A DNA stretch of 64,000 nucleotides, from assembly GCA_963827275.1 (NCBI GenBank), contig CAWHAA010000005.1:617924-681923 (forward strand), in the 5' to 3' direction. Positions 1-64,000 of the stretch are shown piece after piece (positions within the stretch are counted from its first letter, which is position 1; every line of letters begins with the position of its first letter). Below the pieces are notes generated by a model. That model did not search any database. It saw only the letters and a program-made list of their open reading frames with translations, and was not told the origin of the DNA. The position numbers and the translations under genes were made by a program. Origin of the DNA: an uncultured Spirochaetota bacterium (lineage in GTDB: Bacteria > Spirochaetota > UBA4802 > UBA5550).

Positions 1-381
1 TGCTCGTACTCGAAGCGGGTGAAGGCCGTTTCAATCGCCACGAGGAGGTCTTTTTCGCGGTACGGCTTGATGACAAAGCCAAAGGGGAAGGACTTCTGCA
101 CCTCCTCGACGATGTCACGGTCTGAATAAGCGGTCGTGTAAATCACCGGGACATTCAATTTTTTTCGTATTTCCTTCGACGCCTCGATCCCGTTCATATC
201 TCCGGGCAGCTTGACGTCCATCAGGATAAGCTCCGGGGCCGCCGCAACGCACATATTGATCGCTTCCTCTCCGGTCCCCGCGATTCCCACCACGGCATAC
301 CCCATGTTCTGCAGGATATTCTTGAGGTCAAGCGCCACGATCTGGGCGTCCTCTACGATGAAAATTCTTTTTTGTTTCATA
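1..381 (-). CDS. Response regulator receiver (REC) domain protein; 3' end lies beyond the window start
   Basis: Reverse-strand translation from the ATG at 379-381 gives MKQKRIFIVEDAQIVALDLKNILQNMGYAVVGIAGTGEEAINMCVAAAPELILMDVKLPGDMNGIEASKEIRKK..., a typical CheY-like receiver with the phospho-acceptor Asp in LILMDVKLP. The frame is open to position 1. Confidence 0.8.
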
Positions 382-689
382 CTTTCTGATACTGACTGAT
401 ACTGACATGCATTATCGGCAACAGGCCGTTAGAGGCGGGACAAGCCGCCCTGTTGCCGGAACAGATTGTTTTACATACTATATACATAAATATCTTTCTG
501 TCAATGTTTTAATGTTTATTTTTCATGACCCGGCCGCCGCTTTTCCTGTAACAGATCCAGCGCGCACCATGTCTTATGCCGGAGATCATGACACAACATC
601 GGCAACTGCCCGGCGCTTATACAAAACTATCCGGGGCCGGATACAGGCCCGGAGCGGCACAGCAGCGCAAACCAGGCAATTTCTGAAAA

Positions 690-1259
690 ATGGCTTGTGT
701 TAAAACAGTTTTGGTTATATTGAGTGCACCGAGGAGATCATTTTTGCGGATCCGGAAAAAAACAACCACCCGCCCCGTCACCGCAGCGATTGCATGCGCC
801 GCGGCACTTTTCGTTTTCGCGGCCTTCCTGGGGGCCGATGACACGACGGACCTGAGGGCCCGCATCATCGATACGGCGAAAAAATATCTCGGGGCGCGCT
901 ATAATTACGGTGGCATGGGCGCCAACGGGTTCGATTGCTCGGGGTTCGTCCAGCACGTATTCCGCGAAAACGGCATCACGCTCCCCCGTTCAACGCCGGA
1001 CCAGTTCGAGGGCGGGAAAAAAATAGACCTGGAGGAAGCCAGGCCGGGCGATCTCCTGTTCTTCAGGATCTATAACGGCCGCATCTCACATGTGGGCATC
1101 TTTATGGAAAAATCGGTCTTCATCCACGCCCCCTCCTACGGCAAGCGCGTCTCGTTTGCGGACATGAACCTCGGATACTGGAAAAATAAATTTGCCGGTG
1201 CGGTTACCTATATCGGCGTGAAAGGCGATGTGCCGAAAGACCGGACATCGGGTCGTTGA
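690..1259 (+). CDS. NlpC/P60 family (C40) cell-wall peptidase with signal peptide
   Basis: 189-aa ORF. It has the N-terminal basic + hydrophobic segment of a signal peptide. The conserved NlpC/P60 core is present: YNYGGMGANGFDCSGFVQHVF...GDLLFF...HVGIF (catalytic Cys in DCSG, His in HVGIF). Confidence 0.8.
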   Translation: MACVKTVLVILSAPRRSFLRIRKKTTTRPVTAAIACAAALFVFAAFLGADDTTDLRARIIDTAKKYLGARYNYGGMGANGFDCSGFVQHVFRENGITLPRSTPDQFEGGKKIDLEEARPGDLLFFRIYNGRISHVGIFMEKSVFIHAPSYGKRVSFADMNLGYWKNKFAGAVTYIGVKGDVPKDRTSGR

Positions 1260-1877
1260 TCACCCCATCTCGAGGGTGTTGGACACGAGCCTGAACAGCT
1301 CCTCCTGCAACGCGCCCCGTTCCATCTCTTTCAGCTTCTTCTTATGTAACACAAAAAAATAATAACTCAATCGAAGCACGGCGCCAAGCACGGCATTGCC
1401 CGCGACTTCCAGGTTGAAATCTTTCGGAATGTGCCCCCACCGCTGGCCCAGCTCGATATCGTTCAGTATGACCTTCAGCACCTTGTCCTCGAAGATCCGT
1501 ACCGCGGTTTCAAAATTTTTATTCACCCCCACCGCGATCCTGAGTATGATGTTCGTCCGGTCCTGGTTATCCCTGAAAAAATCCGATGTTTTTTTCAGCC
1601 GGTGCCGCAGATATTCCTGCGCGTAATAGATCCCCGGCCTGTCACCGCCGAAGTCTTGCAGGCTCAACGATATGGCCTCTTCCCAGTCGCGAACATAATG
1701 CGAAAGGAGCAGCTTGAATATGGCCTCTTTGTTCCTGAAATACTGATAGATGGTCCCTTTCGCCACTCCCGCCATCTCGACAATATCGGATACCTGCGTC
1801 TCATAGTAGCCCTTTCTTGAAAATGCCTTTTCGGCGCAATCAAGGAGATGTTCTTTTGTTTTATCGCTTTTTTTCAT
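1260..1877 (-). CDS. TetR/AcrR family transcriptional regulator
   Basis: 205 aa. The N-terminal HTH, LLDCAEKAFSRKGYYETQVSDIVEMAGVAKGTIYQYFRNKEAIF, matches the TetR_N signature. The gene is divergent from the outer-membrane protein gene at 2546. Confidence 0.8.
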   Translation of the reverse strand: MKKSDKTKEHLLDCAEKAFSRKGYYETQVSDIVEMAGVAKGTIYQYFRNKEAIFKLLLSHYVRDWEEAISLSLQDFGGDRPGIYYAQEYLRHRLKKTSDFFRDNQDRTNIILRIAVGVNKNFETAVRIFEDKVLKVILNDIELGQRWGHIPKDFNLEVAGNAVLGAVLRLSYYFFVLHKKKLKEMERGALQEELFRLVSNTLEMG

Positions 1878-1933
1878 GGTTGTATCCTCCCGCCGATATT
1901 CTGTCGTCTTGCGAGCCCCATCTGTTGATGAGC

Positions 1934-1968
1934 ACCTGTTATACAGGTATCGAACTGAAGTGTCAGTT
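1934..1968. promoter_or_regulatory. Two adjacent perfect palindromes upstream of the TetR gene; candidate TetR operators
   Basis: ACCTGTtatACAGGT (1934-1948) and AACTGAagtgTCAGTT (1953-1968) are each perfect 6-bp inverted repeats. They lie 57-90 bp upstream of the TetR start codon (1877, minus strand). Confidence 0.35.
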
Positions 1969-2493
1969 TTTAATAATTGACAAAATTTTATATGATACTA
2001 AATTGTTGCTATATGAGTTTTTAATTATGGTGCAATAGTATTATAATTCTTTAGAATTTAATTATCAACAATTATTCTGATTTACTCATATACTTACATC
2101 TTTTACTGGAATAAATATTTTTATAAATATATATTGAAAAAAAATACGTTTACGGGTAGATTGTTATTTAATAATAAAATATCTTCTTGCCATATATTAA
2201 AAACATGCAAGAGTATTTTTTTTCCATTATTCACAAAATTTTATCATTAATAGTTTGAGGTTTAAAAGATCATCTGGTCGATTTTTGCAAATTACATGAT
2301 AAAGACCGTCTGGACGGTTATATATTTTTTAAGTCAACATAAGTTATATTTTTATATATTTTAATATTTCTATTTTATTTTAAATTATTAAAAGGTTTAA
2401 TTCCAAACCATTACATATGCGACCCAGGGATAGTTAATGAATCATGCACTGACTATCCTGAACAGCTATAGCAGTACGGTGAGGGTATAATAC

Positions 2494-2523
2494 TTGACAG
2501 TTGTTAAAAAAGTATTATATGAT
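2494..2523 (+). promoter_or_regulatory. Sigma70-like promoter for the outer-membrane protein gene
   Basis: A perfect TTGACA at 2494-2499, an 18-nt spacer and TATGAT at 2518-2523. An AAGGAG ribosome-binding site follows at 2537-2542. A separate perfect TATAAT sits at 2486-2491. Confidence 0.35.
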
Positions 2524-2545
2524 CACACAATTTTATAAGGAGATA

Positions 2546-4090
2546 ATGGGTGCGGCAATGAAATTAAAAAATTTATCAATCCTGCTTACGATTTTCGTTT
2601 TCATCGGAGTATCATCGAACCTGTTCGCGAACCACTTTGGTGAAACTTTCGGGTTCTCCGCCGAAGGTATGGCGCGCGGAAACGCAATGACGGCCGTTGT
2701 TAATGACTGGTCTTCTGTTTTCTATAACGTGGGGGGCCTGGGAAAATCCCTCAACATAAAGGGAGCGGGTGCCGGCAGCCAGGGCGGGGAAATGACCCTG
2801 AAACTCAGGAAGAACGATGCCGGAGGAGATTCGGGAGAGAAAGAATTCTACCCGAACCAATTCGCATTGGGAGTAATGTATGTATTCCCGCAGCTCAAGC
2901 TGAACATCCAGCGCTTCGGGACAACCAGCACCGGTTCATTCATCCCTGTTACCACCGAAGCTTCCAACAAGCAGGACCCGTACGGTTTTATCACGGTCGG
3001 CGGCGTCCTCGACCTCAATAACGTCGTGAAGCTGCCTGACCTTATCTCGACGGCCCGCCTGGGCGTCGGCCTGGGGCTGAACGCAGACCTGACCGTTGCG
3101 AAGGTCAACGACATCGACCCGCGGACCCACAACTTCCTCCGCTACGGCAAGGAAATCTCCCGCCTGGCCCTCATGGTGGGCGCGGGCATGGGGTTCCTGA
3201 ATGACGCCTTCGGCGGCGGCATCGGATTTCACGGCAACTTTAACGGGAAAGGAAAGATGTTCATGGAAGCCCAGCTTACCGCGAACCCGCAGATCCCCAT
3301 CGCGCAGACAAACATGGACCTCGGCCTTGCACCCGGCGCCATCGCCGGCGTATACATCAGCCCGGGCAGAATCTTCAGCGCAATTGAAGGCCTCGAGCTC
3401 GGCGCGTCGTACCGGATGGAAAACAAGATGAAGGTCGAGCCCTTTGACGCGGCGGCCTCAATACTGGGCGGCGTCATCAACATGAACCTGATGCTCGAGA
3501 TCTTTGACTACTATTCACCCCACATCATTACGGGCGGCATCGCGTACAGCCGCTGGGGACTCACGTTGTCGGCTGACCTCAACTACGAGATGTGGTCGCG
3601 CATGATGGTGGGCAAATCGACGAAATACCATTACTATTCACTGCCGAAGTTTAACGACACGCTTTCATACAAGGTCGGTCTCAAGTACAACACCCCGGTC
3701 TCCTGGCTGGCGGTCATGGTCGGCTATTCATACGTGCCCAGCATCCTGGACAAAAAGACCGGCACCATGTACGCCTTCCGGCTGGGAACGGTGCAAAACC
3801 TGCTGCAGACCGGCATGTATAACATGATGGACAACAACAAGCACCTCGCATCGCTGGGATTCACCTTCACAATCCCGAAGATGTGGAAGCTCGGCGGCAT
3901 GGTCGTCATCACCGCATCCTACCAGTTCCAGTACCTGGAAACGGTAAGTGTTTCGAGAAACGGCCTGAGCATCGATCTTGCGACCGGGGCCCAGGACCCC
4001 GCGATGATCAACGCATACCTGCTGAACCCGAGCTATTCATACGGCGGGATGAACCACAGCATATTCTTCGAAGTCGGCATGAAGATATAA
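2546..4090 (+). CDS. Outer-membrane beta-barrel protein, FadL/TodX-like, with signal peptide
   Basis: The signal peptide is MKLKNLSILLTIFVFIGVSSNLFA. The protein is rich in alternating Gly/aromatic beta-strand segments. The N-terminal FYNVGGLG segment resembles the FadL hatch region. The start could be the ATG at 2546 or at 2558; the ORF track starts at a TTG at 2501. A rho-independent terminator follows. Confidence 0.55.
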   Translation: MGAAMKLKNLSILLTIFVFIGVSSNLFANHFGETFGFSAEGMARGNAMTAVVNDWSSVFYNVGGLGKSLNIKGAGAGSQGGEMTLKLRKNDAGGDSGEKEFYPNQFALGVMYVFPQLKLNIQRFGTTSTGSFIPVTTEASNKQDPYGFITVGGVLDLNNVVKLPDLISTARLGVGLGLNADLTVAKVNDIDPRTHNFLRYGKEISRLALMVGAGMGFLNDAFGGGIGFHGNFNGKGKMFMEAQLTANPQIPIAQTNMDLGLAPGAIAGVYISPGRIFSAIEGLELGASYRMENKMKVEPFDAAASILGGVINMNLMLEIFDYYSPHIITGGIAYSRWGLTLSADLNYEMWSRMMVGKSTKYHYYSLPKFNDTLSYKVGLKYNTPVSWLAVMVGYSYVPSILDKKTGTMYAFRLGTVQNLLQTGMYNMMDNNKHLASLGFTFTIPKMWKLGGMVVITASYQFQYLETVSVSRNGLSIDLATGAQDPAMINAYLLNPSYSYGGMNHSIFFEVGMKI

Positions 4091-4115
4091 CGCGCCATCT
4101 GCATGACAACCCGAA

Positions 4116-4142
4116 GCCGGGCCCTCGGGCCCGGCTTTTTTA
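4116..4142 (+). terminator. Rho-independent terminator
   Basis: Stem GCCGGGCCC / GGGCCCGGC followed by a run of seven T, 25 bp after the outer-membrane protein stop codon. Confidence 0.7.
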
Positions 4143-4157
4143 TCGGCGGAGCAAACA

Positions 4158-5321
4158 ATGCCCGATCACCCGGCAACCATCCTGCAGCCGGCCCGCTATT
4201 TCAATGGACGCGGGCCCGTACGCTCTTTCTTCGCACCGGGGAGGATCAATATCATCGGCGAACACCTCGACTATAACGGCGGATACGTGTTCCCGGCCGC
4301 GATATCCCTGGGCATAACGGGATGGGTCCAGGACAGGGAGGACCGCCTCATCAGGATCGCCTCTGAACAGGCGCCCGGCGAGGTCATTGCCGACCTCGAC
4401 CGTCTCCCCGGCGATACTGCCACGGGGACGTGGGGCGATTATCCGCTGGGAGCGGTCCGCTACCTGTTGAAAAGCGGCCATGCGATCGAACGGGGGAAAA
4501 ACCTCCTCTACGCAAGCACCCTCCCCCAGGGGGCCGGGCTTTCTTCCTCGGCTGCGCTGGAGGTCCTGACCGCGTTCATGCTCACCGCGGACTCATGCAA
4601 AACACCGGAGGACCGTGTCCGCATGGCGCGTCTCATGAGCGCCATGGAAAATGAATGGATCGGCGTCCGCTGCGGCATCATGGACCAGTTTGCCGTGGCG
4701 CTCGGCAGGAAGGGGCACGCGATCCTGCTCGATTCGGGGAGCCTTGAATATGACTATGTGCCCCTGCCCGCCGGCGGCCCCGCCCTTGTCATCATGAACA
4801 GCAACCGCCCCAGGGAGCTTGCGGACTCGAAATACAATGAGCGGCGCGCCCAGTGCGAGGAGGCCCTCTCCCGTATCAGGGAAAAGAGGGGCGGCACCGG
4901 CGCCCTCGCCCGCGCCGACGCCGCGGACCTCGAGCTCATCAGTGACGACACCCTCCGCAGGCGCGCCCGTCATGTCATATCAGAACAGCGCCGGGTGATC
5001 GAGTCAACCGCGGCCCTCAACCGGGGCGACCATGAACTGTTCGGCAGGCTCCTCTCCGGGTCCCACCGGTCTTTGAGGGACGACTACGAGGTCACCGGTC
5101 AGGAGCTTGACGCGCTGGTTGCGGCGGCGGAACGCTCGCCCGGGTGCATGGGCGCGCGCATGACCGGCGCCGGCTTCGGCGGCTGTGCCATCGCCCTGGT
5201 CAGCGGGCCTGAAATCAGCCGGTTCCGGAAACGCGCAGGAGATGAATATCATGCGGCAACCGGGCTGTCCGCGGATTTTTACGAGTTTACTCCGGAAAAC
5301 GGCGTCCACGAGATAAAATAA
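4158..5321 (+). CDS. galK: Galactokinase
   Basis: 387 aa. Galactokinase signature GRINIIGEHLDYNGGYVFPAAI, GHMP-kinase ATP motif PQGAGLSSSAALEV and a C-terminal GHMP domain (GAGFGGCAIALV). Ribosome-binding site GGCGGAG. Confidence 0.9.
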   Translation: MPDHPATILQPARYFNGRGPVRSFFAPGRINIIGEHLDYNGGYVFPAAISLGITGWVQDREDRLIRIASEQAPGEVIADLDRLPGDTATGTWGDYPLGAVRYLLKSGHAIERGKNLLYASTLPQGAGLSSSAALEVLTAFMLTADSCKTPEDRVRMARLMSAMENEWIGVRCGIMDQFAVALGRKGHAILLDSGSLEYDYVPLPAGGPALVIMNSNRPRELADSKYNERRAQCEEALSRIREKRGGTGALARADAADLELISDDTLRRRARHVISEQRRVIESTAALNRGDHELFGRLLSGSHRSLRDDYEVTGQELDALVAAAERSPGCMGARMTGAGFGGCAIALVSGPEISRFRKRAGDEYHAATGLSADFYEFTPENGVHEIK

Positions 5322-5582
5322 CAGCCGCCGATCATTTCCGGACCATGGTCAGGCCGACTGGACGGGTCCGTAGCTCACGATGGATTTTTATAACCGGTAA
5401 AAAAAATTATTATACAATAAACGCTCCATAGGTCATTATGGCATTGTAGTCCATGCTGCTCCGCCCTGTCATGAAAGCGGGCAGGCAGCATGAAGCATTG
5501 CAATCGCATAGAGAACGAGGGGAATGAATAAAAAAAATCCCGCCTCAAAAGTGACGATACATATTACCGTTGAGGTCATATC

Positions 5583-7592
5583 ATGAACTTGAAACGGGGA
5601 ACAATACGATACCAGTTCGGCAAGCGTGAATACACGCTTTCATTCACTCCCGGAATTCCCGCCTCGTCCCGGGGAATGGAAGTTCTCTCGGAAATGATAC
5701 ACCTCGACCAGGGCTGGCGGGTGAAGATCGCACTTGTGCCTGAAGCCCCTGTCACGATCAAAGAAGCGTTTCTGGAAATCAACTACCGCTTTACCGGCGA
5801 TGACCGGATCTACTGCAACGGGTTCCAGTCGTGGACCGAAAGCCGCGAATATTATCCGAATGAAAAAATGAAAAAACTCTCCCTTTCGTCGCGGAAGTTC
5901 AAGATACACCGCATCGGGGACTACCACTTCTATCCCTACTCCGGCGGCACGGGACAGCTTCACAGCCACATGTACTGCTATATCAAGCAAAAGACCGGCG
6001 ACCTGAGCTTTCTCGGGTCGCTCGGCGAAGATACCGGCTATACCATTTTCGCCTGCGATACCAAAAAAAACTTCATTAAAATAATCAAGGACGTCGAAGG
6101 CCTGGAAATAGCGGTACGCCACGACCTCATGGACATCATGCTCACGCAGGGGCCCGAACGGGACATTCTGCCGGCCTATTTCGACGGGCTCTGCCCCGGG
6201 CTCGAAACGCGGTGGCCGGCCACCGGATGGACAAGCTGGTACAAGCACTACACGAACATATCCGAGGATATCATCCTCGACAACCTGTCGTCCTTCACGA
6301 AGAACAACATCCCCATCGATATTTTCCAGGTCGATGACGGCTACCAGGCCGCCGTGGGCGACTGGCTCGACGTAAAGCCTTCCTTCCCGAACGGGATGAA
6401 GCATATCGCCGATACGATCAGGGCTGCGGGCCGGGTGCCCGGCATATGGCTCGCCCCGTTCATCTGCGAGGAAGGATCGAAGATAATGAAGGACCATCCC
6501 GACTGGCTCCTCATGTCCGGCGGCAAGCCGGTGACGGCCGGATGGAACCCGAACTGGAGCGGGACCTTTTACGCCCTCGACGCGAATAACGACGAGTTTC
6601 TCTACCATGTCCGCGAGGTATTCGATACCGTGCTCAACCAGTGGGGGTTCGACCTGGTGAAGCTCGATTTTCTCTACGCGGCGGCGATGGTCCCGCGCGC
6701 GGGCAAGACGCGCGGCACCATCATGGCCGAAGCCATGAAATTCCTGCGCCGGTGCGCGGGCGACAGGCTGGTCCTGGCCTGCGGGGTGCCGCTGGGCGCG
6801 GCGTTCGGCATGACGGACTTCTGCCGCGTGGGGAGCGATGTGGCCCCGAAATGGGAAGACCACCTCCTCTCGGCGCTACATTACCGCGAGCGCGTCTCGA
6901 CCGCGAACTCCCTGGCCAGCACGGTCGGGAGGGCGCACCTGAACGGCCGCGTCTTTGTAAACGACCCGGACGCCGTCATCCTCCGGAATGAAAACAATTC
7001 AATGAGCCGCGAAGAACGCTTCACGCTGTTCCTGCTGAACAATATCCTGGGCGGCCTTCTCTTCACGTCCGACGACATCGCCGCGTACCCTCCGGACATC
7101 ATGCGCACGTACCTGTCGCTCTTCCCCTTCAAAAAAAAGGAAGGTGTCCAGATTACAATCACCGACCTCGTCCGGATATCCTTCCGGATCGGGGCCAACC
7201 AATACGTGGCCTACGCCAACCTCTCATCCCGCCGCGCGAAAGCGGTGCTTGGAGAGGGCGTCTTTTTCTGCGCCGGCCTGGACGAAGAAGACCGGTTTAC
7301 TCCCGGCGGCACCGAGATAACACTCAGGCCGCATGAGTCGCGATGCTACCTCGCGCTCAGGGAAGAATTTTTCAGCGTTGCCGGCACAACGGCGCACCTT
7401 TTTCCCGGCAGCGAAATAGTCTCGTGCGAGCAGAAGGGAGAAGCGATCACCATCACCCAGCACAAGCAGGTGAGAAACGGCAACACGGTATACCTGAGGG
7501 CCCCCAATATCGGGCAGTATATCATCAACGGAACACCGGTCACCGCCCGGAAGATATGGGAAAAGCTGTTCATTCTGCAAATCGATATATAA
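5583..7592 (+). CDS. Alpha-galactosidase-like glycoside hydrolase (clan GH-D, GH36-like)
   Basis: 669 aa. The segment IPIDIFQVDDGYQAAVGDWLDVKPSFPNGMKHIADTIRAAGRVPGIWLAPF matches the DDGW...KFPNG...GIW catalytic-region pattern of GH27/GH36 alpha-galactosidases. It lies immediately downstream of galK. Confidence 0.65.
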   Translation: MNLKRGTIRYQFGKREYTLSFTPGIPASSRGMEVLSEMIHLDQGWRVKIALVPEAPVTIKEAFLEINYRFTGDDRIYCNGFQSWTESREYYPNEKMKKLSLSSRKFKIHRIGDYHFYPYSGGTGQLHSHMYCYIKQKTGDLSFLGSLGEDTGYTIFACDTKKNFIKIIKDVEGLEIAVRHDLMDIMLTQGPERDILPAYFDGLCPGLETRWPATGWTSWYKHYTNISEDIILDNLSSFTKNNIPIDIFQVDDGYQAAVGDWLDVKPSFPNGMKHIADTIRAAGRVPGIWLAPFICEEGSKIMKDHPDWLLMSGGKPVTAGWNPNWSGTFYALDANNDEFLYHVREVFDTVLNQWGFDLVKLDFLYAAAMVPRAGKTRGTIMAEAMKFLRRCAGDRLVLACGVPLGAAFGMTDFCRVGSDVAPKWEDHLLSALHYRERVSTANSLASTVGRAHLNGRVFVNDPDAVILRNENNSMSREERFTLFLLNNILGGLLFTSDDIAAYPPDIMRTYLSLFPFKKKEGVQITITDLVRISFRIGANQYVAYANLSSRRAKAVLGEGVFFCAGLDEEDRFTPGGTEITLRPHESRCYLALREEFFSVAGTTAHLFPGSEIVSCEQKGEAITITQHKQVRNGNTVYLRAPNIGQYIINGTPVTARKIWEKLFILQIDI

Positions 7593-7647
7593 CCGGGGCC
7601 AGGAAATCCGTCTGTTCCGGTTCCGCACCCCACACAAGGAGGACGAC

Positions 7648-8955
7648 ATGGTACCGTACCTCTTGCCTGAAAATTTTTACCTCGGAACTGCGACCGCGGC
7701 CCTGCAGATAGAGGGGGGTGATATCAACAACACGTGGCTCCGCTGGTGCCGGCAGGCTGGCCGGATCAAGGACGGGAGCGACTGCCGCGTGGCCGATGAC
7801 CACTGGAACAGGGTCAGGGAGGACATCGGCATCATGAAGAAGCTGAACGTGACGGCCTACCGCATGGGCCTGGAGTGGAGCCGCATCCAGCCTGACGAAG
7901 ACAGCTTCGACCGCGACGCGCTCGAGCATTACCGCGACGAGATCAGCCAGCTGAAAAAAGCGGGCATTCAACCGCTGATTACCCTGCACCATTTTTCGAA
8001 CCCCATCTGGATGGAGGACTCGGGCGGGTGGACAGACGAATCATCGGTCCACCGCTTCGAGCGTTACGCCGAGGTCGCCGCCCGCTATTTCGGCGACATT
8101 GCAAGCGACTGGGTAACCATCAACGAGCCGAACGTCTATCTCCTTTTCGGCTATGTCGCCGGCACATGGCCGCCGGGCGGGCACAGCATCATCAAATACA
8201 TGCAGGGCGCGCGGAACATGATCCGGGCGCACATCGCCGCGTACCGGAAAATCCACGAGGTGCGGAAGGCCATGGGGCACGGCGACACGAAGGTCGGCGT
8301 GGCGCACCATCTCCGCGTATTCGAGCCGAAGCGGGGTACCGCGGGAGAGCGCCTCGCGGCCTTTCTGCAAAACCGGCTCTTTCACGAGATATTCATCACC
8401 GGCATGTCCGAGGGGCGATACATCCTGCCGATCGGCGCCGGGTACCCCATGGGCAGGGGAAACTACCAGGACTTCCTCGGCATCAACTACTACACACGGG
8501 AGATGGTCTCGTTCGACATTACGAAGCCGGGGCAGATGTTCGGCGACATCAGCACCCGGGAGGGCGCCCCGGTGAACGACCTGGGGTGGGAGCTCTACCC
8601 CGAAGGCCTGTACCGGTTCTGCGAAAAATATTACCGCCGCTTCAGGGTCCCCATCTATATCACTGAAAACGGCACCGCCGACGCCGCAGACCGCTTCAGG
8701 ACAAAATACATCTACGACCACCTCTTGCAGGTGTCACGCCTGATAGCGGCGGGCGTCGATGTGCAGCGCTACTATCACTGGAGCTTCATGGACAACTTCG
8801 AATGGGCCGAGGGGCTGGAGCCGCGGTTCGGCCTGGTGGCCGTGGACTATACAACGCAGAAGCGGACGATACGGGAAAGCGGGAAATTCTACGCCGAGCT
8901 GTGCAAACACCGTGGCGTCACGGAAGGGATGATACGAAAGTATCTCAAGAGCTGA
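7648..8955 (+). CDS. GH1 family beta-glucosidase/beta-galactosidase
   Basis: 435 aa. N-terminal GH1 signature FYLGTATAALQIEGG, acid/base motif TINEPN and nucleophile motif YITENG. Strong ribosome-binding site AAGGAGG. Confidence 0.9.
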   Translation: MVPYLLPENFYLGTATAALQIEGGDINNTWLRWCRQAGRIKDGSDCRVADDHWNRVREDIGIMKKLNVTAYRMGLEWSRIQPDEDSFDRDALEHYRDEISQLKKAGIQPLITLHHFSNPIWMEDSGGWTDESSVHRFERYAEVAARYFGDIASDWVTINEPNVYLLFGYVAGTWPPGGHSIIKYMQGARNMIRAHIAAYRKIHEVRKAMGHGDTKVGVAHHLRVFEPKRGTAGERLAAFLQNRLFHEIFITGMSEGRYILPIGAGYPMGRGNYQDFLGINYYTREMVSFDITKPGQMFGDISTREGAPVNDLGWELYPEGLYRFCEKYYRRFRVPIYITENGTADAADRFRTKYIYDHLLQVSRLIAAGVDVQRYYHWSFMDNFEWAEGLEPRFGLVAVDYTTQKRTIRESGKFYAELCKHRGVTEGMIRKYLKS

Positions 8956-8956
8956 T

Positions 8957-8983
8957 CCGGGGCCGCTGACGGCGCGGCCCCGG
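8957..8983. terminator. GC-rich hairpin between convergent genes (bidirectional terminator candidate)
   Basis: CCGGGGCCGC tgacgg GCGGCCCCGG is a 10-bp perfect stem with no T-tract. It lies between the GH1 stop codon and the stop codon of the minus-strand lipoprotein gene. Confidence 0.4.
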
Positions 8984-8993
8984 CCGGCAGCCG

Positions 8994-9507
8994 CTATTTC
9001 TGTAAATTTACCAGCACTTCACCCGCAAGGGCATTCATGCTGTTGTACACCCTCGCACCGAAGCCCCACCAGGGGCTGTACGAGAATTCGTGGGTCACGA
9101 CGGTGGCGCGCTTGACCACTTTACCGCTTGCCGCGTCAACATACTCGATGCCGCACTTGACCGTGTAGTTCGACTCGCTCAGCGAGGCATTGCTGAACTT
9201 TACCAGCAACTGTTTCCGCGTCGCGCGGAGCGGCCGCTCCCTTCGTGGCGACGCCGGTCACCGTCCAGCCCTTGAAATAGCCCTTTACAAACTTCTGAAG
9301 ATTTTCATTCTGCGCCTTTATCTCCTGCGCCCATTCGGCCTGTTTCGGATAGCCGTACTTTTTCCAGTTCTGCTCTCCAAGGTCGAGCCATCCCACATGG
9401 ACCTTTTTGTATTTCTGGAATTCCGCTTTTACCTGGGCACTGCCGCAGCCTGACGCAAGAATGGCGGCGCACGCAACGAGACAGGCCAGCATTGTTAATT
9501 TTTTCAT
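8994..9507 (-). CDS. Small lipoprotein; the frame is interrupted between about 9210 and 9290
   Basis: The N-terminal ORF (9507..9136) starts MKKLTMLACLVACAAILASGCGS, a lipobox. The protein-like C-terminal part continues in another frame as ORF 9209..8994 (KFSNASLSESNYTVKCGIEYVDAASGKVVKRATVVTHEFSYSPWWGFGARVYN...). The two ORFs overlap. Confidence 0.5.
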
Positions 9508-9668
9508 GTAATCCTCCTAAAATTTGTATTTGTATGTTATATAAAAAAGCAATTCTGCTTTTTTCCGGGGAATAAGACGGCTTTTAAAACTCCACGGGAA
9601 GCCGGTAGATAAACAGTGTCTGCATGAAGGCGCCCGTCAAGCAAATATTTGATGCGGGTGATGTGAGG

Positions 9669-10577
9669 CTACCGCCGCTCCAGCGCCCTGAAGACGCAAG
9701 CATATTCGCCCTTCGCGTTCCAGGCGACCCACCCGCGCGCGCCGGTCGATTCCGCCCCGTCGATCTGGAGCGCAACGTAGCGCTCGAGGCCCACGCGGGC
9801 CCACCCTATGTTGTAGCCGAAGGCCTGGATGAAGGGCTGGACCGTGGCGCGGGTCCCTTTCACCCTCTCGAGCCCTCTGGCCGTCCCGTCCCGAACGGTC
9901 TCGCCGGGATTGGCCAGCCGGTCCCTGTCTCCGGTGAAATGGCTCGGGTAGAGCATGGGATAGATGACATCGGCATGTTTCGCGAAGTTTTCTATCTTCT
10001 GGCCGATGATGTCGTCGCGGTTGTACACGACCCTGCCGAAAAGGTCCGCGGAGAGCACGACCCCGCGCGCGTCTGCGATCCCGCGCGCGCGTTTCAGGAG
10101 CCGGTCCACGAAATCGTACTTCGCTGAAAGGGCATAGAACGGGGCGCCGTCGGGGAAGCGGATATAATCGAGCTGGACCTCGTCGAACCCGGCGGCCGCG
10201 GCCTCCTCGATCGTCGCGAAGAGGCGGTCCATCTGCTCCTCCGGCACCGGTAGCGATTTCAGCCCGTCCTGGAAGCAGACGACCCGCGCGGCGAGGTAGA
10301 TCCCCTCGCGTTTCAGGTACCCGATCACGTCGCGGTTCATCCTCGTGCGGGCTGACATGAAGGGCTGGACGTCCATGACAAGCATGTTGATGCCAAGGGG
10401 CTTCCCATCTTTCACCACCGCCCTGGCATAGTCCGGGCTGCAGGCCTGGCGGTTCGGCACGTACAGGCCGCGGAGCAGTCCCCGTCCCCCGCGCGGCGAC
10501 ATCCCCGCGGTCGAGCACGAGAGGCAGCCCATGGCGGCCGGGACAAGCAGGAGTATGATGACGCGCAGCCGGAGCAT
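9669..10577 (-). CDS. Putative glycoside-hydrolase-like TIM-barrel lipoprotein (GHL/DUF4015-type)
   Basis: Signal/lipobox MLRLRVIILLLVPAAMGCLSCS. It carries a motif I associate with uncharacterised GHL-family hydrolases: FDEVQLDYIRFPDG. The ATG at 10575-10577 lies 1 nt from the MFS transporter stop codon, indicating translational coupling. Confidence 0.5.
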   Translation of the reverse strand: MLRLRVIILLLVPAAMGCLSCSTAGMSPRGGRGLLRGLYVPNRQACSPDYARAVVKDGKPLGINMLVMDVQPFMSARTRMNRDVIGYLKREGIYLAARVVCFQDGLKSLPVPEEQMDRLFATIEEAAAAGFDEVQLDYIRFPDGAPFYALSAKYDFVDRLLKRARGIADARGVVLSADLFGRVVYNRDDIIGQKIENFAKHADVIYPMLYPSHFTGDRDRLANPGETVRDGTARGLERVKGTRATVQPFIQAFGYNIGWARVGLERYVALQIDGAESTGARGWVAWNAKGEYACVFRALERR

Positions 10578-10578
10578 A

Positions 10579-11910
10579 TCAGGACATCGACTTCGCCCGC
10601 GCCGCGAGCTTTTCACGGAGCGCTGCCTCGTCTTTCGGAAAAGACCAGAGCATGACAAGAAGGAATATGCCGCATACCACCCAGAAGAGGTTCGCTATAT
10701 TAAAGGCGGTGAGCCTTCCGAACCTGACGATAAAAAAGCTGATGATGACCGGGCCGAAGCCCTTGCCCAGGTTGTCCGTAAGGTTAAAAAGGGCGAAGAT
10801 GGAGCCGCGCGTCTCCGGCGTGTTCACGTTCAGGAGCATGGCTTTGACGTTCGGCCCGGTGATGGATATCAGGAAGCCGGTCACGAATCCGAGGGCCAGC
10901 GGTACCGCGACGTTCTGGTCGGCCGCGCCCGCGCTGCCCGGGTAATTGAGGAGGAGCGCCATGGGAATGATCCCTGCAAGGGTCGAGGCGCCGCACAGGA
11001 GCGGCAGGTATTTCGCCCCGATGTTGTACACCTTGTTCCCGAGCAGGCCGCCGATGAAGGCCCCCAGGATCGCGGCTCCGCCGATCACCATCACGATCAG
11101 GGTCGCCGCCTCCACCGAGAAGCCCTTGTCCTGGGAATAAAAATCATTCAGGTAGATAAAGAAGACGCCCCAGGGCACGGTGCCCGGGATGCCCTGGAGA
11201 AAGGCGAGGATATTGCTTTTGACCCTGAAAAGCTCCCGGTACTGTTTCCAGTTGATCCTGCCCGTATATGCCATCCCCTTCTCGATAAGGTCCCGGAGGC
11301 TCTCTTCCGTGATCCCGCGCGGCGGCTCCTTCACGCTGAACAGCATGAGGGCGCAGAGGAAAAAATTCGGTATGGCGACGATGATGAACGGGAGGCGCCA
11401 TCCCATTGCAGGCCCGATGAAGCCGGCCAGGAGCTGTCCCCCGGCGATGCCGAGTCCCTCGGCAAGGGCGATCCAGGCCGTCGCCGTGGCGCGGTTGCCG
11501 TGGGAAAAATAATCCCCGATCATCGAGTAGGTAAGCGGGATGGCGCCGCCGATGCCGATGCCCGTCAGCGCGCGGAGCCAGAAGAGCTGTTCGTAATTCT
11601 GCGCGAAGCCGGTCAGAAGGCAGGGGATCTCCCCGATGATAATGACTGCGATAAAGAGTTTTTTTCTCGGAACGAGGTCGGTCAGGTAACCGATGCCCAG
11701 CGTTATCAGGCTGCCGAGCACCCAGAACACCGCCGATATGTTTCCCCCGAGCATGACGTCACGCTGAACGTCATCGAGCCCCAGGTCGCGCGCGATCTGG
11801 GTCAGGTTGGGCGCCATGAGGTTCTGGTCGGCAAACAGGAACAGGTTCATGAGGGCCAGCAACATCACGGCATAGAGCTCTCTGCCGACAAACCGGGCCT
11901 TCTTGTCCAT
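10579..11910 (-). CDS. MFS transporter
   Basis: 443 aa, about 12 predicted transmembrane helices, typical MFS loop motifs (GYLTDLVPRKK). It sits in an operon between the GH13 and GHL genes. Confidence 0.8.
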   Translation of the reverse strand: MDKKARFVGRELYAVMLLALMNLFLFADQNLMAPNLTQIARDLGLDDVQRDVMLGGNISAVFWVLGSLITLGIGYLTDLVPRKKLFIAVIIIGEIPCLLTGFAQNYEQLFWLRALTGIGIGGAIPLTYSMIGDYFSHGNRATATAWIALAEGLGIAGGQLLAGFIGPAMGWRLPFIIVAIPNFFLCALMLFSVKEPPRGITEESLRDLIEKGMAYTGRINWKQYRELFRVKSNILAFLQGIPGTVPWGVFFIYLNDFYSQDKGFSVEAATLIVMVIGGAAILGAFIGGLLGNKVYNIGAKYLPLLCGASTLAGIIPMALLLNYPGSAGAADQNVAVPLALGFVTGFLISITGPNVKAMLLNVNTPETRGSIFALFNLTDNLGKGFGPVIISFFIVRFGRLTAFNIANLFWVVCGIFLLVMLWSFPKDEAALREKLAARAKSMS

Positions 11911-11998
11911 CGGAACACCTCCGCGTGCGTTTTCCGGATCATGGCACGGCGTCGGCCCTCTGTCAATTCTTTAACCGGGCCTCCTGCCCTGCGCGACG

Positions 11999-13666
11999 TT
12001 ATTCTTCCAGTATCAGCGCTTCATACGGTTCGATTTCAATCACGCTGCCCGGGTCCCCGCTCCTCCCGGCGGCGCTTGAGAGCACCACGCCCCCCGGCCG
12101 GAACCCATCAATGCGGAGCACCCTCTTTCTGCAGGAAAAATTCAGCGCCACGAGCAGGCACTCTCCGTCCCCTTCCCTGAAGAATGTCAGCACCTCCGGG
12201 TCCCCGCCGACAAACCGGAGGGAGCCGCGCTGGAGCGCCGGCCGCTTCTTTCGAAGCGCGATCAGCTCACGGTAGAAGCAGAGGAGGGAGCCCGGTTCGC
12301 CCATCTGCGCCGCGACATTCGCTTCCCGATAGTTATCGGTGACCGGGAGCCATGGATCAGAAAGGGAAAAGCCGGCATTGGGCCCCGCCGACCACTGCAT
12401 CGGCGTGCGCTCCGGGTCGCGCCCTCTATAGAAAGGCCAGTACTTCTTCCCGACCGGGTCCTGTATCCTGCGGCGTGGCACGCGCCCGTTCTTCATGCCG
12501 ATCTCCTCGCCGTAGTAGAGAAATGGCGTGCCGCGCGCCGTGAAGAGCAGGGCCGCAAGCACCTTCGCTTTTTTCACCCCGTACCTGTCGCGGCACCACC
12601 GGGTCATGCTGCGCGGCTGGTCGTGGTTATTGAGCACAAGGCTCGGCCATCCCCCGGCCGGGATCGCGGCGTACCAGCGCAGGAGACACTCGCGGAAGCG
12701 GGCCGCGCCGTACTTCGAAAAGAGGAGTGAAAAGTCAAACGCGAGGTGCAGCTCATCCGTGCCGCTGCCAAGGTACGACGCGGCTGTCTTCACGCCGCCC
12801 GGCGACGCTTCGTAGGTCTCTCCAACCATCATGCGATTATCATACTCGTCCAGAACCTTCCGCAGCTCCCGCAGCACGCCGTGGGTCTCCGGCCTGTTCT
12901 GGTCATACACGTGCTTCTGTAAATCGTAGGGCCGGGGTGCGTTGGGGCCCCAGCCGAACGGGTTGCTGCGGAACCGGTCGTCCTTGACGAGCCAGACGAC
13001 CGCGTCGAGGCGGAAGCCGTCAACGCCCCGGTCGAGCCAGTAGCGTATCTCGCCGAACACCGCGTCGCGGAGCGCCGGGGTGCGCCAGTTCAGGTCAGGC
13101 TGCTCCTTCAAGAATGAATGAAGATAATACTGCCGGGTCGTATCGTCCCATTCCCACGCCCTGCCGCCGAAGGCCGCCATCCAGTTGTTGGGCGGCCTCC
13201 CCCTTTTCCCGTCATGCCAGATGTACCAGTCCCGCCTGGGATTGTCCCGCGAAGCACGGGACTCGACAAACCAGGGGTGCAGGTGCGACGTGTGGTTGAT
13301 CACCAGGTCCATGACGATCTTTATCCCGCGCCGGTGCCCTTCGCGTATCAGGCGGTCAAAATCCTCATCGGTCCCGAACACCGGGTCGATGCCGCGGTAA
13401 TCGGAGATGTCGTATCCGAAGTCGAACATGGGAGAGGTGTTGATCGGCGAAAGCCAGATCGCGTCGATCCCGAGCCATGACAGGTAATCGAGCTTTTCAA
13501 TAATACCGGGGAGATCGCCCACACCGTCGCCGCTGGCGTCATAAAAGCTCCTCGGATAGATCTGGTAGATGGTGCCGTGCTTCCACCAGGTGAATTCGCC
13601 TGAATGCCGCATACTCTGACCCCCGGACATGTTTGGTGTACCATACGTTGAATCTCTTCCCTTCAT
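11999..13666 (-). CDS. GH13 alpha-glucosidase / oligo-1,6-glucosidase family enzyme
   Basis: 555 aa. N-terminal WWKHGTIYQIYPRSFYDASGDGVGDLPGIIEKLDYLSWLGIDAIWLSPI is the canonical GH13 oligo-1,6-glucosidase / trehalose-6-P hydrolase start. Catalytic regions GFRLDAV, EL..VGE and NHD are present. Confidence 0.85.
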   Translation of the reverse strand: MKGRDSTYGTPNMSGGQSMRHSGEFTWWKHGTIYQIYPRSFYDASGDGVGDLPGIIEKLDYLSWLGIDAIWLSPINTSPMFDFGYDISDYRGIDPVFGTDEDFDRLIREGHRRGIKIVMDLVINHTSHLHPWFVESRASRDNPRRDWYIWHDGKRGRPPNNWMAAFGGRAWEWDDTTRQYYLHSFLKEQPDLNWRTPALRDAVFGEIRYWLDRGVDGFRLDAVVWLVKDDRFRSNPFGWGPNAPRPYDLQKHVYDQNRPETHGVLRELRKVLDEYDNRMMVGETYEASPGGVKTAASYLGSGTDELHLAFDFSLLFSKYGAARFRECLLRWYAAIPAGGWPSLVLNNHDQPRSMTRWCRDRYGVKKAKVLAALLFTARGTPFLYYGEEIGMKNGRVPRRRIQDPVGKKYWPFYRGRDPERTPMQWSAGPNAGFSLSDPWLPVTDNYREANVAAQMGEPGSLLCFYRELIALRKKRPALQRGSLRFVGGDPEVLTFFREGDGECLLVALNFSCRKRVLRIDGFRPGGVVLSSAAGRSGDPGSVIEIEPYEALILEE

Positions 13667-13869
13667 CTATAACCATGCATCACATCGGCTCACCGGGTAT
13701 ATATTTCATGTGTGATAGCATGGAAAACGGGCAAATGCAATACTAATTTGCCTGAAAAATCATCAAAATCTCTTAAAAAAACCCTGTATATCCCGTGTAA
13801 AAAAATTATCACCCGCACGGAAAAGATTTACCAGAATTATACCCTAACCCTAAGGGGGTCAGAGTAACC

Positions 13870-14016
13870 ATGCCACCGATAACTATCGCCCCAACAGGGA
13901 TCAGAGCAGCCATTCCACCGATAACTATCGCCCCAACAGGGATCAGCGCAACCATGCCACCGATAACTATCGGCCCAACAGAGGCCAGAGCAGCCATGCC
14001 ACCGATAACTATCGGG
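13870..14016. repeat. 3.5 tandem copies of a 42-bp unit, each carrying the inverted repeat CCGATAACTATCG(G)
   Basis: Units at 13870-13911, 13912-13953 and 13954-13995, plus a partial unit 13996-14016: ATGCCACCGATAACTATCGCCCCAACAGGGATCAGAGCAGCC and its variants. Both strands keep open frames (+: MPPITIAPTGIRAA x3; -: GAIVIGGMAALIPV x3), which is typical of non-coding low-complexity repeats. GGGGGTCAGAGTAA sits immediately upstream at 13855-13867. Confidence 0.8.
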
Positions 14017-14118
14017 CTGAAGCATGATCACTGCCAGCAATGTCAGAAAATTTTTTATCATCCGCCTCCCCTGTTCGTATACACAATAGCACCAAACCAG
14101 AAGCCAGAGGCTATTCCA

Positions 14119-14673
14119 ATGAATGAAATTATACCGGCCGAGACGATTATGCAAAAAATTTATATTATCAGGGGCAAGAAGGTGATGATAGACAGGGACC
14201 TTGCCGGGTTGTATGATATTGAGACAAAGCGGCTCAAAGAGCAGGTTAAACGAAACATCAACAGGTTCCCGGAAGACTTCATGTTTGAACTGAGTTATAA
14301 TGAGTTTGAGCACTTGAGGTCGCATATTGCGACCTCAAGATGGGGCGGCACGCGATATGCTCCCATGGCCTTTACTGAACAGGGGGTCGCCATGCTTTCG
14401 AGCGTTTTGAATAGTCCGCGCGCCATTCAGGTTAACATTCAGATTATCAGGGCTTTCGTGCATCTCCGCCGGATGATCTCCTCCAGCGACGATCTACGAA
14501 AGAAAATCGAAGAAATGGAAAAGAGATACGACAAACAGTTCAAGATTGTTTTTGATGCGCTGCGGGAATTGCTCAGGGATGAACCAAATCCAAAAAAAGA
14601 AGATCGGGTTTTAGCGAGCGGCTACAGCGCATGCTTGCGTGCGAAGGCGATCCTCTTTTTTATCGAGGGGTGA
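14119..14673 (+). CDS. ORF6N-domain protein (KilA-N-related, phage antirepressor-like DNA-binding domain)
   Basis: IYIIRGKKVMIDRDLAGLYDIETKRLKEQVKRNINRFPEDFMFELSYNEFEHLRSHIATSRWGGTRYAPMAFTEQGVAMLSSVLNSPRAIQVNIQIIRAFVHLRRM matches the ORF6N-domain consensus. The ORF track extends the frame back to 13870 through the tandem repeat. An internal ATG at 14119 (MNEIIP...) or 14149 is the more plausible start. Confidence 0.75.
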   Translation: MNEIIPAETIMQKIYIIRGKKVMIDRDLAGLYDIETKRLKEQVKRNINRFPEDFMFELSYNEFEHLRSHIATSRWGGTRYAPMAFTEQGVAMLSSVLNSPRAIQVNIQIIRAFVHLRRMISSSDDLRKKIEEMEKRYDKQFKIVFDALRELLRDEPNPKKEDRVLASGYSACLRAKAILFFIEG

Positions 14674-15767
14674 CTGTAGAACATGAACTCGGTCACCGGG
14701 TTCGGGTCACGGTCCGCGAGGTTCATCTCGGCCAGCTTTTCCATGGTCGAGATAAAGGCGTCCCGGTCGCGCGTGGCATCGAGCGCGTAGCGGTCCGCTT
14801 CCCGCTCGTACCTGCGCGACAGGGCGTTCGAGAGGGGCATGGTGACCAGGCTGAAAAGGGTCAGGTAGAAAAGCAGCACGGGGATGGCGGCGACATCATA
14901 CACGTGCGTGTAGCCGAGGTACCCGAGGGTGTAGCGGTAGAGCTCGCCGCACAGGAAAAAAGAGAGGAAGATGCTGGCGCTCCCCAGCACGATAGACTTC
15001 ACGATGTGCCGCTTCCGGTAGTGCCCCATCTCGTGGGCAAAGACCACGGCGATCTCATCCGGCGTGAAGCGCTCGATCAGGGTGTCGCTCAGTATGATCC
15101 GCTTGCTCCTGCCGATGCCCGTGAATCCCGCGTTGGCCTTTTTCGTGTCCTTGCTCAGGTTGAACGAGTAGATCCCGCTGATGCTGATGCCCTGGCCCTC
15201 GAGCAGGCGCTCGATCCGGTCCCGTATCCCGTCCGATTCGAGGGGGCGGAACTTGTAGAAGATGGGGAATATGACCACCGGGGCGATCCGGGCCATGAAC
15301 ACGGAGATGAAGAAAATGAACACGCTGAACCAGAGCCACCAGAGCCAGCCGGTCATCTTTAAGAATACATAAAATACCACCGCGACCGGCAGACCAATGA
15401 CTACGCTTATCGCCGCCCCCTTGATCTTCTCGATGAGCCAGGCGGCCACGGTCTGGTTCGAGAGTCCGAACCGGTGCTCCACGATGTAACCGCCGTAAAA
15501 ATCGAAAGGGAAATCGATGAGTGAATAGAGGGCGCCGGTAACCGCGACGAAGCCGAGGAAGACCAGGTAATCATTGGCGACAACCCCGGACACGGCCCCG
15601 GCGATCAGGGGGGAGATCCCGCTGAAGGCCAGGAGCGCTATGATGACGATATTGAGCAGTATCCCGGCTATGGAAAGGCGCAGCTTGATTGTATTATACG
15701 CTTTTTCGCGGGGATGTTTTATTGTTTCTTCGGAGGGTTCAACCATTAAAGGGCTCCAGATATTCAT
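14622..15767 (-). CDS. M48 family (Ste24/HtpX-like) integral-membrane zinc metalloprotease
   Basis: 381 aa. Multiple N-terminal transmembrane helices followed by the HEXXH motif VVFAHEMGHYRKRHIV and a downstream Glu (NALSRRYEREADRYAL), which is the M48 architecture. Its 3' end overlaps the ORF6N gene by 52 bp. Confidence 0.75.
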   Translation of the reverse strand: MNIWSPLMVEPSEETIKHPREKAYNTIKLRLSIAGILLNIVIIALLAFSGISPLIAGAVSGVVANDYLVFLGFVAVTGALYSLIDFPFDFYGGYIVEHRFGLSNQTVAAWLIEKIKGAAISVVIGLPVAVVFYVFLKMTGWLWWLWFSVFIFFISVFMARIAPVVIFPIFYKFRPLESDGIRDRIERLLEGQGISISGIYSFNLSKDTKKANAGFTGIGRSKRIILSDTLIERFTPDEIAVVFAHEMGHYRKRHIVKSIVLGSASIFLSFFLCGELYRYTLGYLGYTHVYDVAAIPVLLFYLTLFSLVTMPLSNALSRRYEREADRYALDATRDRDAFISTMEKLAEMNLADRDPNPVTEFMFYSHPSIKKRIAFARKHAL

Positions 15768-15798
15768 AAAGGCGGGGTCACGTGACCCCGCCTTTATA

Positions 15799-16378
15799 TT
15801 ACGCCGTTGCCTTATACTCCCTGCCCATGCTGAAGGCCTTGAGGTTCATGTCGAGGAACTTCTCCTTGACCAGGGACCTGATGGCCGCCTCCCACTGCTC
15901 CTCGGTAAACTCGAGGTCTTTCGAAAGGATGCCGAGCATGACGATGTTCAGCGCCTTTTTGGTGCCGATCTCTTTCAAAATCGGCCCGGTGTCGACAAAG
16001 ACGGCCTTCTTCACGTTCTTCCCGACCCACTCCTCAATGTCGGACGGATATTTCATCGTCCCGGTCTCGCACCGGCGCCGGATTGACCTGCTCGCGGTTG
16101 ACGATCAGCTTTCCGTCGGGGGCGAGGTAGTCGAGCTTCCTCAGCACTTCCAGGGTCTCCAGGCTCACGATGAAATCGGCCTCCTCCCTCGGGATGAGCG
16201 GGGAATAGACCTTCTCCCCGTACCGGACGTTGCAGTCAACGCTGCCGCCCCGCTGCGCCATGCCGTGCACCTCTGATTCCTTCACGTCGTACCCGGCGTT
16301 CATGGCCACTTCCATCAGTATCTTGCTGGCCAGGATGACGCCCTGGCCGCCGACCCCGGCGAATATCACGTTCTTCAT
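15799..16378 (-). CDS. iorB: Indolepyruvate ferredoxin oxidoreductase beta subunit; apparent single-base frame shift near 16056-16075
   Basis: N-terminal ORF (16378..16034): MKNVIFAGVGGQGVILASKILMEVAMNAGYDVKESEVHGMAQRGGSV...LIVNREQVNPAPV. The C-terminal part continues in another frame (16056..15799): KYPSDIEEW...KALNIVMLGILS...AFSMGREY. The two pieces match IorB N- and C-terminal halves. Confidence 0.8.
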
Positions 16379-16388
16379 GCCCTGCTCC

Positions 16389-17951
16389 TTACTTCATCAG
16401 AATGCATTTTCTCTTCGATATGATGACCGACGGCTCGGGCGCGGCCACCTCTTCGCGTACGATGCGCTCGAACTCGTCCATGTCCTTCGGGTCGGTCACC
16501 ACGACCCGCTTCACGCCGCAGGCCCTGACCAGCATTTCGAGGTCGAGCGCGTGGGTCTCTTCTCCCATCAGGGTCTTTCCCGTGGCAGGGTGGTCCTGGT
16601 GGCCGGTCATCGCCGTCCCCCGGTTGTCCAGGATGATGACCGTGCCGGTCCCCCGGTTATAGACCAGGTCGATGAGGGGGGTGATGCCGGAATGGACGAA
16701 GGTTGAATCGCCGATGACGGCCACGCTTCTGCGCGCCATTTCCGGGCCGTGCGCCTTCTCCATGCCGAGGTGCATGCCGATGCCGGCGCCCATGCACCCC
16801 TGGGTGTGCATCGCCGAATAGGGCGGGAGGGCCGCCAGGGTATAACAGCCGATGTCGCCGTTCACGTGCAGGTCGAGCTTCCCGAGCACCGTGAACACGA
16901 AGCCGTGCGGGCACCCCTTGCAGAGCGCCGGCGGCCGCGGCGGGATCGGCTCGGACTCGTATTTCGCGTATTTACCCGGGTGCGCCCTGCCGTTCAGCGC
17001 CTGGTCAACGATCTCCGGCGAGAGCTCGAAGCATATCGGGATGATCTCCTTGCCGGTGCAGGGGATACCGAGGGCCTTGACATAGTCCTCGATGAACGGG
17101 TCAAGCTCCTCCACCACGTACAGCTCCTTGACGCCTGCCGCGAACTCGCGGATCAGCTCGTCGGGCATCGGCCACACCATGCCGATCTTGAGCACGGAGT
17201 CGTCCGGGCAGGTCTCCTTCACGTACTGGTAGGCCACGCCGTCGGTGATGATGCCCCGCTTCCTGCTCTTGCCCCACTCGATGCGGTTGAGCCCGCTCGT
17301 GTTGGAATACTCCTTCAGCTTCTTCTGCTGTTCCTCGATGAACACGTGGCGCGGCCGCGCATGCACCGGCAGCATTACGTATTTCTTGAAATTGCGTTCA
17401 AAGGGCTTCACCGGCACGTTTTGTTTCGGTTCGATCTCCACGATTCCCTGCGAGTGGGCGATCCGCGTGGTGATCCGGACGATCACCGGCCTGTCGAATT
17501 TCTCCGAAATATCGAACGCGAGCTTCGTGAAGTCCTTGCACTCCTGGGGGCTCGACGGCTCGACCATGGGCACTTTCGCGGCGCGCGCAATGTGCCGGTT
17601 GTCCTGTTCGTTCTGCGAGCTCCACGCGCTCGGGTCGTCGGCGTTGATGATGACGAAGCCGCCGTTCACGCCGGTGTAGGAAAAGGTAAAGAGCGGGTCC
17701 GCCGCAACGTTCAGTCCGACGTGCTTCATGGCCGCCAGCGCCCTCGCCCCGGCGACCGAGGCGCCCGCCGCCACCTCGAGGGCCACCTTCTCGTTGGGCG
17801 ACCACTGCGACTTGATGTCGCGGTACTCCCGCGCGATGGTTTCCAGGATCTCGGTGCTCGGCGTTCCGGGATACGCGGTGGCAACATGGCACCCGGCCTC
17901 GTACGCTCCCCGCGCGATGGCCTCGTTGCCCAGCAGAACCTTCTTTTCCAT
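16389..17951 (-). CDS. iorA: Indolepyruvate ferredoxin oxidoreductase alpha subunit (TPP-dependent)
   Basis: 520 aa. MEKKVLLGNEAIARGAYEAGCHVATAYPGTPSTEILETI is the IorA N-terminus. A TPP-binding region (GDIGCYTL...GDSTF) and a Cys cluster (CKGCPHG) are present. Confidence 0.85.
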   Translation of the reverse strand: MEKKVLLGNEAIARGAYEAGCHVATAYPGTPSTEILETIAREYRDIKSQWSPNEKVALEVAAGASVAGARALAAMKHVGLNVAADPLFTFSYTGVNGGFVIINADDPSAWSSQNEQDNRHIARAAKVPMVEPSSPQECKDFTKLAFDISEKFDRPVIVRITTRIAHSQGIVEIEPKQNVPVKPFERNFKKYVMLPVHARPRHVFIEEQQKKLKEYSNTSGLNRIEWGKSRKRGIITDGVAYQYVKETCPDDSVLKIGMVWPMPDELIREFAAGVKELYVVEELDPFIEDYVKALGIPCTGKEIIPICFELSPEIVDQALNGRAHPGKYAKYESEPIPPRPPALCKGCPHGFVFTVLGKLDLHVNGDIGCYTLAALPPYSAMHTQGCMGAGIGMHLGMEKAHGPEMARRSVAVIGDSTFVHSGITPLIDLVYNRGTGTVIILDNRGTAMTGHQDHPATGKTLMGEETHALDLEMLVRACGVKRVVVTDPKDMDEFERIVREEVAAPEPSVIISKRKCILMK

Positions 17952-17952
17952 G

Positions 17953-18384
17953 TTATTCCCCTATAATATCTATCTTCTTAACGATCTGGTACCCTTCCTG
18001 CATCAGGGCCTTTTTTGCCGCCTCGATGTCATCGAAGCGGAAAATCATGACCGCCCTGTCGCCGCGCTTCTCCGTGAAGGCATACATGTACTCTATGTTG
18101 AGCCCCTTCTTGGAGAAGGCCTCGATGGCGCGGAGGAGCGAGCCCGGGGTATCGTCGATCTCTACGGCGAGGACCTCCGTGGTGGAGCAGGTGAAGTGCG
18201 ATTCGTTCAGCGCCTTTTTCGCCTTGTCCGCGTCGTTCACGATCATCCGGAGTATGCCGAAATCAGAGGTCTCGGCAATGGTCAGGGTAATGATATTGAT
18301 ATTCGCATCGGCAAGTTTTTTCAATACGCCCTGCAGATGCCCCGGTTTGTTTTCCATGAATACTGAGAGTTGTGTTACGTTCAT
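17953..18384 (-). CDS. ACT domain protein (partner of phenylacetate-CoA ligase/Ior clusters)
   Basis: 143 aa with two ACT-like halves (QLSVFMENKPGHLQGVLKKLADANINIITL ... MYAFTEKRGDRAVMIFRFDDIE). Gene order paaK-ACT-iorA-iorB is conserved. Confidence 0.75.
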   Translation of the reverse strand: MNVTQLSVFMENKPGHLQGVLKKLADANINIITLTIAETSDFGILRMIVNDADKAKKALNESHFTCSTTEVLAVEIDDTPGSLLRAIEAFSKKGLNIEYMYAFTEKRGDRAVMIFRFDDIEAAKKALMQEGYQIVKKIDIIGE

Positions 18385-18396
18385 TGTATGCCTCCG

Positions 18397-19701
18397 TTAT
18401 ATCTTTCTTCTATCGACAACCCGCACCGCTTTCCCCTCGCTCCGTGCGATGGTCATGGGCTCCACCAGCGTGATCTTCGCCGAAATGCCCAGGACGCTCC
18501 GGAAGCGGTCGCTGATCTTCTTCCTCAGATTATCGAGCACCTTCACCTCGTCGGAGAAGAGCTTTTCGCTGACTTCGACCATGACCTCGACGTCGTCCAT
18601 GGCCGCCTTGCGGTCCAGGATGATCTGGTAGTGCGGCTCGGTCCCCTCGACCTCCATGAGCACGTTCTCGATCTGGGACGGGAACACGTTGACGCCGCGG
18701 ATGATGAGCATGTCGTCGGACCTGCCGGTGACCTTCTCCATCTTGACCAGCGTCCTTCCGCACTTGCAGCTGTCGCGGTAGAGGCGGGTGATGTCGCGCG
18801 ACCGGTACCGGATGCCGGGAAAGGCCTCCTTGGTAATCGTCGTGTAAACGATCTCGCCCTTCTCTCCCTCGGGGAGGATGTCGCCGGTCTCGGGGTCGAT
18901 GACCTCCACGTAGAAGTGGTCCTCATGCACGTGGAGGCCCGACTTCTCCTGGCACTCGCCCGATACGCCCGGGCCCATGACTTCGGAAAGTCCGTAGATG
19001 TCGTAGGCCTGGATGCCGAGACGCGTCTCGATCTCCTTCCGCATCGCTTCCGACCATGGCTCGGCGCCGAGTATGCCGGCCCTGAGTTTTGTCTTGCGCA
19101 TGTCGTAATCGGGCCGTTTCTTTTCGATGTAATCGGCTATGTTAAGCAGGTACGAGGGCGTGCACGCGATCATGGTCGTACCGAAGTCCTTGATCAGCAT
19201 GAGCTGGCGCTCGGTGTTGCCGCCGGAGATCGGCACGGTCAGCGCGCCGAGCTTCTCAGATCCGTAGTGGAGCCCGAGGCCCCCGGTGAAGAGCCCGTAC
19301 CCGTACGCGACCTGGATCACGTCCTTCTCCGTGGCGCCGTAGCCGACCAGGCACCGCGCCACGACCTCGGCAAACACCTCCACGTCATTTTTGGTCAACC
19401 CCACTACCGTGGCGTTGCCGGTGGTGCCGGAGGACGAATGGACGCGGACGACCTTGTCCATCGGCACCGCGAACAGCCCGAAGGGGTAGTTGTTCCGCAT
19501 GTCCTGCTTCGTGAGGAAGGGGACGCGCTTCATGTCGTCAAGCGATTTGAACTGGTCCGGGTGGAAGCCGGCATCGTCGAATTTCTTATGGTAGAACGCG
19601 TTGTTCTTGTACGCGTGGCCGATAGACCACTTGAGCCGCTCGAGCTGGAGCTCGCGCATCTTCTTTAATGGCATTGTTTCAATTTCTTTGTTAAAATACA
19701 T
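18397..19701 (-). CDS. paaK: Phenylacetate-CoA ligase family (PaaK / coenzyme F390 synthetase-like)
   Basis: 434 aa. LKKMRELQLERLKWSIGHAYKNNAFYHKKFDDAGFHPDQFKSLDDMKRVPFLTKQDMRNNYPFGLFAVP, plus AMP-binding motifs SSGTTGNATVV and YGLSE. Ribosome-binding site GAGGGG. Confidence 0.85.
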   Translation of the reverse strand: MYFNKEIETMPLKKMRELQLERLKWSIGHAYKNNAFYHKKFDDAGFHPDQFKSLDDMKRVPFLTKQDMRNNYPFGLFAVPMDKVVRVHSSSGTTGNATVVGLTKNDVEVFAEVVARCLVGYGATEKDVIQVAYGYGLFTGGLGLHYGSEKLGALTVPISGGNTERQLMLIKDFGTTMIACTPSYLLNIADYIEKKRPDYDMRKTKLRAGILGAEPWSEAMRKEIETRLGIQAYDIYGLSEVMGPGVSGECQEKSGLHVHEDHFYVEVIDPETGDILPEGEKGEIVYTTITKEAFPGIRYRSRDITRLYRDSCKCGRTLVKMEKVTGRSDDMLIIRGVNVFPSQIENVLMEVEGTEPHYQIILDRKAAMDDVEVMVEVSEKLFSDEVKVLDNLRKKISDRFRSVLGISAKITLVEPMTIARSEGKAVRVVDRRKI

Positions 19702-19995
19702 CGATACCCCCTCGAAGTTCTGCGTTATGTCTCACTGCCGCTATTTTTTATGACTTTTGGGCACCATTCCCTGCCCGCGGCACAGATCAACCTTATGGAG
19801 GGGCATGCTTTTTTCAAGGAAAAAATTTGTATATATGCGACCGCACGGCATAATACGGAAAAATCAGCTTGCTATTTTTTCTGACGCTGGCACGATACAA
19901 ACTCGTACCCTTCCACTTCCATCTGTCATATTGAACTCTCAAGGCCCGGAACCTGTTTGTATCCGGAGCCACCTATGTATTGAAGGAGGCATTCC

Positions 19996-21195
19996 ATGAG
20001 CCAGGTATTTGAGAATTCTTCAATCGGGCCAATCAAGATGAAAAACAGGATCCTCAGGTCCGCCACGCATGAAGGCCTATCCGATGAAATGGGGGGCCCC
20101 CTTCCCGATCTTGCCGCGATGTATGAAGGCCTTGCCCGCGGCGGGGCCGGTGCGATAATTACCGGCTATTTCGGGGTGCAGGCAAACGGAAGAACAATGA
20201 AGAACATGAAGATGATCGACCGCGACGATTTCAACGAATCGTACAAGAACATCAATGCCATGGCCGGAAAGCACGGGGTCCCCATCATAGCCCAGATCGC
20301 CCATGGCGGCGGGCAGGTAAGCAAAGACGTCAACCGCAAAGAAGCCGTTGCACCCTCCGCGATCAAGTATCCGCTTTTCGGCAGGACCGCCCGTGAATTG
20401 ACCGAGCCGGAGATTGATGAAATTATCCAGAGCTTCGTGGCTGCCACGGTGCGCGCCCAAAAGGCCGGCTTTGCTGGCGTCCAGATCCATGCCGCAAGCG
20501 GATGGCTTCTATCATCGTTCCTGTCACCGGCAATGAACCGGCGTACGGACCGATGGGGCGGCACCACTGAAAACAGGTTCAGGATCATGGCGGAAATTAT
20601 CGACCGCGCCAGGGACAGCGTCGGGAGCTATCCTATTCTCGTGAAATTCAGCGCCTATGACTTCGACAAGGGCGGCATACGGATTGAGGAAGGCATACGA
20701 ATCGCTGAACTTCTTCAAAAATCGGGATATGATGCCATAGAAACGACCTGCGGGGGAAGTGCTGACGGCATGACCGGCGTGAGGGCCGCACATTTGCCGA
20801 TAGAGGCATACCTCAACCTTATCCCCTGGTTTAAAGCCATGCCGCCGGTAAAAAAAATCATGTTCCGCCTGATGGCCCCCTTCGTCATAAAACAGCATGC
20901 GCCCCTTTTCAATTACAACGTGGACGCCGCTGCCGAAATAAGGAAGCGTGTCGATGTGCCGGTGATTGCCGTGGGAGGAATACACAGGTTGAAGGATATC
21001 GAGTCGATCATCAGTGAAAAAAAGGCTGACTATGTTGCCCTGAGCCGCCCTTTCATCATTGAACCCGATATCGTGAATAAATTCAGAAGCGGCGCGCAGG
21101 CGGAATCACGGTGCATCAACTGCGGGTTCTGCCTTATCGGTTCGGTTTCCAAACCGGTCCGCTGTTACCACGGCACAATTCCGAAACAATCATGA
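19996..21195 (+). CDS. Old Yellow Enzyme family NADH:flavin oxidoreductase
   Basis: 399 aa. IGPIKMKNRILRSATHEG...GGAGAIITGYFGV and HAASGWLLSSFLSPAMNRRTDRWGG are OYE/TIM-barrel FMN-binding motifs. There is a Cys-rich C-terminus (CINCGFC...C). Confidence 0.8.
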   Translation: MSQVFENSSIGPIKMKNRILRSATHEGLSDEMGGPLPDLAAMYEGLARGGAGAIITGYFGVQANGRTMKNMKMIDRDDFNESYKNINAMAGKHGVPIIAQIAHGGGQVSKDVNRKEAVAPSAIKYPLFGRTARELTEPEIDEIIQSFVAATVRAQKAGFAGVQIHAASGWLLSSFLSPAMNRRTDRWGGTTENRFRIMAEIIDRARDSVGSYPILVKFSAYDFDKGGIRIEEGIRIAELLQKSGYDAIETTCGGSADGMTGVRAAHLPIEAYLNLIPWFKAMPPVKKIMFRLMAPFVIKQHAPLFNYNVDAAAEIRKRVDVPVIAVGGIHRLKDIESIISEKKADYVALSRPFIIEPDIVNKFRSGAQAESRCINCGFCLIGSVSKPVRCYHGTIPKQS

Positions 21196-21243
21196 GCGGA
21201 ACGGCCGGAGACGGACACTACCGCCTCCGGGTTACCCGAGGGC

Positions 21244-22299
21244 CTAATAGTAGAAGACCAGCGCGGCCGCCTGTACCCCGGCCGCCGGGCAGGTATATAC
21301 CGACAGGTTGCCGCGCGTGAGGCGCCCGTCTTTCCGTGCCCGGTCCATGCCCAGGGGCAGGCTGGCGGACGCGACATTGCCGATCTCGGAGTAGAAGGAC
21401 TTATATGAGTCGGGTATGCAGACATTGGACTTGCGAAGCATGGGCAGCACCATTTCATCGATCATGTTCCCGATATCATGGATGAAGAGGCAATCATACC
21501 GGATATCTTTCCATTCATCGCCCTTCAGGACCCCGGTCACCAGGTCCATCATCTGCTTCAGGCCGCTGCGTATCAGCCGCGATGAATGCGAATGGAGGCG
21601 GTAGCGCTCGCCGATGCGGTAGTTCAGCCCGATATGGCAGGTGGCAAATTCACCGTCCGCCAGGCTGTAGAACGCGCGCATGTGCCGCGGGTCGGTCGCA
21701 TACGGGGCCTCTCCGGTCCCCTGGAGGATCATGGCCCCGGCGCCGTCACCGATGGTGAGCGAGCCGAATTTCCAGGCAAGCTCTTCCACCGTCTTGCACG
21801 TATAATCGGCCCAGTCGAAGGTGCGCTCCCCCGCGACGACCATGACGGTGCGGTACTTGTCGGTCTTTATCAGCGCATCGGCGATCTCCATGGACTTGAC
21901 AAAGCTCGTGCACGCGTCCTGCGTATCGATCACATTGGCGCGCGTCGCACCGATCTCGAACTTCAGAACATGGCCGGTGGCCGGCTCGATGAAGGCCTTG
22001 GACATGCCGGTATAGATGATCAGGTCGATATCGGTCGCCGGTATACCCGCATCGTCCAGCGCGCGTTGTGCGGCGACCCGGGCCATATCAGGTCCGTATT
22101 CATCGGGGCGGCACCAGCGGCGGGTGACGTTTCCGGCCTTCACCAGCTTGGCGCGGGCCTTGTCGAGCAGTGTTTTAAGCTCTTCGGGAGAGAGGTAGCC
22201 GGCGCTTTTCACGCGCAATAATTCCAGCACGTCATCGTTCGTGATTACACGCTCGGGGAGATAGGTCCCCAGGCCTATTATTTTCGTAGCCGGTGTCAT
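21244..22299 (-). CDS. 3-oxoacyl-ACP synthase III (FabH)-like condensing enzyme, divergent
   Basis: 351 aa. The KAS III fold shows in IGLGTYLPERVITNDD, the active-site Cys in DTQDACTSF and the C-terminal GNVASASLPLGMD. The His region is non-canonical (FIHDIGN instead of HQAN). Confidence 0.7.
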   Translation of the reverse strand: MTPATKIIGLGTYLPERVITNDDVLELLRVKSAGYLSPEELKTLLDKARAKLVKAGNVTRRWCRPDEYGPDMARVAAQRALDDAGIPATDIDLIIYTGMSKAFIEPATGHVLKFEIGATRANVIDTQDACTSFVKSMEIADALIKTDKYRTVMVVAGERTFDWADYTCKTVEELAWKFGSLTIGDGAGAMILQGTGEAPYATDPRHMRAFYSLADGEFATCHIGLNYRIGERYRLHSHSSRLIRSGLKQMMDLVTGVLKGDEWKDIRYDCLFIHDIGNMIDEMVLPMLRKSNVCIPDSYKSFYSEIGNVASASLPLGMDRARKDGRLTRGNLSVYTCPAAGVQAAALVFYY

Positions 22300-22463
22300 T
22301 GTCGCTCAAGCTCCATGGACGGCATGGCGGGAATAACGGCGAATGAGGGCATTCACCCGGGCGCGACCGCGCCGATAACCGCAGGCCTGTCAAACGTTGT
22401 GAATTTCCGGATATTGAAAAATCAGGGTGAAAAATGTCAATAAAAATTACCGCACAACCGGGT

Positions 22464-24698
22464 TTATTTTCCTCCCGGGGTGATATACATAGTGTATATG
22501 CCGCGTAGATTGTGAAAGCCGAAGGTGCCGGCGCGGTCCCTGTCGCCATAATAAAATTCCGAGTTTGGGTCCGTCGAATAGGCATAGTTCATGAAAACGA
22601 GGGATTCCTCTATGCCGAAAAGCCCCGCAAGCGACGTGGCCTCCACCGGCTTCAGGGCCGCCCCCAGCGATCCGCGAAAGAGGGTGTCCGAGCCCCCGTC
22701 GAGCGGGAGGTCGTCGAGAACCGCGTCGGCGCCCGGGACGGTAAAGCGGCCGCGATGCAGGTTGCCCCACGTCCAGTCGTTAATGTCCGGGCCCAGGCTC
22801 CGGTTGAAAAAACGCATGGTGTTGAGGAAGGCGCGGTCAAAAATGGCGTCCCGGTGCTCGACCTTGTAGGTGGAACTGTCGTCAAAGGCGGACGATTTAT
22901 TCTCCTTGATGAGCGTGAAAAACCCCGGCGCCAGCAGGTCCCAGTGCGCCAGGACGCCGTCGGTCCGGTCCCGCAGCTCGTCGGCGAAGGTCTCGTACAT
23001 GAACCGCTGCAGCAGGATGTGGAAAATCGACGGGCCGTTGAAATCAGACTTCAGCTGGTATTTCCAGTTCTGGAAATAGACGCGCGTCAGCCGCGTCGAC
23101 GCCATCGGGTTGTCACCCAGGGTCACGAGGAACTCGGGGAGGAACATGCGGGCGATGGTAGAGCTCCTGTCCATCAGCACGTTCATGACATCCTCGTTGG
23201 TGAAGCGCTTTTTTTTGTCCAGCATCTTCGCAAGGCGCAGGTGGCGCAATTCATTGGGCAGCGCCCTTTCCCGCGCCGGGAGAGGCGCGTCTGAAACGAA
23301 CGAGCTGCCTGCTGTCCGCGCCCCCCCGCCGCCGGCCGCGTCAGGCAGAAGGGAGAGGTCCATCAGTACCGCCCGGGCCGGGTCATGGCCGCTCAGCAGC
23401 ATGGCGTCGGTCTTCTTCCCAACCGGCACCATGCCGGACCACGCTCTGCGCGCCTCCATGTCCGAGGAGAAGAGGTACACCCGGGGGAGCGACACCACCC
23501 CCCTGACGCGGGCCCCCGCCTCCGCGATCGTCCGTGAAAGGGGCACCTCGAACAGGGACGCGACATACTCGGGACCGAAAAAAACCGAGCGCACCGTGAC
23601 CACCGACGAGCCGTACTCGGGCGCGTCGAAGATGTCGTTGAGCACCGGCCCGTTCTCGGTGGCGTGGACCGGCGCCCCGCCGTCCCCGCCGGGCACAATT
23701 TCAAAATCGCGCCAGCCCGCCGCGCCGAGGTACTGGTATGTCGCGCCGGTCCTGATGATCGTCTCCGCGACAAGGTCCTGCGCGTCGATGTTCGCCGAAA
23801 ATCCGTAGAAGGAGAGGTCAAGGTTGTTTCCCGCGAAGATGAAGGGGAGCCCCGCGTGAGTGATCCCCTTGATGATGCGGCCGCCGCAGTGAACATGCAC
23901 CGGGTACCAGCCCGGATATACCGAGAGCATGTCCTCGAAGCTGTAGGCGGTCACCGGGTAGTTGTCCCTGATCTTCTGCGCCGGCAGGTAGAAGGCGTAG
24001 CCGCGGTCAAAGATCCCCGCGTGGTTCCGGACGAGCTCCTGCGCCTTCCTGACCGCCTCGACGCTGTCCGACTCGCTTTCGTCGTAGTAGTGGATGAGGC
24101 CTTCCGGGATGATGTCTCTGATGCCGCCGACGGCGGACCCGCGCTCGAACGCGAAGAGCGCCTCCCTGTTGTTGAGGAAGGCGTTGCACCATTCCCGAAG
24201 CGCCAGCACGGCAAGTATGTCCGCGGCATCCCAGTCGCGCGGCACCGCATCGGAAAGCTTCAGGCGCCGGCGCGCCTCGTTCACGCCGCGCGCGTACTCC
24301 CCGAGGTAGCCGGCATAGGGCTCTCTGACCCGTCCCGCGAGGTCGCGCGCCCTGCGCGCGAAGCCGACAGCCCGCGACAGGCGGTCAAGCGCCCGCCCCT
24401 CCTTCCCGAGGATGCCGGCCGAAGACCCTGCCGCCATCGCCCTGAAATATTCCATCATGGCATAGCGGTCCTGGGCATGCAAAAAGCCGAGGCCGAAATA
24501 CGCGTCTTCGAAGCCCTTCGCAGTGATGACGGGGGTCCCGCTGCTGTCGCGCTCGAGCATGACCCTGTCCCTGACGCCCGCGGCAAAGGAGCCGCTATAG
24601 GAGATCCTGCCGGAATAATGGATGAATGAAAGCACGCCGGCAACGCAGGCCGCCGCCGCTGCGAGGGATATTCCGGCGATGACGATTTTTTTCTTCAT
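22464..24698 (-). CDS. Penicillin amidase (S45, Ntn-hydrolase) family acylase with signal peptide
   Basis: About 744 aa from the ATG at 24698 (MKKKIVIAGISLAAAAACVAG...). Family motifs DSSGTPVITAKGFEDAYFGLGFLHAQDRYAMMEYFR and the downstream autoprocessing region are present. The ORF track's longer start at 24746 would overlap the upstream lipoprotein gene. Confidence 0.8.
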   Translation of the reverse strand: MKKKIVIAGISLAAAAACVAGVLSFIHYSGRISYSGSFAAGVRDRVMLERDSSGTPVITAKGFEDAYFGLGFLHAQDRYAMMEYFRAMAAGSSAGILGKEGRALDRLSRAVGFARRARDLAGRVREPYAGYLGEYARGVNEARRRLKLSDAVPRDWDAADILAVLALREWCNAFLNNREALFAFERGSAVGGIRDIIPEGLIHYYDESESDSVEAVRKAQELVRNHAGIFDRGYAFYLPAQKIRDNYPVTAYSFEDMLSVYPGWYPVHVHCGGRIIKGITHAGLPFIFAGNNLDLSFYGFSANIDAQDLVAETIIRTGATYQYLGAAGWRDFEIVPGGDGGAPVHATENGPVLNDIFDAPEYGSSVVTVRSVFFGPEYVASLFEVPLSRTIAEAGARVRGVVSLPRVYLFSSDMEARRAWSGMVPVGKKTDAMLLSGHDPARAVLMDLSLLPDAAGGGGARTAGSSFVSDAPLPARERALPNELRHLRLAKMLDKKKRFTNEDVMNVLMDRSSTIARMFLPEFLVTLGDNPMASTRLTRVYFQNWKYQLKSDFNGPSIFHILLQRFMYETFADELRDRTDGVLAHWDLLAPGFFTLIKENKSSAFDDSSTYKVEHRDAIFDRAFLNTMRFFNRSLGPDINDWTWGNLHRGRFTVPGADAVLDDLPLDGGSDTLFRGSLGAALKPVEATSLAGLFGIEESLVFMNYAYSTDPNSEFYYGDRDRAGTFGFHNLRGIYTMYITPGGK

Positions 24699-24742
24699 GG
24701 TGTAACGCTGCGGCCCGTGCCGGGGGGCCATCACGCCGGCGG

Positions 24743-25168
24743 TCACCGGGGCGTAATGGTCGCCTTGACGACCTCAAGCCTGGTATAGTAGTCATCGATG
24801 AGAGAGAAGAACCTGCCGAAATCGCCGACCGCGTTGATCCTGGATTTCGCCTTGACCAGCCCGGCAACGGTCTTCACGTCCTTCGAGTATATATGGCATT
24901 CCACGAGGCCCTTCTTCGTCAGCACGTCCGCGATCACGCAGAAATCATAGTCGATATTGGTTGAAACAACCACGTCCTTCACGGTCAGGCCGTAGAGGTG
25001 CACCTCGCGCTTCCCGAGCTCCTCGTTGATCAGGAACTTCATGGCCGGGTTGTCGGCCAGCTCCATCCTCGCCTTCTCCTCGACCACGCTTTCGATCAAA
25101 ATAGGCTCCTTGACACACGAGGTAAGGGCGATAACGCCGATCAGCAGTGATAACAGCCACTTCTTCAT
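24743..25168 (-). CDS. Small lipoprotein, unknown function
   Basis: 141 aa. MKKWLLSLLIGVIALTSCVKE has a lipobox (LTSC). It lies directly upstream of the acylase gene on the same strand. Confidence 0.5.
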   Translation of the reverse strand: MKKWLLSLLIGVIALTSCVKEPILIESVVEEKARMELADNPAMKFLINEELGKREVHLYGLTVKDVVVSTNIDYDFCVIADVLTKKGLVECHIYSKDVKTVAGLVKAKSRINAVGDFGRFFSLIDDYYTRLEVVKATITPR

Positions 25169-25304
25169 CTTGGAACTCCTGCAGTGGGATTGGCCGGCGC
25201 GCGCTGCTCCCCGGCGCCGGAAGGGCGCCGGACGGTCTGCCGGCCACGATCGATATTCGTATTAATTCGGGTTTTTTGTCAAATACATATTTCCCCCCCG
25301 CGGG

Positions 25305-27413
25305 TCACGCGGGGCCGAACCGCTTGACCATCACGATAATGTTGCCGCTATCGTTGAAGGTGACTTCGTCAAACGCGTGCCTGATCATGAGCAGGCCCCG
25401 GCCGTGCATGAGCAGGCTGTTGTCGGGGCCCGCCGGGTCCCCGGAGAGCATGGCCCGGTGGTCAAAGCCGTTCCCCTCGTCGGCCACCAGGTAGGTCACG
25501 TGGTCCGCGTCGAGCGAGCATTCAACGTGCACCTTCCTCCCGCTGAAGGCCGGGTCCTTCTGGCGTTTTTTCACGAGATCAAAATACCCGCCGGAGAGCT
25601 GCGACGCCGTCTTCTCCTCGAAGCTGAGGCCGAGGTTGCCGTGCTCGATGGCGTTGATGATCGCCTCGCGGAGCGCGATCCTGATGTCGGATATCGGCCC
25701 CGGGTCCATGTAGCGTCCCAGGTTCCGCACCATGCGCTGGCTCATGAGCTCGGCGTTGCCGATATAGTTGTTGATGTCATACTCGTACCGTTCGGTCGCC
25801 AGGAAGGGCGTGAGCGCGTCATCGATAACCGGGGAGGCCTTCCCGAGGATGACGTACCCGGGGTTCCCCTCCTTCTTGTATTCCAGGGTCACCAGCATCT
25901 CCTTCGGCTCATGGCTGTATTTATCGTTCAGGGTCGAGAGGAACTGGACGCTCCCCTTCTTTTTTTTCTTGAGCGCCGTTATGTATTCCAGCACGATCTG
26001 CTGGTTGATGTTGAAGCGGTTTTCCTCGATATTGCTGAAAAGGTCGGGAAAGTTCGCGTCCAGGACCTCGTCCGGCTTGTACCCGAGATGGTACCGCACC
26101 GACCTGTTCATGCTGTGGATATTGTTTTTATCATCGAGCGTGAAGATAATATCGTCGGTGCTTTCCACGAGGTGCCGGTACCTGACCTCACCGCGGAGGA
26201 TCATGCTCTTCATGCTGTTGATCTTGTCCGCCATGGCAAACGAGAGCATGACGATCGCCGTTGACGAAGCGATCGGCAGCGCCCAGCGGGCGACAAAGCC
26301 GGAATGGATGACCCCCAGTATGCTGAGAATCACGACCGGGACAGAGAGCGCGAAGAGCGAAAAGGCCAGCAGCGCGAACCTGGCCTGGCGCGCTACCGGC
26401 GCCGGCCGGTCAATGAAACCGAGGTATATCCCGAACAGCACAAACCCGAGCGTCGCGACAACGGCGTCGAAATACATGAGGAGCAGGCTTGTCCTGGCAT
26501 CGATAACGACCGAAAGCGCCATGACCAGCAGTGACGATGCCACTATGAAGAGCAGGAACAGCAGGAACCTCCTGTAATAGCGATGGTCTTTTTCAAACTG
26601 CGCGAAATCGAACATGAAGAGGCTGAGGCTTATGATCGTCATGCCGCCGACCATCGGGTTCACGAGCCGCTGCAGCCATATCGAGCCGGGCCAGAGGTAC
26701 TGGAACGCGAAGCCCTTGAAGGCGAACTCCAGCAGTCCGTACGTCATGATAAAGCAGGCGAGATAGAAATGCCCGATCATACGGGAGGAGATGAAAAACA
26801 TGAAATTATAGAGCGCCATGGCCAGGAGAAGGCCGAAAAACAGCCAGTATGCGGGGAGTTCCCCCCTCATGCGGTCCACGTAGGCGTCCCGGGTAAGCAT
26901 GTTGAGATGAAATCCCATGGAGCTGAGCGACGTGACCCGGAGGTAGCAGGTCATGGGGCCCGGCTTCTGGGTCACCGGGAAGAGGAAGGTCGTGTCCTTG
27001 ATCTCCCGGTGATGAAACGGCAGGGTATCGCCGCCCCTCTTCACGGTATAGCCGCCCGACGCGCCCGGCACATACAGCTCCATCATGTCAATGGTCGGGG
27101 AATCGACCTCGCAGAGCCAGGGGAACGTTCTTCCCGTCCTGTTGTCCACGGTGAACCGGAACCAGATCCGGGCGGTGGTGTGGCCGAAGTTCACATAGCC
27201 CGACCGGTGCCTGGTCCATGCATGCGGTCCGCCGCCCATGACATCGGCCGGCGCAAGGCTGTTGCGGACGTCCCTGAGATACTCGATATCGCCGCTGATA
27301 TTCCTGATGGTCAGGGCATCGTCGAGGATTATCGCCGGGGCCGCCGACGAGGCCATGGCCCGGCCCGCGGGCAGGAGCAGCATAGCTGTCAATATCAACG
27401 CGCGCGTTTTCAT
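25305..27413 (-). CDS. 7TMR-DISM sensor protein with PAS domain and a serine-kinase-type HATPase (anti-sigma-factor-like) domain
   Basis: Signal peptide MKTRALILTAMLLLPAGRAMA. A periplasmic 7TMR-DISM_7TM-type domain and 7 transmembrane helices. PAS region EVRYRHLVESTDDIIFTLDD. The C-terminal segment ALREAIINAIEHGN...HGRGLLMIRHAFDEV resembles RsbW/SpoIIAB-type HATPase_c_2 and has no obvious His-kinase H-box. Confidence 0.7.
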   Translation of the reverse strand: MKTRALILTAMLLLPAGRAMASSAAPAIILDDALTIRNISGDIEYLRDVRNSLAPADVMGGGPHAWTRHRSGYVNFGHTTARIWFRFTVDNRTGRTFPWLCEVDSPTIDMMELYVPGASGGYTVKRGGDTLPFHHREIKDTTFLFPVTQKPGPMTCYLRVTSLSSMGFHLNMLTRDAYVDRMRGELPAYWLFFGLLLAMALYNFMFFISSRMIGHFYLACFIMTYGLLEFAFKGFAFQYLWPGSIWLQRLVNPMVGGMTIISLSLFMFDFAQFEKDHRYYRRFLLFLLFIVASSLLVMALSVVIDARTSLLLMYFDAVVATLGFVLFGIYLGFIDRPAPVARQARFALLAFSLFALSVPVVILSILGVIHSGFVARWALPIASSTAIVMLSFAMADKINSMKSMILRGEVRYRHLVESTDDIIFTLDDKNNIHSMNRSVRYHLGYKPDEVLDANFPDLFSNIEENRFNINQQIVLEYITALKKKKKGSVQFLSTLNDKYSHEPKEMLVTLEYKKEGNPGYVILGKASPVIDDALTPFLATERYEYDINNYIGNAELMSQRMVRNLGRYMDPGPISDIRIALREAIINAIEHGNLGLSFEEKTASQLSGGYFDLVKKRQKDPAFSGRKVHVECSLDADHVTYLVADEGNGFDHRAMLSGDPAGPDNSLLMHGRGLLMIRHAFDEVTFNDSGNIIVMVKRFGPA

Positions 27414-27483
27414 GTATGGCGGAAATACTAGCATATCAGCCGGAGTTTGTCAATACAAAGAGGATTGCGGGACGGGGTACGCG

Positions 27484-27678
27484 TTATTTCGAACAGCGCA
27501 CAAACCGCGCGACCGACCGGTCATAGGTCCGCTCGACCTCGTCGGGGAAAAAGCAGGCGGGGAGCTCGTTGGCCCTTCTGTGGTACTGGACGCACTCGCA
27601 GCACCGCCCCTTCCTGCTGCACGGCTCGTAGGTGCAGTTGCAGAAGGAGCTGTTTTTTTGCAGATTGTCACACGCCAT
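27484..27678 (-). CDS. Small cysteine-rich protein (zf-like Cys-rich small domain)
   Basis: 64 aa with 9 Cys in the pattern [21 protein letters not shown]...C...C. Codon usage is consistent with the genome. It sits between the EIIA-Zn-ribbon gene and the 7TMR sensor gene on the same strand. Confidence 0.5.
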
Positions 27679-27714
27679 ATGGCGCCTCCTGTGGGTACGG
27701 TGCCGCGGAACGGC

Positions 27715-28533
27715 CTATATCACGATGAGGAACCTGCCGCAGTGGTTGCACACGGCGATCTCCTTCGATTCCTTGATCTGCGCCATGTAGTAGGGCGCCA
27801 GGTCCATGTGGCAGCCCGAGCAGCTGTTCTTCTCGAGTATGGCGAAGGGGCTGAGGTTCCTCTTCCTCATCTTTTCGTAGTAGGCCAGGGACTTGCGGTC
27901 CACTATTTTTCTCAGCTCCTCGATCTTGTTTTTAATCTTGTCCGACGCCTCACCCTCGTCGATGAGCTGGTTCAGCCGGTCAAGGCGGACCAGAAGGTCG
28001 AGGTTGTACGACGGGATACCGCCAAGCCCGTCGGTGTGCGCCTTCTTGGGGCTGCTCTTGTCCGAGAGGCTTGCGAAGTAGAGATCGGCGTTTTTTTTGA
28101 GCGCGCTGTACGCCTGGACCCTGGTCTTCGCGCCGTCCAGCGACTTTTTCCTCTCCTCGTCCGCAAAAATCCACGACACCATCCCCACCAGGTAGAGGTA
28201 CTTGGTGCCCATCTCCGTGGGGACGATGTTCAGCAGCAGGTAGCGGACCGGGAGGTTGTCGTACGAATGGTACTCGATGTCCTCCTTCGAGATGGCGAAG
28301 ATGGAGACCAGTTCCTTCACCGAGTCGGTCCGGATGTGGGGTATGGCGAGTCCCCGCCCGATGCCGGTGTTCTCCAGGGATTCACGGTGCATTATCTGCG
28401 CGTAATACCTGCCGGCATCGTCGATCTTTTTCAATTCCTCGAGCTTGGTCAGCAATTCCTTTATCACGAGCTGTTTTTCAGCGGTTTTGGTGTACACCAG
28501 TTGATCTTTGGGGATAAAGCTTTCTATATTCAT
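27715..28533 (-). CDS. PTS EIIA(Ntr)-like domain fused to a C4 zinc-ribbon (COG1579 / zf-RING_7-type) domain
   Basis: The N-terminus (about 150 aa) carries the EIIA type-2 signature GIGRGLAIPHIRTD. The C-terminus has a coiled-coil followed by CSGCHMDLAPYYMAQIKESKEIAVCNHCGRFL, matching the COG1579 zinc-ribbon C-terminus. Confidence 0.65.
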   Translation of the reverse strand: MNIESFIPKDQLVYTKTAEKQLVIKELLTKLEELKKIDDAGRYYAQIMHRESLENTGIGRGLAIPHIRTDSVKELVSIFAISKEDIEYHSYDNLPVRYLLLNIVPTEMGTKYLYLVGMVSWIFADEERKKSLDGAKTRVQAYSALKKNADLYFASLSDKSSPKKAHTDGLGGIPSYNLDLLVRLDRLNQLIDEGEASDKIKNKIEELRKIVDRKSLAYYEKMRKRNLSPFAILEKNSCSGCHMDLAPYYMAQIKESKEIAVCNHCGRFLIVI

Positions 28534-28705
28534 CGTGGCCCTCTGTTAATCATGCAAGAATCAGCATAAATCATGTATCACATCTACCCCGCGGGCAAAT
28601 CTGTCAATAAAACATAATAATACGGCAAAAAAAATTTACTTGAAAAACTCTACAATCTTTGAATAATGACTTGCCATATACCACCCGGAACAGAAATTAT
28701 ACGGC

Positions 28706-29071
28706 ATGGCACGAAACGTAAAATCAGCGGAAGACAACATCGTCAACAGCATCATCGGCGAGGGCTCCAATTTCAAGGGAGAATTCAACATCAACGGCCT
28801 GTTGCGGATCGACGGGCACTTCCAGGGCACCATTGAAACCGAGGGCAAGGTCCTCATCGGCCAGACGGGCGAGGCGATCACCGACATCAAGGCGCGCATG
28901 GTGGTGGTGGGCGGCATGGTGCGCGGCAACATCTTCGCCACCGAGAAGGTCATTTTTCTTTCCACGGGGGTCATCAACGGCAACATCATCACGCCGAGCC
29001 TCTTCATGGAAGAGGGCGTGAAGTTCGAGGGCAGCTGCACCATCAATAAACGACCGGACGAACTGCAATGA
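28706..29071 (+). CDS. Bactofilin (polymer-forming cytoskeletal protein)
   Basis: 121 aa of beta-helical repeat sequence: FKGEFNINGLLRIDGHFQGTIETEGKVLIGQTGEAITDIKARMVVVGGMVRGNIFATEKVIFLSTGVINGNI, typical of the bactofilin/DUF583 family. Confidence 0.8.
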   Translation: MARNVKSAEDNIVNSIIGEGSNFKGEFNINGLLRIDGHFQGTIETEGKVLIGQTGEAITDIKARMVVVGGMVRGNIFATEKVIFLSTGVINGNIITPSLFMEEGVKFEGSCTINKRPDELQ

Positions 29072-29514
29072 TAGAAATAACCGGCGCGCGGACACGAAAG
29101 GACGAGAAGGAAAAGATCACGAAGAAATCCAGGCTCTCCTCTGTCAAGCACGGCGGCAAGACCTTCTCCGCAGAGCTCCACAAGACCATGGCCATGGAGT
29201 TCGAGGGCACCATCGACGAGCTCCTGGAGAGCCTCAGGGACCAGGAGAAGCAGTTCCTGGACAAGCAGACCGAATACGAGATGAACCGCTACAAGGCGAT
29301 CGTCCAGAAGATCCTCAAGTCGATACTCGCCGAGGCCCTCAAGGAAAAGACGATGAAGCCCAAGAAAAAGAACTGGGGCGACTACGTCATCATCGAAAAG
29401 ATCAACGAGAAGCTGCTTGACATCACCGGCGCGATCACCCGCGGCAACAAGGCCTTCGACCTGCTGAAGACCGTCGAGGAGATACGCGGCCTGGTACTTG
29501 ACCTGCTGTACTGA
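29068..29514 (+). CDS. Hypothetical protein, possibly YaaR/DUF327-like (call by position upstream of holB)
   Basis: 148 aa, charged and helical. Its start (ATGA) overlaps the bactofilin stop. Assignment rests on size and the conserved neighbourhood (YaaR-holB-PSP1 in Firmicutes-type order), not on a recognised motif. Confidence 0.35.
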   Translation: MIEITGARTRKDEKEKITKKSRLSSVKHGGKTFSAELHKTMAMEFEGTIDELLESLRDQEKQFLDKQTEYEMNRYKAIVQKILKSILAEALKEKTMKPKKKNWGDYVIIEKINEKLLDITGAITRGNKAFDLLKTVEEIRGLVLDLLY

Positions 29515-29526
29515 GCACGCCGCCCG

Positions 29527-30522
29527 ATGAACACCGCCGGCATTATCGGTCATTCCCATCAGCTGAAGATACTGGAGGTCCTCCGGCGGAACGGCGACGT
29601 CCCGCAGACGATGCTCTTCTCGGGCCGGCAGGGGATCGGGAAGAAGCTCATCGCGCGGCGGCTGCTCGCCTCCCTCTTCTGCGAGGACGGCAACCCGCCC
29701 TGCATGACCTGCCCCTCCTGCGTCCAGGCGGCGGGCGGCACCTTTCCCGACATCATCGAGATCGGCCCCAACGAGAAGGGGACCATCCCGATCGGCGACG
29801 CGGGCGAACCGGGGAGCGTGCGCTGGCTCATCGACCGGCTCTCGAAAAAATCGATCTGGGGGACCTACGGCGTGCTGATCGACGGGGCGGAGGCGATACG
29901 GGCCGAGGGGCAGAACGCCCTGCTCAAGACGATCGAGGAGCCGCAGGCGGGGGCGCACATCATCATCATCACCGCGAACCGCTCGCTCATCCTGCCGACC
30001 ATCCTCTCGCGCTGCATGAACCTCCCCTTCGCGCCCCTGGCGCCGCCGGAGGTGAAGGAGGCGCTCGCCGCCGCGGGGGCCGGCGCCGCGGACCCCGACC
30101 TCATCGCGGAGCTTGCCGGCGGCTCGCTGGAGACCGCGCTGCTCCTGTCGGACGGGAGCGTCCTCGAGGGGATCGCCGGCATCTGCGGGGAGATCTCGGC
30201 GTATCTCGCCCGCGGGGAGAGCCTGCGGCTCGACCTGGCCCCCCTCCAGAAGAAAATCGGCATGGACCAGCTCCTTTCGGTCCTGCTCACGATATACCGC
30301 GCCATCCTGGGAACCGCCATAGCCGGCGGCACGCCGCGGCCGTTCCTGGCCGGTTTCAGCGTGGAGGAGCGGGAAAAGTTGACCAAATTAATAAAAATTC
30401 TGCTTGCCCTCAGAAAAGGGCTCGCGAATAATTTAAATATCCGTAACGCGCTGAAGGGAATGCTCTATTCAATTGACAGCATGGGCAGCATCGGCCTGCC
30501 GGAGCTTGACGGTACGGAGTAA
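29527..30522 (+). CDS. holB: DNA polymerase III delta-prime subunit
   Basis: 331 aa. HQLKILEVLRRNGDVPQTMLFSGRQGIGKKLIARRLLASLFC (AAA+ Walker A-like), zinc module CMTCPSCV and the SRC motif (ILSRC). Confidence 0.85.
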   Translation: MNTAGIIGHSHQLKILEVLRRNGDVPQTMLFSGRQGIGKKLIARRLLASLFCEDGNPPCMTCPSCVQAAGGTFPDIIEIGPNEKGTIPIGDAGEPGSVRWLIDRLSKKSIWGTYGVLIDGAEAIRAEGQNALLKTIEEPQAGAHIIIITANRSLILPTILSRCMNLPFAPLAPPEVKEALAAAGAGAADPDLIAELAGGSLETALLLSDGSVLEGIAGICGEISAYLARGESLRLDLAPLQKKIGMDQLLSVLLTIYRAILGTAIAGGTPRPFLAGFSVEEREKLTKLIKILLALRKGLANNLNIRNALKGMLYSIDSMGSIGLPELDGTE

Positions 30523-30532
30523 GGGAGCCTGA

Positions 30533-31401
30533 ATGGAAATATCAGCGGTAAAATTGCGCAACAGCTACCAGATAAATTACGTCAACACCAACAACCTGTT
30601 CGTGAACCAGAACGCCCTGTGCGTGGTGGAGACCGAGCATGGCGTCGATATCGGCAACGTGTACAAGTGCCACAAGCACCGCGAACGCGGAGGTCAAGGG
30701 CAAACTCCTGCGCCTGACCACCCCGGACGACCTGAAGCAGGTACCGGAGATCGAGGCGATCGAGAAGAGCGCGTTCGAGAAATGCCGGGAAAAGTCGAAG
30801 GCGAAGAACCTCGACATGAAGCTCATCTCGGTGAAGTGCCTGTTCGACCGCACGAAGATCATCTTCTACTTCGTGGCGGAGAACCGCATCGACTTCCGCG
30901 AGCTGGTGCGCGAGCTCGCCTCGATTTTCAGGACACGGATCGAGATGCGGCAGATCGGCGTGCAGGGACGAGGCGCGCCTCGTCGGCGGGTACGGGCCCT
31001 GCGGCAAGCAGCTCTGCTGCGTGCACCAGAGCGAGGAGTTCGAGCCCGTGTCGATCAAGATGGCGAAGGAGCAGAACCTGAACCTGAACTCGCTCAAGAT
31101 ATCGGGGATGTGCGGCAGGCTCCTCTGCTGCCTGGGATACGAATACAAGCTCTACAAGGAGATAAACAAGGACATGCCCGATCCGGGAGCGCACATCCAG
31201 GCGGGCGAGAACACCTACGTCGTCACCGGCGTCGACACCCTCAAGGAATCGATCCGCATGAGGCACAAGGACCGCAATGTCGAGATATTCAAATGCGACC
31301 TCGTGATCGAAGGCAACAAGTACTCACTGAAGCCCGAGGTCGTCACCAGGATCGAGACCGTCGAGGAAGATGTCCCGGAAGAGGATACGTATACTTTGTA
31401 A
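30533..31401 (+). CDS. PSP1 domain protein (YaaT-like); two apparent single-base frame shifts
   Basis: Three ORF pieces in three frames: 30533-~30680 (MEISAVKLRNSYQINYVNTN...GNVYKCHKH), ~30680-~30965 (ANAEVKGKLLRLTTPDDLK...RIEMRQIGVQ) and ~30968-31401 (DEARLVGGYGPCGKQLCCVHQSEEF...ISGMCGRLLCCLGYEY...). Joined, they form a complete PSP1 protein. The second shift is an extra G in CAGGGACGAG (30963-30972). Confidence 0.8.
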
Positions 31402-31548
31402 ACGCCTCACCCGCGCCGCCGCGCACGCTCTCCCGTTACGCCAGACCCGGATAAGGAGAGGGTTTCCGCGATAGCGCGCTTGAAACACGCCCCCTCGCCT
31501 TTTTTCAACCCTTGACGGGAGAGGGGGCCGGGGGGTGAGGGCAAATAA

Positions 31549-33500
<1,952 letters not shown>

Positions 33501-33503
33501 CGC

Positions 33504-33995
33504 ATGAAGATCGGCATCCTCTCCGACACGCATAACAACATCGAGCTGACGCAGAAGGCCGTCGATATATTCAGGGAGGCGAAGGCGGAGCTGGTCCTCC
33601 ACGCGGGCGACATCACCTCGCCGAAGATGCTGGGGCTCTTCGCGGGGCTGAACGTCAGGTTCGCGCAGGGGAACGGCGACATCGACAGCGAGGCGCTGAA
33701 CGCCGAGTCCGCCAGGCTCGGGTTCGGCCCGATCGAGGAGTGCACCGTCCTCACGGCCGACGGGAAAACAATCGTCCTCTTCCACGGCAACAATATCCCG
33801 CTCTTCCGCCAGTCGGTGGCCTCGGGCGAGTACGATTACGTCGTCAAGGGGCACACCCACATCTTCGAGAACTACCTGTCCGGGAACACCCGCGTCATCA
33901 ACCCCGGCGCCCTCTACGGCGCGGAGGAGTTTTCCGTCGCCGTCCTCGACACCGCCACGGGAAAGGTCGAGCGGATACGCGTGGAAGCGGACTGA
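33504..33995 (+). CDS. YfcE/MJ0936-type metallophosphoesterase
   Basis: 163 aa. MKIGILSDTHNN...LVLHAGDITSP...LFHGN...GHTH are the calcineurin-like phosphoesterase motifs. Confidence 0.8.
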   Translation: MKIGILSDTHNNIELTQKAVDIFREAKAELVLHAGDITSPKMLGLFAGLNVRFAQGNGDIDSEALNAESARLGFGPIEECTVLTADGKTIVLFHGNNIPLFRQSVASGEYDYVVKGHTHIFENYLSGNTRVINPGALYGAEEFSVAVLDTATGKVERIRVEAD

Positions 33996-34025
33996 GACCG
34001 CAGCTACTACGAGAGGTACCAGGCA

Positions 34026-34613
34026 ATGAAACCGAGGAAGTCCGACACCGGCGCCGTCATGCGGAAAAAAAGCGGGGTCGTGATATACATCGACACCATC
34101 GACGACATCTTTTCCGATTTCGATCCCCGCACGATCGACGCGAGGATCCTCTCCATGGACTTCCTCAACGAGGTGCGCCTCCAGGCGCAGCAGTCAACCG
34201 ACGAATCCCGGATCGACATCCACATACTCGCGCCGTCGTTCATCCGGAAGCAGGAAATATCCCGGAAGGTGGAACAGATCACCCGGAGGCGGATACTGAC
34301 GCATTTCCAGGACGAGTACCGGCGGATCAGGTCGGACCGGATGAAAACAGTGGCGCGCGCCCTGTTTTTCCTTGTCTCCGGCGTGACCTGCTTTTTCGTC
34401 ATCAAGCTCGTCGGCGACGTGGGGGACCGGCACTTCTTCCTCAAGATGCTCCTGGAGCTGCTCACCTTTTTCAGCTGGTTCGCCACCTGGAGCGGCATTG
34501 ACCTGTTCAGCGACCTGCCGAAGAAGCGGGACGTGCGGCTCCGCGGCAGGCTCGCCGGCGCGCAGGTGCAGTTCAGGTCCGTGAGGGACATCTCCGCGAT
34601 CAGCCCGGTGTGA
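34026..34613 (+). CDS. Hypothetical membrane protein (2 predicted transmembrane helices)
   Basis: 195 aa. Genome-typical GC3-rich codon usage. Hydrophobic segments ALFFLVSGVTCFFVIKLV and LLELLTFFSWFATWSGIDLF. No recognisable domain. Confidence 0.4.
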   Translation: MKPRKSDTGAVMRKKSGVVIYIDTIDDIFSDFDPRTIDARILSMDFLNEVRLQAQQSTDESRIDIHILAPSFIRKQEISRKVEQITRRRILTHFQDEYRRIRSDRMKTVARALFFLVSGVTCFFVIKLVGDVGDRHFFLKMLLELLTFFSWFATWSGIDLFSDLPKKRDVRLRGRLAGAQVQFRSVRDISAISPV

Positions 34614-34748
34614 CGGACGCGGCGCGCATATAGTCATTGACAAAAATCCCCATGCACCCAGTATGTCCGGGTATTCGATTTATCGTTACCCCGCTGTTTC
34701 AACTCCCACACTGTTTCAGCCGGCTTATCTACAAGGAGAACATAGTAC

Positions 34749-36011
34749 ATGTCATTCGAAAAACTGCATCTCATTGCGCCCATTATGAAGGCGCTGAAAA
34801 CCGAAGGCTATTCGCACCCGACGCCGATACAGGAGCGCGCCATACCGATCATACTTGAGAAAAAAGACCTGCTCGGCTGCGCCCAGACCGGGACCGGGAA
34901 AACGGCCGCCTTCGCCATCCCCCTGCTGCAGCTGCTCTACCACGAAGAGCGCGTCAGCGGCACGCCGCGCAGCATACAGGCGCTGATACTGACCCCCACC
35001 AGGGAGCTGGCCATACAGATAGGAGAAAGCTTCACCGCCTACGGAAGGCACACGGGCATCAAGCATACCGTCATCTTCGGCGGGGTGTCGCAGAAGGCGC
35101 AGACCGACGCGCTGCGCGCGGGCGTCCACATCCTGATCGCGACCCCGGGGCGGCTGCTCGACCTCATGAACCAGGGGCACGTTGACCTCCGCCACCTCAG
35201 GCAGTTCGTGCTCGACGAGGCGGACCGGATGCTGGACATGGGCTTCATCCATGACGTAAAGAAGATCATCACGAAAATACCGCCCAAGCGGCAGTCGCTG
35301 TTCTTCTCGGCGACGATGCCGCCCGAGATCTCGAAGCTGGCCGACACCATCCTGGTGAGGCCGGAGAAGGTCGCGGTCACCCCGGTCTCATCCACGGTGG
35401 ATATCATAGACCAGTCGCTCTATTTTGTCGGCAAGAAAGACAAGAAGCAGCTCCTGGTCCACCTCCTGAAAGACCGGTCGGTCGTGTCAGCGCTGGTGTT
35501 CACGCGCACGAAGCACGGGGCCAACAAGGTGGCGGAGGACCTGCTCAAGGCCGGGATACAGGCCGAGGCGATCCACGGCAACAAGTCGCAGGGCGCGCGG
35601 CAGCGGGCGCTGGGCAACTTCAAGGCGCGGCGCACCAGGGTGCTGGTCGCGACCGACATCGCGGCGCGGGGCATCGACATCGACGAGCTCTCGCATGTCA
35701 TCAACTTCGAGATCCCCAACATACCGGAGACCTACATCCACCGCATAGGCCGCACCGGCAGGGCCGGGCTCTCCGGCACGGCGATATCGTTCTGCGACAG
35801 CGAGGAGAAAGAATTCCTCAAGGACATAGAGAAGCTGCTCAAAAAGAACATCCCGGTGGTGGAAGACCACCCCTACCCGCTCCGCGAGACCGCGCCCGCC
35901 GCGCACCAGGCAGCGCCACAGCAGAACCGCCCGCGCGTACAGCAGGGACCATCGGCACGGAACAGCGCCGGCGGGAGCAGGCACTACGGAAGGCAGCGGT
36001 ACGGCAGGTAG
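34749..36011 (+). CDS. DEAD-box ATP-dependent RNA helicase (RhlE-like)
   Basis: 420 aa. Q-motif/motif I region PTPIQERAIP...AQTGTGKTAAF, motif II VLDEADRM, motif III SAT and motif VI HRIGRTGRAG. Confidence 0.9.
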   Translation: MSFEKLHLIAPIMKALKTEGYSHPTPIQERAIPIILEKKDLLGCAQTGTGKTAAFAIPLLQLLYHEERVSGTPRSIQALILTPTRELAIQIGESFTAYGRHTGIKHTVIFGGVSQKAQTDALRAGVHILIATPGRLLDLMNQGHVDLRHLRQFVLDEADRMLDMGFIHDVKKIITKIPPKRQSLFFSATMPPEISKLADTILVRPEKVAVTPVSSTVDIIDQSLYFVGKKDKKQLLVHLLKDRSVVSALVFTRTKHGANKVAEDLLKAGIQAEAIHGNKSQGARQRALGNFKARRTRVLVATDIAARGIDIDELSHVINFEIPNIPETYIHRIGRTGRAGLSGTAISFCDSEEKEFLKDIEKLLKKNIPVVEDHPYPLRETAPAAHQAAPQQNRPRVQQGPSARNSAGGSRHYGRQRYGR

Positions 36012-36028
36012 AATTTAAAAATGGTCAG

Positions 36029-36083
36029 CGCCGTCCCCGGAGGACGGCAGACAAAAAACGGCGCGGTGTTCCCGCGCCGTTTT
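36029..36083. terminator. Bidirectional terminator region (two hairpins) between convergent genes
   Basis: GCCGTCC-ccgga-GGACGGC (36030-36047) and ACGGCGCGG-tgttc-CCGCGCCGT (36058-36080). The second is flanked by AAAAAA upstream and TTTT downstream, so it is usable on both strands. Confidence 0.6.
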
Positions 36084-36106
36084 GCATTTGCATAAAGCGA
36101 TAACCA

Positions 36107-36755
36107 TTAGTCGCGTTTTCTTATGCGACGGCGGACCGCAACGGTGCCCAGCACAAGGCCCATGACGGCGATAAGGCCAAGGGCGGCGGGGCCGAACGAT
36201 TTTTTGCCTGCGGCGCCGGTGGCGGCGTTCGCGCCGCACCCGGAATCATCATCATTGTCCAGCAGGGCAAGAAGGGCGACAGGACTATCAGTCGTTGTTC
36301 CCGCGCCGATAAGGCCCGTGCCGGTGAGTGTAGCAGAGTCAGGATAGTTCCCCGGTATCGACGAAGATACGGTGAAGGTAGCCGTGCTGGTAACTTCTGC
36401 GCTGGGAGTAAATACTACCTGAGCGGTACAGGTTGCCAACCTTGCGAGAGAAGTGCAATTATTCGAAATAATACTAAAAACGTTGTCGGCGTCACCGGAT
36501 TCCCCCGACAGACACACCCTGAATGGTCGAACAAGGAGAAACAGCTCCTTGTGTACTGTTATTTGTTATTGTAACAGTTTGCGGGGCTGAGGGCGTTGTT
36601 GGATTCTGGTTTCCAAAATCGATGGGATCGGGAGAAATACTTAAAGAATAAATACAATCAGACGGGGCCGCATAAACAGAAATCGGCACCAGCGCAACGA
36701 CCGCGCACAGGGCCATCAGAGCTATTAGAAAGTACTTTTTCATAAAAAAACACAC
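36107..36755 (-). CDS. Secreted beta-sandwich (choice-of-anchor/DUF1573-like) protein with Cys-containing C-terminal sorting-like tail; frame shift at a G5 run (about 36501-36506)
   Basis: N-terminal ORF (36755..36492): signal peptide MKKYFLIALMALCAVVALVPISVYA then DFGNQNPTTPSAPQTVTITNNSTQGAVSPCSTIQG. It continues after the shift (36517..36107): NNCTSLARLATCTAQVVFTPSAEVTSTATFTV...DNDDDSGCGANAATGAAGKKSFGPAALGLIAVMGLVLGTVAVRRRIRKRD. That is a GCG motif, a hydrophobic helix and an Arg-rich tail. Confidence 0.5.
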
Positions 36756-36800
36756 TCCTTAATTTTTTTATATACACTGCTTAATATTTAACTGCAACAG

Positions 36801-37043
36801 GAAGAGCCCTTTCATTCCAATGCGTTACTTGAATAAATATTAAACAAGTGTTTAACGACATAATATAAAATGTCAATTTTTTTATGCCCCCTATATGCCG
36901 CGCGGAATCTTTTGTTTTATACAAAAATACATGACCAAATTATAGATTTGTCATGTATGATAAAAATATAGATGCCCAGGATAATTTTAAAATAGAAAAA
37001 TCCGGTGACGATATAAAAAACCGCCGGCTGGGGGCCGGCGGCG
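36801..37043. repeat. Conserved non-coding cassette R1 (about 243 bp), about 95% identical to 38831-39073
   Basis: It begins GAAGAGCC...GATGCGTTACTTGAATAAA...ATGTCAATTTTTTTATGCCCCCTATATGCCGCGCGGAATC. It contains the palindrome ACATGACCAAATTATAGATTTGTCATGT (36928-36955). It ends with the hairpin CCGCCGGCtgggGGCCGGCGG preceded by AAAAAA. On the minus strand that hairpin is a terminator with a T6 tail, for the gene at 37069-38802. Confidence 0.8.
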
Positions 37044-37068
37044 TTATGTTTACAGCATGAGATCCGGA

Positions 37069-38802
37069 TTACTCCAATCCCAATCGTATTGAAGGCAATA
37101 TATCCACGACCCAGCCCGGATTATTCAAAGACTGGTTTTCAGTGCCCAGCAAACGCCCCGGATAGCGGGTCGTGTTGCTCTCACCCTGCACGAAATTCTC
37201 TATCGCGGACGCGCCCGCGTCATGGCGAACATAGATCGCGAGGTTCTTCCCCGATGTATACCTGAACTCGGTATCAAGCGGTATGTTGACCCAATCCCCG
37301 GCCTTGAGTCCCGCAGGCACGGACACCGTGCCGGTAAAGACGGTTTTTTCATCATTCATGTTGTCCAGATATGAAGGACCGAGCGCAAGAGTATCGAGGT
37401 CGGAATGCCCGATGACAATGCTGATGTTTCCATAAGTCTCGGCAACCGAGTCGTTTTGGAGTCGGAACCCGATGCTGTTGATGCTGCCGTAAAGCCCAAG
37501 CTCAACTGCGCGGTACAGAGGCTGGAACTGACCGGTCACGGTCCCATGGAAGGGCGGATAGAGGTTGTGGTTCCCCGACCCTATCACGTCCGCCGTGCCA
37601 CCCTTGAAGCGGAACGTGATATTATTGAGGGCACTACTCAGATCACTTGGTGTATTGACCGAGCCCACAAGCCATGAATTCGCTCCTGCGGAACCATTCT
37701 TTACAAAAATATTTCCGTTTGGTGAAGTCACATATATTTCCACAACCAGGTTGTCAATTCCATTGTAATTAAATGCCCCGTCAAGCGGAAGCCACATATA
37801 TGCCCCATCCGGAATGCCTGCCGGCACCCTGAACTTCCTGTTTGTGGCCACGGTTACCGGTGAACCTGAATTGAAATTAGCATTCCATGACTCGGTCACC
37901 AGTTCAGTACGTGTGGTATGGCCGAGGCGTATCGTTACCGTGCATTCCCGTTCCACCGAATCAGTATGCGTGGCGAAACCGATGCCAATGATACCGCCCG
38001 AGCCATTGATCGTGCCCGCCGGATACAAAAGTTGCAATTTTTGGTAGGCAGCATCATTGATGAACGGAGGATTATTCCCGGTTGTTCCATAGTGCAGTCT
38101 GTTGTCCCCGCCGGCGAAGTTGAATTTTACATCAGGATAGGTATACGCTGTAATACCTGTCGTCGCAGTGCTTGCGCCTGATCCGGTACCATATACCGTG
38201 AAATAATTTACTCCATCTTCTGTATGTGTCGTTAGTACTACGCCGCCTGCTGTAGGTAATACCGGATTGCGGGAAACTTCAACGACCAGATTATCCACTC
38301 CGTTGTAATAGAACGGCTGGGTCAATTGAATAGTAAAATAATCGCACACTGTGCAATTCGGGATGGTTACGCTCTGGTTATCGAGCACTGTCGTGTAGGT
38401 TCCCTTGCCCTGTTGAACATTGCTGGCATAGGTACTGCTGAGCGTGGTCACACTCGTATGCCCCATTTTTATAGTCACCCCGTTGAAGGTCCTATCAGCT
38501 CCAGGAGAAGCATTGTATTTAAAGGAAATTGAAGTTATCATGCCGGCCCCCTTGATGTCGCCAGCCGGAAACATCATCATATACCGGCTTTCATCATGAG
38601 TGCCCCACATGCTTGATGCCGAGGATGCTCCCCCACCACCGATGACTTCTTTAACAAATACCCCCTGCACGGCAGGCGCACTGCCTCCGCCAAGCCCCAG
38701 GAGGGCCATAATGCCGCTATTGTCGCTCTTCACCTTGCTGCAGCCGGCCAGCATACATACCGAAAGAATTCCGATGAACATTACGCCGAGAAACTTTTTC
38801 AT
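37069..38802 (-). CDS. Large surface lipoprotein with three internal about 150-aa repeat domains (paralog A)
   Basis: 577 aa. Lipobox MKKFLGVMFIGILSVCMLAGCSK. Three internal repeats share the ...FxYNGxDNLVVE... pattern. Ribosome-binding site AAGGAGAG. No recognised domain. Confidence 0.6.
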   Translation of the reverse strand: MKKFLGVMFIGILSVCMLAGCSKVKSDNSGIMALLGLGGGSAPAVQGVFVKEVIGGGGASSASSMWGTHDESRYMMMFPAGDIKGAGMITSISFKYNASPGADRTFNGVTIKMGHTSVTTLSSTYASNVQQGKGTYTTVLDNQSVTIPNCTVCDYFTIQLTQPFYYNGVDNLVVEVSRNPVLPTAGGVVLTTHTEDGVNYFTVYGTGSGASTATTGITAYTYPDVKFNFAGGDNRLHYGTTGNNPPFINDAAYQKLQLLYPAGTINGSGGIIGIGFATHTDSVERECTVTIRLGHTTRTELVTESWNANFNSGSPVTVATNRKFRVPAGIPDGAYMWLPLDGAFNYNGIDNLVVEIYVTSPNGNIFVKNGSAGANSWLVGSVNTPSDLSSALNNITFRFKGGTADVIGSGNHNLYPPFHGTVTGQFQPLYRAVELGLYGSINSIGFRLQNDSVAETYGNISIVIGHSDLDTLALGPSYLDNMNDEKTVFTGTVSVPAGLKAGDWVNIPLDTEFRYTSGKNLAIYVRHDAGASAIENFVQGESNTTRYPGRLLGTENQSLNNPGWVVDILPSIRLGLE

Positions 38803-38830
38803 ATACTCTCCTTTATATTAACTGTTATGG

Positions 38831-39073
38831 GAAGAGCCTCAAAATTTTGATGCGTTACTTGAATAAAATCTTAAACAAGTGTTTAACGACATAATATAAA
38901 ATGTCAATTTTTTTATGCCCCCTATATGCCGCGCGGAATCTTTTGTTTTATACAAAAATACATGACCAAATTATAGATTTGTCATGTATGATAAAAACAT
39001 AGATGCCCAGGATAATTTTAAAATAGAAAAATCCTGTGACAAAATAAAAAACCACCGGCGGGGGGCCGGCGGC
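38831..39073. repeat. Conserved non-coding cassette R2, near-identical copy of R1
   Basis: Same sequence as R1 with about 10 substitutions. Its terminator hairpin CCACCGGCgggggGCCGGCGG lies 26 bp after the stop of the gene at 39101-40849. The same palindrome is at about 38948-38975. Confidence 0.8.
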
Positions 39074-39100
39074 TGTTAACGAAACAATAAACAAGATGGG

Positions 39101-40849
39101 TTATCTTGAAATTTTAAACTTCATATTAAACTTATAATCCTGCGGTGTTCCCACGGTAGCATTCCCCGGAACGCCAGCCGCCATTTGACCCGGATATCTC
39201 GTTGCATTCGATGATGATACTATGCAACTATGGCTTGGGATAGCCGGAAATGTGGTCGCCGTGGTACCCAGCCAGACAGCAAGATTACTAGTACCATTAT
39301 AGATAAACGGTTGTGTCAGCGGGATTTCGATCCAGTCACCCTGTACAAGACCGGCAGGCATTGAAAAGAAACCGTTAAGCGCAATCAACTGGTCATTAAA
39401 GTTACCAGCAGCAGGGTCCGCCACCAGAGGATCCGCGCTGCTGTGTCCAATAATAACCCGATAATTGTTATAGGTTGTCGCAGTTGATGATGGACTGTTC
39501 AAGCGGCAGGCAATAGAAGTAATGGTGCCGGCCGAGCCCAGCTCCGTGGCACGGTACAGGGTTAACCTGCCTTCTGCATTTGTGGAAAATGGCATGCTGG
39601 TTGACGAACCACTGGCAGTTATAACGTCCATGGTGCCGCCGGCGAAGCGGAGTACCGGTTCAAATGCGCGCTGTCGAATGGTACCGGTAGGACTTAATGG
39701 ATTTGTTGAAGATACAACACGATATGGTATAATATTATTGTATTGAAGCAAGTAACTACCCGAATCGACAATACATGTTATATCTATCAACAGATTACTT
39801 GTTCCGTCATAAAAAAAACGACTTTTATTAAAAGGTATCCAGACAGTTGACGGTTGTTCAGCAGGCACAGTGTATGCGATATCCTGTGCTACGATAACCG
39901 GGGCATTATCGCCATAATTATCAGTAAATGTGGTAACAAGACCCGTTGTGGAAACAGGAACATGAGCAACACTTACAGTCATATTTGAAACAACAGTTAA
40001 AGCAGTAACACTGTACGGATGCAAAGCCAAGCCCGTAATCAATCCGCTGCCATTAATATCAGATGCCAAGATAAGCATCTGAGTACGTCCAGTTGTACCA
40101 GGTGCCAATGTAAGGCCATTTGGTCCAGTTTTATCAGAACAAATCACATTATTTGTCCCGCCCGCGAACTTGAACTTCACATGATGCGGGCTCTGGCTGG
40201 TTTGTGTCGCCGTATCAGGCGTGGCGCTGCTTGTGCTGTACACCCTGCCGGTATACGGGACCGCCCCGGCGCCGGTTGTGAGCCGGACCCCGCCGGTGCA
40301 GGCCGACGTCCGGGTGATATCGACCACGAGATTGTCCACCCCGTTGTAATTGAACCGGGTATCGAGCGGTATTTCAAAATATTCCCCCGCGGCGCCCGCG
40401 GGGATGCTCACCGCCCTGTCCAGGACCGTCACGGCAGAGCCCTTGCCCTGGTTGACGTTCGAGGTCATATCCGTATTGAGCGCGGGAACAGAAGAATGCC
40501 CGAGCCTGATGGTGACGCGCGGACAGGAGAGCGCCTGGCTGTTTTCATAGTACCGGAAGTAGATGGACGCGATATTGCCGGACCCGGCGATGTCCGCAGG
40601 CAGGTACAGGAACTGGTAGTGGCGGAACTCCTCCCCGTTGAACGGGCCCAGGATGGAGCTGGTCGGGTTGCTCAGCGCGACCGTCTTGATAAAATTCGGC
40701 CCGCCGGAGAGGCCGAGCAGGGCCAGCATGGAATTGTCTTCTTTTTCCCTGTTGCAGACGGTCAGTGCGAGCAACGAAACAATCAATGTGAATAATGCCA
40801 TATATAGCTTTTTCATGACCTTCCCCCATGTTGATGCGCATATGCCCAC
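39101..40849 (-). CDS. Large surface lipoprotein (paralog B of 37069-38802)
   Basis: 582 aa. Lipobox MKKLYMALFTLIVSLLALTVCNR. Shares the MLALLGLSGG, NVNQGKG..TVLD and FNYNGVDNLVVD repeat-domain blocks with paralog A at roughly 35-40% identity. Ribosome-binding site GGGGGAAGG. Confidence 0.6.
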   Translation of the reverse strand: MGICASTWGKVMKKLYMALFTLIVSLLALTVCNREKEDNSMLALLGLSGGPNFIKTVALSNPTSSILGPFNGEEFRHYQFLYLPADIAGSGNIASIYFRYYENSQALSCPRVTIRLGHSSVPALNTDMTSNVNQGKGSAVTVLDRAVSIPAGAAGEYFEIPLDTRFNYNGVDNLVVDITRTSACTGGVRLTTGAGAVPYTGRVYSTSSATPDTATQTSQSPHHVKFKFAGGTNNVICSDKTGPNGLTLAPGTTGRTQMLILASDINGSGLITGLALHPYSVTALTVVSNMTVSVAHVPVSTTGLVTTFTDNYGDNAPVIVAQDIAYTVPAEQPSTVWIPFNKSRFFYDGTSNLLIDITCIVDSGSYLLQYNNIIPYRVVSSTNPLSPTGTIRQRAFEPVLRFAGGTMDVITASGSSTSMPFSTNAEGRLTLYRATELGSAGTITSIACRLNSPSSTATTYNNYRVIIGHSSADPLVADPAAGNFNDQLIALNGFFSMPAGLVQGDWIEIPLTQPFIYNGTSNLAVWLGTTATTFPAIPSHSCIVSSSNATRYPGQMAAGVPGNATVGTPQDYKFNMKFKISR

Positions 40850-40952
40850 CGCGGGTCAGCGACCGCGGCTGTTATGTAGCCGGTTTGGATTTTTGTAATC
40901 TTGACATGATATTCATTTTCGTCAACACTTTACTGGCGGGGCAGTGGGTTTG

Positions 40953-41075
40953 TTTACTCTGACCCCCCGGTTTCCTGCGTTGCTTACTCTGACCCCAGTG
41001 CTTTTCCTGCGAGCCGGCGATAGTTATCGGTAGATTCCGAACTCTGACACCGTATTATTGTTTACTCTGACCCCC
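40953..41075. repeat. Cluster of short dispersed repeats: 3-4 copies of TTACTCTGACCCC plus one CGATAGTTATCGG
   Basis: TTTACTCTGACCCCCC 40953-40968; TTACTCTGACCCC 40984-40996; CGATAGTTATCGG 41018-41030; degenerate AACTCTGACACC 41039-41050; TTTACTCTGACCCCC 41061-41075. Two copies are followed by TTT(T)CCTGCG. The cluster is in the divergent intergenic region between lipoprotein B and the FadL-like outer-membrane protein gene. Confidence 0.6.
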
Positions 41076-41300
41076 TTGTTTTCATAATAATTTATTTTTT
41101 ATATACATAAAATGATAAAAAATAATATTTTACTGGACTCTTCCATAGAAAATCGCTATTATTAGTGGTTTGGGTAGAATGGGTTGCATTATTAGAAGGT
41201 AACAATATAAAAGAACAAACGCTCTAATGATGCGAGCTATGTTCCTGTGCAATCGGGCCCTTATTGTGCGGTACAAGTCGCATCATAGCAATGTGTTGTA

Positions 41301-43091
41301 ATGAAAAAAATTATAAAGCCACTATCGAAGACCTTCGTGATCTGCCTGGCAGCGATAACTATCCATGCTGCGGCAGCTTCCGCTTCTCCCCTGCATGATG
41401 AGAGTGGCATCATGCCCGAGCACAGCGCGGAATATGTACGCACGCAAAGCAGGAACGCCAGCACTGATGCTGACGCGGTTTTTTACAACCCGGCCGGTTT
41501 GGCTTTCCTGCTCAATGGCGGGATATACCTCATGCTCAACGTCATGAATGAATACCGCCAGCACGATACGTCCGCCACCCTGTGGGGCCTGCAGGGCGTT
41601 GACGCGTATACTCCGGCAACCGCGCCAGGCCGCTACCTTGACAGGGGAACGTATTCCACCCGGTCCATGACGACCATGCCCTCCGACATGGCATTCATTT
41701 ACAAAAGGACCAACTGGGCCGTCTTCTCTTATTTCTCGCTCCTGAACCACATCCCCGGCCAGAACAGCTCACGGGGCCTGTCCTCGCTGGACCGTTCTAC
41801 CGTCGCCTTCAACGCGGTCATGGCCTCGCGGCTGTCGCAGCAGCTGGGCCACATCGCCAGCAGCAGCTACCTGAGCAGGAGCCAGACGGACCTGGGCGTT
41901 ACGGTCGGCGGGACGTTCGCGCCCCTCGACTGGTTCTCGCTGTCGCTGGCCGCCAGGTACCTCTACATGAGCTCAAGCACCGTGCTCGCACACGCGCCAC
42001 TCGACGTCGGCTACTCGGGCGGGATATCGGGAAACGCCTACCAGGTGCCGACCTACATCGATACGGACCTCTCGGGCCACGGGGCCGGCATCATCGCGGG
42101 GCTCGACGTCAGGCCCCGTGAAGAAATCAACATCGGCCTGCGGCTCGAATACTATCCGCCGATGGCGGCGAAAAAGACGACCGAACGCTTCATCGCCAAC
42201 CCGGTCGTGGCGCAAACGGGGGAGCTGAACATATTCTGCGACAGCGTCTGGCCGCTGCTGCTCAATGACCGCGCCGGCAGCATGGGGCAGGTGCTTAACT
42301 TCCTGCTGATGGACCAACGGGCGCTCAAGAACATCGGCAACAGGGTCGCGGTGACCTATCCCGCATCTTTATCGCTCGGATTCTCCTACCTGGCCGCGGG
42401 CGCCGTGAAGCTGTCCACGTCCGTCGATATCACCTTTCCCCGCGCCCGGGACCTTGACGGCCGGGAGCGCGACTGGAACATCGCCGGGTACCGACTGGGC
42501 CAGAGCGTTGAATGGATCATCAACAAGTGGGTCGACGTCAGCGCCGGCTATTCATACCACGATTACGGGATAAAAGCTGCCAGGAGAACGGAGTACAACA
42601 CCCTCCTGCCGAGCCATACCGTGGGCGGCGGCTTCACCATGAAGGTGCTTGACTTCATGAACCTGACTGCGGGCGGCTCATACAGCTTTGAAACTCCCTC
42701 TCGCACCGGCAGCCTGGAGCTGATACGCTCGACCCTCATGGGCGACCAGTTCGCCTACGGCATGGCGCAATCAGGGCGGCACACGGGCAGCTCGTGGCGC
42801 ATCTCGCTGGGCGTTTCCTTCTCGATCTTCCCGGTATCGGCGGAACACATACGGAGGGCGGAGGAGCATTACTGGAAAGGAATGTCTAATTATCTGTCCG
42901 ATGACATCGATTCCGCCATCGACGAGTTCAAGGCGGCAAAGTTCAACAACCTGTACTACCGGGACGTTGACAGGAAGATCCGGGACCTCACGGAATTAAA
43001 ACAACTGATTGGCAGGAACAAACAGCAACAGGAAGAAGACAAGAATGATGCCGAGAGAAAAAACAGCAAAAGGAACAGGGGCACCGAATAG
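41301..43091 (+). CDS. Outer-membrane beta-barrel protein (FadL/TodX-like hatch motif) with about 100-aa charged C-terminal extension
   Basis: Signal peptide MKKIIKPLSKTFVICLAAITIHAAAASA. AVFYNPAGLAFL resembles the FadL N-terminal NPA hatch motif. The last strand is ...WRISLGVSFSIF, followed by a helical, Lys/Glu-rich tail (EHIRRAEEHYWKGMSNYLSDDIDSAIDEFKAAKF...). Confidence 0.5.
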   Translation: MKKIIKPLSKTFVICLAAITIHAAAASASPLHDESGIMPEHSAEYVRTQSRNASTDADAVFYNPAGLAFLLNGGIYLMLNVMNEYRQHDTSATLWGLQGVDAYTPATAPGRYLDRGTYSTRSMTTMPSDMAFIYKRTNWAVFSYFSLLNHIPGQNSSRGLSSLDRSTVAFNAVMASRLSQQLGHIASSSYLSRSQTDLGVTVGGTFAPLDWFSLSLAARYLYMSSSTVLAHAPLDVGYSGGISGNAYQVPTYIDTDLSGHGAGIIAGLDVRPREEINIGLRLEYYPPMAAKKTTERFIANPVVAQTGELNIFCDSVWPLLLNDRAGSMGQVLNFLLMDQRALKNIGNRVAVTYPASLSLGFSYLAAGAVKLSTSVDITFPRARDLDGRERDWNIAGYRLGQSVEWIINKWVDVSAGYSYHDYGIKAARRTEYNTLLPSHTVGGGFTMKVLDFMNLTAGGSYSFETPSRTGSLELIRSTLMGDQFAYGMAQSGRHTGSSWRISLGVSFSIFPVSAEHIRRAEEHYWKGMSNYLSDDIDSAIDEFKAAKFNNLYYRDVDRKIRDLTELKQLIGRNKQQQEEDKNDAERKNSKRNRGTE

Positions 43092-43110
43092 CATACCGGG
43101 AGGTCTGGTT

Positions 43111-45114
43111 ATGAAGCAAAGGATATTTTACATGATCATGATAAGCCTGCTCGGCCTGAACGGGTGCACAAACTATCTCGAGGGCAACCGGGATACCCAG
43201 CTGCTCTACGCGGCCTTTTTCAGCACGGCGCCGGTGCTGAACCCGCTTGTGATCGCCGGCACATCGAACAATTTCATTACCCTGGCCCGGCCGACATTTG
43301 TCGTTGCCGGAAGTCCCGCGCCGTCGGTCGAAGCGTACATCGGGCTGGACGACGGGAGCATGACTATTTCGGGAACGACGGTGACCGGCGCCATAGAGGG
43401 CCCGGTCGACGTTTCAGCCGCTCCGTACCAGTTTAACACCGGCCTGTCGCCAGACACCATTTATCGCATCTATGTCGTGGCGATAAACCCCAATGGCTAT
43501 TCCGTCAGGACCATCACACAGAGTACTTCGCATATCGTGCCGGTGCTGGATCCCCTGGTGATGAGCATTCCGCCAACATCCGATACAATAACCCTGGACC
43601 AGCCGACTTTCTCGACTGCGGGCAACCCCCTGCCCACGGTTGAGGCGTATATCGGCTATGCCGGGGGAGCAACGCCCATATCCATAACACCGGCGGCCAC
43701 CGGCTATACCGTTGCCAACGATCTCCAGGGCCCGGTGGACGTTTCCGCCGGCGGATGTCAGTTCACCGGCCTCGCGAACAATACCCTCTACCGGGTTTAC
43801 GTGGTGGCGCAGAACATGGATGTGAGCGGTACATACCACCAGTCGATCGAGTTTATCGACGAGAGCACTTATGGGATAGCGCCGGTCATGGACGCGCTGG
43901 TGACAACGACGATTCCGCCGACAACAGACACGATAACACTGGACCAGCCGACGTTCTCGACTGCGGGGAACCCCCTGCCAGCGGTGAGCGCGTATATCGG
44001 CGTGGACGGCTTCATTTCAGTCGCGGGAACCGCGGTAAGCGGCGCCACCCAGGGACCGATCGACGTGTCATCAGCTGACTACACCTTCACCGGCCTTGCA
44101 AATGACACGACCTACCGGATCATCGTGGTGGCGCAGAACGTTATCGGTTCCTCGGTACAGCAGGCGACGCAGAGCACGACGGGCATCGCGCCGGCGATGA
44201 ACGCGCTGGTCACGACCACCATCCCGCCCACAACAGACACGATAACACTGGACCAGCCGACATTTGCCACTGGGGGCAACCCGGTCCCGACGGTGCGGGC
44301 CTATATCGGCATTGATGGATTCATAACGGTCGCAGGGACCACGGTAAGCGGCGCAGACCAGGGGCCTGTCAATGTGGCAGCGGCAGGCTGTACCTTCACC
44401 GGCCTGGCCAACGACACGACCTACCGGATCATCGTGGTGGCTGAAAACAGCGTCGGCTCATCGGTGCAGCAGGCGACGCAGAGCACCGGGGGCATAGCGC
44501 CGGTAATGGAAGCACTGGTCATAACAACGGTTTCACCCACGATTGACACAATTACCCTGGACCAGCCGACGTTTACCACCGGAGGAAACCCGGCGCCTAC
44601 TGTCAAAGCCTACATCGGTATTGATGGCTTTATTTCAGTCGCGGGGACCGTGGTGACCGGCGCAGACCAGGGACCGATCAACGCGGCATCTGGAGGTTAC
44701 ACCTTTACCGGCCTGGACAATGACACGACCTACCGGATCATTGTGGTGGCCGAAAATACCTTCGGCTCTTCGGTACAGCAGACGACGCAGAGCACGGTGG
44801 GTATCGCTCCGGTGATGGACACGCTGGTCACGACCACTATCCCACCGACCACAGACACGATCACACTGGACCTGCCGACGTTTACCACCGGGGGCAACCC
44901 GGCGCCGACGGTCAAAGCATACATCGGTATTGACGGCTTTATTTCAGTCGTGGGGACAGTGGTGACCGGCGCAGACGAGGGGCCGATCAATGTAGCGTCA
45001 GCCGGATACGCGTTCACGGGACTGACAAACGGCACCACCTACCGGATCATCGTGGTGGCCGAGAACAGCGCGGGTTCTTCAGTACAGCAGGCAACAGAGA
45101 CCACGCTGCCGTGA
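43111..45114 (+). CDS. Repetitive surface lipoprotein with about six tandem FN3-like repeats
   Basis: Start at ATG 43111 (ribosome-binding site GGGAGGT; lipobox MKQRIFYMIMISLLGLNGCTN). The ORF track's start at 43009 overlaps the upstream gene. About 100-aa units (IAPVMDALVTTTIPPTTDTITLDQPTFSTAGNPLPAVSAYIGVDGFISVAGTAVSGATQGPIDVSSADYTFTGLANDTTYRIIVVAQNVIGSSVQQATQST) repeat about 6 times at high DNA identity. Confidence 0.65.
   Translation: MKQRIFYMIMISLLGLNGCTNYLEGNRDTQLLYAAFFSTAPVLNPLVIAGTSNNFITLARPTFVVAGSPAPSVEAYIGLDDGSMTISGTTVTGAIEGPVDVSAAPYQFNTGLSPDTIYRIYVVAINPNGYSVRTITQSTSHIVPVLDPLVMSIPPTSDTITLDQPTFSTAGNPLPTVEAYIGYAGGATPISITPAATGYTVANDLQGPVDVSAGGCQFTGLANNTLYRVYVVAQNMDVSGTYHQSIEFIDESTYGIAPVMDALVTTTIPPTTDTITLDQPTFSTAGNPLPAVSAYIGVDGFISVAGTAVSGATQGPIDVSSADYTFTGLANDTTYRIIVVAQNVIGSSVQQATQSTTGIAPAMNALVTTTIPPTTDTITLDQPTFATGGNPVPTVRAYIGIDGFITVAGTTVSGADQGPVNVAAAGCTFTGLANDTTYRIIVVAENSVGSSVQQATQSTGGIAPVMEALVITTVSPTIDTITLDQPTFTTGGNPAPTVKAYIGIDGFISVAGTVVTGADQGPINAASGGYTFTGLDNDTTYRIIVVAENTFGSSVQQTTQSTVGIAPVMDTLVTTTIPPTTDTITLDLPTFTTGGNPAPTVKAYIGIDGFISVVGTVVTGADEGPINVASAGYAFTGLTNGTTYRIIVVAENSAGSSVQQATETTLP
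43250..45110 (+). repeat. Intragenic tandem repeat (about 300-bp unit x about 6) encoding the FN3-like modules
   Basis: Near-identical DNA blocks are visible. For example GACACGATAACACTGGACCAGCCGAC recurs at about 43926, 44236, 44536 and 44850. Confidence 0.7.
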
Positions 45115-45247
45115 CGCGGCGGGGCCGCAGGCAAATTTACCTGCGCCGAAAATTAATTTCTTGCCATAATCCCGCCCGGTGGCGTATTCTTTAATCCGCC
45201 TGCGGCCCCGCGGCCGCAGGAACATCTATCCATACCAGGAAGCTGCC

Positions 45248-46003
45248 ATGCCGAAAATCAAGGCCATCACCTTCGACCTGTGGGACACCGTCATCCGCGA
45301 CGATTCGGACGAGCCGAAGCGGAAGGCGGCGGGGCGGCCATCGAAAAAAGAGGAGCGCAGGGAGCTGGTGCACCGCTTCTGCTCCGCGCACGGGCACCTG
45401 TCCCGCGAGCTGGTCAACGGCGTGTACGACGCAGCGGACGCAGCCTTCAACAAGGCGTGGAAGGACCAGCATGTCACCTGGACCGTGAAGGAGCGGCTGG
45501 AGATCGTGCTGAAGGGCCTGGGCCGCACCCTCCCCGACATCGAGCTCGCGGAGCTGGTGCGCCTCCACGAGGAGATGGAGCTCGAGTTCCGGCCGGACAT
45601 CGTCCCCGGCGTCGGGGAGGCGCTGAAGCAGCTCCATGAAAAATACCGGCTGGGCGTGATCTCGGACGCGATCTTCACGCCGGGAAGGGCGCTGCGCATG
45701 ATCCTTTCCGACGCGGGGCTCTTCGGCTATTTCGAGCAGTTCATCTTCTCCGACGAGACGGGCAGGTCAAAGCCCGACCCGATGGCCTTCCAGGACGCCA
45801 TCGACGCTTTCGGCATCAAGCCCGGGGAGCTGGCGCACATCGGCGACCGCGAGCACAATGATATCGACGGCCCGCACCGGGCCGGGGCGCGGGCGGTCCT
45901 CTGCACCGCCGCCATCGACCGGGGAAGCGCCGGCACGAAGGCGGAGGCCGTGTTCGGTGATTACCGGGAGCTCCCGGACATCATAGAAAAAATCAGCCGG
46001 TAA
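45248..46003 (+). CDS. HAD-superfamily hydrolase (subfamily IA)
   Basis: MPKIKAITFDLWDTVI (motif I DxD/DxWD), GVISDA (motif II region), K...GDREHNDIDG (motifs III/IV). Ribosome-binding site AGGAAG. Confidence 0.8.
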   Translation: MPKIKAITFDLWDTVIRDDSDEPKRKAAGRPSKKEERRELVHRFCSAHGHLSRELVNGVYDAADAAFNKAWKDQHVTWTVKERLEIVLKGLGRTLPDIELAELVRLHEEMELEFRPDIVPGVGEALKQLHEKYRLGVISDAIFTPGRALRMILSDAGLFGYFEQFIFSDETGRSKPDPMAFQDAIDAFGIKPGELAHIGDREHNDIDGPHRAGARAVLCTAAIDRGSAGTKAEAVFGDYRELPDIIEKISR

Positions 46004-46012
46004 GGAGGCACC

Positions 46013-46915
46013 ATGGCGGGAACACACCGAATCCTCATCATAGACGGGTACCCCAAGCCGAGCAGGGACGACTTTGACACGGCGGGCATGAAGTACGCCG
46101 GCGAGCTCTACGCCGACATGCTCCTCACCTACCTGCCCGGCGCACACTATGACATCCTGTACACGAGCGACCCGGGCGTGACGATCCCCGATGTAAAAGC
46201 GCTCTCCGCGTATGAAGGCGTGCTCTGGCCCGGATGCAACCTCACGGTGTACCATACCGACGACGCGCGGGTGAAGACCATGATCGAACTGTGCGACCGC
46301 GCGTTCGAGGCGGGGCTCCCGCAGTTCGGCACCTGCTGGGGGATACAGCTCCCGGTGTTCGTCGCCGGCGGCGAGGTGAAGGCCAACCCCAAGGGCAGGG
46401 AGATGGGGATCGGCAGGAAGATCAGGCTCACCGACGAGGGGAAAGACCACCCCATGATGGAGGGCAAGCCGGAAGTGTACAGCCATTTCGTGAGCCACGA
46501 CGACGAGGTGACGCGGCTTCCCCGCGGCTCGGTGCTCCTTTCGGGGAACGATTTCTCCGCGGTGCAGGCGGCCGAGATACGCTACAAGAAGGGCGTGTTC
46601 TGGGGGCTCCAGTACCACCCCGAGTACGACCTGCTCCAGATGGCGCGACTGATGGTGGCGCGCGAGAAGAAGCTCACCGAGCTCGGCTTCTTCAGGGGCC
46701 ATGACGACTTCGCGGAGTACGTCGGCAGGCTGGAGGCGCTCAGCGCCGAACCGGGCCGCAAGGACCTGCGCTGGCAGCTCGGGATCGACGACGACATCCT
46801 CTCCGCCGACATCCGGCAGTGCGAATTCAGGAACTGGATAAACAATTTCATACTTGGAAAATCAACGGAACGGAGGCGACATGTCCGTACATCATTACAG
46901 CAAAGAGGCAACTGA
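46013..46915 (+). CDS. Class I glutamine amidotransferase-like domain protein
   Basis: 300 aa. ILIIDGYPK...GVLWPGC...FGTCWGIQ has the catalytic Cys in GTCWG...HPEYD, typical of GATase1-like folds. Confidence 0.65.
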   Translation: MAGTHRILIIDGYPKPSRDDFDTAGMKYAGELYADMLLTYLPGAHYDILYTSDPGVTIPDVKALSAYEGVLWPGCNLTVYHTDDARVKTMIELCDRAFEAGLPQFGTCWGIQLPVFVAGGEVKANPKGREMGIGRKIRLTDEGKDHPMMEGKPEVYSHFVSHDDEVTRLPRGSVLLSGNDFSAVQAAEIRYKKGVFWGLQYHPEYDLLQMARLMVAREKKLTELGFFRGHDDFAEYVGRLEALSAEPGRKDLRWQLGIDDDILSADIRQCEFRNWINNFILGKSTERRRHVRTSLQQRGN

Positions 46916-47276
46916 AGCCCTGAAAGCGGCTTCGACTGACGGGGAACTGGCGTGCGCGCTGGCATTCAAGATCGGGGCGGAGCACAACACCTCTCCCGAA
47001 GATATCGGGAAAATCCTTGATCTCGAGGAAATTGATATCGCCAAGTGCCAGCTGGGTCTCTTCGGGTACAAGCCGGATAAAAAGATCGTCCAGCCGGCGA
47101 TATCCGTTCCCGATGGATTAAAGAAGGAGATCACCGCCGCGCTTGCGGACGGCAGGCTGTCCTGCGAAAAGGCGTGGGCAATTGCCGGCAGGCTGCGCAT
47201 ATCGAAGATGGATGTTGCCGCTGCGTGCGAAAACATGGGTATCAAGATCAAGCCGTGCCAGTTAGGCGCGTTTTAA
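46881..47276 (+). CDS. Hypothetical protein with two internal repeats ending in CQLG(L/A)F
   Basis: About 131 aa from MSVHHYSK. Repeat 1: ACALAFKIGAEHNTSPEDIGKILDLEEIDIAKCQLGLFG. Repeat 2: SCEKAWAIAGRLRISKMDVAAACENMGIKIKPCQLGAF. It overlaps the 3' end of the GATase gene. Confidence 0.4.
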   Translation: MSVHHYSKEATEALKAASTDGELACALAFKIGAEHNTSPEDIGKILDLEEIDIAKCQLGLFGYKPDKKIVQPAISVPDGLKKEITAALADGRLSCEKAWAIAGRLRISKMDVAAACENMGIKIKPCQLGAF

Positions 47277-47286
47277 CGCCTCTATC

Positions 47287-47300
47287 CCGATAGTTATCGG
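47287..47300. repeat. Perfect copy of the inverted-repeat motif CCGATAGTTATCGG between convergent genes
   Basis: CCGATA gt TATCGG lies 11 bp after the stop at 47276 and 12 bp before the dapL stop (47312). Just upstream there is also a GGCGCGTTTTAACGCC palindrome. Confidence 0.7.
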
Positions 47301-47311
47301 CGCAACCCGCA

Positions 47312-48535
47312 CTACCCGAGCGCCTTGCCGATACGATCGAGCGCGCGGTCCACGTTTTCATGGGAATTGAAGGCGCTGATGCGCACATATCCTTCTCCGC
47401 ATTTTCCGAACCCGGCGCCGGGCGTGCACACGACGCAGGCTTTTTCAAGCATCATGTCAAAGAAGGCCCAGGAATCGCGCCCTCCCTTGATCCAGATATA
47501 GGGCGCATTCACGCCGCCGGTGCAGGAGAACCCGAGCGCGCCCATTCCTTTCCTGATGCGTGCCGCGTTTTCCAGGTAGTAATCGCCGAGCTCTTTTACC
47601 TGCCTTCGCCCTTCGTCAGAATAGACCGCTTCCGCCGCGCGCTGCACCGGGTAAGAGACCCCGTTGAACTTGGTCGTCTGACGCCTCAGCCAGAGCTGGT
47701 GGAGAAAAATCGGCTCGTCCTTTTTGGTAAAGGCGCGGCATTTCTTCGGAATCACGGTGAAAGCGCAGCGGGTACCTGTGAAGCCGGCGGTCTTGGAAAA
47801 ACTCCGGAACTCCACCGCGACCTCATCGGCGCCATCAATTTCGTATATGCTGCGGGGAATGCTGTCATCACGAATAAAGCTTTCATAGGCCGCGTCATAC
47901 AGGATGAGTGCCCTGTTCTCGCGCGCGTAGTGCACCCACTTTGCGAGATCCTCTTTTGTCGCGGTCGCGCCCGTCGGATTATTTGGAAAGCAGAGATATA
48001 TGAGATCTACTTTCTCGGCGGGTAGATCGGGCACAAACCCGTTCGCCTCGTTTGAATCGAGGTACACGAGCCCCCGATAGCGTCCGTCACTGTTTTCGCC
48101 GGCTCGGCCCGCCATAACGTTTGTGTCCACATACACGGGATAGACCGGGTCGGGTACGGCAATGACGATGTCGTTGGCGAAAAGCTCCTGGATATTGCCG
48201 GTATCGCACTTGGCCCCGTCGCTCACGAAGATCTCGTCCGCGGCAATGGCAGCTCCGCGCGACCGGTAGTCGTATTCCGCAATTTTTTCACGGAGAAAGT
48301 CGTAGCCCTGCTCGGGACCGTATCCCCGGAATGTCTTTCCTGATGCCATGTCATCGACGGCCTTATGAAAGGCTGCAATGCAAGCGGACGGAAGGGGGAG
48401 AGTGACGTCGCCGATACCGAGCCGGATAATATCTTTTCCCGGATTTTTTTTCTCGAATTCAGAAACCCGTTTCGCTATGTCCGAAAAAAGATATGACGCC
48501 TTGAGCTTCAGGTAATTTTCATTGATACGTATCAT
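47312..48535 (-). CDS. dapL: LL-diaminopimelate aminotransferase
   Basis: 407 aa. [49 protein letters not shown] is the DapL N-terminus. PLP Lys region [15 protein letters not shown] is present. Confidence 0.85.
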
Positions 48536-48616
48536 ATAACCTCATAACCGGCAATTCCCGGTGCATATGTATCTGGAGATACCGGGCATCAGCACACACT
48601 AATTGTCCGTTTTTTA

Positions 48617-49087
48617 TCAAGCAATTTTTTCAATTACAAGGTCAGCCGGGATTCGGGAATAGTTTCTCCGGGTGGGGGGGAGGCCCCAGTGGAGTTTCCA
48701 GCAGATTATTCCATCAACAATCTCCCTGACAACAAGATAATTTCTGTATGTATAGTTATCGGTATTATTTTTCTTATTCATATACTTTAAGAATTTTTTT
48801 AATGCATATGCAAGGATCAACGAAACAGACATCTTGAACAACTTCCTTAAATCCAAAAAATACTCGTAATCATCTTCCCTTAAACTTAAATGAAATGCAT
48901 GCCACTCCCCCGGGGGCATCCTCTTTTGATATTGCACCATCTTCCCAAGCCGTGCAGGATCAGGAATATCATCCATAACTTTTTTTATCAGGTGAGTTAT
49001 CAATTCCGATCTTGTGATTCCATGTGCATGCGCAACTGAGGTTATCTGCTCCAGCGCCGTAATACTGATATTAAGGGTTGTATCCAT
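48617..49087 (-). CDS. Hypothetical protein in a low-GC (about 40%) segment
   Basis: 156-aa ORF with base composition atypical for the genome and no recognisable domain. It contains a variant of the inverted-repeat motif (TATAGTTATCGG, 48751-48762) inside the ORF. Its status as a coding gene is uncertain. Confidence 0.4.
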   Translation of the reverse strand: MDTTLNISITALEQITSVAHAHGITRSELITHLIKKVMDDIPDPARLGKMVQYQKRMPPGEWHAFHLSLREDDYEYFLDLRKLFKMSVSLILAYALKKFLKYMNKKNNTDNYTYRNYLVVREIVDGIICWKLHWGLPPTRRNYSRIPADLVIEKIA

Positions 49088-49187
49088 TATTGTATCCCTG
49101 AGTTTATTTATAAGGGATACGAAAAATATAATTGTATTGTTAAAATTTTTTTATGGACTATATATTTTTTTGCAATAAATTATATAG

Positions 49188-49200
49188 CGATAGTTATCGG
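49188..49200. repeat. Copy of the inverted-repeat motif CGATAGTTATCGG in the divergent promoter region
   Basis: AGCGATAGTTATCGGTG lies between the low-GC hypothetical gene (start 49087, minus) and the radical-SAM gene (start 49249, plus). Confidence 0.7.
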
Positions 49201-49248
49201 TGAAATGCACACTCTTTTCCCCTTGACGTATCCCGCCACCTGGTTAAC

Positions 49249-50151
49249 ATGAACGCAATGACGCCCCCAACCGACACACTCATGGCGCACTGCACCCTCT
49301 GCCCGCGGGAATGCGGAGCGGACAGGAGCATTACATCGGGCTACTGCAGCGGTACGGACCGGGTCATCGTGAATACCCACCAGCTCCACCACTGGGAAGA
49401 ACCGGTGCTCTCCGGGTCGCAAGGGAGCGGTACTATCTTCTTTTCGAACTGCACCATGCGCTGCGTCTACTGCCAGAACTTCGAGATAAGCTGGCTTGGC
49501 TGCGGCAGGCCCCGCACGACCGAAGAGCTCTGCGCCATGATGATAGAACTGCAGCAGCGCGGCGCGCACAATATAAACCTGGTGACCCCGAGCCACTACA
49601 CGCCGCAGATACGGGATGCCCTGCGCATCGCGCTTGATCGGGGCCTTACCGTCCCGGTGGTGTGGAACAGCAACGCATACGAAAAACCGGAAACCCTGCG
49701 GCTCGTGGAGGGACTGGTTGATATTTATCTCCCGGATTTCCGTTACTTTAACCCCGCGACCGCCGTACGTTATTCCGGCGCGCCCGACTATCCGGAATGG
49801 GCAAAGAAGGCGATAGCCGAGATGCACCGCCAGGTCGGCACTCTCACCCTGGACGGAGACATCGCCAAACGGGGCGTGCTCATCCGTCTCCTGGTCCTGC
49901 CGGGGCTCACCGCGGAGATCAAAAACATGCTTGAATGGATCGCGGCCTCGATCGGCCCTGACACATGGATCAGCCTGATGGGACAGTATTACCCCACCTG
50001 CCGCTCGCATGAATTCCCGGAGATCAACCGGGGAATCACCGCGGAAGAATACGAGGAATGCCGCGCCCGCATGGAAGAGCTCGGTTTTGAGAACGGGTTC
50101 GTGCAGGGAGTGGGATCATCACGGGACTACACGCCGGACTTCAGGGAATAG
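49249..50151 (+). CDS. Radical SAM protein, PflX-like (COG1313; pyruvate-formate-lyase-activating-enzyme-like)
   Basis: 300 aa. CTLCPRECGADR...GYCS...HHWEEPVLSGSQGSGTIFFSNCTMRCVYCQNFEIS is the CxxxCxxC radical-SAM cluster in its PflX-family context. Confidence 0.75.
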   Translation: MNAMTPPTDTLMAHCTLCPRECGADRSITSGYCSGTDRVIVNTHQLHHWEEPVLSGSQGSGTIFFSNCTMRCVYCQNFEISWLGCGRPRTTEELCAMMIELQQRGAHNINLVTPSHYTPQIRDALRIALDRGLTVPVVWNSNAYEKPETLRLVEGLVDIYLPDFRYFNPATAVRYSGAPDYPEWAKKAIAEMHRQVGTLTLDGDIAKRGVLIRLLVLPGLTAEIKNMLEWIAASIGPDTWISLMGQYYPTCRSHEFPEINRGITAEEYEECRARMEELGFENGFVQGVGSSRDYTPDFRE

Positions 50152-50152
50152 G

Positions 50153-51451
50153 TCACTCGAAGCGCACGTTCACAGAGCCGCCGTGCTTGTCGTCAAAGCC
50201 CTCAATGCGCGACATCTCGTTCACCGGCCCGCGGGCCTTCGCAAGCGCATCGCGCGACAGGAGCTGGTAGGTGGTCCTGCGCATGAAGGTCTCGACCGAG
50301 GTGCCCGATGAGAAACGCGCGGCGCCGCCCGTCGGAAGGATATGGTTCGTGCCGGAAAAGTAGTCGCCGACGGCGACCGGCGCGTAATCGCCCAGGAAAA
50401 GCGATCCCACGTTCCGGATCTTCCCGAGGTATTCCATCGGGTTTTCCACCATGAGCTCCATGTGCTCCGGGCCGAAGTTGTTCGAAAAATCGATCGCTTC
50501 GCCGATATCCTCCACCAGGAGAATGAGCCCGTTTTTTTCGATGGACGCCTTCTTGATCTCATGCCGTCCGCCGCCGGCATTCAGGTCCATGTCGATCTCT
50601 CCCCGTACGCTCTCGGCAAGGTCGCGCGACGTCGTGACGAGGATCGCCATGGCCCGCTCTTCATGCTCGGCCTGGGAAAGGAGGTCCCAGGCCACCCATT
50701 TCGGGTTGGCCCTGCCGTCGGCGATGATGAGGACCTCGCTCGGCCCGGCAAGCGAGTCTATCTGCACCGCGCCCATGCTGAAGAGGTAGGTCTTGGCCGC
50801 GGTCACGTAGATATTGCCCGGGCCCACGATGATCTCCGACTTCCGCACGCTCTCTGTCCCGAACCCGGCGGCGGCGATCCCCTGGGCGCCGCCCGCTTTG
50901 ATCACGGTGTCCACCCCGGTCATGGCGCACACCGCGCCGATGACGTCGGGGAGCCTGCCGTTCTTATCGGGCGGGGTGATAAGGGTGATCTTCTCCACGC
51001 CGGCAAGCTTTGCCGGGATCACGCCCATGAGCACCGACGACGGGTAGGACGCTTTTCCTCCCGGAACGTATACCGCGGCGCTCTCTATCGGCCGGTATTG
51101 CATCCCCAGCACGGCGCCGTCGCCCCGCTCGAGGCGGATGTCCTCCCGCGACTGGAGGCGGTGGAATTCCTCTATATTGTGCTTCGCTTCCAGGAATGCA
51201 TTGGTAAGGCCGGATCCCGTGTTCCGCCGACCCGCCTCGATCTCATCCGGCGTGGCAATGACGGAGTCAAGAATGACGCCGTCGAATCTTTTCGTATATT
51301 CTTTCACGGCCCGGTCACCGTTCTTTCTCACATCGTTGACGATCGGGACCACCGTATCGATCATGATGGCGGTGAAGTCCTCGCCGAAACGGCTGAAGAG
51401 CCGTCCAAGCTCGGCCGAGGTGAGATCGTTTAACTTCCTGATGGGGACCAT
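50153..51451 (-). CDS. hisD: Histidinol dehydrogenase
   Basis: 432 aa. MVPIRKLNDL..., the metal/NAD motifs (...GPGNIYVTAAK..., ...SQAEHEE..., ...HLEL...) and the C-terminal ...GGSVNVRFE. Ribosome-binding site GAAGGAG. Confidence 0.9.
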   Translation of the reverse strand: MVPIRKLNDLTSAELGRLFSRFGEDFTAIMIDTVVPIVNDVRKNGDRAVKEYTKRFDGVILDSVIATPDEIEAGRRNTGSGLTNAFLEAKHNIEEFHRLQSREDIRLERGDGAVLGMQYRPIESAAVYVPGGKASYPSSVLMGVIPAKLAGVEKITLITPPDKNGRLPDVIGAVCAMTGVDTVIKAGGAQGIAAAGFGTESVRKSEIIVGPGNIYVTAAKTYLFSMGAVQIDSLAGPSEVLIIADGRANPKWVAWDLLSQAEHEERAMAILVTTSRDLAESVRGEIDMDLNAGGGRHEIKKASIEKNGLILLVEDIGEAIDFSNNFGPEHMELMVENPMEYLGKIRNVGSLFLGDYAPVAVGDYFSGTNHILPTGGAARFSSGTSVETFMRRTTYQLLSRDALAKARGPVNEMSRIEGFDDKHGGSVNVRFE

Positions 51452-51517
51452 CTGGCGCTCCTTCGTTATTTCATTGCCCGGGGGCCCGCGCGCGTCATGC
51501 GGGCGTGACCTGTTTGT

Positions 51518-51547
51518 ATTCTGTAATTGTCCTGTCAGCCTGTCAAT
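51518..51547 (-). promoter_or_regulatory. Candidate hisD promoter
   Basis: On the minus strand: TTGACA (51547-51542), an 18-nt spacer, CAGAAT (51523-51518). It lies about 70 bp upstream of the hisD ATG. Confidence 0.3.
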
Positions 51548-51582
51548 GATTTAACGTACGGCTGCCGGGCATCTTGCGGTCA

Positions 51583-51633
51583 AAAAAAAGGTGTCGCAAC
51601 GGGAGGAGGTTTTGATTCCTCTCCTCCCGTTGA
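51583..51633 (-). terminator. Rho-independent terminator (minus strand) upstream of the hisD promoter
   Basis: On the minus strand: CAACGGGAGGAGAGG aatcaaaa CCTCCTCCCGTTG followed by TTTTTTTT. It insulates hisD from transcription coming from the luxR-type regulator gene. Confidence 0.6.
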
Positions 51634-51853
51634 ACACCGGGGGGGGGTGGTTGCGGTTAATTCAGAGGATTTTCTGTTGTCACTATGAACGTACTGAATC
51701 CACCTTTGTATGACAATAACCGGGTCTGGTAATTATTCCGTCTGGTTTCCGTGGTCTGTGATAACGGATTCCGCTATCATGGTTGAAGGTATGTTGTTCC
51801 GGGAAATCGGAGAGTGCAGGAAAACGCGACATCACCCGGGGCGGACGCTGGCA

Positions 51854-52516
51854 TTATTTACTCTGTGACACGACCCACTGGACAGCGGCTTTCACAAGCT
51901 CCGGCCCCTTCTGGATGCCCAGCTTGTCCTTGATCTTTTTGCGGTGGCTCTCGATGGTATTCACGCTGATATTCAGCTTCTTTGCTATGTCGCCGGTGCT
52001 CATACCGCCGCCGATCATGCGGAATATCTCAAGTTCGCGGTCAGACAGAATCTCAGGCATGGACTCCCCGCCGGTCTCCTTTCCCTGGAAGAGGCGGTCA
52101 ATGATCTTCATGGAGATCCTTCCGCTCAGGTAGAGCTCCCCGCTCATGACGGTCCGTATTGCCTGGATGATGACCGCCGGGGCCTCTTTTTTCGCCACGT
52201 AGCCGCGCGCGCCTGCGCGCAGGGCCCGCTCCGCGTAGATGTTCTCGTCGTGCATCGAAAGCACCAGGACCTTGACCGCGGGGAAGCGGTCCTTCATGGC
52301 CTTGATAAGGTCGATGCCGCTTGTTTCGCTCTCCATCGAAATATCGACGATGGCGAGGTCCGGCTCTTCCTGGCTGATGCAGCGGATCGCCTCTTCCGCG
52401 CTGCCCGCTTCGTTGATGACCGAAAGCCCCTGCTCTTTTTCAATGACCTTCTTCATTCCCTGGCGCACCAGTGGATGGTCGTCGACGATAATGATCCTTG
52501 TGTTCTGTTCCGCCAT
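51854..52516 (-). CDS. NarL/FixJ-type response regulator (REC + LuxR-type HTH)
   Basis: 220 aa. IIIVDDHPLVRQG...LAIVDISM (REC) and a C-terminal LSDRELEIFRMIGGGMSTGDIAKKLNISVNTIESHRKKI (LuxR/GerE HTH). Confidence 0.85.
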   Translation of the reverse strand: MAEQNTRIIIVDDHPLVRQGMKKVIEKEQGLSVINEAGSAEEAIRCISQEEPDLAIVDISMESETSGIDLIKAMKDRFPAVKVLVLSMHDENIYAERALRAGARGYVAKKEAPAVIIQAIRTVMSGELYLSGRISMKIIDRLFQGKETGGESMPEILSDRELEIFRMIGGGMSTGDIAKKLNISVNTIESHRKKIKDKLGIQKGPELVKAAVQWVVSQSK

Positions 52517-52674
52517 GGTCCGGCCTTTTATCCCGGGGCCCCGCAGCGAAGGCGCCGCCGGGCCCGGTGAGATTCTCTTCTATAAATAAATATCCTAAAT
52601 AAAAACGACCTTGTCAATAGTAAATTATCGTATTCCGCGCATAACAGAATCCATTACTGGGCCGCCAGGCGACG

Positions 52675-55084
52675 TCAGGCATTGCCGTCGATAAATTCCT
52701 TCCTGATCATGACGCGGACGGTAAATCCCCGGCCGCCGGTATGAAACGAGCAGGAACCGCCGATGATCCCCGCCCGGTACCGCATGATCCGCAGCCCGAT
52801 CCCCTTGCTCTCATCGAACGTATCCGCCGCTCCCGAGCCGTTATCGTGGACCTCGAGATAGAGATGGTCCGTATCATCGGCAAGGCGGATCTCTATCCGG
52901 TCCGCCTTACCGTGCTTGATGGCGTTATTGATCGACTCCCGCGCGATGAAGTAGAGGTTGGTCACCACCGCGCCGTTGGTCACCGGCCCGGAGATGCCGC
53001 TGTCAAGCGTGCAGGTTATGCCGAAGAGGTCCTCGGTGTCCTCGGCCAGCTCGCGCAGCGCGCGCCGGACGTCATGCGACTCAAGACGCGTCGTCCAGAG
53101 TCCCCGCGATATCTTACGCGCATCGTCGATGGATTCCGCGATATTGGCGCTGATCTCCTCGACATCCGCCAGCTCCGGGTAATTCTTTTCCCGCATGGAG
53201 CGCTTCAGCGCCTCTGCCAGGAACCCGATGCCGGTCAGCTTCTGGCCCAGGCCGTCGTGCAGGTCCTGTCCGATCCGCTTCCGCTCGAGCTCGCTGATCT
53301 CCATGATCTCTTTCTGGAGGCGCCTCGTCTCCGTGATGTCGTGCGAGAAAACGGCCAGCTTGGTGACGACCCCCCGGGAATCGGTAACGGGGTACATGAT
53401 CGTGTCATACCAGCTCCTGCCGATCCGGTGCTCGAAGCGGACCGCCTTGCCCGAACGCTCCACCGCGTCCATCTTTTCCCTGTAGCGGCCGGCATCGGCC
53501 TCCCTGATATAATCGAACATCGACCGGCCGATGACCTCCGACCTTCGGCCTGGCAAGCCTCTTTTCCAGCTCGGCATTCAGGTCGATGACGGTGCCGTCG
53601 GCGGACACCAGGAACACCGGCTCGCTCGGCGAATTGATGAGGGCGCGCGCGACCTCCTCGCCCTCCCGGAGCAGGAGCTCCGCCTTCTTCCTCTCCTCGA
53701 TTTCGCTCCGAAGCTTCGCGGTCCGCTCCCGGACGCGCTGCTCGAGCAGCTCGTTCGCTTCCGTGAGCGCACGCTCGTAATTCTGCCGCTGCAGGGTCAG
53801 GGCGTAGAGGTCGGCGATTCGGCGCGCCGTTTCAAGGTCACGCTCCGTGTAGTCATGGGGCGCGTTCGCCAGCGCGATCTGGCCGAGGAGCGTATCACCG
53901 ACCACGGCCGGGACCGACAGGAAATTTTTAAGATGGACATGGCCGGCGGGAACACCGCTGGACGCCGTGTGCCCGCCGGGAGAATTCGTGTAAAACGGCC
54001 TCAGCGTGTTGAGCGAATGTCCCCAGAGCCCGCCGTAGGCGCCGTCGGCCCCGGCGGGAAACCTGACCAGGTCGTGGCCGTTCTTGATATTGCATTCTTC
54101 ATCCATCATCTGCGAAAGGGTGTGGCAGAGGAGGTCCCGGGTCCGGGAATCAATGATCCCGGCGTACCCGTGCTCGCTGCCGGTGAGGGCCCGTGCGTGG
54201 CGGAGCACCATCGCCGACATCTCCTCGATCGCGATTCCCGGCCTGATCATGAACTCCGAAAGGTCCGCGAGCGCGGCGTTCACGGACAGCTCCCACTGTA
54301 GATTTTCCTCCAGCATTTTACGCCGGGATATGTCCCGCACGATTCCCAGGAGGTGCTTCGGCTGGCCCGCCTCGTCGCGGATGACCGTAAGGGTAAGGTC
54401 GATCGGGAAGACCGTGCCGTCCCTCCGCATTGACTTGTATTCGGTGGTCTGCTGGGCGTCGGCCTTGATGTTTTTCCTCAGGTTGCGCTTCGCGCGTTCC
54501 CGCTCCTCCTCCGAAAAAAGCGAGAACACCGTGACCCCCGACGATTTCATCTCCTCGAAGCTTTCAAAGCCGTACATGGCGAGGAACTTCCTGTTCGCCA
54601 TCAGGAAATTCATGTCAAGGTCGGTGAGCGCGATGCCGTCCGGTGAAATCTCGACGAGGGTGCGGTAGCGCACCTCGCTGTCGCGCAGTTTTTTCTCCAG
54701 TCCGCTCCTCTGCAGGGCGGTCTCGATGGTCGTGTACAGGTCGTCGGTGCCCACCGGCTTGACCAGGTACCCGTGCGGGTGGGTCTCGAGGGCCCTCCGG
54801 AACATGTCCGGCGAGCTGTAGGCGGTGAAATAGATCACCGGTATGTCCATCGTTTTCTTGATCTGCCTGACCGCTTCTATCCCGTTCATTTCTCCTTCGA
54901 GGGTGATGTCCGCGATGATCAGGTCCGGTTCAAGCTCCACCGCCTTTTCCACCGCCTCGGCGCCCGAGGAGAGCGGGTCATACACCTCGTAGCCGATCCG
55001 GCGCAGGGTGTTGCGGATATCGAGCGCGGTAAGGCGGTCGTCTTCGACGATCATGATGCGGGCGTTGGTCAGGCGTTCTTTCAT
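52675..55084 (-). CDS. Hybrid sensor histidine kinase (REC-PAS-GAF-PAS-HisKA_3-HATPase); apparent frame shift near 53540-53560
   Basis: Upstream ORF (55084..53405): REC (IMIVEDDRLTALDI...LIIADITLEG), PAS, GAF-like, coiled-coil, then the start of a second PAS (ALINSPSEPVFLVSADGTVIDLNAELEKRL). The second PAS continues in another frame (ORF 53577..52675: RRSEVIGRSMFDYIREADAGRYREKMDAVERSGKAVRFEHRIGRSWYDTIMYPV...). That second ORF then carries the NarX-type H-box ERKRIGQDLHDGLGQ and the HATPase N/G-boxes. Confidence 0.8.
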
Positions 55085-55100
55085 GATGATCTCCTCCCGG

Positions 55101-56771
55101 TCAGGGACGGAACCGCTGGGCGATGGGGATCCTGCGCCCCACGCCGAAAGCCTTCGCGGTCACCTTTATCCCGGGGGCGGCCTGGCGCCGCTTGTACTCG
55201 TTGATGTTCACGGTGTGAAGCACCTTTCGCACCAGCTCCTCCGGGAAACCGTGGGCCACGATCTCGCCGACCGAATGGCGGTCCTCGATGTAGAGCTCGA
55301 GGATCCGGTCGAGGACCTCGTACGGCGGGAGGGTGTCCTGGTCCTTCTGGTTGGGCCGCAGCTCGGCCGAAGGCGGCTTGGTGATGGAGTCGGCGGGAAT
55401 GATCTCGCGGTCGGCATTGATGTGCCGCGACAGCTCGTAGACCAGCGTCTTCGGCAGGTCCGATATGACGGCAAGCCCGCCCGACATGTCGCCGTAGAGG
55501 GTGCAGTATCCCATCGCCAGCTCCGACTTGTTCCCTGTCGAGAGGACCAGGCTCCGTTCCTTGTTGCTCACCGCCATGAGGATGTTGCCCCGGATGCGGG
55601 CCTGGATATTCTCCTCGGTCACGTCCTCCGGCCGGTCGCCGAAGAGCGCCTTCAGGTCCTGGCGGTACCGGTCATGGAGCGCCCCGATGGGCACGGTCTC
55701 GAAGCGGATCCCGAGGTTCTCCGCGAGTATCCGCGAGTCATCCACGCTGCCGGTCGATGAATACACCGAGGGCATGGTGATGCCGGTGACGTTCTCCGGC
55801 CCCAGGGCCTGGGCCGCCAGCGCCGCGGTGAGGGCGGAATCGATACCGCCGGAGAGGCCGATCACCACGCTTGTAAACCCGCACTTGCGCACGTAGTCGC
55901 GGATACCCAGGACGAGGGCCCGGCGTATGTCCTCGATTTCATTGTCCGTTATGATGACCTCGCTCCCGGAGGAGAGGTCGACGACGGCAAGGTCCTCATC
56001 AAAGGGCCGGGCGCGGCCGATCACCCTCCCGGCGGCGTTGACCGCGATGCTGTTGCCGTCAAAGACGAGGCTGTCGTTGCCGCCCACCTGGTTCACGTAC
56101 ACCACGGGGAGGGCGTGCTTCCTCGCCACTGCCGAGAGCATCGCGCGCTTGTACCGGTTTTTGCCCCGGGTGAAGGGGGACGCGGAGATGTTCACGATGA
56201 GGTCCGCCCCGCGCTCAACGATGTCCCTGACCGGGTTGACGTCGTAGCTCCTGGTGTAATCGAACCGCTCGCCGCCGTCAGCCCCCGCGGCCTTCTCTTC
56301 GTCAAGGCTCAGGTCGTTCCATATGTCCTCGCAGATGGTGATGCCGATCCTGCGGCCGCGAAACTCGACGACCGTGTGCTCCCGCCCGGGCGAAAAGTAC
56401 CGGCGCTCGTCGAAAACGTCGTAGGTCGGGAGCAGGGACTTGTAATTGCGCGCCGTGATCTTCCCGTCTGTCATGAACGCGGCGGCGTTATAGAGCAGCG
56501 GATAATTGTGAGGGTCGATGTCCACGAAGCCGCAGAGCACCGCCATCCCCCGGCTGTGGCCGGCGATCTCTTCAATCAATGCGAGGTTGTCGTCTATGAG
56601 CTTCCTGCTCTCAAGGAGGTCCATCGGCGGATACCCGATGGTGGCCATTTCAGGAAAGATGACCATATCAGCCCCCCCGGCCCTGGCGGTTTTTATTGAA
56701 GAGATAATCTTGTCCCTGTTGCCCGCAATATCAGCTATGGTCGGGTTAATCTGGGCCATGGCAATTTTCAT
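55101..56771 (-). CDS. nadE: Glutamine-dependent NAD+ synthetase
   Basis: 556 aa. N-terminal CN-hydrolase domain (MKIAMAQINPTIADIAGN...VIFPEMATIGYPP) and C-terminal NAD-synthase PP-loop (VVIGLSGGIDSALTAALA). Confidence 0.9.
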   Translation of the reverse strand: MKIAMAQINPTIADIAGNRDKIISSIKTARAGGADMVIFPEMATIGYPPMDLLESRKLIDDNLALIEEIAGHSRGMAVLCGFVDIDPHNYPLLYNAAAFMTDGKITARNYKSLLPTYDVFDERRYFSPGREHTVVEFRGRRIGITICEDIWNDLSLDEEKAAGADGGERFDYTRSYDVNPVRDIVERGADLIVNISASPFTRGKNRYKRAMLSAVARKHALPVVYVNQVGGNDSLVFDGNSIAVNAAGRVIGRARPFDEDLAVVDLSSGSEVIITDNEIEDIRRALVLGIRDYVRKCGFTSVVIGLSGGIDSALTAALAAQALGPENVTGITMPSVYSSTGSVDDSRILAENLGIRFETVPIGALHDRYRQDLKALFGDRPEDVTEENIQARIRGNILMAVSNKERSLVLSTGNKSELAMGYCTLYGDMSGGLAVISDLPKTLVYELSRHINADREIIPADSITKPPSAELRPNQKDQDTLPPYEVLDRILELYIEDRHSVGEIVAHGFPEELVRKVLHTVNINEYKRRQAAPGIKVTAKAFGVGRRIPIAQRFRP

Positions 56772-57056
56772 AGTTGGATCCCTCGATGAAATTCCTTTTC
56801 GATGATAAATTTTATCCTTTTTTAATCAATTATTATTTTACCGTATCTGGACTTTTTGATTTTTATGTTCAGATTTTTTTTAGTGCTCCAATACGGCCTG
56901 AAATTCAATGGATACCCCGATTTTTTAAAGCACTATATAATGTCCGGAAAAAAAATAAGGGTGTCAGAGTAAATTATTGCTGTTAATCATTGACATTTTT
57001 CCATGCCGCCGTACCTTGATTTTGTAACCCGTACAACGTTCCAGGGTCTTTAGTTA

Positions 57057-57689
57057 ATGGATGCTTATTATATCCCCACGGTTTTTTTTACTCTTTTTTT
57101 TGTGGTAGATCCCCTGGGACTCATCCCGGTGTTTCTTCTCTATCTGGGAGGGTTTCAGGACCGCAAAAGAAGAGTGATGATAATACGGTCAATTTTGATT
57201 TCAATAGCGGTGTCCGTATTTTTCATCATCCTGGGCAGATACCTGCTCAGGTTTCTGGGGATTTCAACAGGATCCTTCCTGGTTGCAGGAGGGATCCTGC
57301 TTTTTATTATCGCCATGGAGATGCTCCTCGGCCAGGTCTCGCGGGTCAAGATGAGAAACATCGGCGACCGCGACCAGCCGGACGAGGAACGGGACGTGTC
57401 CGTGTTCCCCCTGGCGATCCCGATGCTCTGCGGCCCGGGGAACATCGCCGCGCTGGTCATGTTCAGCACGCAGGCGGAAGGCGATCTCCTGAAGCTCGGC
57501 CTGATCGTCCTCATCTCAACGGCGGTGTTCCTGATCGCCATGGCCGTGATGTTCTTCTCGCATCGCATCGGCGCCGTCCTGGGAAGCACCGGCATCTCCA
57601 TCATCCAGAAATTGATGGGCCTGATCCTGTCGGCCATGTCGGTGCAGTTCATCAGGAACGGGTTATACGAGCTCGGAATTTTTAAATGA
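57057..57689 (+). CDS. MarC family (UPF0056) membrane protein
   Basis: 210 aa, 6 predicted transmembrane helices, conserved MarC segments (PLAIPMLCGPGNIAALVMFS). Confidence 0.8.
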   Translation: MDAYYIPTVFFTLFFVVDPLGLIPVFLLYLGGFQDRKRRVMIIRSILISIAVSVFFIILGRYLLRFLGISTGSFLVAGGILLFIIAMEMLLGQVSRVKMRNIGDRDQPDEERDVSVFPLAIPMLCGPGNIAALVMFSTQAEGDLLKLGLIVLISTAVFLIAMAVMFFSHRIGAVLGSTGISIIQKLMGLILSAMSVQFIRNGLYELGIFK

Positions 57690-59350
57690 CACAGGGAACG
57701 ACGCGTTTAACATATACATTGTTTCTCTATCTAGCCTTCACGCTCATCATCCTCGTGTATGCCGCTGCCAGGGCCGTTGACGATTTCAACTATCTTTCCA
57801 ATTTCGGCCCCCTGAAATCGCGGCTGACCGGGTACCTGTCCGGGCGCATCGGGACGGATGTCACGGTAGAAAAGGTCCATGCAACAATCCTGCCCCGGCC
57901 CGGCATCGCCTTCACGGACGTGAAGATCGGCCGTCCGGAAGGGTTCCATGCTTCGGCAGAGGGGATACTGCTGGTCTTTTCCCCCCGTCAAAAATTATCA
58001 GGCGGGGACTGGCTTGCCCGCATCAGCCTGCGCCGTCTCCGGTTCGCCGTCCGGATCGACGACGCGACGGGCGCCGCTCCCCTCCCCCGTTTTTCCCTTC
58101 CGGAGATTGAACTGGAAGACCCGTCTGTAACCATACAGACCAGGGAGAACACCATTGCGCTGGAAGGTCCGCTGACCGGGCATGTCCGGGTCGTGTCCGG
58201 CAACACCCTCTCCCTTGTCGGGAGCCTTGATTTCAACAGGACCGGCATCAGGTACAACGACACTGCTGTGGAACTGGATGGCCCCGTCATGATGAACGGC
58301 AACAGCCTGTCATCGCCCGGTCTTGACATTATATCAGGAGGCCTCTGGGTATCCGCGCAGGGGAACTATTCATGGAAGGAAGGCAGGTCGTTCGCCGGCA
58401 GTGTCCGCATCAAGGGGCTGACGGTTGAAACAAAAAGCGGCGGGAACCCCGTCCTCGACGCCATCCTGGACAAACTCAACGGCAGCGCGGACCTCACCCT
58501 TGCCGGCATGACGCTCTTCGGCATACCGCTGGACACGGTCACCGCCAGGGCGGTCGCGACTAACGGCACCGTGGTCCTTAACGATCTGCGGACCGATGGC
58601 GGCGTTCTCTCCGGCAGCGGGACCGTGACCCTTGCCCCGAAGCGGCCCGCGCTCTTTGACGTCACATTCACGCTCCGCAATTATGACATCATGAAGCTCC
58701 TGGGGCCGGTCTCCTCGGGCAGCACACTGATTCGCGGCACGATGGACCTCGGCGGCAGGGTGTGGGGCACCGGCGGATCAATCAACGGCGATGTTCATTT
58801 CTCTTCATTCAACGGACGGCTCATGAAGTTCGGGCCCCTGTTCAAGATCTTCACCACAGTCAATTTTCACAGGATGATTCTGAAAAAGCACCCTGACTAC
58901 AGGAGCCGGGGGTTCCCGTACAATTCGATCATTTCACAGTTCACCATCAGGGACAACACCGTTTCTTTTGACCGTTTCTATCTTGACAGCGATTCTCTCC
59001 AGGTTTCCGCGTCCGGCACCTATTCGATGCAATCACACGCCGTTAATGCGCTCCTGGGGGTCCGGCCCCTGGACCTGATAGACCGGACAGTGGGCATGAT
59101 CCCCGTCCTGGGATGGATCGTGGAAGGCAAGGAGAACGCGGCCGTCATCATGTATTTCCGCATGTCCGGGGACATCAAGGACCCGGGCGTCCTGCCGGCC
59201 CCGATGCAGAATATTACCAGGGGCATCGGCGGCGTTATATTGCGCACGCTCATGCTGCCGTATACGATCTTTACGAAACCGTGGAACCTGATCCCCGCAT
59301 TGCAGTACAACCGGCAGACAGGGGCCAAGACCCCTGAAAAAATGCGATAA
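57686..59350 (+). CDS. AsmA-family-like outer-membrane assembly protein
   Basis: 554 aa. N-terminal transmembrane anchor then long beta-rich periplasmic sequence with repeated ...G.L..SG.V.L... segments typical of AsmA/TamB-like proteins. Its start (ATGA) overlaps the marC stop. Confidence 0.55.
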   Translation: MTQGTTRLTYTLFLYLAFTLIILVYAAARAVDDFNYLSNFGPLKSRLTGYLSGRIGTDVTVEKVHATILPRPGIAFTDVKIGRPEGFHASAEGILLVFSPRQKLSGGDWLARISLRRLRFAVRIDDATGAAPLPRFSLPEIELEDPSVTIQTRENTIALEGPLTGHVRVVSGNTLSLVGSLDFNRTGIRYNDTAVELDGPVMMNGNSLSSPGLDIISGGLWVSAQGNYSWKEGRSFAGSVRIKGLTVETKSGGNPVLDAILDKLNGSADLTLAGMTLFGIPLDTVTARAVATNGTVVLNDLRTDGGVLSGSGTVTLAPKRPALFDVTFTLRNYDIMKLLGPVSSGSTLIRGTMDLGGRVWGTGGSINGDVHFSSFNGRLMKFGPLFKIFTTVNFHRMILKKHPDYRSRGFPYNSIISQFTIRDNTVSFDRFYLDSDSLQVSASGTYSMQSHAVNALLGVRPLDLIDRTVGMIPVLGWIVEGKENAAVIMYFRMSGDIKDPGVLPAPMQNITRGIGGVILRTLMLPYTIFTKPWNLIPALQYNRQTGAKTPEKMR

Positions 59351-59513
59351 TTTCGTCCTCCCGTGCCGAAATCACACATATATTTTCTTCTCATTTAAGA
59401 ATTTTTGTTGAAATAAATATACCCCCTGTGACTATTGGTTCACCTTTCTGCTGAAAGCGGGCGCTCTCAACGCCGGACATTTCAGCACTATACCAGAGGG
59501 AGGAGCATATCAT

Positions 59514-59801
59514 ATGGTTACGTATGAGCTTACGGTCATTCTCAGAAACAAGGAAATCGAGTCCCTTCTCGAAAAGACGAAGGAGATTCTCGCGAAACAC
59601 GGCACAACGATCCTGAGCGATAATTCGCTGGGCGTAAAACGGCTGGCATACCAGATCGACGGCGAGAGCGAGGGCTATTACCTCTTCATGAACGTTGATA
59701 TCCCGGGCGAATCAGTCAAAAAGATCATCAGCGAATTCAGGCTGAACAGCGACATTCTCAGGTACATGTTCATTAAATCCAAAAAAGCGGCTTCCGCTTA
59801 A
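59514..59801 (+). CDS. rpsF: 30S ribosomal protein S6
   Basis: MVTYELTVILRNKEIESLLEKTKEILAKHGTTILSDNSLGVKRLAYQIDGESEGYYLFMNVD... Ribosome-binding site GAGGGAGGAG. Confidence 0.9.
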   Translation: MVTYELTVILRNKEIESLLEKTKEILAKHGTTILSDNSLGVKRLAYQIDGESEGYYLFMNVDIPGESVKKIISEFRLNSDILRYMFIKSKKAASA

Positions 59802-59815
59802 ACAAGGAGGCACGT

Positions 59816-60247
59816 ATGGCCAGTGACCTGAACAAGGCGATAATCATCGGGCGCCTCACCAAGGACCCCGACCTTCGCTACACCCAGAGCGGTACGCCGG
59901 TGTGCAGCTTTTCCGTTGCGAACAACAGGACCTACGTTGCGGCAGGGGAGAAAAAGGAGACGGTTTCCTACTTTAACTGCGTCGCATGGGCAAAGACCGG
60001 CGAGGTCATTGCGGAATACTGCAAGAAGGGACAGCGGATCGGCATCGAGGGGCGCCTGCAGCAGCGTTCGTGGGACGACCAGGAGGGAAAGAAGCGCCAG
60101 ACGGTGGAGATCGTCGTCGACAACTTCCAGTTCCTGTCGCCCCCGCGGGAGAGCAGCGCGGAACCCGCCGCAGACGCGCCCTCCTCGTCGCACGAGCCGT
60201 CTCCGGGAACGGACAACCCGTTCTCAGATGACGATATTCCGTTTTAA
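59816..60247 (+). CDS. ssb: Single-stranded DNA-binding protein
   Basis: OB-fold NKAIIIGRLTKDPDLRYTQSGTPVCSFSVANNR...FNCVAWAKTGEVIAEYCKKGQRIGIEGRLQQRSW, a Gly/Pro-rich tail and the acidic C-terminus DDDIPF. Confidence 0.9.
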   Translation: MASDLNKAIIIGRLTKDPDLRYTQSGTPVCSFSVANNRTYVAAGEKKETVSYFNCVAWAKTGEVIAEYCKKGQRIGIEGRLQQRSWDDQEGKKRQTVEIVVDNFQFLSPPRESSAEPAADAPSSSHEPSPGTDNPFSDDDIPF

Positions 60248-60293
60248 GGCGTTTGAAACAATCAACCATATTCATAGCTGAGAGGAGAACATC

Positions 60294-60713
60294 ATGTCTG
60301 ATCCAATAAATAACGAAACACCAGAAGCGAAAGCCCCGGAAGTCGCCGCTGAGCCGGCGCCGCAGCAGGCGGCCGAGCGTCCGGCCGAGCGCCCGGCCGC
60401 ACCGTCCGAACGCCCCGCGCGTCCCGACAGGCCGCGCGGCAGGGGCCGCTTCGGCGATTCCGACCGGGAATCCGGCCCGTCCGAGGGCGGGATGCGGGTC
60501 CCCCGTTTCAAGAGAAAGGTATGCATATTCTGCCAGGACAAGAACGCCGGCGCCGACTACAAGCGGGCGGACGTCCTTGAGCGGTTTATCACCGACCGGG
60601 GCAAGATTCTGCCACGGCGCGTTACCGGCACCTGTTCCAAGCACCAGCGCCTCGTCGCCAGGGAAATCAAGCGGGCGCGGGCGATTGCCCTGCTGCCGTT
60701 TGTCGAGCAATAA
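60294..60713 (+). CDS. rpsR: 30S ribosomal protein S18 with about 66-aa Pro/Ala/Glu/Arg-rich N-terminal extension
   Basis: The core [67 protein letters not shown] is canonical S18. The strong ribosome-binding site GAGAGGAG precedes the upstream ATG (60294). The alternative internal ATG at 60492 has a weaker site. Confidence 0.85.
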
Positions 60714-60718
60714 GCTCC

Positions 60719-61594
60719 GTGATCGCGGTTCTCGCGGCGGTTGCAGGCGGGCTGATGCTGACGGTCGGCTCGGCGTTCATGTACTACCGGCTGGAGTGGA
60801 AGGCCATCGTTATATGCGCGGTGCTGGTCCTGGTCTCCCTGGCGGTTTCCGGGAGGGCACTGGACGCACCCCTGCTGGCCATGCCGTTCCTGATAGGATG
60901 CACCGCCGGGTATGCATTAAAAAGGGGAAAGACTTTCGGGTTTTACCTTGTAATAGTATCCTGTTCCCTCACGGTGATCTTCACCGGCTTCTTTTATTAC
61001 ATGATGGTCTACCAGAACGTGGATTTCATCGGGATGCTGAGGGAAGAGATGGTTAAATTCCTGACCACGGCCGGGGCGCCGGACGACATCAGGAACCAGA
61101 TGCTGTCAGAGTTCGACGGCTCACGGGACGACATAGTGGCGCGGGTGCCCTTTTCGGCCTTTTTAAATTCGATGCTTCTGGCTTCGGTCGGCTACCACCT
61201 GATACGGTGGGCCCTGTCCCGGGCGGGCCTGGAGGTCCGGGGCCCGGGACTCGAATCGTTCCGTCTGAACGATTATTTTATTTTCGCGCTGATAGCCGGA
61301 CTGGCGGTCTTTTTACTGATTGACAAAACCGATTATCCGGTACTTCATAGCGGCGGTTCAAACGCCGTGTTCATGGCGGCGCTCCTCTACTTCGTGCAGG
61401 GGCTCGGCGTGATCAAGTTCATCTTGATGAAGCGGGGCATCCCCGGGTATGTGCTGCCCCTGGCGGTATCGGCCATCCTGATCGCGGGGATATGGATTGC
61501 GCTCTTCCTGTTTATCCTCCTCGCGGGATTCGGGGCGCTTGATGTGTGGGCGGACTTCAGGAAGCTTTTAAGCAGGAACGAGCCTGAAAGCTGA
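60719..61594 (+). CDS. Multi-pass membrane protein, DUF2232/YybS-like (conserved position between rpsR and rplI)
   Basis: 291 aa, GTG start adjacent to the rpsR stop, at least 6 predicted transmembrane helices. Same position as yybS in the Firmicutes rpsF-ssb-rpsR-yybS-(gdpP)-rplI-dnaB cluster. gdpP is absent here. Confidence 0.5.
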   Translation: MIAVLAAVAGGLMLTVGSAFMYYRLEWKAIVICAVLVLVSLAVSGRALDAPLLAMPFLIGCTAGYALKRGKTFGFYLVIVSCSLTVIFTGFFYYMMVYQNVDFIGMLREEMVKFLTTAGAPDDIRNQMLSEFDGSRDDIVARVPFSAFLNSMLLASVGYHLIRWALSRAGLEVRGPGLESFRLNDYFIFALIAGLAVFLLIDKTDYPVLHSGGSNAVFMAALLYFVQGLGVIKFILMKRGIPGYVLPLAVSAILIAGIWIALFLFILLAGFGALDVWADFRKLLSRNEPES

Positions 61595-61627
61595 AATCAA
61601 TAATTTTCAATATACAAGGAGCTGGCG

Positions 61628-62071
61628 ATGAAAGTCATATTACAGAAAGACGTGCCGAATCTCGGCGATGCCGGTGATATAAAGGAAGTCTCGGACGGGT
61701 ACGCGAGGAACTACCTCCTCCCCAGGAAGCTGGTAATCGTTTCCAACGAGTCCAGCAAGCGGGCGACCGAGCACCAGATGAAGCTCGTCAAGATCAAGAA
61801 AGAAAAACGGAAAAAGCAGAGCGAAAAAGTCGCCGAGGGCATGGCCGGTCTCGAGCTTACGATCGGGGTCCAGGTGGGCGAAGAGGGGAAGCTCTTCGGC
61901 TCTGTCACCGCGATGGACATTTCAAAGAAGCTGAAGGAAAAGGGCTTCGAGATCGACAAGCGCAAAATCATCATCGAGACCCCCATCAAGCAGGAAGGGG
62001 AATACACCGTCAAGATAAAGCTGGATGAGGGGCAGACCCCGTCGATAAAGGTCATCGTCGGAAAGGAGTAA
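61628..62071 (+). CDS. rplI: 50S ribosomal protein L9
   Basis: MKVILQKDVPNLGDAGDIKEVSDGYARNYLLPRKLV... canonical L9 N-domain. 147 aa. Confidence 0.9.
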   Translation: MKVILQKDVPNLGDAGDIKEVSDGYARNYLLPRKLVIVSNESSKRATEHQMKLVKIKKEKRKKQSEKVAEGMAGLELTIGVQVGEEGKLFGSVTAMDISKKLKEKGFEIDKRKIIIETPIKQEGEYTVKIKLDEGQTPSIKVIVGKE

Positions 62072-62074
62072 TTC

Positions 62075-63439
62075 ATGCTCTCCGATAAGCTTCCCCCCCA
62101 GGACGTCGAGACCGAAGTCGCATGCCTCGCGTCGGTGCTCCTGAGCAGGGAAGCGCTTTACAAGGTGATAGAAATCCTCCAGCCGGAGGATTTCTATCTG
62201 GACAAGCACCGCATCATCTTCGGCGCGGTGACGGAACTCCTCCAGAAGGACCTCCCCGTAGACCTTACCACAATGAAACAGCGCCTGGTCGACCACGGCC
62301 AGTTCGACAGGATCGGCGGCGATACCGCCCTCGTCGAGCTGTACCGGGCCGTCTCCACCTCCGCCAATGCTGAATTCTATGCGCGGCGGATCAAGGAGCT
62401 CTCGCTCCGGCGGCGCCTCATCGAGGTCTGCACCGAGTCGGTTGAAAAATGCTACGAAATGTCGCTCGAGACCGAAGAGCTGGTAGACCAGATAGAAAAG
62501 GACATCTTCAACATCACCGAGAAGCGCATCACCGCCGACTTCAAACCGATCGACGAGGTGATGCAGGAGACCATGAACAACATCGGGAAATGGTACGACA
62601 CCAAGCGTATCGTTACCGGCGTCGGCTCCGGGTTCCGCAAGCTCGACGAGATGCTCACCGGGTTCCACGCGGCCGAGCTCATCATCATCGCGGCCCGCCC
62701 CGGCATGGGCAAGACGGCCCTGGCGCTGAACATCGTCAACCACGTCGCGCTGAAGGAAAAGAAGCCGGTCCTCTTCTTCTCGCTCGAGATGCCCGCCACA
62801 CAGCTGGGCATGCGGATGCTCTGCATCGATTCCATGATAGACTCGCAGCTGGTCAGGACCGGCTACATCAAGTCAGAGGACATGCACCGGCTCATCGAGA
62901 CATCGAGCAAGCTCTCGAAGGTGTCCGTGTTCATTGATGATTCCCCCTCGTCCACCGTGTTGCAGATGCGGGCCAAGGCCCGGCGCCTCGCGCAGAAGAA
63001 CAAGGACCTCGGCATCATCGTGGTGGACTACCTCCAGCTCATCACCGGCACCAACCCGAGGGTTGACCGCCACCTGCAGATCGCCGAGATATCGCGCTTT
63101 CTGAAACAGCTGGCGCGCGACCTCGAGGTGCCGGTCATCGCCCTCTCCCAGCTTTCGCGGCAGGTGGAGCACCGGACCGACCAGCGCCCCACCCTCGCGG
63201 ACCTGCGCGAATCGGGCGCCATCGAGCAGGACGCCGACGTCGTCATGTTCATATACCGCGAGGACAAGGTGAAGAAGGATAGCGAGCGGCGGGGGGTCGC
63301 CGACATCATCGTCGCCAAGCAGCGCAACGGCCCTGTCGGCGAGGTACCCCTCAGGTTCTGGGAAAAGCACACCCGCTTCGGCGATCTCGAAGAGATCCAC
63401 GATTACGAGCCAACGGGCCCCGACTATGACGTACAATAG
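62075..63439 (+). CDS. dnaB: Replicative DNA helicase
   Basis: 454 aa. N-terminal PPQDVETEVACLASVLL, Walker A ARPGMGKTALALN, Walker B IIVVDYLQL and an arginine-finger region. The ORF is intact. Confidence 0.95.
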   Translation: MLSDKLPPQDVETEVACLASVLLSREALYKVIEILQPEDFYLDKHRIIFGAVTELLQKDLPVDLTTMKQRLVDHGQFDRIGGDTALVELYRAVSTSANAEFYARRIKELSLRRRLIEVCTESVEKCYEMSLETEELVDQIEKDIFNITEKRITADFKPIDEVMQETMNNIGKWYDTKRIVTGVGSGFRKLDEMLTGFHAAELIIIAARPGMGKTALALNIVNHVALKEKKPVLFFSLEMPATQLGMRMLCIDSMIDSQLVRTGYIKSEDMHRLIETSSKLSKVSVFIDDSPSSTVLQMRAKARRLAQKNKDLGIIVVDYLQLITGTNPRVDRHLQIAEISRFLKQLARDLEVPVIALSQLSRQVEHRTDQRPTLADLRESGAIEQDADVVMFIYREDKVKKDSERRGVADIIVAKQRNGPVGEVPLRFWEKHTRFGDLEEIHDYEPTGPDYDVQ

Positions 63440-63443
63440 GTTC

Positions 63444-64000
63444 ATGGCCACAACGCTTGCCGCCTTCGAGGGCATCGGGGGCTATGGCGTGTTTTTCCGC
63501 GAGACCGTCCGCTGGATGTTCCGCCCGCCCTTCGACGGGAAGAACGTCCTCCTCCAGATGCTCGAGATCGGCTACAAGTCGATCCCGGTAACGACCATCA
63601 CCCTCTTCTTCACCGGCATGGTCATGGCGCTCCAGCTCGGCCGCGTCATGGACTCCATCATCTCCGGCTCGTCGATATTCATCGGCAGCGGCGTCACCAT
63701 CTCGATGTTCCGCGAGCTCTGCCCCGTGCTCACCGCCCTCCTGCTCGCCGGCAGGGTGGGCTCCTCCATCGCCGCCGAGATCGGGACCATGAAGGTGACC
63801 GAGCAGATCGACGCGCTCAGGACGCTCTCGGCGGAGCCGGTGCAGTACCTCTCGGTGCCGCGCTTCATCGCCTGCATGGTGATGACACCGGCGCTCACCA
63901 TCATCACCGACATCGTCGGCGTGCTGGGCGGCGCCTTCATCGCGTTCTTCTCCCTCGGCATCACCGTCGACAAGTACGTGGACAACATCCTCCAGTATAC
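63444..64000 (+). CDS. mlaE: MlaE/YrbE-type ABC transporter permease (3' end beyond window)
   Basis: My own translation from the ATG at 63444 gives MATTLAAFEGIGGYGVFFRETVRWMFRPPFDGKNVLLQMLEIGYKSIPVTTITLFFTGMVMALQ...EQIDALRTLSAEPVQYLSVPRF. That is the conserved MlaE permease core. There is no stop within the window. Confidence 0.8.
   Translation, partial: MATTLAAFEGIGGYGVFFRETVRWMFRPPFDGKNVLLQMLEIGYKSIPVTTITLFFTGMVMALQLGRVMDSIISGSSIFIGSGVTISMFRELCPVLTALLLAGRVGSSIAAEIGTMKVTEQIDALRTLSAEPVQYLSVPRFIACMVMTPALTIITDIVGVLGGAFIAFFSLGITVDKYVDNILQY

Follow-up and report, generated by a model that had tools for sequence, protein, structure and literature searches.

Eight frame breaks in six genes of an uncultured Spirochaetota genome: probable one-base insertion errors of the assembly consensus

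A stretch of 64,000 nucleotides from the assembly of an uncultured Spirochaetota bacterium (hereafter the window) contains conserved genes, the essential metG among them, which are broken into fragments lying in different reading frames. The locus raises the question whether the organism carries interrupted genes or the deposited sequence is at fault. The first-pass annotation had decided for indel errors, placed often at G/C homopolymers. Frameshifts caused by small indels in long-read metagenome-assembled genomes (MAGs) are a documented problem, and the indels of long-read consensus sequences have been attributed mainly to homopolymers (PMC9262707), which is not the pattern in the window. 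The window comes from a contig of 809,976 bp, and to judge by this length the assembly is probably of long-read origin. Frameshifts of this kind, reportedly the subject of the proovframe preprint (10.1101/2021.08.23.457338) as well, are assessed by the IDEEL test and corrected by tools such as proovframe.

Frame breaks and corrected reading frames

Eight frame breaks split six genes, which encode a lipoprotein, IorB, PSP1/RicT, MetRS, a secreted choice-of-anchor-D-like protein and a hybrid histidine kinase (Table 1). All the breaks claimed by the first-pass annotation were present, at most about 10 bases from the coordinates it gave. The second PSP1 break, which it had described as an extra G in CAGGGACGAG, does not lie in the GGG of that string but is a G at 30962, directly 5' of it (GT[G]CAGG). 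Deletion of one base per site restored uninterrupted ORFs of 288 (PSP1), 646 (metG), 192 (iorB), 802 (kinase), 170 (lipoprotein) and 211 (secreted protein) amino acids, and no internal stop was found in the corrected genes. The sign of the shift was +1 at each of the eight breaks, that is, the window holds one extra base every time (two-sided binomial p = 0.008), and no coding deletion of the window was found in the same-species alignments. That all the breaks are insertions had gone unremarked in the earlier annotation.

Table 1. Split genes and extra bases in the window (the extra base is in square brackets)
Feature	Position	Strand	Context	Remarks
Lipoprotein gene	8994..9507	-	AC[A]G (gene strand)	split into ORFs of 123 aa and 71 aa
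Extra base T, lipoprotein	9211	+	CAAC[T]GTTT	placed by same-species DNA
iorB (indolepyruvate oxidoreductase beta subunit)	15799..16378	-	GTG[C]GAG or GT[G]CGAG (gene strand)	
Extra base, iorB	16069 or neighbouring base			placed by relatives at 85% nucleotide identity only
PSP1/RicT gene	30533..31401	+		three frames
Extra base G, PSP1	30681	+	CACC[G]CGAA	placed by same-species DNA
Extra base G, PSP1	30962	+	GCGT[G]CAGG	placed by same-species DNA
metG (methionine--tRNA ligase)	31558..33500	+		three frames
Extra base G, metG	31737	+	CCGC[G]CCGC	placed by same-species DNA
Extra base A, metG	31885	+	TGGC[A]GAAG	placed by same-species DNA
Secreted or anchored protein gene	36107..36755	-		weak choice-of-anchor-D match
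Extra base, secreted protein	36502-36506	+	within C5 (G5 on the gene strand)	
Hybrid histidine kinase gene	52675..55084	-	GT[C]G (gene strand)	REC-PAS-GAF-PAS-HisKA_3-HATPase (Pfam)
Extra base G, kinase	53540	+	CTCC[G]ACCT	placed by same-species DNA

Six related Spirochaetota genomes (L001-L005, L015) supplied tblastn queries for PSP1 and metG, each an unbroken single ORF there, and in the window both genes were found to spread across three frames. In PSP1 the frame changed from 2 to 3 near 30660-30694 and from 3 to 1 at 30962/30964; in MetRS it changed from 1 to 2 near 31748-31758 and from 2 to 3 at 31882/31884. The first-pass statement that the joined fragments give full-length conserved proteins was borne out. 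After the one-base corrections MetRS, IorB and RicT matched family models over their full length at the equivalog level. The corrected MetRS matched NF008900 at 3-647 of 648 with 844 bits, while its fragments covered only 3-68 and 112-647. The corrected 192-aa IorB matched NF005325 at 4-191 of 192, with 249 bits against a cut-off of 230; in the uncorrected sequence its Pfam POR domain was divided between 16037-16393(-), with profile positions 1-98, and 15802-16104(-), with positions 101-173. The corrected PSP1 matched RicT_YaaT_fam at 3-212 of 213, and its 182-aa fragment gave no match. The C-terminal fragment of the kinase began partway through a PAS domain (profile 32-110; Pfam).

Other overlapping ORF pairs were considered as candidates for further frameshifts. 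The pairs 5574-7592/7498-8955, 28670-29071/29050-29514, 41289-43091/43009-45114, 55101-56825/53405-55159 and 60282-60713/60581-61594 proved to be separate intact genes according to Pfam and the gene calls of other strains.

Same-species assemblies and the deposited contig

Same-species DNA was available from several SRA runs assembled by Logan and from the NCBI assembly GCA_964430645.1, at 98.8-99.4% nucleotide identity; these strains diverge from the window genome by 0.6-1.2% and strictly show intact genes as the species norm only. Over about 52 kb of alignment, the sole coding indels were the one-base insertions of the window at 9211, 30681, 30962, 31737, 31885 and 53540. These six were absent from every same-species assembly covering them, which means 2 to 4 assemblies per site at five of the sites and one (L091) at the lipoprotein site. 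In case of L082 (15,775 bp aligned, 99.1% identity) the alignment contained four gaps only, exactly the PSP1 and metG sites. The same four gaps were present in L083 (11,738 bp, 99.4%) and L084 (5,696 bp, 98.8%), and the two metG gaps in L081. Thus L082, L083 and L084 each lack exactly the two extra bases of PSP1 and encode the intact 288-aa protein (P0121), and these three together with L081 each lack exactly those of metG and encode the intact 646-aa MetRS (P0001). The four insertions of PSP1 and metG fall inside 1.2 kb of the 15.8-kb alignment (p about 0.002, on a rough estimate of the span), which fits a local consensus problem.

The kinase insertion was missing from both L085 (GCA_964430645.1) and L086 (Logan SRR30024181, 99.4% identity), each encoding an intact 802-aa protein. 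L091 (Logan SRR30024182), aligned over 13,890 bp at 99.0% identity, encodes an intact 170-aa lipoprotein, and its sole coding gap against the window is at 9211. The intact 170-aa form was also found in JGI and Logan, and the 123-aa fragment comes from the public contig of 809,976 bp. Same-species DNA for iorB was sought with two proteins as entry points, an ACT-domain protein and a 381-aa peptidase, and none was found; two relatives at 85% nucleotide identity (L092, L093) encode an intact 192-aa IorB, reading PVETG or PVQTG across the site.

The broken proteins are themselves present in the databases. The fragments P0264, P0267, P0269, P0270, P0271 and P0272 are all catalogued from the one NCBI and ENA contig of 809,976 bp. 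The fragments listed from it include those of the kinase (559 and 262 aa), and holB and the intact neighbouring genes come from it too. Since the fragments are listed as separate proteins from this public contig, the errors lie in the deposited assembly, and the remark that ORF tracks fragment these genes extends to the public protein sets. Logan contigs from ERR12035938 and ERR15459710 carry proteins identical to those of the window. The possibility that the breaks had been spiked into the window, on purpose or at random, was rejected, because the same breaks occur in the public contig and insertions placed at random would double an adjacent base in 43.5% of the cases.

The split genes are under purifying selection and display neither decay nor relaxed constraint. 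The substitutions private to the window comprised 68 synonymous and 24 non-synonymous changes, and 71 of the 92 were at codon position 3. Downstream of the breaks, no private substitution of PSP1 was non-synonymous, and in metG 4 of 18 were (counted by hand). The absence of the insertions from the same-species assemblies and the lack of any sign of decay agree with the first-pass opinion that these are sequence errors and not real pseudogenes.

Sequence context of the inserted bases

The inserted base differed from both flanking bases at seven of the eight sites, and a run was involved only at the C5 of 36502-36506. When all insertions possible in 32,379 nt of coding sequence were enumerated, 43.5% extended the neighbouring base, so seven non-extending insertions out of seven have a probability of 0.018. 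The window contains 112 G/C runs of at least 5, including runs of 7 to 9, and 111 of them were free of a frame break; among those covered by same-species DNA a single length difference was seen, G7 versus G8 at 48674. The part of the first-pass claim which placed the breaks often at G/C homopolymers was therefore not upheld. Its caveat that homopolymer-dependent phase variation cannot be told from error holds for the C5/G5 site of the secreted protein and not for the other seven, because only that break is at a run.

Six of the seven non-run insertions adjoin a third codon position and equal its synonymous alternative, the pairs being GTC/GTG, GCC/GCG, GCG/GCA, GTG/GTC, ACG/ACA and GTG/GTC. 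The probability of at least six such cases among seven is 0.035 given a non-run insertion and 0.0076 unconditionally; with seven sites the statistics are moderate. The seventh site, 30681 (CCG/GCG), is in a PSP1 linker that varies among the relatives. The "extra" alleles were looked for in the other strains compared and were seen in none of them, and no motif was shared among the break sites. The coincidence of the extra bases with synonymous alternatives beside third positions suggests that, at strain SNPs, a consensus step retained the two alleles together.

Origin of the extra bases and its consequences

The frame breaks are best explained as single-base insertion errors in the consensus of the deposited MAG, the real genes of the organism being intact; judging from the sequence comparisons we give this reading a probability of about 0.88. 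The breaks resemble the known indel errors of long-read MAGs in that conserved genes are split into adjacent ORFs of different frames, are intact in other assemblies, and have spread as fragments into protein databases. They differ in that seven of the eight are non-homopolymer insertions and that long G/C runs were called correctly. For the seven non-run sites, the likeliest specific mechanism, which we put at even odds, is that the consensus kept both alleles of strain SNPs. The sample would then have contained several strains of the species, about 1% apart, and at some strain SNPs a consensus or polishing step would have retained both alleles side by side instead of picking one, which would leave one added base unlike its neighbours. 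Most natural SNPs are synonymous and fall on the third base of a codon, and the extra base would therefore usually sit there as well. Artefacts of consensus or polishing that keep both alleles at heterozygous or strain-variable sites are a known class. The extra bases of the window may belong to it: they are unlike their neighbours and, in six of seven cases, the synonymous alternative of the adjoining third-position base, and several strains at 98.8-99.4% identity are present in public runs.

Classical platform errors in homopolymer length, i.e. over-called G or C runs in pyrosequencing, semiconductor or nanopore data, would be in line with the stress laid on homopolymers in the published account of long-read consensus errors (PMC9262707) and with the single site in the C5/G5 run, but the alignments refute them for the seven sites where the base is unlike both neighbours, and nearly all the long runs are unaffected; as the general cause they are very unlikely indeed. 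Genuine frameshift mutations, with six recently inactivated genes in the window strain including metG, are very unlikely too. The base calls stand in the deposited assembly and the window does represent a separate strain, marked by SNPs found in it alone, but the essential metG would have to carry two uncompensated shifts, four of the shifts are clustered, the corrected frame still shows a strong excess of synonymous private substitutions beyond the breaks, and the genes are intact in all the other strains compared. Pseudogene decay in bacteria is biased towards deletions, whereas the lesions here are all insertions, with no deletion and no nonsense mutation. The breaks share with the pseudogenes of reductive genomes that conserved genes are interrupted by frameshifts, and differ from them in the kind of lesion, in the purifying selection kept, in the essential gene hit and in the intact state of the other strains. 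Programmed recoding, in which the breaks would be real and +1 ribosomal frameshifting or slippage during transcription would carry expression past them, would account for the same sign at all eight shifts, and as in prfB a +1 shift would be needed for read-through. Known programmed shifts, such as that of prfB, are conserved among relatives, whereas in every relative and same-species strain compared the ORFs are contiguous; the sites have no common motif and no slippery runs, no stop codon is found in frame at the shift, and the old frame runs on without a stop for tens of codons beyond it. The chance of this explanation is close to negligible. Hardly more credible is the bolder proposal that the extra bases are real and that full-length MetRS, RicT, IorB and kinase are made by pervasive, motif-independent +1 recoding; its weaker and likelier variant takes only the poly-G breaks of the surface protein as real and as phase variation.

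The secreted protein has to be treated separately. The frame switches in its gene at GTCGGGGGAATCC, and the joined 211-aa protein matched NF012200 at 17-104 of 108 across the junction, with 38.9 bits against a cut-off of 45. Its gene is that of a hypervariable surface protein, with a middle part that diverges strongly from strain to strain between a signal peptide and a C-terminal anchor that are nearly identical. Either a common error in run length or true slippage may have produced the break. A real slipped-strand poly-G tract, phase-variable or decaying, is possible at this gene, though we consider it rather unlikely. Besides the hypervariability and the G5 run on the gene strand, the orthologue in L082 speaks for it, being likewise out of frame, though at a G8 run elsewhere in the gene; at the break site of the window this orthologue reads through. 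L082 is probably an accurate-read assembly, because it is part of a 33-kb contig assembled by Logan. As in the phase variation of surface proteins by homopolymeric tracts, poly-G runs are found at the breaks of a hypervariable exported protein in two strains. However, five bases make a short tract for a contingency locus, the positions of the runs differ between the two strains to which the comparison is limited, and insertion errors are demonstrable elsewhere on the same contig.

The value of attributing the breaks to consensus errors is practical, not biological. About one ninth of the genes in the window are falsely fragmented, and public protein entries are already split (among them pieces of 559 and 262 aa from the 802-aa kinase, of 536 aa from MetRS and of 182 aa from RicT). 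Pseudogene counts, completeness estimates and claims of truncated genes would mislead for this genome, and checks focused on homopolymers would miss non-homopolymer insertions adjoining synonymous sites. The signature points to a mixed-strain consensus as the cause, and if this is true, systematic correction would be possible.

Frame breaks and one-base repair

By three-frame translation, MetRS was found in three frames, with the N-terminus, then about 45 residues and then the last 536 residues each in a frame of its own, and PSP1/RicT was likewise spread over three frames. When the single intact ORFs of six related Spirochaetota genomes were used in tblastn searches, the frame changes were reproduced in both genes, in the order 2, 3, 1 for PSP1 and 1, 2, 3 for MetRS. 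The Pfam POR domain of IorB was divided between two adjacent ORFs (profile positions 1-98 and 101-173), and the C-terminal ORF of the hybrid histidine kinase starts midway through a PAS domain. The lipoprotein changes frame at 9211 and the secreted choice-of-anchor-D-like protein at a C5 run (36502-36506).

Deletion of one base per site gave continuous ORFs of 288 (PSP1), 646 (MetRS), 192 (IorB), 802 (kinase), 170 (lipoprotein) and 211 aa (secreted protein). In NCBIfam the corrected MetRS matched NF008900 over positions 3-647 of 648 (844 bits), IorB matched NF005325 over 4-191 of 192 and RicT its own model over 3-212 of 213; the uncorrected fragments gave partial matches or none. Thus the frame breaks claimed by the first-pass annotation were borne out by translation, tblastn, Pfam and one-base repair, and in MetRS, IorB and RicT the joined fragments do form full-length conserved proteins, as it had stated. 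According to the ORF coordinates the sign was identical in all eight shifts, the window having one base too many (two-sided binomial p = 0.008). Further frameshifts could be ruled out at the other overlapping ORF pairs, which are separate intact genes.

Comparison with other strains

The window has a GC content of about 58%, with 0.75-0.9 at the third codon positions of real genes, and the closest species representatives for its MetRS are uncultured Spirochaetota MAGs (78-83% amino-acid identity). Its intact proteins are catalogued from one NCBI and ENA contig of 809,976 bp, and we infer from this length that the source was a long-read metagenome assembly. Proteins identical to those of the window are also encoded on Logan contigs from ERR12035938 and ERR15459710. 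The frame breaks are present in the public record: the kinase pieces of 559 and 262 aa are catalogued from that contig, as are pieces of PSP1 (182 aa), MetRS (536 aa), IorB (85 aa) and the lipoprotein (123 aa).

A protein search found an intact 646-aa MetRS (P0001) and an intact 288-aa PSP1 (P0121), the latter reported as 100% identical to the reconstructed window protein. The contigs carrying them, and contigs reached via neighbouring intact proteins, were used for comparison, the DNA being from the Logan assemblies of SRR8925820, SRR30024180, SRR30024181 and SRR30024182 and from NCBI GCA_964430645.1.

Same-species alignments and features of the window
Item	Window position	Strand	Length	Identity	Result
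L082 (33-kb Logan contig)			15,775 bp	99.1%	4 gaps in all, the window insertions 30681, 30962, 31737, 31885
L083			11,738 bp	99.4%	gaps 30681, 30962, 31737, 31885
L084			5,696 bp	98.8%	gaps 30681, 30962, 31737, 31885
L081			2,701 bp	98.8%	two metG gaps
L085 (GCA_964430645.1), L086 (SRR30024181)	44-62 kb			98.3-99.4%	sole indel in a confirmed gene, 53540
L091 (SRR30024182)			13,890 bp	99.0%	one coding gap, 9211; 170-aa lipoprotein encoded
Secreted choice-of-anchor-D-like protein	36107-36755	(-)			L082 counterpart 15560-16210
Low-GC (45-50%) segment	~36300-40950				strain-variable
Lipoprotein-like ORF	37069-38802		577 aa		inside low-GC segment; paralogous to the next
Lipoprotein-like ORF	39101-40849		582 aa		inside low-GC segment
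fn3-repeat protein	43009-45114	(+)		94-95%	
ORF, function not assigned	48617-49087	(-)	156 aa		

L085 and L086 each encode an 802-aa kinase. In case of iorB the comparison was limited to two relatives of 85% nucleotide identity, both with an intact 192-aa IorB reading PVETG or PVQTG over the site. The remaining gaps were intergenic (5399, 13662-13853, 49141, 51477), in-frame repeat variation (60381, fn3 region) or within a small uncharacterised ORF (48673). The intergenic ones are length differences of 1 or 2 bases (5399, 13662, 13785-13853, 49141 and 51477), some of them located in short runs of A/T or of G; since those at 49141 and 51477 are shared with L086, they are natural polymorphisms.

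Private substitutions were defined as window sites unlike every strain covering that site. They comprised 68 synonymous and 24 non-synonymous changes, 71 of the 92 lying at codon position 3, and 3' of the breaks, in the corrected frame, non-synonymous private sites numbered 0 in PSP1 and 4 of 18 in metG. None of the corrected genes has an internal stop. The synonymous excess and the lack of internal stops therefore indicate that the window comes from a distinct natural strain with its genes under purifying selection, and the set of insertions is the only anomaly. Genuine inactivation of the genes in this strain would mean two uncompensated shifts in one essential gene, insertions exclusively, with zero deletions and zero nonsense codons, and four events inside 1.2 kb (rough p ~0.002), in genes intact in all other strains, which argues against it. 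Programmed recoding across the breaks found no support, as they show no shift-site motif, no in-frame stop and no conservation among relatives. Purifying selection, the insertions-only pattern and the intact genes of the other strains support the earlier reading as sequence error; with the possible exception of the break in the secreted protein, the frame breaks are not a biological feature.

The secreted protein and other strain-variable regions

The choice-of-anchor-D match of the secreted protein is weak and lies across the junction (38.9 bits against a cut-off of 45). On the gene strand the break is at a G5 run; the L082 orthologue keeps its frame through this site but loses it at another run, a G8. 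The break in the window may be either a sequence error or real slippage. Between strains the signal peptide and the C-terminal anchor are near-identical, while the middle part diverges strongly, and the product is possibly a surface protein subject to diversification or phase variation.

The two lipoprotein-like ORFs had no match in Pfam or NCBIfam. L082 is mostly without the low-GC segment, just about 1.8 kb separating its helicase gene from a 596-aa gene, and in the species representatives L001 and L004 the syntenic region lacks the whole of 34000-45200. The fn3-repeat protein is seemingly longer in the window than in L082 and L086 (564 aa), and an additional repeat unit, roughly 300 bp long, is indicated by BLAST segments that overlap. 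At 48674-48680 (+ strand), the sole long run differing in length between strains, the window has G7 against 8 in L085 and L086, which shifts the frame of the 156-aa ORF; the difference may be due to error, to polymorphism or to phase variation. A 12-bp tandem duplication relative to L085 (GACGCTCGGCCG, 60381-60392), apparently in frame and 5' of the S18 domain in the rpsR ORF, looks like natural variation.

Nature of the extra bases

The attribution of the indels to G/C homopolymers in the first-pass annotation was refuted at seven of the eight sites, where the extra base is unlike either neighbour (+ strand: C[T]G, C[G]C, C[G]C, T[G]C, C[G]C, C[A]G, C[G]A). If every possible insertion in 32,379 nt of CDS is considered, 43.5% would extend a neighbour, so that seven non-extending ones out of seven have p = 0.018. 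Of the 112 G/C runs of at least five bases in the window (the longest being 9), 111 are without a break. In six of the seven non-run sites the extra base adjoins the third codon position and equals a synonymous alternative (GTC/GTG, GCC/GCG, GCG/GCA, GTG/GTC, ACG/ACA, GTG/GTC); for at least six the probability is 0.035 on condition that the insertion is outside a run, and 0.0076 without this condition. The seventh falls within a variable PSP1 linker. The spectrum of extra bases resembles that of natural SNPs (74% synonymous), and the public runs contain several strains about 1% apart. We infer, as the best mechanistic reading, that at some strain SNPs a consensus or polishing step would have retained both alleles side by side.

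Frameshifts also seem to be present in further ENA assemblies from related spirochaetes. P0002, a MetRS from a 126,033-bp ENA contig, has a C-terminal half of out-of-frame sequence. In L093 (ENA ERZ21831019 ctg32969l; loci listed 1-1033 and 6167-6845) an epimerase is divided among three overlapping gene calls, and a protein faintly matching PLDc_N between two overlapping ones.

Indel frameshifts in long-read MAGs are documented (PMC9262707). Since the published cases are ascribed mainly to homopolymers, whereas the signature in the window is mostly non-homopolymer, it represents a known artefact in an atypical form. The frameshift problem probably extends beyond the contig of the window, and the insertions are useful in two ways, as they warn about sequence quality and offer a testable clue to the origin of the error.

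Follow-up and report, generated by a model that had tools for sequence, protein, structure and literature searches.

The 64-kb window analysed here (the whole stretch of DNA, 64,000 nucleotides) contains a tandem array of four 42-bp units at 13855..14015, on the minus strand as shown by Tandem Repeats Finder, a repeat search and the unit listing. The array lies in the spacer shared by a divergent glucosidase operon, whose alpha-glucosidase gene starts at an ATG at 13612-13610 of the minus strand, and an ORF6N-domain gene at 14119..14673 of the plus strand (184 aa from its true start). It sits directly upstream of the -35-like element of the ORF6N gene and ends ∼104 bp before the true ATG. Tandem Repeats Finder gives a period of 42 with 3.8 copies, 88% matches and zero indels at 13855-14014, and the repeat search of the array region retrieves 83-nt copies spaced 42 bp at 87-88% identity, so that the 42-bp array put forward in the original prediction is real. 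In each unit, box B (TTrCTCTGACCCC) follows palindrome A (cCGATAGTTATCGGT) at a constant distance of 10 nt, and the whole unit reads on the minus strand as (C/G)CGATAGTTATCGGT-N10-CTCTGAYCCC-N8. The four A cores are all exact, with GATAGTTATCGGT of unit 4 at 13875..13887 and the remaining three at 13917-13929, 13959-13971 and 14001-14013 (all minus strand). The B box of the last unit is perfect, and this exact copy of TTACTCTGACCCC at 13855..13867 (minus strand) closes the array. Folded as single-stranded DNA, the array does no better than its shuffles (z = -1.1); neither a T-run nor a terminator-like site is found at the array, which speaks against a terminator role, and Rfam returns no match at gathering score in the whole window.

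In a 267-aa open reading frame, residues 95-179 match the Pfam ORF6N domain (E=5e-35). Since ORF6N homologues are only 164-190 aa long, and the 100% identical protein P0001 has 184 aa, the gene start is placed at 14119, and the residues added by the 13870 start form a spurious N-terminal extension, as had been proposed. Look-ups of the exact proteins, ORF6N and M48 with either start as well as P0001, retrieved no record. From its conservation, we infer a promoter-like element of ORF6N at 14055..14083 of the plus strand (TTATCA-N17-TATACA, with GTTCG abutting the -10), which scores below the threshold of the consensus promoter scan. ORF6N paralogues of other genomes have a common upstream element of the same kind (TTATCA-N17/18-TATAYR), unlike A/B. 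Syntenic orthologues are present in L001, a ∼85% relative of identical gene order, and in L002/L003 (95% relative), and neither flanking direct repeats nor a tRNA were found, which places the gene outside any recent mobile module, in line with the chromosomal setting favoured beforehand. Pfam annotation of the syntenic L001 locus yields sugar, POR and lipid genes, and no transposase or integrase domain occurs among the genes around the syntenic locus or the Pfam-scanned ORFs of the window.

Four of the six frames run through the repeat without a stop, and artefactual ORFs are therefore found on both strands. They comprise the 267-aa "ORF6N" and the 62- and 162-aa minus-strand ORFs, the latter being mirror artefacts of the repeat as anticipated; the 107-aa "PIVIG" ORF of L033 is a further case. 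The open frames could also mean that the repeat is translated, either as an N-terminal PPITIAP repeat of ORF6N or as a small minus-strand protein in one of two frames, the first with a signal-like MIKNFLTLLAVIML followed by (DSYRWHGCxxxCWx)x4 and the second with a glycine-zipper-like PIVIGGMAAL. The period of 42 bp (14 codons), a GGAGG a few nucleotides ahead of a minus-strand ATG at 14061 and a weak Defensin-like Pfam match (E=0.003, below the curated cut-off) are consistent with translation. Nevertheless, this reading is close to refuted already. In L003, the units are 43 bp apart and stops interrupt all six frames; the minus-strand "MIKNF..." ORF stops there after 32 aa, its substitutions relative to the window being non-conservative and located at first and second codon positions. 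Periods of 22, 41, 43 and 44 bp are found in related arrays, two relatives (L001 and L048) are devoid of the repeat, ORF6N homologues have no extension, and no match was obtained above the curated cut-off in Pfam or at all in NCBIfam. The L003 comparison also ruled out a small secreted Cys-repeat peptide or RiPP precursor encoded by the minus-strand ORF. The repeat is non-coding, as the original prediction had it.

The alignment of relatives delimits a block of ∼249 bp (13812..14060, no strand assigned), which consists of the array and its unique flanks and is bounded by a direct repeat TTATCA at 13806-13811 and 14055-14060. The entire block is absent from L001 and likewise from L048, a second sample of the L001 lineage, and both retain ORF6N with its promoter-like region. 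The L002/L003 relative has two units, 43 bp apart, versus four in the window. The array is dispensable for the ORF6N and glucosidase genes in relatives. A single MITE-like insertion that carried the array in and duplicated a 6-bp target (TTATCA) would explain a block that is present or absent with a clean junction between close relatives, its TTATCA direct repeats and the 10-11-nt AT-rich inverted match at its edges, and dispersed composite repeats of ∼230 bp bearing A/B clusters do occur in JAFGJX01. We consider such an insertion unlikely, however: that weak inverted match is the sole one and falls short of convincing terminal inverted repeats, neither the non-A/B flanks nor the full block recur in any sequence compared, and the same junction would result if the L001 lineage had lost the segment between the TTATCA microhomologies. 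A scan of metagenome contigs with locus-specific 23-mers gave no match.

Both modules recur in the window beyond the array. A genome-wide frequency of the 14-mer no higher than chance had been set beforehand as the refuting test for the motif; with up to 2 mismatches, CCGATAACTATCGG has 12 strand-matches at 8 distinct sites in the window versus 0.39 expected, and none of 100 shuffles reached 12. Motif searches confirmed the announced dispersed copies, placed at 41017, 47287 and 49187, and the variant TATAGTTATCGGT at 48751, but not the "half-site" at 22368, which has only CCGATAAC in common and fails every mismatch-limited search. The 14-mer is a real palindromic site of a type suited to protein binding. 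The B motif TTACTCTGACCCC, which had been overlooked, has 7 matches in the window versus 0.94 expected, with sites beyond the array end at 13611, 40954, 40984, 41062 and 56960. A second A/B cluster of order B-B-A-B'-B occupies a divergent intergenic spacer at 40954..41076 (plus strand) and is orthologous to the B-A-B-A-B-B cluster of L007. A solitary A copy at 47287..47300 lies in the spacer of two convergent genes, the variant A copy is at 48751..48763, and a copy that matches array unit 3 over 21 nt is located at 49187..49207, ∼50 bp upstream of a radical-SAM gene (all plus strand); a solitary B copy with 1 mismatch is found in a divergent spacer at 56960..56972 (minus strand). An exact A copy, also overlooked, lies within the alpha-glucosidase coding sequence at 12326..12340 (plus strand), where it encodes T-D-N-Y-R, and is present in L001 as well.

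Motif search and alignment also place an inverted B copy (ATACTCTGACCCCC) at 13611..13624 of the plus strand, where it overlaps the alpha-glucosidase start codon together with the SD-like GGGGG. This copy shows 13 nt of perfect complementarity (13855-13867 versus 13611-13623) to the B box at the array end, and the array might thus belong to the 5' leader of a glucosidase-MFS operon in which B boxes pair with the start-codon copy and sequester the ribosome-binding site. The A-to-B direction of the array is that of the glucosidase gene, transcription of such a leader could begin from a minus-strand sigma-70-like site (14155-14128), and the predicted centroid structure of this hypothetical transcript pairs the array region with the start-codon region in a helix. 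However, its fold z-score is only -1.9, and the array is absent from L001 and L048. The start-codon B copy is kept in L003 and also in the array-less L001, whereas the L048 contig stops short of it. As the orientation of family members to their flanking genes is mixed, with copies between convergent genes, we hold this leader function to be quite improbable.

The A+B pair was retrieved at >40 unrelated loci, nearly all from Spirochaetota MAGs or metagenomes. The composite A-N10-CTCTGA is found at 19 loci in the genome contig collection, for a chance expectation of ∼4 across the whole collection by our own arithmetic. Seventeen of these loci are titled Spirochaetota, Spirochaetes or Leptospirales, 8 of them from one MAG; of the two others, one is a 1.5-kb contig binned as Smithella and one a Bacteroidota match inside an ORF without a B box. 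The metagenomes contribute 24 further loci from a scan that was conditioned on a 41-44-bp spacing. Only two k-mer families recur across loci, and in the same locus a second A-B pair that was not selected by the search repeats the 22-23-nt offset. The consensus, built from 130 A and 109 B instances, defines A as a 7-2-7 palindrome of 16 bp (aCCGATA-GT-TATCGGT) and B as the asymmetric TTrCTCTGACCCC. Motif instances are strongly concentrated outside ORFs, with 88 of 113 (∼78%) in ∼15% of the DNA. They occur in divergent, tandem and convergent spacers without consistent orientation, next to genes that are mutually unrelated; even the largest arrays have no common neighbour gene, their surroundings including sensor kinases, TetR, a cupin, an SDR and a ParA-like gene. 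Clusters contain 1 to 9 units of ∼42-43 bp, and in three orthologous pairs (window/L007, L006/L008 and L016/L030) A and B are kept, spacers have diverged and units have been gained or lost.

Viral contigs returned no match in two motif scans, blastn of the block against plasmid and phage records found none, and Rfam gave only a chance U4 match at the related clusters L009, L017 and L018. A search of the literature for the motif strings retrieved only unrelated 11-mer matches in mammalian and zebrafish papers. Going by the literature, Rfam, phage and plasmid collections searched, the A/B repeats make up a bipartite intergenic family of uncultured Spirochaetota that had not been described before. 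A promoter of an alternative sigma factor, with A as -35 and B as -10, was considered and rejected because orientation is mixed and copies lie between convergent genes. To our knowledge, and on informal comparison, none of the sigma-54, sigma-28, DnaA-box, Fur-box, lambda-operator, attC and dif sequences fits the A/B pair in spacing or sequence.

The position of the array had led to the view of an operator or iteron array through which ORF6N, bound as dimers to the four phased palindromes, would regulate its own promoter. The array does abut TTATCA, the -35-like part of the ORF6N promoter-like element, the A palindrome suits a dimer, and an A/B cluster is also found 100-300 bp upstream of the ORF6N loci L012 and L049. 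In total, a cluster is present upstream of ORF6N at 3 of the 8 loci examined (window/L003, L012 and L049), so a loose link to ORF6N may exist. Once the locus that prompted the question is left out, though, this becomes 2 of 7 versus a background of ∼10%, which is not significant (∼0.15 by our own binomial). Moreover, the orthologues of L001 and L048 have the promoter region without the array, copy number is 2 versus 4, the paralogous loci L004a, L004b, L050 and L051 have no cluster, and more than 40 clusters adjoin unrelated genes, tblastn detecting ORF6N in 1 of the ∼43 motif-selected loci. Autoregulation by this array now seems very improbable, and the same orthologues, which keep the gene and not the array, speak against the idea of a regulator gene domesticated together with its operators. 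Compared with phage or plasmid regulator operators (e.g. of the Ant/KilA-N type), the resemblance is limited to palindromic sites directly upstream of a putative DNA-binding-protein gene, whereas A/B sites are absent from orthologues, present at unrelated loci and without any viral or phage match. The A/B result reduces, rather than increases, the evidence on the binding targets of ORF6N proteins.

The idea of helical phasing, which had been attributed to the array beside ORF6N, persists in a more general sense, for the repeat family and not for that gene. The A-to-A spacings are 21 (8 cases), 22 (6), 41 (5), 42 (18) and 43 bp (12), with minor groups at 63-65 and 81-88 bp, and arrays consisting of A alone also exist (7 x 22 bp and 9 x 21 bp), one of which follows a ParA/MinD-like gene at a distance of 160 bp. 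The 42-43-bp preference could, however, reflect an inherited unit length instead of selected phasing, and the metagenome scan had itself been conditioned on 41-44 bp. Such tandem repeats of 42-43 or 21-22 bp, each with a palindromic site, bring centromere- or iteron-like sites to mind (cf. sopC, parS), at which a ParB-like or other partition or organiser protein would bind. SopB of the F plasmid binds a 16-bp inverted repeat that is present in every one of the 12 direct 43-bp repeats making up sopC (PMC3177203). The A/B units share with sopC their length, one 16-bp palindrome per unit and a direct tandem order, and sopC might offer the best mechanistic analogy for cooperative binding on the same helix face. 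Unlike sopC, a single plasmid locus beside sopAB, A/B clusters are numerous, chromosomal, usually of 1-4 units and unlinked to par: many loci exist per genome, no par or rep gene lies within ∼10 kb of the array in the window or appears in the Pfam annotation of the syntenic L001 locus, the L038 array has no adjoining ParB gene, and plasmid records gave no match. A centromere-like function has accordingly become highly improbable in our eyes, notwithstanding the ParA/MinD-like neighbour.

The closest resemblance is to the REP/BIME elements of enterobacteria and pseudomonads (REPINs with their RAYT transposases). Both consist of short motifs (∼35-40 bp) in many dispersed copies, which are strongly intergenic, occur in both orientations, often lie just 3' of stop codons or between convergent genes, form mosaic clusters with a second motif, and are rapidly gained or lost among relatives while the motif remains constant. 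For the A/B family, dispersal amounts to 5 clusters in 64 kb, 88 of 113 instances outside ORFs and several loci per MAG. REPs are imperfect palindromes of 20-40 nt that form a stable hairpin with a GTAG head, this tetranucleotide being typical of them, and their genomes have a cognate RAYT (Y1 transposase) gene with REPs on its flanks; no RAYT was recognised among the genes around the syntenic locus or the Pfam-scanned ORFs of the window. By contrast, A is only a 7-2-7, 16-bp palindrome of weak hairpin potential (z = -1.1) and a GTAG head is not evident in its consensus, so we do not assign the family to the classical REP/RAYT elements. It also differs from REPs by an asymmetric second module B at a fixed 10-nt distance, and by common direct tandem arrays where REPs mainly form inverted doublets. 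The pneumococcal BOX element (boxA-boxB(n)-boxC) is another modular intergenic repeat, with a central module of ∼45 bp whose tandem number varies among strains. The A/B family is likewise modular, intergenic and variable in unit number; BOX, however, has conserved terminal modules A and C, whereas the flanks of the A/B block are unique and only A and B recur.

The bipartite repeat family exists, is non-coding and strongly intergenic, and is not tied to ORF6N; the presence of the block and its copy number vary. We consider it likely that the array arose by local tandem amplification (2 to 4 units) of this lineage-wide intergenic repeat, which behaves in a REP/BIME-like manner. Its units, single or in clusters of 2-9, are scattered over the intergenic DNA of an uncultured Spirochaetota clade and undergo fast gain and loss; arrays would grow by slippage or unequal recombination of whole units. 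The family is probably recognised by a dimeric DNA-binding protein, for which A would be the recognition site and which would be encoded elsewhere. Box B may be contacted by the A-bound complex or by a partner, and protein recognition would hold A and B constant while spacers drift. The 21/42-bp spacing would place bound dimers on a single face of the helix.

A bolder proposal, possible although we hold it with considerable doubt, is that A/B units are phased landing sites of a lineage-specific protein or protein pair, forming same-face arrays (spacing of 2 or 4 helical turns) at intergenic positions numbering in the hundreds, any copy number per genome being an extrapolation from 5 clusters in 64 kb. 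Candidate readers are a domesticated transposase, a ParB/Noc-like protein or an HTH factor; in a narrower version, ORF6N-family proteins would themselves be the A/B-binding factor. If phased landing sites are involved, the family would represent a new chromosome-organising or global regulatory system and not selfish junk. Motif conservation across species, the fixed A-B distance and the 21/42-bp preference make the repeat a tractable target for finding its reader protein. Besides, false ORFs on both strands are to be expected in annotations wherever the A/B family occurs, and the variable unit number (0, 2 or 4) could serve as a strain marker.

The array upstream of the ORF6N gene exists as the original prediction described it: Tandem Repeats Finder returned a period of 42 over 13855-14014 (3.8 copies, 88% matches, zero indels), and a repeat search of the window recovered in-register 83-nt copies in 42-bp steps. 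The 14-mer CCGATAACTATCGG (motif A) is commoner than chance, as had been anticipated, with 12 strand-matches at 8 sites versus 0.39 expected in the window (up to two mismatches) and none of the shuffles reaching 12. Its dispersed copies at about 41018, 47287 and 49188 and the variant at 48751 were all found, and the proposed half-site at 22368 turned out to be just an 8-mer. Two features had been overlooked. One is motif B, TTACTCTGACCCC, with 7 matches versus 0.94 expected in the window; a copy closes the array at 13855-13867 and others lie at 13611, 40954, 40984, 41062 and 56960. On the minus strand, each array unit reads A as (C/G)CGATAGTTATCGGT, then 10 nt, then B as CTCTGACCCC, and this A-N10-B spacing is repeated in the 41-kb copy. 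The other is an exact A copy inside the alpha-glucosidase CDS (12326-12340), which encodes T-D-N-Y-R, shares a 17-nt identity with the array unit at 14002 and is also present in L001, a relative's contig without the array.

The repeat is non-coding and the ORFs drawn across it are artefacts. Of the six frames, four run through it without a stop, and ORF callers therefore draw one ORF of 267 aa on the plus strand and two on the minus strand. The 267-aa ORF reaches its Pfam ORF6N domain (E=5e-35) at residue 95; since the best 120 ORF6N homologues are mostly 160-200 aa long, align solely with its C-terminal ~60-70% and include a 100%-identical protein of 184 aa (P0001), the gene start can be set at ATG 14119. 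The fake N-terminal extension suspected at the outset is thus borne out by the short homologues, by the domain position and by L003, a 95%-identical relative's contig in which stops are met in all frames. The two units of L003 lie 43 bp apart and break the frames, so that the minus-strand ORF is likewise an artefact of the repeat, as claimed. Arrays of the same motifs elsewhere have periods of 22, 41, 43 and 44 bp, and neither a Pfam hit above the curated cut-off nor an NCBIfam hit speaks for translation of the repeat. Two candidate peptides were rejected. The minus-strand Cys-repeat peptide (GGAGG, ATG at 14061, signal-like MIKNFLTLLAVIML, then four DSYRWHGCxxxCWx repeats) would stop after 32 aa in L003, with differences from the window at codon positions 1 and 2; a glycine-zipper-like frame through the repeat also hits stops in L003.

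Judged by gene order, ORF6N is a resident syntenic gene: the ENA contig L001, whose ORF6N is 85% identical, shares with the window the succession MFS, alpha-amylase, ORF6N, M48 peptidase and POR. The L001 spacer aligns well on both sides and the entire block at window ~13812-14060 is absent, with the junction at a TTATCA that is duplicated in the window, one at each block end. The block is likewise absent from L048, a second sample of the L001 lineage, and is present with two units in L002 and L003 (95%); the array thus varies between relatives as an indel and in copy number (0, 2 or 4 units). With or without it, conservation extends over ORF6N, its upstream 60 bp and the start region of the glucosidase gene. 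The idea that ORF6N marks the edge of a mobile module is not supported for a recent module: the gene is syntenic in relatives and neither flanking direct repeats nor a tRNA were found around it, although G+C is low, at 43-51% for gene plus spacer (window 13550-14600; 43-48% for ORF6N) versus 60-65% in the flanks. This low G+C suggests an old horizontal acquisition, now syntenic in relatives. The array-less L001 (~9925-9966) and L048 carry their own 42-bp insertion elsewhere in the glucosidase/ORF6N spacer (alignment columns 86-127), and the spacer is an indel hotspot. At the other end of the gene, the overlap with the M48 peptidase is not a conserved feature. In L003, L001 and L048, ORF6N ends in NPKKKIGF at 164 aa; in the window (14590-14673), an A-run carries a one-base difference, and the resulting change of frame lengthens the protein by a 20-aa tail whose codons extend for 52 bp antisense to the 3' end of the M48 peptidase gene, so the overlap stems either from a frameshift or from an assembly error in the homopolymer.

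An inverted B copy at 13611-13624 forms the SD-like GGGGG of the alpha-glucosidase gene, extends into its ATG start codon and is conserved in L001 and L003, i.e. in relatives without and with the array. It has 13 nt of perfect same-strand complementarity to the B that closes the array. Should the operon leader begin upstream of the array, these two B boxes could pair at the glucosidase start (fold of the putative leader, z = -1.9); we regard this as very improbable.

The presence of ORF6N beside the array had led to the proposal that the array is its operator. By tblastn, ORF6N genes occur in one of the ~43 motif-selected loci (L012). Conversely, a cluster lies within 300 bp in three of eight independent ORF6N upstream regions (window/L003, L012, L049) and is lacking in five (L001/L048, L004a, L004b, L050, L051); with the prompting locus omitted, 2/7 is not significant (our own binomial, ~0.15, assuming that ~10% of spacers carry a cluster). 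What ORF6N paralogues of several genomes do have in common is another, conserved element ahead of the gene, TTATCA-N17/18-TATAYR, with GTTCG abutting the -10 (window 14055-14083; L001, L003, the 8699 gene of L004, both genes of L012, and L050); it is intact in array-less relatives. This promoter-like element is a likelier control region of ORF6N than the array is. Taken together, these observations do not support the ORF6N-operator model, and the motif family is independent of ORF6N, although some ORF6N-family protein may recognise A in trans.

Taken whole, the block is unique among all sequence compared, and so are its non-repeat flanks; the two short motifs alone recur, as a dispersed family. 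Scanning one genome per species in a 596-Gb collection for GATAGTTATCGGT-N10-CTCTGA yielded 19 loci, where chance would give ~4 by our own arithmetic. Of these, 17 belong to MAGs whose titles read Spirochaetota, Spirochaetes or Leptospirales (one MAG supplies eight); the remaining two are a Bacteroidota match inside an ORF, without B box, and a 1.5-kb contig from a Smithella bin. A metagenome scan that required a pair of A cores at 41-44-bp spacing added 24 loci. A and B are the sole k-mer families recurring across loci, with consensus cCGATAGTTATCGGT(r) for A (130 instances) and tT(a/g)CTCTGACCCC for B (109 instances); the 22-23-nt A-to-B offset reappears in extra, unselected pairs, and B is also found inverted after A. 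L007 ('Spirochaetes bacterium Zod_Metabat.30') is syntenic with window 40.3-44.5 kb at 80% identity over 3 kb and window 34.7-35.9 kb has a 77% match in L015 (uncultured Spirochaetota bacterium); on these alignments, the window organism belongs to the Spirochaetota group carrying the family. The family is biased to intergenic DNA, with 88 of 113 motif instances outside long ORFs, i.e. in ~15% of the 245 kb searched, and several 'coding' instances are artefactual ORFs through arrays. Clusters occupy divergent, co-directional and convergent spacers. In co-directional ones their orientation is roughly 6 sense, 4 antisense and 1 mixed, and this mixture relative to flanking genes argues against a promoter or RNA-level element. 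Neighbours of the largest arrays are mutually unrelated (sensor proteins, TetR, cupin, SDR, a thioredoxin-reductase-like gene, a ParA-like ATPase). Neither the motif pair nor A arrays occur in IMG/VR viral contigs, phage and plasmid records contain nothing that matches the block, Rfam gave no family match, and a literature search for the motif string returned nothing relevant.

Three orthologous spacer pairs from different species (window 40.9 kb/L007, L006/L008, L016/L030) hold clusters at the same position, with A and B nearly identical, diverged surroundings, and units inserted, lost or flipped. Inter-motif spacers vary between adjacent units in most arrays, which are therefore old; the window units are 88-95% identical, spacers included, and the array is thus a recent tandem amplification. 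A-to-A spacings peak at 21 (8), 22 (6), 41 (5), 42 (18) and 43 bp (12), with minor groups at 63-65 and 81-88; in loci not chosen by spacing, 8 of 14 are 42-45 bp. The same-face phasing initially proposed agrees with these peaks at two or four helical turns, but an inherited unit length would fit equally, so the spacing is suggestive only. The array is probably a REP/BIME-like, lineage-specific intergenic repeat whose boxes are held constant by trans-acting recognition. A unit (A, 10 nt, B, ~8 nt) would spread and amplify via slippage or unequal recombination, while recognition by a trans-acting protein would keep A and B constant. The palindromic A does resemble a protein site, as first suggested; a dimer may sit on it, with B, one helical turn away, contacted by that complex or by a partner protein. 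The comparisons establish the family itself and show that it is non-coding, biased to intergenic DNA, subject to turnover and independent of ORF6N; that a protein recognises it, and what the phasing means, we infer. The array differs from classical REP/RAYT elements by its weak hairpin (array fold z = -1.1) and missing GTAG head, from MITEs by wanting terminal inverted repeats and full-length copies, and from sopC-type centromeres in par-gene linkage and copy number. sopC, with 12 x 43 bp and a 16-bp SopB site in each (PMC3177203), is nonetheless the closest analogy for the working of a phased array. Dispersed intergenic repeats are a known type of feature, of which this family is a new case; its value lies mainly in the annotation hazard it exposes and in the handle it offers on a putative DNA-binding activity in an uncultured clade.

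Other repeats were seen along the way. In MAG JAFGJX01, a ~100-nt core (L009 3797-3904, L017 544-649, L018 2880-3005; 92-94% identical) is strongly self-complementary (GGCCCCTGCAAA...TTTGCAGGGGCC, -47.7 kcal/mol) and bordered at every copy by A/B clusters; Rfam gave no match to it, and a structured RNA and a composite mobile element are both conceivable. A-only arrays exist in L038 (419-565, 7 x 22 bp), where the array follows a ParA/MinD-like ATPase gene at a distance of 160 bp and has no ParB gene in its vicinity, and in L033 (8762-8945, 9 x 21 bp), where the array yields a false 107-aa 'PIVIG' ORF. Within the window, a 288-bp direct repeat (36761-37046 and 38792-39078, 90.6% identity) accompanies two adjacent minus-strand ORFs of ~580 aa without Pfam hits (37069-38802, 39101-40849), one copy following the first ORF and the other lying between the two. 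Finally, a 309-bp tandem repeat at 43879-45092 (3.9 copies, 78%) lies within a 701-aa ORF of fibronectin type III repeats, which has an orthologue in L007.

Follow-up and report, generated by a model that had tools for sequence, protein, structure and literature searches.

Two questions are raised by a run of three co-directional genes in the 64,000-nucleotide stretch of DNA analyzed here (the window): do they encode one signaling system, and what might be the role of the first product, which joins a PTS domain to a zinc ribbon? All features described below lie on the minus strand. The fusion gene (27715..28533, stop codon included), recognized by its open reading frame (ORF), Pfam matches, and family conservation, encodes a 272-aa protein with an EIIA(Ntr)-like domain and a Zn_ribbon_9 domain. 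It is followed by a gene for a 64-aa, nine-cysteine DUF6485 protein (27484..27678; ORF and Pfam) and by a gene for a 702-aa 7TMR-DISM sensor (25305..27413; Pfam). The sensor ORF spans 25305-27434 and amounts to 709 aa; the 702-aa length is counted from the ATG at 27413, which is the start used by relatives. The intergenic spacers measure 36 bp between the fusion and DUF6485 genes and 70 bp, counted to the 27413 start, between the DUF6485 and sensor genes. A preliminary description of this DNA had reported three co-directional ORFs with these spacings and the nine cysteines, in agreement with the ORF list. Antisense ORFs miscalled by a greedy ORF caller in this GC-rich DNA, such as 28636-29958, were rejected. 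For the key loci in other genomes, the comparisons were based on tblastn, the called genes of the encoding contigs, and ORF listings.

The domain matches of all three proteins are well beyond chance. In the fusion protein, residues 7-147 (28093..28515) match PTS_EIIA_2 (PF00359) with an E value of 3e-23 and 82.6 bits (cut-off, 27) over profile positions 3-143 of 144, and the type-2 EIIA assignment of the preliminary description is borne out by this near-complete match. The nearest relatives of the domain are PtsN/EIIA-Ntr proteins, as indicated by a PDB profile search (1a6j at 7e-13; also 2a0j, 4gqx, and 3urr) and by Foldseek, in which TM scores against PtsN structures were 0.80-0.85 (3urr_A/B, 2a0j, 4gqx_A, and 1a6j_A) and 0.73 for the second 1a6j chain. 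The predicted phospho-acceptor, His66 in an AIPH motif (codon verified at 28336..28338), was aligned with His73 of E. coli PtsN (1a6j). His66, R50, E51, and the four zinc cysteines are all invariant in two alignments (A1 and A2) that include proteins down to 21% identity. NCBIfam matches to the PtsN, CdsZ, and RsbW models were all weak and far under the equivalog cut-offs. For PtsN, the scores were 48.2 bits versus 138.7 (TIGR01419) and 39.5 versus 221 (NF008145), and the match to the fruA-domain model TIGR00848 was also weak (74 versus a cut-off of 103.5).

Beyond the EIIA domain, residues 159-172 (28018..28059) form a variable linker that is predicted to be disordered (AF2 pLDDT of <50; columns variable or gapped in A1 and A2). 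The linker leads to three conserved helices (residues 175-224; 27862..28011), defined by AF2 models and conservation, and to a C4 zinc ribbon (residues 237-269; 27727..27825) with Cys238, Cys241, Cys262, and Cys265. The ribbon matches Zn_ribbon_9 (PF02591) with an E value of 6e-8 and 33.1 bits, versus a cut-off of 29.1, over the entire 33-position profile; with this score above the gathering threshold and the cysteines invariant, the zinc ribbon claimed earlier is well founded. Compared by hhalign with canonical COG1579 members from its own clade, the protein gave a probability of 96%, with residues 224-271 only being aligned, and a PDB profile search returned 3na7 (2e-6) and 4ilo (8e-6). The helices contain a near-invariant DLDLLIRLDRL motif and a Leu184 that is invariant across phyla, and their counterparts in the PDB profile search are the final helices of HP0958 and CT398. 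Because Foldseek with the whole protein gave EIIA matches only, residues 165-272 were modeled alone; the top three matches for this C-terminal module were then CT398, MSMEG_4306, and HP0958, at statistically weak E values of 0.09-0.28. The 272-aa protein has no Pfam match to the CT398_CC coiled-coil hairpin (PF24481; about 170 aa), and the ribbon is preceded by just ~50 residues of short helices in the AF2 models. The CdsZ equivalog test failed, with 28.9 bits versus 275 over residues 191-268 only. Across phyla, the C-terminal module (L184, the four cysteines, and GRFL) is conserved more strongly than much of the EIIA domain, and the ribbon module carries conserved Lys, Arg, and His residues.

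The preliminary description had suggested looking for the fused architecture in other genomes, where it proved to be real, conserved, and present in hundreds of proteins of 266-297 aa from several phyla: Spirochaetota, Nitrospirota (Nitrospiraceae), Poribacteria, Hydrogenedentes, and Lindowbacteria. Close homologs number 179, with nearly all of the 120 listed being 271-273 aa long, and an exhaustive search added 24 full-length clusters at 50% identity. Seven metagenome-assembled genomes (MAGs) encode two paralogs, each with the ribbon. The same description had held the architecture to be undescribed, and literature searches (for COG1579 with EIIA, EIIANtr with zinc ribbon, and the Pfam names) indeed found no paper on an EIIA fusion to COG1579 or a zinc ribbon. 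The EIIA-zinc-ribbon family is widespread and uncharacterized, and it is not rare in databases, where members bear the name "PTS sugar transporter subunit IIA." This name is a systematic misannotation that domain analysis corrects.

The two neighboring genes have distinct identities. The 64-aa protein matches DUF6485 (Pfam; E value of 2e-9), and its gene has a strong AGGAGG ribosome-binding site; searches found no PDB relative and no papers for this protein. It is best regarded as an independent small metal-binding protein whose gene is a neighbor of the other two. The sensor, by Pfam, consists of 7TMR-DISMED2 (26895-27293; E value of 1e-29), 7TMR-DISM_7TM (26223-26849; 2e-27), PAS (25923-26183; 1.6e-7), and HATPase_c_2 (25323-25694; 3e-16) domains. 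The last of these (PF13581; residues 581-704) scores 60 bits versus a cut-off of 27.4 and includes the ATP-binding motifs EAIINAIEHGN (N-box, at 590), DEGNGFD (at 652), and HGRGL (at 677). HisKA and HATPase_c gave no Pfam match in the sensor, and the earlier view that its kinase domain is of the RsbW type, rather than a histidine kinase core, is thereby upheld. The JGI name "LadS histidine kinase" is a misnomer for the same reason. The RsbW equivalog score is 30 bits versus a cut-off of 145.

A PAS plus HATPase_c_2 output on a 7TMR-DISM receptor is restricted to about 15 protein clusters from this spirochete clade. Upstream of the sensor gene, a promoter scan and relatives point to a sigma-70-type promoter-like site (27425..27453; TTGACA-17-TAGTAT with TG), the -10 element of which ends 11 nt ahead of the ATG at 27413, where there is no Shine-Dalgarno sequence. 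The TTGACA and TG elements are invariant 5' of the sensor in five relatives, whatever gene lies upstream. As judged from these sequences, the sensor is a lineage-specific receptor with its own conserved, putative site of transcription initiation. The presumed target of its RsbW-type kinase domain is a sigma factor or STAS-type antagonist whose gene lies elsewhere.

The preliminary description further envisaged an envelope-to-partner-switching or phospho-relay module, for which linkage of the three genes in related genomes would be expected. Gene neighborhoods essentially fail to show such linkage. The three-gene order is identical in loci L081, L082, and L083 and is kept solely at fusion-protein identities of 85% or higher. 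Among relatives at 70-73% identity, the DUF6485 gene is on the opposite strand in two (L001 and L002) and missing in others. Both neighbors are absent in L003, L033, and L004-L006, although with a query of only 64 aa, highly divergent DUF6485 genes may escape tblastn. The sensor is adjacent in some relatives, at a distance in others, and absent in the rest. Three genes separate the fusion gene from the sensor in L089, the sensor is tandemly duplicated and ~7 kb distant in L090, and it is present without the fusion gene in L091. Some 75 more distant loci have unrelated housekeeping contexts. Overall, the fusion gene occupies at least six different types of housekeeping context, mostly with convergent downstream genes and without PTS permease genes, and no shared small-ORF cluster was seen beside it in other loci. 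An invertible element around DUF6485 was considered and rejected, as a search of the window, L001, and L002 for inverted repeats yielded only short, chance-level arms.

Candidate partners are also missing from the surroundings. Neither EIIB nor EIIC genes occur in ~95 neighborhoods; rpoN, hpf, and ptsO are absent from these and from the 64-kb window, and a sigma-54 activator lies nearby in only 1 of the ~95 loci. Pfam families for STAS, PP2C, and sigma factors gave no matches within 10 kb (L081 and L082) or 5 kb (L089, L090, and L091). Within the window, nothing credible emerged when it was scanned for motifs of HPr, EI, HprK, the RpoN box, GAFTGA, STAS, and PP2C, and the sigma-54 -24/-12 consensus had 0 matches. 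Rfam and tRNA scans found nothing nearby, nor did the PADLOC defense models. The DUF6485 inversions, the sensor's own promoter-like site, and the lack of nearby STAS, PP2C, or sigma-factor genes all speak against the proposed module. The three genes represent ordinary local synteny and no conserved signaling unit, and the "module" should not be propagated. Because several relatives (L002, L089, and L001/L090) also have the sensor in this region, a loose functional tie between it and the fusion protein may exist.

With confidence that is about evenly balanced, we consider that the best explanation for the locus as a whole is a stand-alone, PTS-phosphorylated regulator with a docking ribbon and unlinked neighbors. 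We infer that its likeliest role is that of an adaptor, controlled by a phospho-histidine, with a docking site on the transcription machinery. A flexible linker and a short helical segment connect the EIIA(Ntr)-like domain, the His66 of which is intact, to a COG1579-type C4 ribbon. Depending on the metabolic state, His66 would receive phosphate from a regulatory PTS chain that lacks transporters (EI to HPr/NPr), and phosphorylation would control the action of the protein at the docking site of the ribbon. That site would most likely be the beta-prime subunit of RNA polymerase or else the sigma-54 holoenzyme, with bound RNA as an alternative. In sum, the protein would act as a PtsN that is attached to the transcription apparatus.

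Besides the domain matches, invariant residues, and family breadth described above, several observations on related proteins favor this mechanism. The zinc ribbon of HP0958 is required for RpoN accumulation (PMC3372290), and the partners of CT398 include RpoN, RNA polymerase, FliH, and CdsL (PMC5947703). The COG1579 ribbon has been placed on the beta-prime shelf and jaw of RNA polymerase by AlphaFold3, as a prediction only (preprint 10.64898/2026.07.15.738315). Leptospira possesses a PTS chain that is regulatory and lacks transporters (PMC2405797), and its nitrogen genes are controlled by sigma-54 (PMC12655853). Points that weigh against the mechanism are the absence of EI, HPr, HprK, rpoN, and the sigma-54 promoter consensus from the window, the missing coiled-coil hairpin, the weak Foldseek E values of the C-terminal module, and the single sigma-54 activator among the ~95 loci.

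Other explanations have to be weighed against the docking adaptor. In one, the three genes form a single operon-encoded unit in which an envelope stimulus is perceived by the DISM sensor, whose RsbW-like kinase cooperates with the EIIA-ribbon protein and DUF6485 in partner switching or a phospho-relay, the nitrogen PTS providing input. The genes are co-directional with short spacers and no minus-strand terminator-like site between them, their order is shared by three loci, the sensor recurs nearby in others, and E. coli PtsN binds the sensor kinases KdpD and PhoR, which is a precedent for such contact. Nevertheless, this unit is very improbable, as synteny largely refutes it: linkage is lost in L003, L033, L004-L006, and about 75 other loci, DUF6485 is inverted in two, a separate conserved promoter-like site precedes the sensor, the sensor can occur without the fusion gene, and the surrounding 5-10 kb contain no STAS, PP2C, or sigma gene. 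Moreover, STAS domains are the targets of RsbW-type kinases, a class to which the EIIA fold does not belong. Somewhat less doubtful, but still unlikely, is a PTS-controlled RNA-binding regulator, the ribbon of which binds specific mRNAs while EIIA phosphorylation modulates translation or stability. This possibility draws on the binding of flaA mRNA by the HP0958 ribbon, as reported in a later account (PMC5947703, citing Douillard 2008), on the annotation of COG1579 as a predicted nucleic-acid-binding protein (PMC8469502), and on the conserved basic residues of the ribbon. Against it, no RNA partner emerges from our data, the surroundings show neither a conserved RNA gene nor an Rfam match, and the same ribbon is alternatively predicted on RNA polymerase in the preprint cited above.

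A simpler idea, to which we give a minor share of our confidence, is that of an ordinary PtsN-type regulator, with EIIA binding metabolic or transport targets and the helices and ribbon serving oligomerization, stability, or localization. Zinc ribbons frequently serve as structural modules, the EIIA domain is complete and PtsN-like, and the housekeeping contexts have no transcription theme. The strong conservation of the C-terminal module relative to much of the EIIA domain, its specifically COG1579-type ribbon, and the retention of two ribbon-bearing paralogs in seven MAGs argue the other way. The least probable explanation is a true sugar-transport EIIA of the fructose/mannitol class; the source annotations and the weak TIGR00848 match would suit it, but that match is below its cut-off, EIIB and EIIC genes are missing from the neighborhoods, the best sequence and structure matches are to PtsN, and Leptospira and relatives lack PTS transporters (PMC2405797).

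The docking adaptor has a bolder extension. In Proteobacteria, ptsN sits within the rpoN operon, yet EIIA-Ntr is not known to be connected directly, at the molecular level, to sigma-54 or RNA polymerase. COG1579 proteins (FlgZ and CdsZ) are the only known sigma-54 chaperones or RNA polymerase-associated zinc-ribbon proteins. The family might, as a speculative and rather unlikely proposal, be the missing physical link from the regulatory ("nitrogen") PTS to the transcription machinery, with the ribbon anchoring a PtsN-like domain on beta-prime or the sigma-54 holoenzyme. If so, the PEP/PTS phosphorylation state would directly tune sigma-factor use or sigma-54 stability, and the protein would be a Rosetta-stone fusion that explains the ptsN-rpoN genetic linkage. 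A natural fusion conserved in at least five phyla also offers a concrete hypothesis, namely, phosphotransfer at His66 and binding of the ribbon to RNA polymerase, sigma-54, or RNA.

Compared with known systems, the fusion protein shares its fold and AIPH phospho-histidine motif with PtsN/EIIA-Ntr of E. coli (1A6J), N. meningitidis (2A0J), and Burkholderia (3URR and 4GQX). Like them, it is cytosolic and has no linked permease genes, as expected of a regulatory PTS protein. Unlike PtsN, it has ~125 additional C-terminal residues (linker, three helices, and zinc ribbon), and none of the examined loci places its gene in an rpoN-hpf-ptsN-rapZ-ptsO context. With the COG1579 proteins FlgZ/HP0958 (3NA7), CdsZ/CT398 (4ILO), and MSMEG_4306 (5Y05), it has in common the C-terminal Zn_ribbon_9 (CXXC-X20-CXXC), the preceding connecting helix, and the GR(F/I)L tail. 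Unlike them, it has EIIA where they have a coiled-coil hairpin of ~170 residues (PF24481), the region through which CT398 binds RpoN. In L014, L023, L026, and L029, the genome with the fusion also has a canonical COG1579 gene (236 aa).

A precedent for such a fusion is Wolinella succinogenes WS2117, a NIF3-DUF164 protein in which the ribbon is also C-terminal but the partner is NIF3, not EIIA. It is the fusion of the DUF164/Zn_ribbon_9 family to another domain to which the literature draws attention: 349 Pfam entries include three exceptions, of which WS2117 alone is described (PMC3372290). WS2117 is a merger of two neighboring genes; no comparable unfused EIIA-COG1579 pair was seen here. The sensor, in turn, shares with RsbW/SpoIIAB the HATPase_c_2 domain with its N-box, G1, and G2 motifs and the lack of DHp/HisKA; unlike in those proteins, the kinase domain is fused to a 7TMR-DISM receptor and PAS domain and has no adjacent STAS or PP2C genes. 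With 7TMR-DISM receptors of the LadS/RetS type and their relatives, the sensor shares the DISMED2 periplasmic domain and 7TM module, and whereas the known relatives found have HisKA plus HATPase_c, MCP-signal, or GGDEF outputs, its own output is PAS plus HATPase_c_2.

The EIIA-zinc-ribbon fusion is a real, conserved protein family. In the window, it is encoded by the first of three minus-strand genes whose positions in the ORF listing match those in the preliminary description: the fusion gene (27715-28533, 272 aa), the DUF6485 gene (27484-27678, 64 aa with 9 Cys), and the sensor gene (25305-27434), a 709-aa ORF. The sensor start in relatives corresponds to the ATG at 27413, which gives a 702-aa protein and a 70-bp spacer; the spacer between the fusion and DUF6485 genes is 36 bp. 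Pfam searches confirm each of the EIIA, zinc-ribbon, DISM, PAS, and RsbW-like domains that had been claimed. In the fusion protein, PTS_EIIA_2 is complete (residues 7-147, E 3e-23) and Zn_ribbon_9 exceeds the gathering score (residues 237-269, E 6e-8); the 64-aa protein matches DUF6485 (E 2e-9). In the sensor, Pfam detects 7TMR-DISMED2, 7TMR-DISM_7TM, PAS, and HATPase_c_2 domains and no HisKA, and the kinase domain shows N-box, G1, and G2 motifs. NCBIfam returned only sub-threshold matches, to PtsN, CdsZ, and RsbW.

A word-indexed search found 179 homologues of the fusion protein, and among the 120 listed, nearly all are 271-273 aa, almost all carry both Pfam domains, and the named organisms are Spirochaetota MAGs. 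Exhaustive HMMER searching of 1.84 billion cluster representatives added 24 full-length clusters at 21-32% identity, and hosts identified by profile search include Candidatus Poribacteria, Lindowbacteria, Hydrogenedentes, and Nitrospiraceae. Throughout the family alignment, R50, E51, A63, P65, H66, D92, L184, and Cys 238/241/262/265 are invariant. His66 aligns with the phosphorylated His73 of E. coli PtsN. The proteins fall into a group of window-type paralogues (62-90% identity) and several larger groups (≤58%), and seven MAGs encode one of each type in differing genomic contexts (locus pairs L002/L065, L003/L030, L001/L037, L033/L032, L005/L031, L006/L046, and L004/L076). A second copy probably lies elsewhere in the window's own genome.

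The preliminary description had also suggested, as one plausible reading, that the three genes form one envelope-responsive partner-switching or phospho-relay module, but their linkage is essentially not conserved in related genomes, an outcome that the description itself had named as refuting. We compared 80 loci from species-representative genomes and 13 obtained via exact-protein look-ups. Within the window-type group, only L081 and L082/L083, whose fusion proteins are 85-90% identical, preserve the order fusion gene-DUF6485-sensor-lipoprotein-penicillin amidase. At L001 and L002 (70-73% identical), the DUF6485 gene is inverted and converges with the fusion gene; the sensor is retained in L002 and is duplicated in tandem about 7 kb from the fusion gene in L001. 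At L089, three unrelated genes separate the fusion gene from the sensor, and DUF6485 was not found. Neither gene is present at L003, L033, or L004-L006, and the flanks of L003 and L033 are intact, with bactofilin-DUF327-holB upstream (metG was additionally detected there in L033) and lipoprotein-amidase downstream. The three-gene block is ordinary synteny.

The remaining loci represent at least five other contexts. The fusion gene follows Ogg and converges with cls-clpC-mcsB-mcsA; follows uvrC and a TPR gene and converges with a PHP gene; follows an acyl-CoA synthetase gene and converges with SPFH-NfeD; lies between argJ plus an OMP gene and SLT; lies between rsmE-HIT-aroE and a cNMP-binding gene; or converges with lgt-lspA-dksA-ileS. 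None of these contexts contains a 7TMR sensor, DUF6485, PTS permease, or rpoN gene, and no sensor neighborhood contains STAS, PP2C, or sigma-factor genes. In the one distant clade with rsmE-HIT-aroE, the cNMP_binding gene (about 150 aa; L087 6863-7318, L088 3832-4272, L092 6870-7319) is co-directional and starts 17-83 bp after the fusion gene, and its product may be a lineage-specific operon partner. Separately, an operon for TPR, FlgN-like, PAS-HisKA kinase, and sigma-54-dependent response-regulator proteins (L093 1-5592) diverges from the gene for a distant fusion protein; no other sigma-54-related neighbor was seen among about 95 loci.

As judged from its upstream region, the sensor gene has its own predicted promoter. 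The promoter-like site (window 27413-27453, minus strand) is a near-consensus TTGACA-17-TAGTAT with a TG-extended -10, and its TTGACA and TG do not vary among the window, L081, L082, L002, and L089, irrespective of the upstream gene. In the window, 11 nt separate the end of the -10 from the ATG, with no Shine-Dalgarno sequence before it, and the transcript may carry a very short leader or none at all. The sensor family is small and clade specific (about 15 clusters), and more distant 7TMR-DISM relatives instead have His-kinase, MCP, or GGDEF outputs. The RsbW-type domain presumably acts on a STAS protein or sigma factor encoded elsewhere. Tandem sensor paralogues of 701 and 712 aa occupy L090 2802-7139, on the contig shared with L001.

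In five genomes the DUF6485 gene adjoins the fusion gene, but its orientation varies: the two share a strand in the window (27484-27678), L081, and L082, whereas in L001 (7839-8033) and L002 (7889-8083) they are on opposite strands. No convincing inverted repeats flank the gene, and searches of the PDB and literature for DUF6485 yielded no structure, paper, or other functional clue.

Other features of the window were also recorded. The lipoprotein gene (141 aa, no known family) overlaps by 4 bp the start of the penicillin-amidase-family gene; the two together span 22464-25168 and recur side by side in L003, L033, L081, L082, and L089 regardless of the sensor. Three low-GC stretches (45-51% versus about 60%) at 2501-4090, 37069-38802, and 39101-40849 hold ORFs of 529, 577, and 582 aa to which Pfam assigns no family; at the equivalent position in L082, beyond a DEAD-box helicase gene, are 572- and 582-aa proteins, also without a Pfam match. 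The 64-kb window (1-64000) contains no tRNA genes and no Rfam families at gathering score.

The fusion gene is mostly monocistronic or last in line, with no permease genes nearby. In Leptospira and allied lineages, EI and HPr are present but PTS transporters are lacking (PMC2405797), and sigma-54 controls nitrogen genes (PMC12655853). The natural reading is therefore that the protein has a regulatory, PtsN-like role and would be phosphorylated at His66. For the ribbon, guidance comes from COG1579 proteins. In H. pylori, the ribbon is needed for RpoN accumulation (PMC3372290). According to a summary of Barta 2015 and Douillard 2008 (PMC5947703), the ribbon binds flaA mRNA, the ribbon and coiled coil together bind FliH and CdsL, and the coiled coil of CT398 alone binds RpoN. 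In AlphaFold3 models of ML1638 and CT398 reported in a 2026 preprint (10.64898/2026.07.15.738315), the ribbon anchors at the shelf and jaw of RNAP beta-prime and the coiled coil reaches the sigma site.

In the fusion protein, the EIIA domain takes the place of the coiled coil, with the ribbon and connecting helices kept. We therefore favor a model, for which we infer both phosphorylation and binding, in which the ribbon would tether a PtsN-type domain to RNA polymerase or its holoenzyme. Its main rivals are that the ribbon binds RNA, as described for flaA mRNA, or that it is purely structural. The fusion family is a modestly surprising way into the old question of how PtsN and sigma-54 are connected, and one open to direct test.

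The domains and their fusion hold from the initial interpretation, and the three-gene module does not. Literature searches yielded no description of an EIIA-COG1579 ribbon fusion. Pereira et al. (2011) reported DUF164 as the sole domain in all but three of 349 proteins and drew attention to a NIF3 fusion, with no mention of an EIIA fusion (PMC3372290). Sequence databases contain many examples of the architecture under a misleading name.

By sequence and predicted structure, the N-terminal domain is closest to PtsN. Its nearest PDB sequences are PtsN/EIIA-Ntr (1a6j at 7e-13, then 2a0j, 4gqx, and 3urr), and the same entries rank first for the predicted structure in Foldseek (TM 0.80-0.85, best-matching chains). 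The C-terminal part, in turn, is closest to COG1579 proteins: a PDB profile search matched HP0958 (2e-6), CT398 (8e-6), and MSMEG_4306, and the top three Foldseek hits for residues 165-272 modeled alone (pLDDT 80.7) were the three solved COG1579 structures, albeit at weak E values (0.09-0.28). Against canonical 236-aa COG1579 proteins of the same clade, the ribbon alone aligns (residues 224-271, 96% probability by profile-profile comparison). From end to end, the protein therefore comprises a head resembling PtsN, a linker predicted to be disordered (residues 159-172), three short helices that are conserved, and a ribbon of the COG1579 type. Some genomes with the fusion gene also encode, about 5 kb away from it, a canonical COG1579 protein (CT398_CC plus Zn_ribbon_9, 232-236 aa; L014 1352-2062, L023 1100-1810, L026 1099-1809, and L029 1181-1879), and thus the fusion is no simple substitute for that protein. 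Because it scores under both the PtsN and CdsZ equivalog cut-offs, its gene is missing the rpoN context of PtsN, and the long COG1579 coiled-coil hairpin is absent, the fusion protein, PtsN-like at one end and FlgZ/CdsZ-like at the other, belongs by defining criteria to neither family.

Follow-up and report, generated by a model that had tools for sequence, protein, structure and literature searches.

The locus lies in a window of 64,000 nucleotides (64 kb), the whole stretch of DNA analysed, which is itself part of an 810-kb contig. It is comprised of three genes for surface or secreted proteins, A, B and C, all of which are on the minus strand (Table 1), and of a spacer of about 280 bases, R, which is present in two copies, one on either side of the surface lipoprotein gene A. 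The neighbours are housekeeping genes that encode a DEAD helicase, MetRS, a HAD hydrolase, an aminotransferase and HisD. The locus is chromosomal, and no phage gene is found among the neighbouring genes scanned. With the DEAD helicase as bait, genome contigs yielded only relatives at 61-74%, the majority of them from Bacteroidota; none belonged to a close genome. An exact look-up of the Metallophos neighbour placed the species in two Logan samples, on contigs of 2.3 kb. Owing to indel errors of the assembly, the reading of the essential MetRS gene is spread over three frames.

Table 1. Features of the surface-protein locus (window coordinates; empty cells, nothing reported)
Feature	Position	Strand	Basis
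Strain-specific segment: B domains 2-3, R2, A, R1, C, second terminator	36012..40156	-	
Gene B: 571-aa lipoprotein, subfamily other than that of A	39101..40816	-	
Gene B domain 1, conserved with sister strain	40157-40816	-	
Gene B domains 2-3, strain-specific	39101-40156	-	
Gene A: lipoprotein of 577 aa with lipobox LAGC; three beta-sandwich domains; R2 and R1 on either side	37069..38802	-	
Gene C: choice-of-anchor D domain protein, about 211 aa	36107..36743	-	
R2, B-A spacer: terminator, AT-rich core, leader of A	38792..39078	-	blastn, alignment
R1, A-C spacer: terminator, AT-rich core, leader	36761..37046	-	alignment, blastn
127-nt identical block, R2 copy: palindrome, CCGCGCGG, TTGACA, TTAAACACTTGTTTAA	38871..38997	-	
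127-nt identical block, R1 copy	36840..36966	-	
Terminator T of gene B (R2 copy), AGCCGCCGGCCCCCCGCCGGTGG + T6	39050..39074	-	terminator scan; fold
Terminator T of gene A (R1 copy)	37020..37042	-	terminator scan
Second terminator, unrelated to T, bidirectional, between gene C and DEAD helicase gene	36063..36080	.	terminator scan
32-bp imperfect palindrome ATACATGAC-N14-GTCATGTAT, R2 copy	38958..38989	.	
32-bp imperfect palindrome, R1 copy	36927..36958	.	
TTGACA hexamer, about 100 nt upstream of the ATG of A	38902..38907 (R1 copy 36871-36876)	-	position; not listed by promoter scan
Promoter-like TTGTCA-N16-TAAAAT, right behind the terminator	39015..39042	-	promoter scan
Promoter-like site with TCGTCA, R1 copy	36984-37011	-	promoter scan
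GGCUCUUCC block kept in both leaders	38830..38838 (R1 copy 36800-36808)	-	

The A and B proteins are 36% identical. This agrees with the identity of about 35-40% given by the first-pass annotation, and the coding regions are not as alike as their flanks. Each protein has relatives of its own: A is 55, 53 and 41% identical to P0002, P0003 and P0007, respectively, B is 53 and 52% identical to P0119 and P0121, and each subfamily has members at 52-58% in other Spirochaetota metagenome genomes. Judged by these sequences, A and B belong to two old, separate subfamilies, which were not duplicated jointly with R. The earlier picture of one duplication, after which the paralogs diverged and the flanks did not, is contradicted by the greater age of the subfamilies. 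Neither family has a Pfam or NCBIfam match. The AlphaFold model of the lipoprotein (pLDDT 91.4) consists of three beta-sandwich domains, and its matches in the PDB are weak, to jelly-roll or lectin-like structures only. The third gene product, C, had been described as a small secreted protein with a sorting-like tail. The protein does have a signal peptide and, at its C-terminus, a Cys...TM...RRR tail, and is now assigned to the choice-of-anchor D domain proteins; a frameshift in a G5 run, close to position 36500, splits its gene in this assembly.

The spacer R consists of an ancestral terminator, T (about 35 nt), an AT-rich core (about 190 nt) and a leader (about 60 nt). The core was taken as 36815-37019 in R1. 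The reported near-identity of the two copies is borne out by alignment, in which 227 of 244 columns are identical (93.0%) between 36801-37043 in R1 and 38831-39073 in R2; blastn extends the match over 288 nt at 90.6% (E = 6e-110), and a repeat search in the window returned 97% over 208 nt. Read in the direction of transcription, the first 229 nt are 96% identical. Seven differences fall into the first 81 nt of the minus-strand reading, the terminator part. Directly after it come 127 nt with no difference at all, and then 21 nt with two. The leader is only about 72% alike in the two copies but is still homologous, with a local score of 20 versus 8.0 +/- 1.6 in 2000 shuffles. The invariance of the 127-nt block is significant against its two flanks, in which 9% and 28% of the positions differ (Fisher p = 0.001 and 2e-7), a contrast that selection might also produce. 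R1 carries a decayed copy of the RBS and ATG of A, AAGCAGTGTATATA, and the RBS and ATG of C itself follow 20 nt later.

The terminator that the first-pass annotation had assigned to each R is a strong intrinsic one and stands at the start of both copies. The stems of 9-10 bp contain 7-8 G-C pairs and are followed by T6, and the hairpins begin 26-27 nt past the stop codons of A and B. The R2 copy folds with -18.2 kcal/mol (z = -3.8). The first 35 nt or so of each R thus resemble intrinsic (Rho-independent) terminators in all three respects, a G+C-rich stem-loop, a U tract and a position after a stop codon. What is particular to T, compared with such terminators generally, is its conservation across strains and related species (L093, L094 and L095). 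A reading of the terminator as an integron attC site was rejected, as no RYYYAAC/GTTRRRY core sites were seen by eye; no integrase is found among the neighbouring genes scanned.

Besides the 32-bp palindrome, the core contains other, small palindromes as well as promoter-like hexamers. The palindrome, ACATGACCAAATTATAGATTTGTCATGT, occurs in both R copies and nowhere else in the window; its centre reads TATAAT on the sense strand, and in the R2 copy it is followed by a T5 run. The first-pass annotation took the palindrome for a candidate operator of the whole surface-protein island; the region upstream of B is ancestral and different, and lacks this palindrome. The TTGACA hexamer occupies the position at which relatives have TTGACA-N17-TAnnnT promoters, and no good -10 hexamer follows it. 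The best match to the consensus of sigma-70 type promoters (-35 and -10 hexamers spaced by 16-18 nt) is TTGTCA-16-TAAAAT, with 10 of 12 positions in R2 and 9 of 12 in R1, in an AT-rich region that holds 15 such sites versus 8.5 +/- 2.7 in shuffled sequences. Each R had been taken to supply the whole upstream region of the next gene, from promoter and palindrome to the RBS-proximal leader. The palindrome is present in both copies as claimed, but conservation within R is lowest in the leader, and the promoter is a guess at the level of the consensus. The GGCUCUUCC block of the leaders is predicted to pair with the Shine-Dalgarno sequence of A, AAGGAGAG.

Sigma-54 promoters have the form TGGCAC-N5-TTGC, with GG and GC spaced 12 nt apart. 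A reading of the palindrome in terms of a sigma-54 promoter and its enhancer was rejected: the site in R, CGGCATATAGGGGGCA, matches 7 of the 11 specified positions, and eight other chance sites in the window score 9. The small ORFs of R, 33-47 aa in length and lacking an RBS, are attributed to chance.

The locus was compared with that of a sister strain, L095. The neighbouring 596-aa gene is 99.2% identical in the two strains (15 of 1791 nt differ); identity is 97.3% in the intergenic region and 97.7% over the first part of B, and the neutral divergence between the strains is 2-2.7%. The layout in L095 is B, terminator and DEAD helicase gene, without A, C and the AT-rich core. Homology between the strains ends at position 40157 of the window, exactly behind the KFKFAGG motif of B, and picks up again at the helicase stop codon; the 4.1-kb segment in between is therefore specific to the window strain, and its counterpart in L095 measures 1119 nt. 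Within B, domain 1 is 97.6% identical between the strains at the amino-acid level, versus 39% for domains 2-3. The sequences indicate that the two C-terminal domains of B have been swapped between strains. The left breakpoint lies in coding sequence (KFKFAGG) and the right one at the terminator or helicase stop; neither is in the AT-rich core. In L095 T directly adjoins the helicase stop. Its stem-loop is identical to that of R1, and the R2 copy is two substitutions away. Two further relatives, L093 and L094, have the same layout as L095, and the T hairpin is kept at the locus in all three, even where the coding sequence upstream of it has been replaced.

The segment also stands out by its codon composition. 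Its GC3 is 0.38-0.57 versus 0.75-0.92 in most other genes, and a change point in B is located at codon 220 (0 of 500 permutations reach the observed value). A reading of the low-GC tract as one recent foreign import is weakened by the recurrence of the same split within B, about 0.8 in domain 1 and about 0.4 in domains 2-3, in L095 and L093. The GC3 of P0007 in L003 is also low.

Taken by itself, the R repeat is a young intergenic duplication of an ordinary kind. The strain comparison carries more weight: two strains that are 99% identical in the neighbouring gene have two of the three domains of a surface lipoprotein entirely different, and differ in addition by two extra genes for secreted or surface proteins. 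The breakpoints are sharp to the base; one falls at a conserved motif, the other at a conserved terminator. These features point to diversifying selection acting on the locus in this uncultured lineage of spirochaetes; the selective pressure could come from phage, from grazers or from substrate binding.

Based on these findings, R is probably, with somewhat better than an even chance, a recently duplicated or partly converted terminator-promoter module within a surface-protein locus at which cassettes are exchanged between strains. The ancestral layout, retained in three relatives, would be B followed by T and by the DEAD helicase gene in convergent orientation. Recombination, in one import or several, would have replaced the region from the end of B domain 1 to the helicase stop by the 4.1-kb segment, which brought in new B domains 2-3, the units T-core-A and T-core-C, and another terminator. 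The AT-rich core would be new to the window strain and T inherited. The two T-core units would be young duplicates, and the central 127 nt may either have been homogenised later by gene conversion or simply be the youngest part. The resemblance of R1 and R2 is attributed to their youth rather than to unusual constraint: they differ by about 4%, a value similar in magnitude to the neutral divergence of the two strains. The youth of the T-core units would also account for their much greater similarity in comparison with A and B, which are ancient paralogs from different subfamilies. Among the three origins proposed by the first-pass annotation, the recent re-use of a portable promoter-terminator module is the best fit, both copies being located in the segment that L095 lacks.

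Functionally, each R would end the transcription of the preceding gene (B for R2, A for R1) and would give the following gene (A for R2, C for R1) the same putative promoter/operator region, and A and C would therefore be co-regulated, independently of B. RecA-type recombination between the copies might loop out or amplify A, because R forms direct repeats of 230 bp with a 127-bp identical block. The locus is a defined system that can be tested: the direct repeats are expected to excise or amplify A, and the palindrome can be used for pull-downs. One candidate for a protein that binds the palindrome is the LuxR-type response regulator encoded at 51854-52516, since genes of the lipoprotein family in L009, L011 and L092 have LuxR/MalT-type regulators as neighbours.

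An older duplication that strong purifying selection has held almost unchanged, acting either on a dense regulatory region or on an RNA that R encodes, would explain why 127 nt are unchanged next to a leader of which about 28% differs, and would also be favoured by the several nested palindromes of the spacer and with its folding, which is better than that of shuffled sequences (z = -3.4 for the whole spacer). Invariance at all of the 127 positions is, however, unexpected for regulatory DNA, and the Rfam search gave no match better than E = 5 within 36000-41500. R is absent from L095 and from all relatives compared, and therefore is not an old conserved feature of the lineage. This explanation is improbable, and the strong shared constraint offered in the first-pass annotation is not needed; it is also hard to reconcile an unchanged block with a 72% leader beside it.

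Further copies of R were looked for at several levels. In the window none was found by blastn (word size 7) beyond R1 and R2, and the copy number within the genome refers to this window. An exact scan of genome contigs with a 24-mer of the palindrome gave no match, nor did exact scans of metagenome contigs with a 26-mer of the identical block and the degenerate palindrome, a scan of viral contigs with the degenerate palindrome, or blastn of R against plasmid and phage collections. These results bear on a small non-autonomous mobile element of the MITE, Correia or REP type that was inserted twice. R does have the AT-richness, the size (about 200 nt), the promoter-like and terminator-like signals and the sharp 5' boundary of such an element, but unlike these dispersed repeats it occurs in two copies in 64 kb, has no match in any collection searched and does not end sharply on the leader side, where its homology fades gradually, and inspection of the ends in the alignment revealed neither terminal inverted repeats nor a target-site duplication. 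A mobile origin is very improbable. Hardly credible is an assembly artefact, in which two strain haplotypes would have been joined via a shared repeat. Indel errors do occur in the assembly (the MetRS gene and gene C), but the R copies differ by 4-7%, the leaders are gene-specific, all junctions are in frame, and a repeat spacing of 2 kb is easily spanned by long reads.

A more elaborate scheme postulates that units of AT-rich core, gene and terminator are exchangeable cassettes from a population-wide pool, added one after another behind B through homologous recombination at T, the core or both, R being the cassette junction. The unrelated genes A and C carry the same core and both are missing from L095; the terminator of R1 matches the resident one of L095 exactly and that of R2 is slightly different; and in several genomes family genes have a T-like hairpin behind them, with L002 showing one on each side of the lipoprotein gene. 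On the other hand, no other R core turned up in the window or in any collection searched (genome, metagenome, viral, plasmid and phage), no recombinase gene was identified among the neighbouring genes scanned, the terminator behind C is a different one, and the single import of a pre-formed segment gives the same picture. The scheme is unlikely. Its fuller form, in which the core would be the common 5' module of self-contained cassettes (core with promoter/operator, gene, conserved terminator) that are gained, swapped and lost downstream of B domain 1 through homologous recombination at the terminator, the core and the KFKFAGG-coding motif, is decidedly unlikely; if it were true, free-living Spirochaetota would possess an integrase-free, integron-like diversification of their surface.

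The variable lipoprotein genes (vmp) of Borrelia hermsii are followed by extragenic DHS elements of 214 bp with a 31-bp inverted repeat, and the UHS homology reaches the RBS/start region (PMC6011951). The T and core of R, 229 nt, extragenic and with a 32-bp imperfect inverted repeat, resemble the DHS, without similarity in sequence. The hypervariability of the locus between near-identical strains also speaks for a role of R like that of the UHS and DHS of relapsing-fever Borrelia, in which it would guide the conversion of an expressed site by silent lipoprotein cassettes. However, tblastn with A, B and P0007 in the 64 kb finds only two intact genes, and the window contains neither a silent promoterless archive nor a single expression site of the B. 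hermsii kind. The genes A, B and C are complete, and every one of them has a signal peptide and an upstream region to itself; at their 5' ends the coding sequences have only about 10 nt in common; the strain breakpoints lie outside the core; and the DNA seems to come from an environmental Spirochaetota metagenome genome rather than from a known host-associated pathogen. Programmed antigenic variation is thus improbable as well. The earlier suggestion of recombination cassettes finds support at the locus, where B domains were swapped, and not at R itself.

The erp loci of Borrelia burgdorferi, a member of the same phylum, combine very different mature parts of lipoproteins with a conserved 5' non-coding promoter/operator (the upstream homology box, UHB) and co-expression, and their evolution has been read as the recombination of one promoter/leader module onto many diverse coding sequences (PMC10016077). 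Similarly, one core is found upstream of A and C, and not of B. Unlike the erp boxes, R exists in only two copies, serves two unrelated proteins and has no sequence similarity to erp operators. The conserved leader peptide and first mature residues of the erp lipoproteins have no parallel either, the signal peptides of A and C having MKK alone in common. The erp genes reside on cp32-type prophage replicons, whereas the R locus has housekeeping neighbours and no match in the phage and plasmid collections.

In replacement-type flexible genomic islands and mosaic surface-protein alleles, near-identical strains carry unrelated surface-protein segments at the same locus. The window shares with them the sharp breakpoints in conserved flanks and the atypical codon composition, but the exchanged segment is very small (4.1 versus 1.1 kb), one break is inside a gene at a domain boundary, and the segment contains an internal duplicated spacer.

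Tandem arrays of the lipoprotein family in L009 and L011 have coding DNA that is 75-88% alike, and therefore are ordinary duplications; the pattern in the window is not a property of the family. The only repeated non-coding modules found at family genes of other genomes are a 38-nt terminator pair in L002 and an upstream pair of 57 nt, 75% alike, in L092.

The most useful outcome of the analysis is a strain polymorphism that is sharp to the base, at the codons of a KFKFAGG motif and at a terminator. All three genes concerned, those of lipoproteins B and A and of the choice-of-anchor D domain protein C, lie on the minus strand, in the transcriptional order B, spacer R2, A, spacer R1, C, and are followed by a convergent DEAD-box helicase gene. 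In the sister strain, L095 (GCA_964430645.1, contig CAYSGQ010000205.1), the 596-aa gene divergent from B is 99.2% identical to that of the window (15 of 1791 nt differ, 12 at third codon positions), the region between the 596-aa gene and B is 97.3% identical, and identity over the opening 660 nt of B is 97.7%. The homology ends within a few bases at window position 40157, right after the KFKFAGG codons; the break (40156/40157) falls exactly past this family-wide motif. Relative to L095, gene B is a mosaic, with amino-acid identity of 97.6% in domain 1 and 39% in domains 2-3. Past the break, B domains 2-3 of L095 are its own; after them come a 112-nt spacer and a terminator that has exactly the stem-loop of the R1 terminator and directly abuts the helicase stop codon; the last 55 nt of its contig are 100% identical to window 36010-35956. 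Genes A and C and the AT-rich core of R are all absent from the L095 locus. Two more distant loci, L093 and L094 (whose flanks are about 80% identical in nucleotide sequence), share the layout B, terminator, DEAD helicase, 195-aa gene, Metallophos, and their terminator is recognisably homologous. Comparison of the three loci indicates that the B-terminator-DEAD order is ancestral, as is the terminator part of R; the 4145 nt at window 36012-40156 are specific to the window strain and have taken the place of 1119 nt.

Independently, change-point analysis of third-position G+C (GC3) located a shift in composition at codon 220 of B (window 40156), from 0.795 before it to 0.381 after it (0/500 permutations as extreme). 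GC3 is 0.75-0.92 in most other genes of the window and 0.57 in A. L093 and L095 show the same split inside B, and another relative, L003, has a low value in its A-type gene; low GC3 is therefore a general mark of the variable part of these genes and unlikely to be the sign of one import.

The two spacers are near-identical, as the first-pass annotation had it (93.0%, 227/244, over the extents it assigned), and blastn extends the homology to 288 nt at 90.6% (E = 6e-110). No third copy was found by blastn within the 64 kb, and a scan of the window confined the palindrome to R1 and R2. R is made up of four stretches, and identity between the copies varies from one stretch to the next in mosaic fashion. 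The invariant second stretch holds a 32-bp imperfect palindrome (ATACATGAC-N14-GTCATGTAT, with a central TATAAT and then T5), CCGCGCGG, a TTGACA hexamer and TTAAACACTTGTTTAA. Identity is uneven both between the first 81 nt and this block (Fisher p = 0.001) and between terminator plus core and leader (p = 2e-7). The leaders are nevertheless homologous, with a score of 20 against 8.0 +/- 1.6 for shuffled sequences, and the homology extends across the RBS and ATG of A, which remain in R1 as a decayed AAGCAG...ATA; the RBS and ATG of C follow 20 nt on. An unchanged block between more diverged flanks could be explained by gene conversion of this tract at a later time or by selection acting locally.

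Coordinates of features in the window and in related loci
Feature	Position	Strand	Remarks
Gene B	40816-39101	minus	lipoprotein, 571 aa counted from ATG
Gene A	38802-37069	minus	577 aa, lipobox LAGC
Gene C	36743-36107	minus	
Frame change in C	36495-36517	minus	GGGGG run
DEAD-box helicase gene	34749-36011	plus	convergent
R homology (blastn)	36761-37046 and 38792-39078		
R stretch 1, 5' to 3'	first 81 nt	minus	7 differences; contains intrinsic terminator
R stretch 2	127 nt	minus	0 differences
R stretch 3	21 nt	minus	2 differences
R stretch 4, leader	about 60 nt	minus	about 72% alike
GGGGTCAGAG(T/C)A motifs	40957-41074	minus	B to 596-aa gene
Same motif elsewhere in window	13614, 13855, 13897, 56960		
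Same motif, L095	3950-4080		
Same motif, L093	3500-3680		
MetRS gene	31558-33500	plus	three successive frames
Response-regulator-PAS-GAF ORF	53405-55084	minus	
PAS-HisKA_3-HATPase ORF	52675-53577	minus	
Fibronectin type III lipoprotein	43111-45114	plus	six 309-nt repeats
L002 terminator modules	60-97 and 2158-2195		38 nt
L092 upstream modules	7988-8044 and 9893-9949		57 nt

Terminator plus core differ between R1 and R2 at 9 of 229 positions (about 4%), which is of the same order as the neutral divergence between the window strain and L095 (2% at third positions, 2.7% in the intergenic region). This strain-level divergence, together with the position of R entirely within DNA missing from the sister strain, indicates that the repeat is young. 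The earlier interpretation is supported in part, in that R is probably a promoter-terminator module put to new use recently, in a locus that does exchange cassettes; the conservation it implied is an effect of age. Proteins A and B are as divergent as had been estimated, at 36% identity. A is nearest to P0002 (55%), P0003 (53%) and P0007 (41%), each above its identity to B, and the relatives of B are P0119 (53%), P0121 (52%) and P0122 (46%). Judged from these identities, the duplication of R did not include A and B. Named matches are mostly from Spirochaetes/Spirochaetota metagenome genomes, and one Spirochaetota genome (GCA_029564515.1) shows synteny, with HAD hydrolase, GATase and aminotransferase genes beside the lipoprotein. 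Tandem arrays elsewhere in the family, of three genes in L009 and two in L011, have coding DNA 75-88% alike and are ordinary duplications, so the contrast between flanks and genes is specific to the locus in the window. In another relative, L002, the same G+C-rich terminator module (92% identical) stands on either side of an A-type lipoprotein gene.

Strong intrinsic terminators do follow B and A, with hairpins beginning 26-27 nt past the stop codons, and each R copy would thus terminate the preceding gene. Both copies give the following gene the same upstream region, which predicts common regulation of A and C. Candidate promoter elements are TTGTCA-16-TAAAAT directly 3' of the terminator, the TATAAT within the palindrome, and a TTGACA about 100 nt ahead of the ATG, at the same position as the TTGACA-N17-TAnnnT of relatives; a sigma-54 promoter was rejected as a weak match. 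For the palindrome there are two readings: it would act either as a DNA operator or, in the form of an RNA hairpin (predicted fold -10.3 kcal/mol) with a U run behind it, as an attenuator. Pairing is predicted between the conserved GGCUCUUCC block of the leader and the Shine-Dalgarno sequence of A. Rfam gave no match for R. Being direct repeats of 230 bp at a distance of 2030 bp, R1 and R2 would be expected to permit RecA-dependent deletion or amplification of A.

Gene B retains its own ancestral upstream region with four GGGGTCAGAG(T/C)A motifs, kept in position in L095 and in L093, a relative of about 80% nucleotide identity. The motif, found also in L002, L003 and L005, is scattered through other intergenic regions of these genomes; candidate readings are a regulator site and a small dispersed repeat. 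In L092, a relative of 43% G+C, modules 75% alike lie upstream of a 311-aa gene and a B-type lipoprotein gene, adjoined by a large Pkinase-STAND-TPR-LuxR regulator; MalT/LuxR-type regulators also stand beside family genes in L009 and L011.

The nearest analogues of R are found in Borrelia. The erp loci, with their upstream homology box, combine one conserved promoter/operator/leader module with diverse lipoprotein bodies (PMC10016077), and the B. hermsii vmp system has an upstream homology sequence of 61-62 bp and a downstream one of 214 bp with a 31-bp inverted repeat (PMC6011951). In its size, in its position and in having an inverted repeat, R is like the latter; in serving divergent genes, it is like the erp box. 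The vmp system, however, has a silent archive, whereas silent lipoprotein cassettes, for which a search had been proposed, are absent from the window; nor are the conserved leader peptide and prophage context of erp present here. On these points, which help to define the two families, R differs from them.

The match of gene C to the choice-of-anchor D profile is spread over two frames, the first covering profile positions 17-52 and the second 57-104, which indicates one gene split at the G5 run. Full-length homologues (199-209 aa, 38-45% identity) occur in Spirochaetes metagenome genomes, and the frame change more likely reflects a homopolymer error than a pseudogene. The essential MetRS gene is itself broken by two frameshifts (Pfam profile positions 1-68 in one ORF, 180-390 in another), which indicates that the assembly contains indel errors; single-base indels across the window are probably sequencing errors, and its other split ORFs may have the same cause. 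The two kinase-related ORFs, which overlap by about 170 nt, may derive from a single hybrid kinase gene that one more frameshift in the assembly has split. No NCBIfam sorting-signal model matched the C-terminal tail of C (SGCGAN...TM...RRRIRKRD), and A belongs to no Pfam or NCBIfam family. The model of A is confident (pLDDT 91.4, pTM 0.87), with a lipoprotein signal peptide and disordered linker followed by three beta-sandwich domains; it has weak jelly-roll or lectin-like matches only in the PDB, and would be compatible with a surface binding protein. The fibronectin type III lipoprotein, whose length is 667 aa in the window and 579 aa in L095, is far more diverged than the adjoining 596-aa gene and is a second strain-variable surface protein of the locus.
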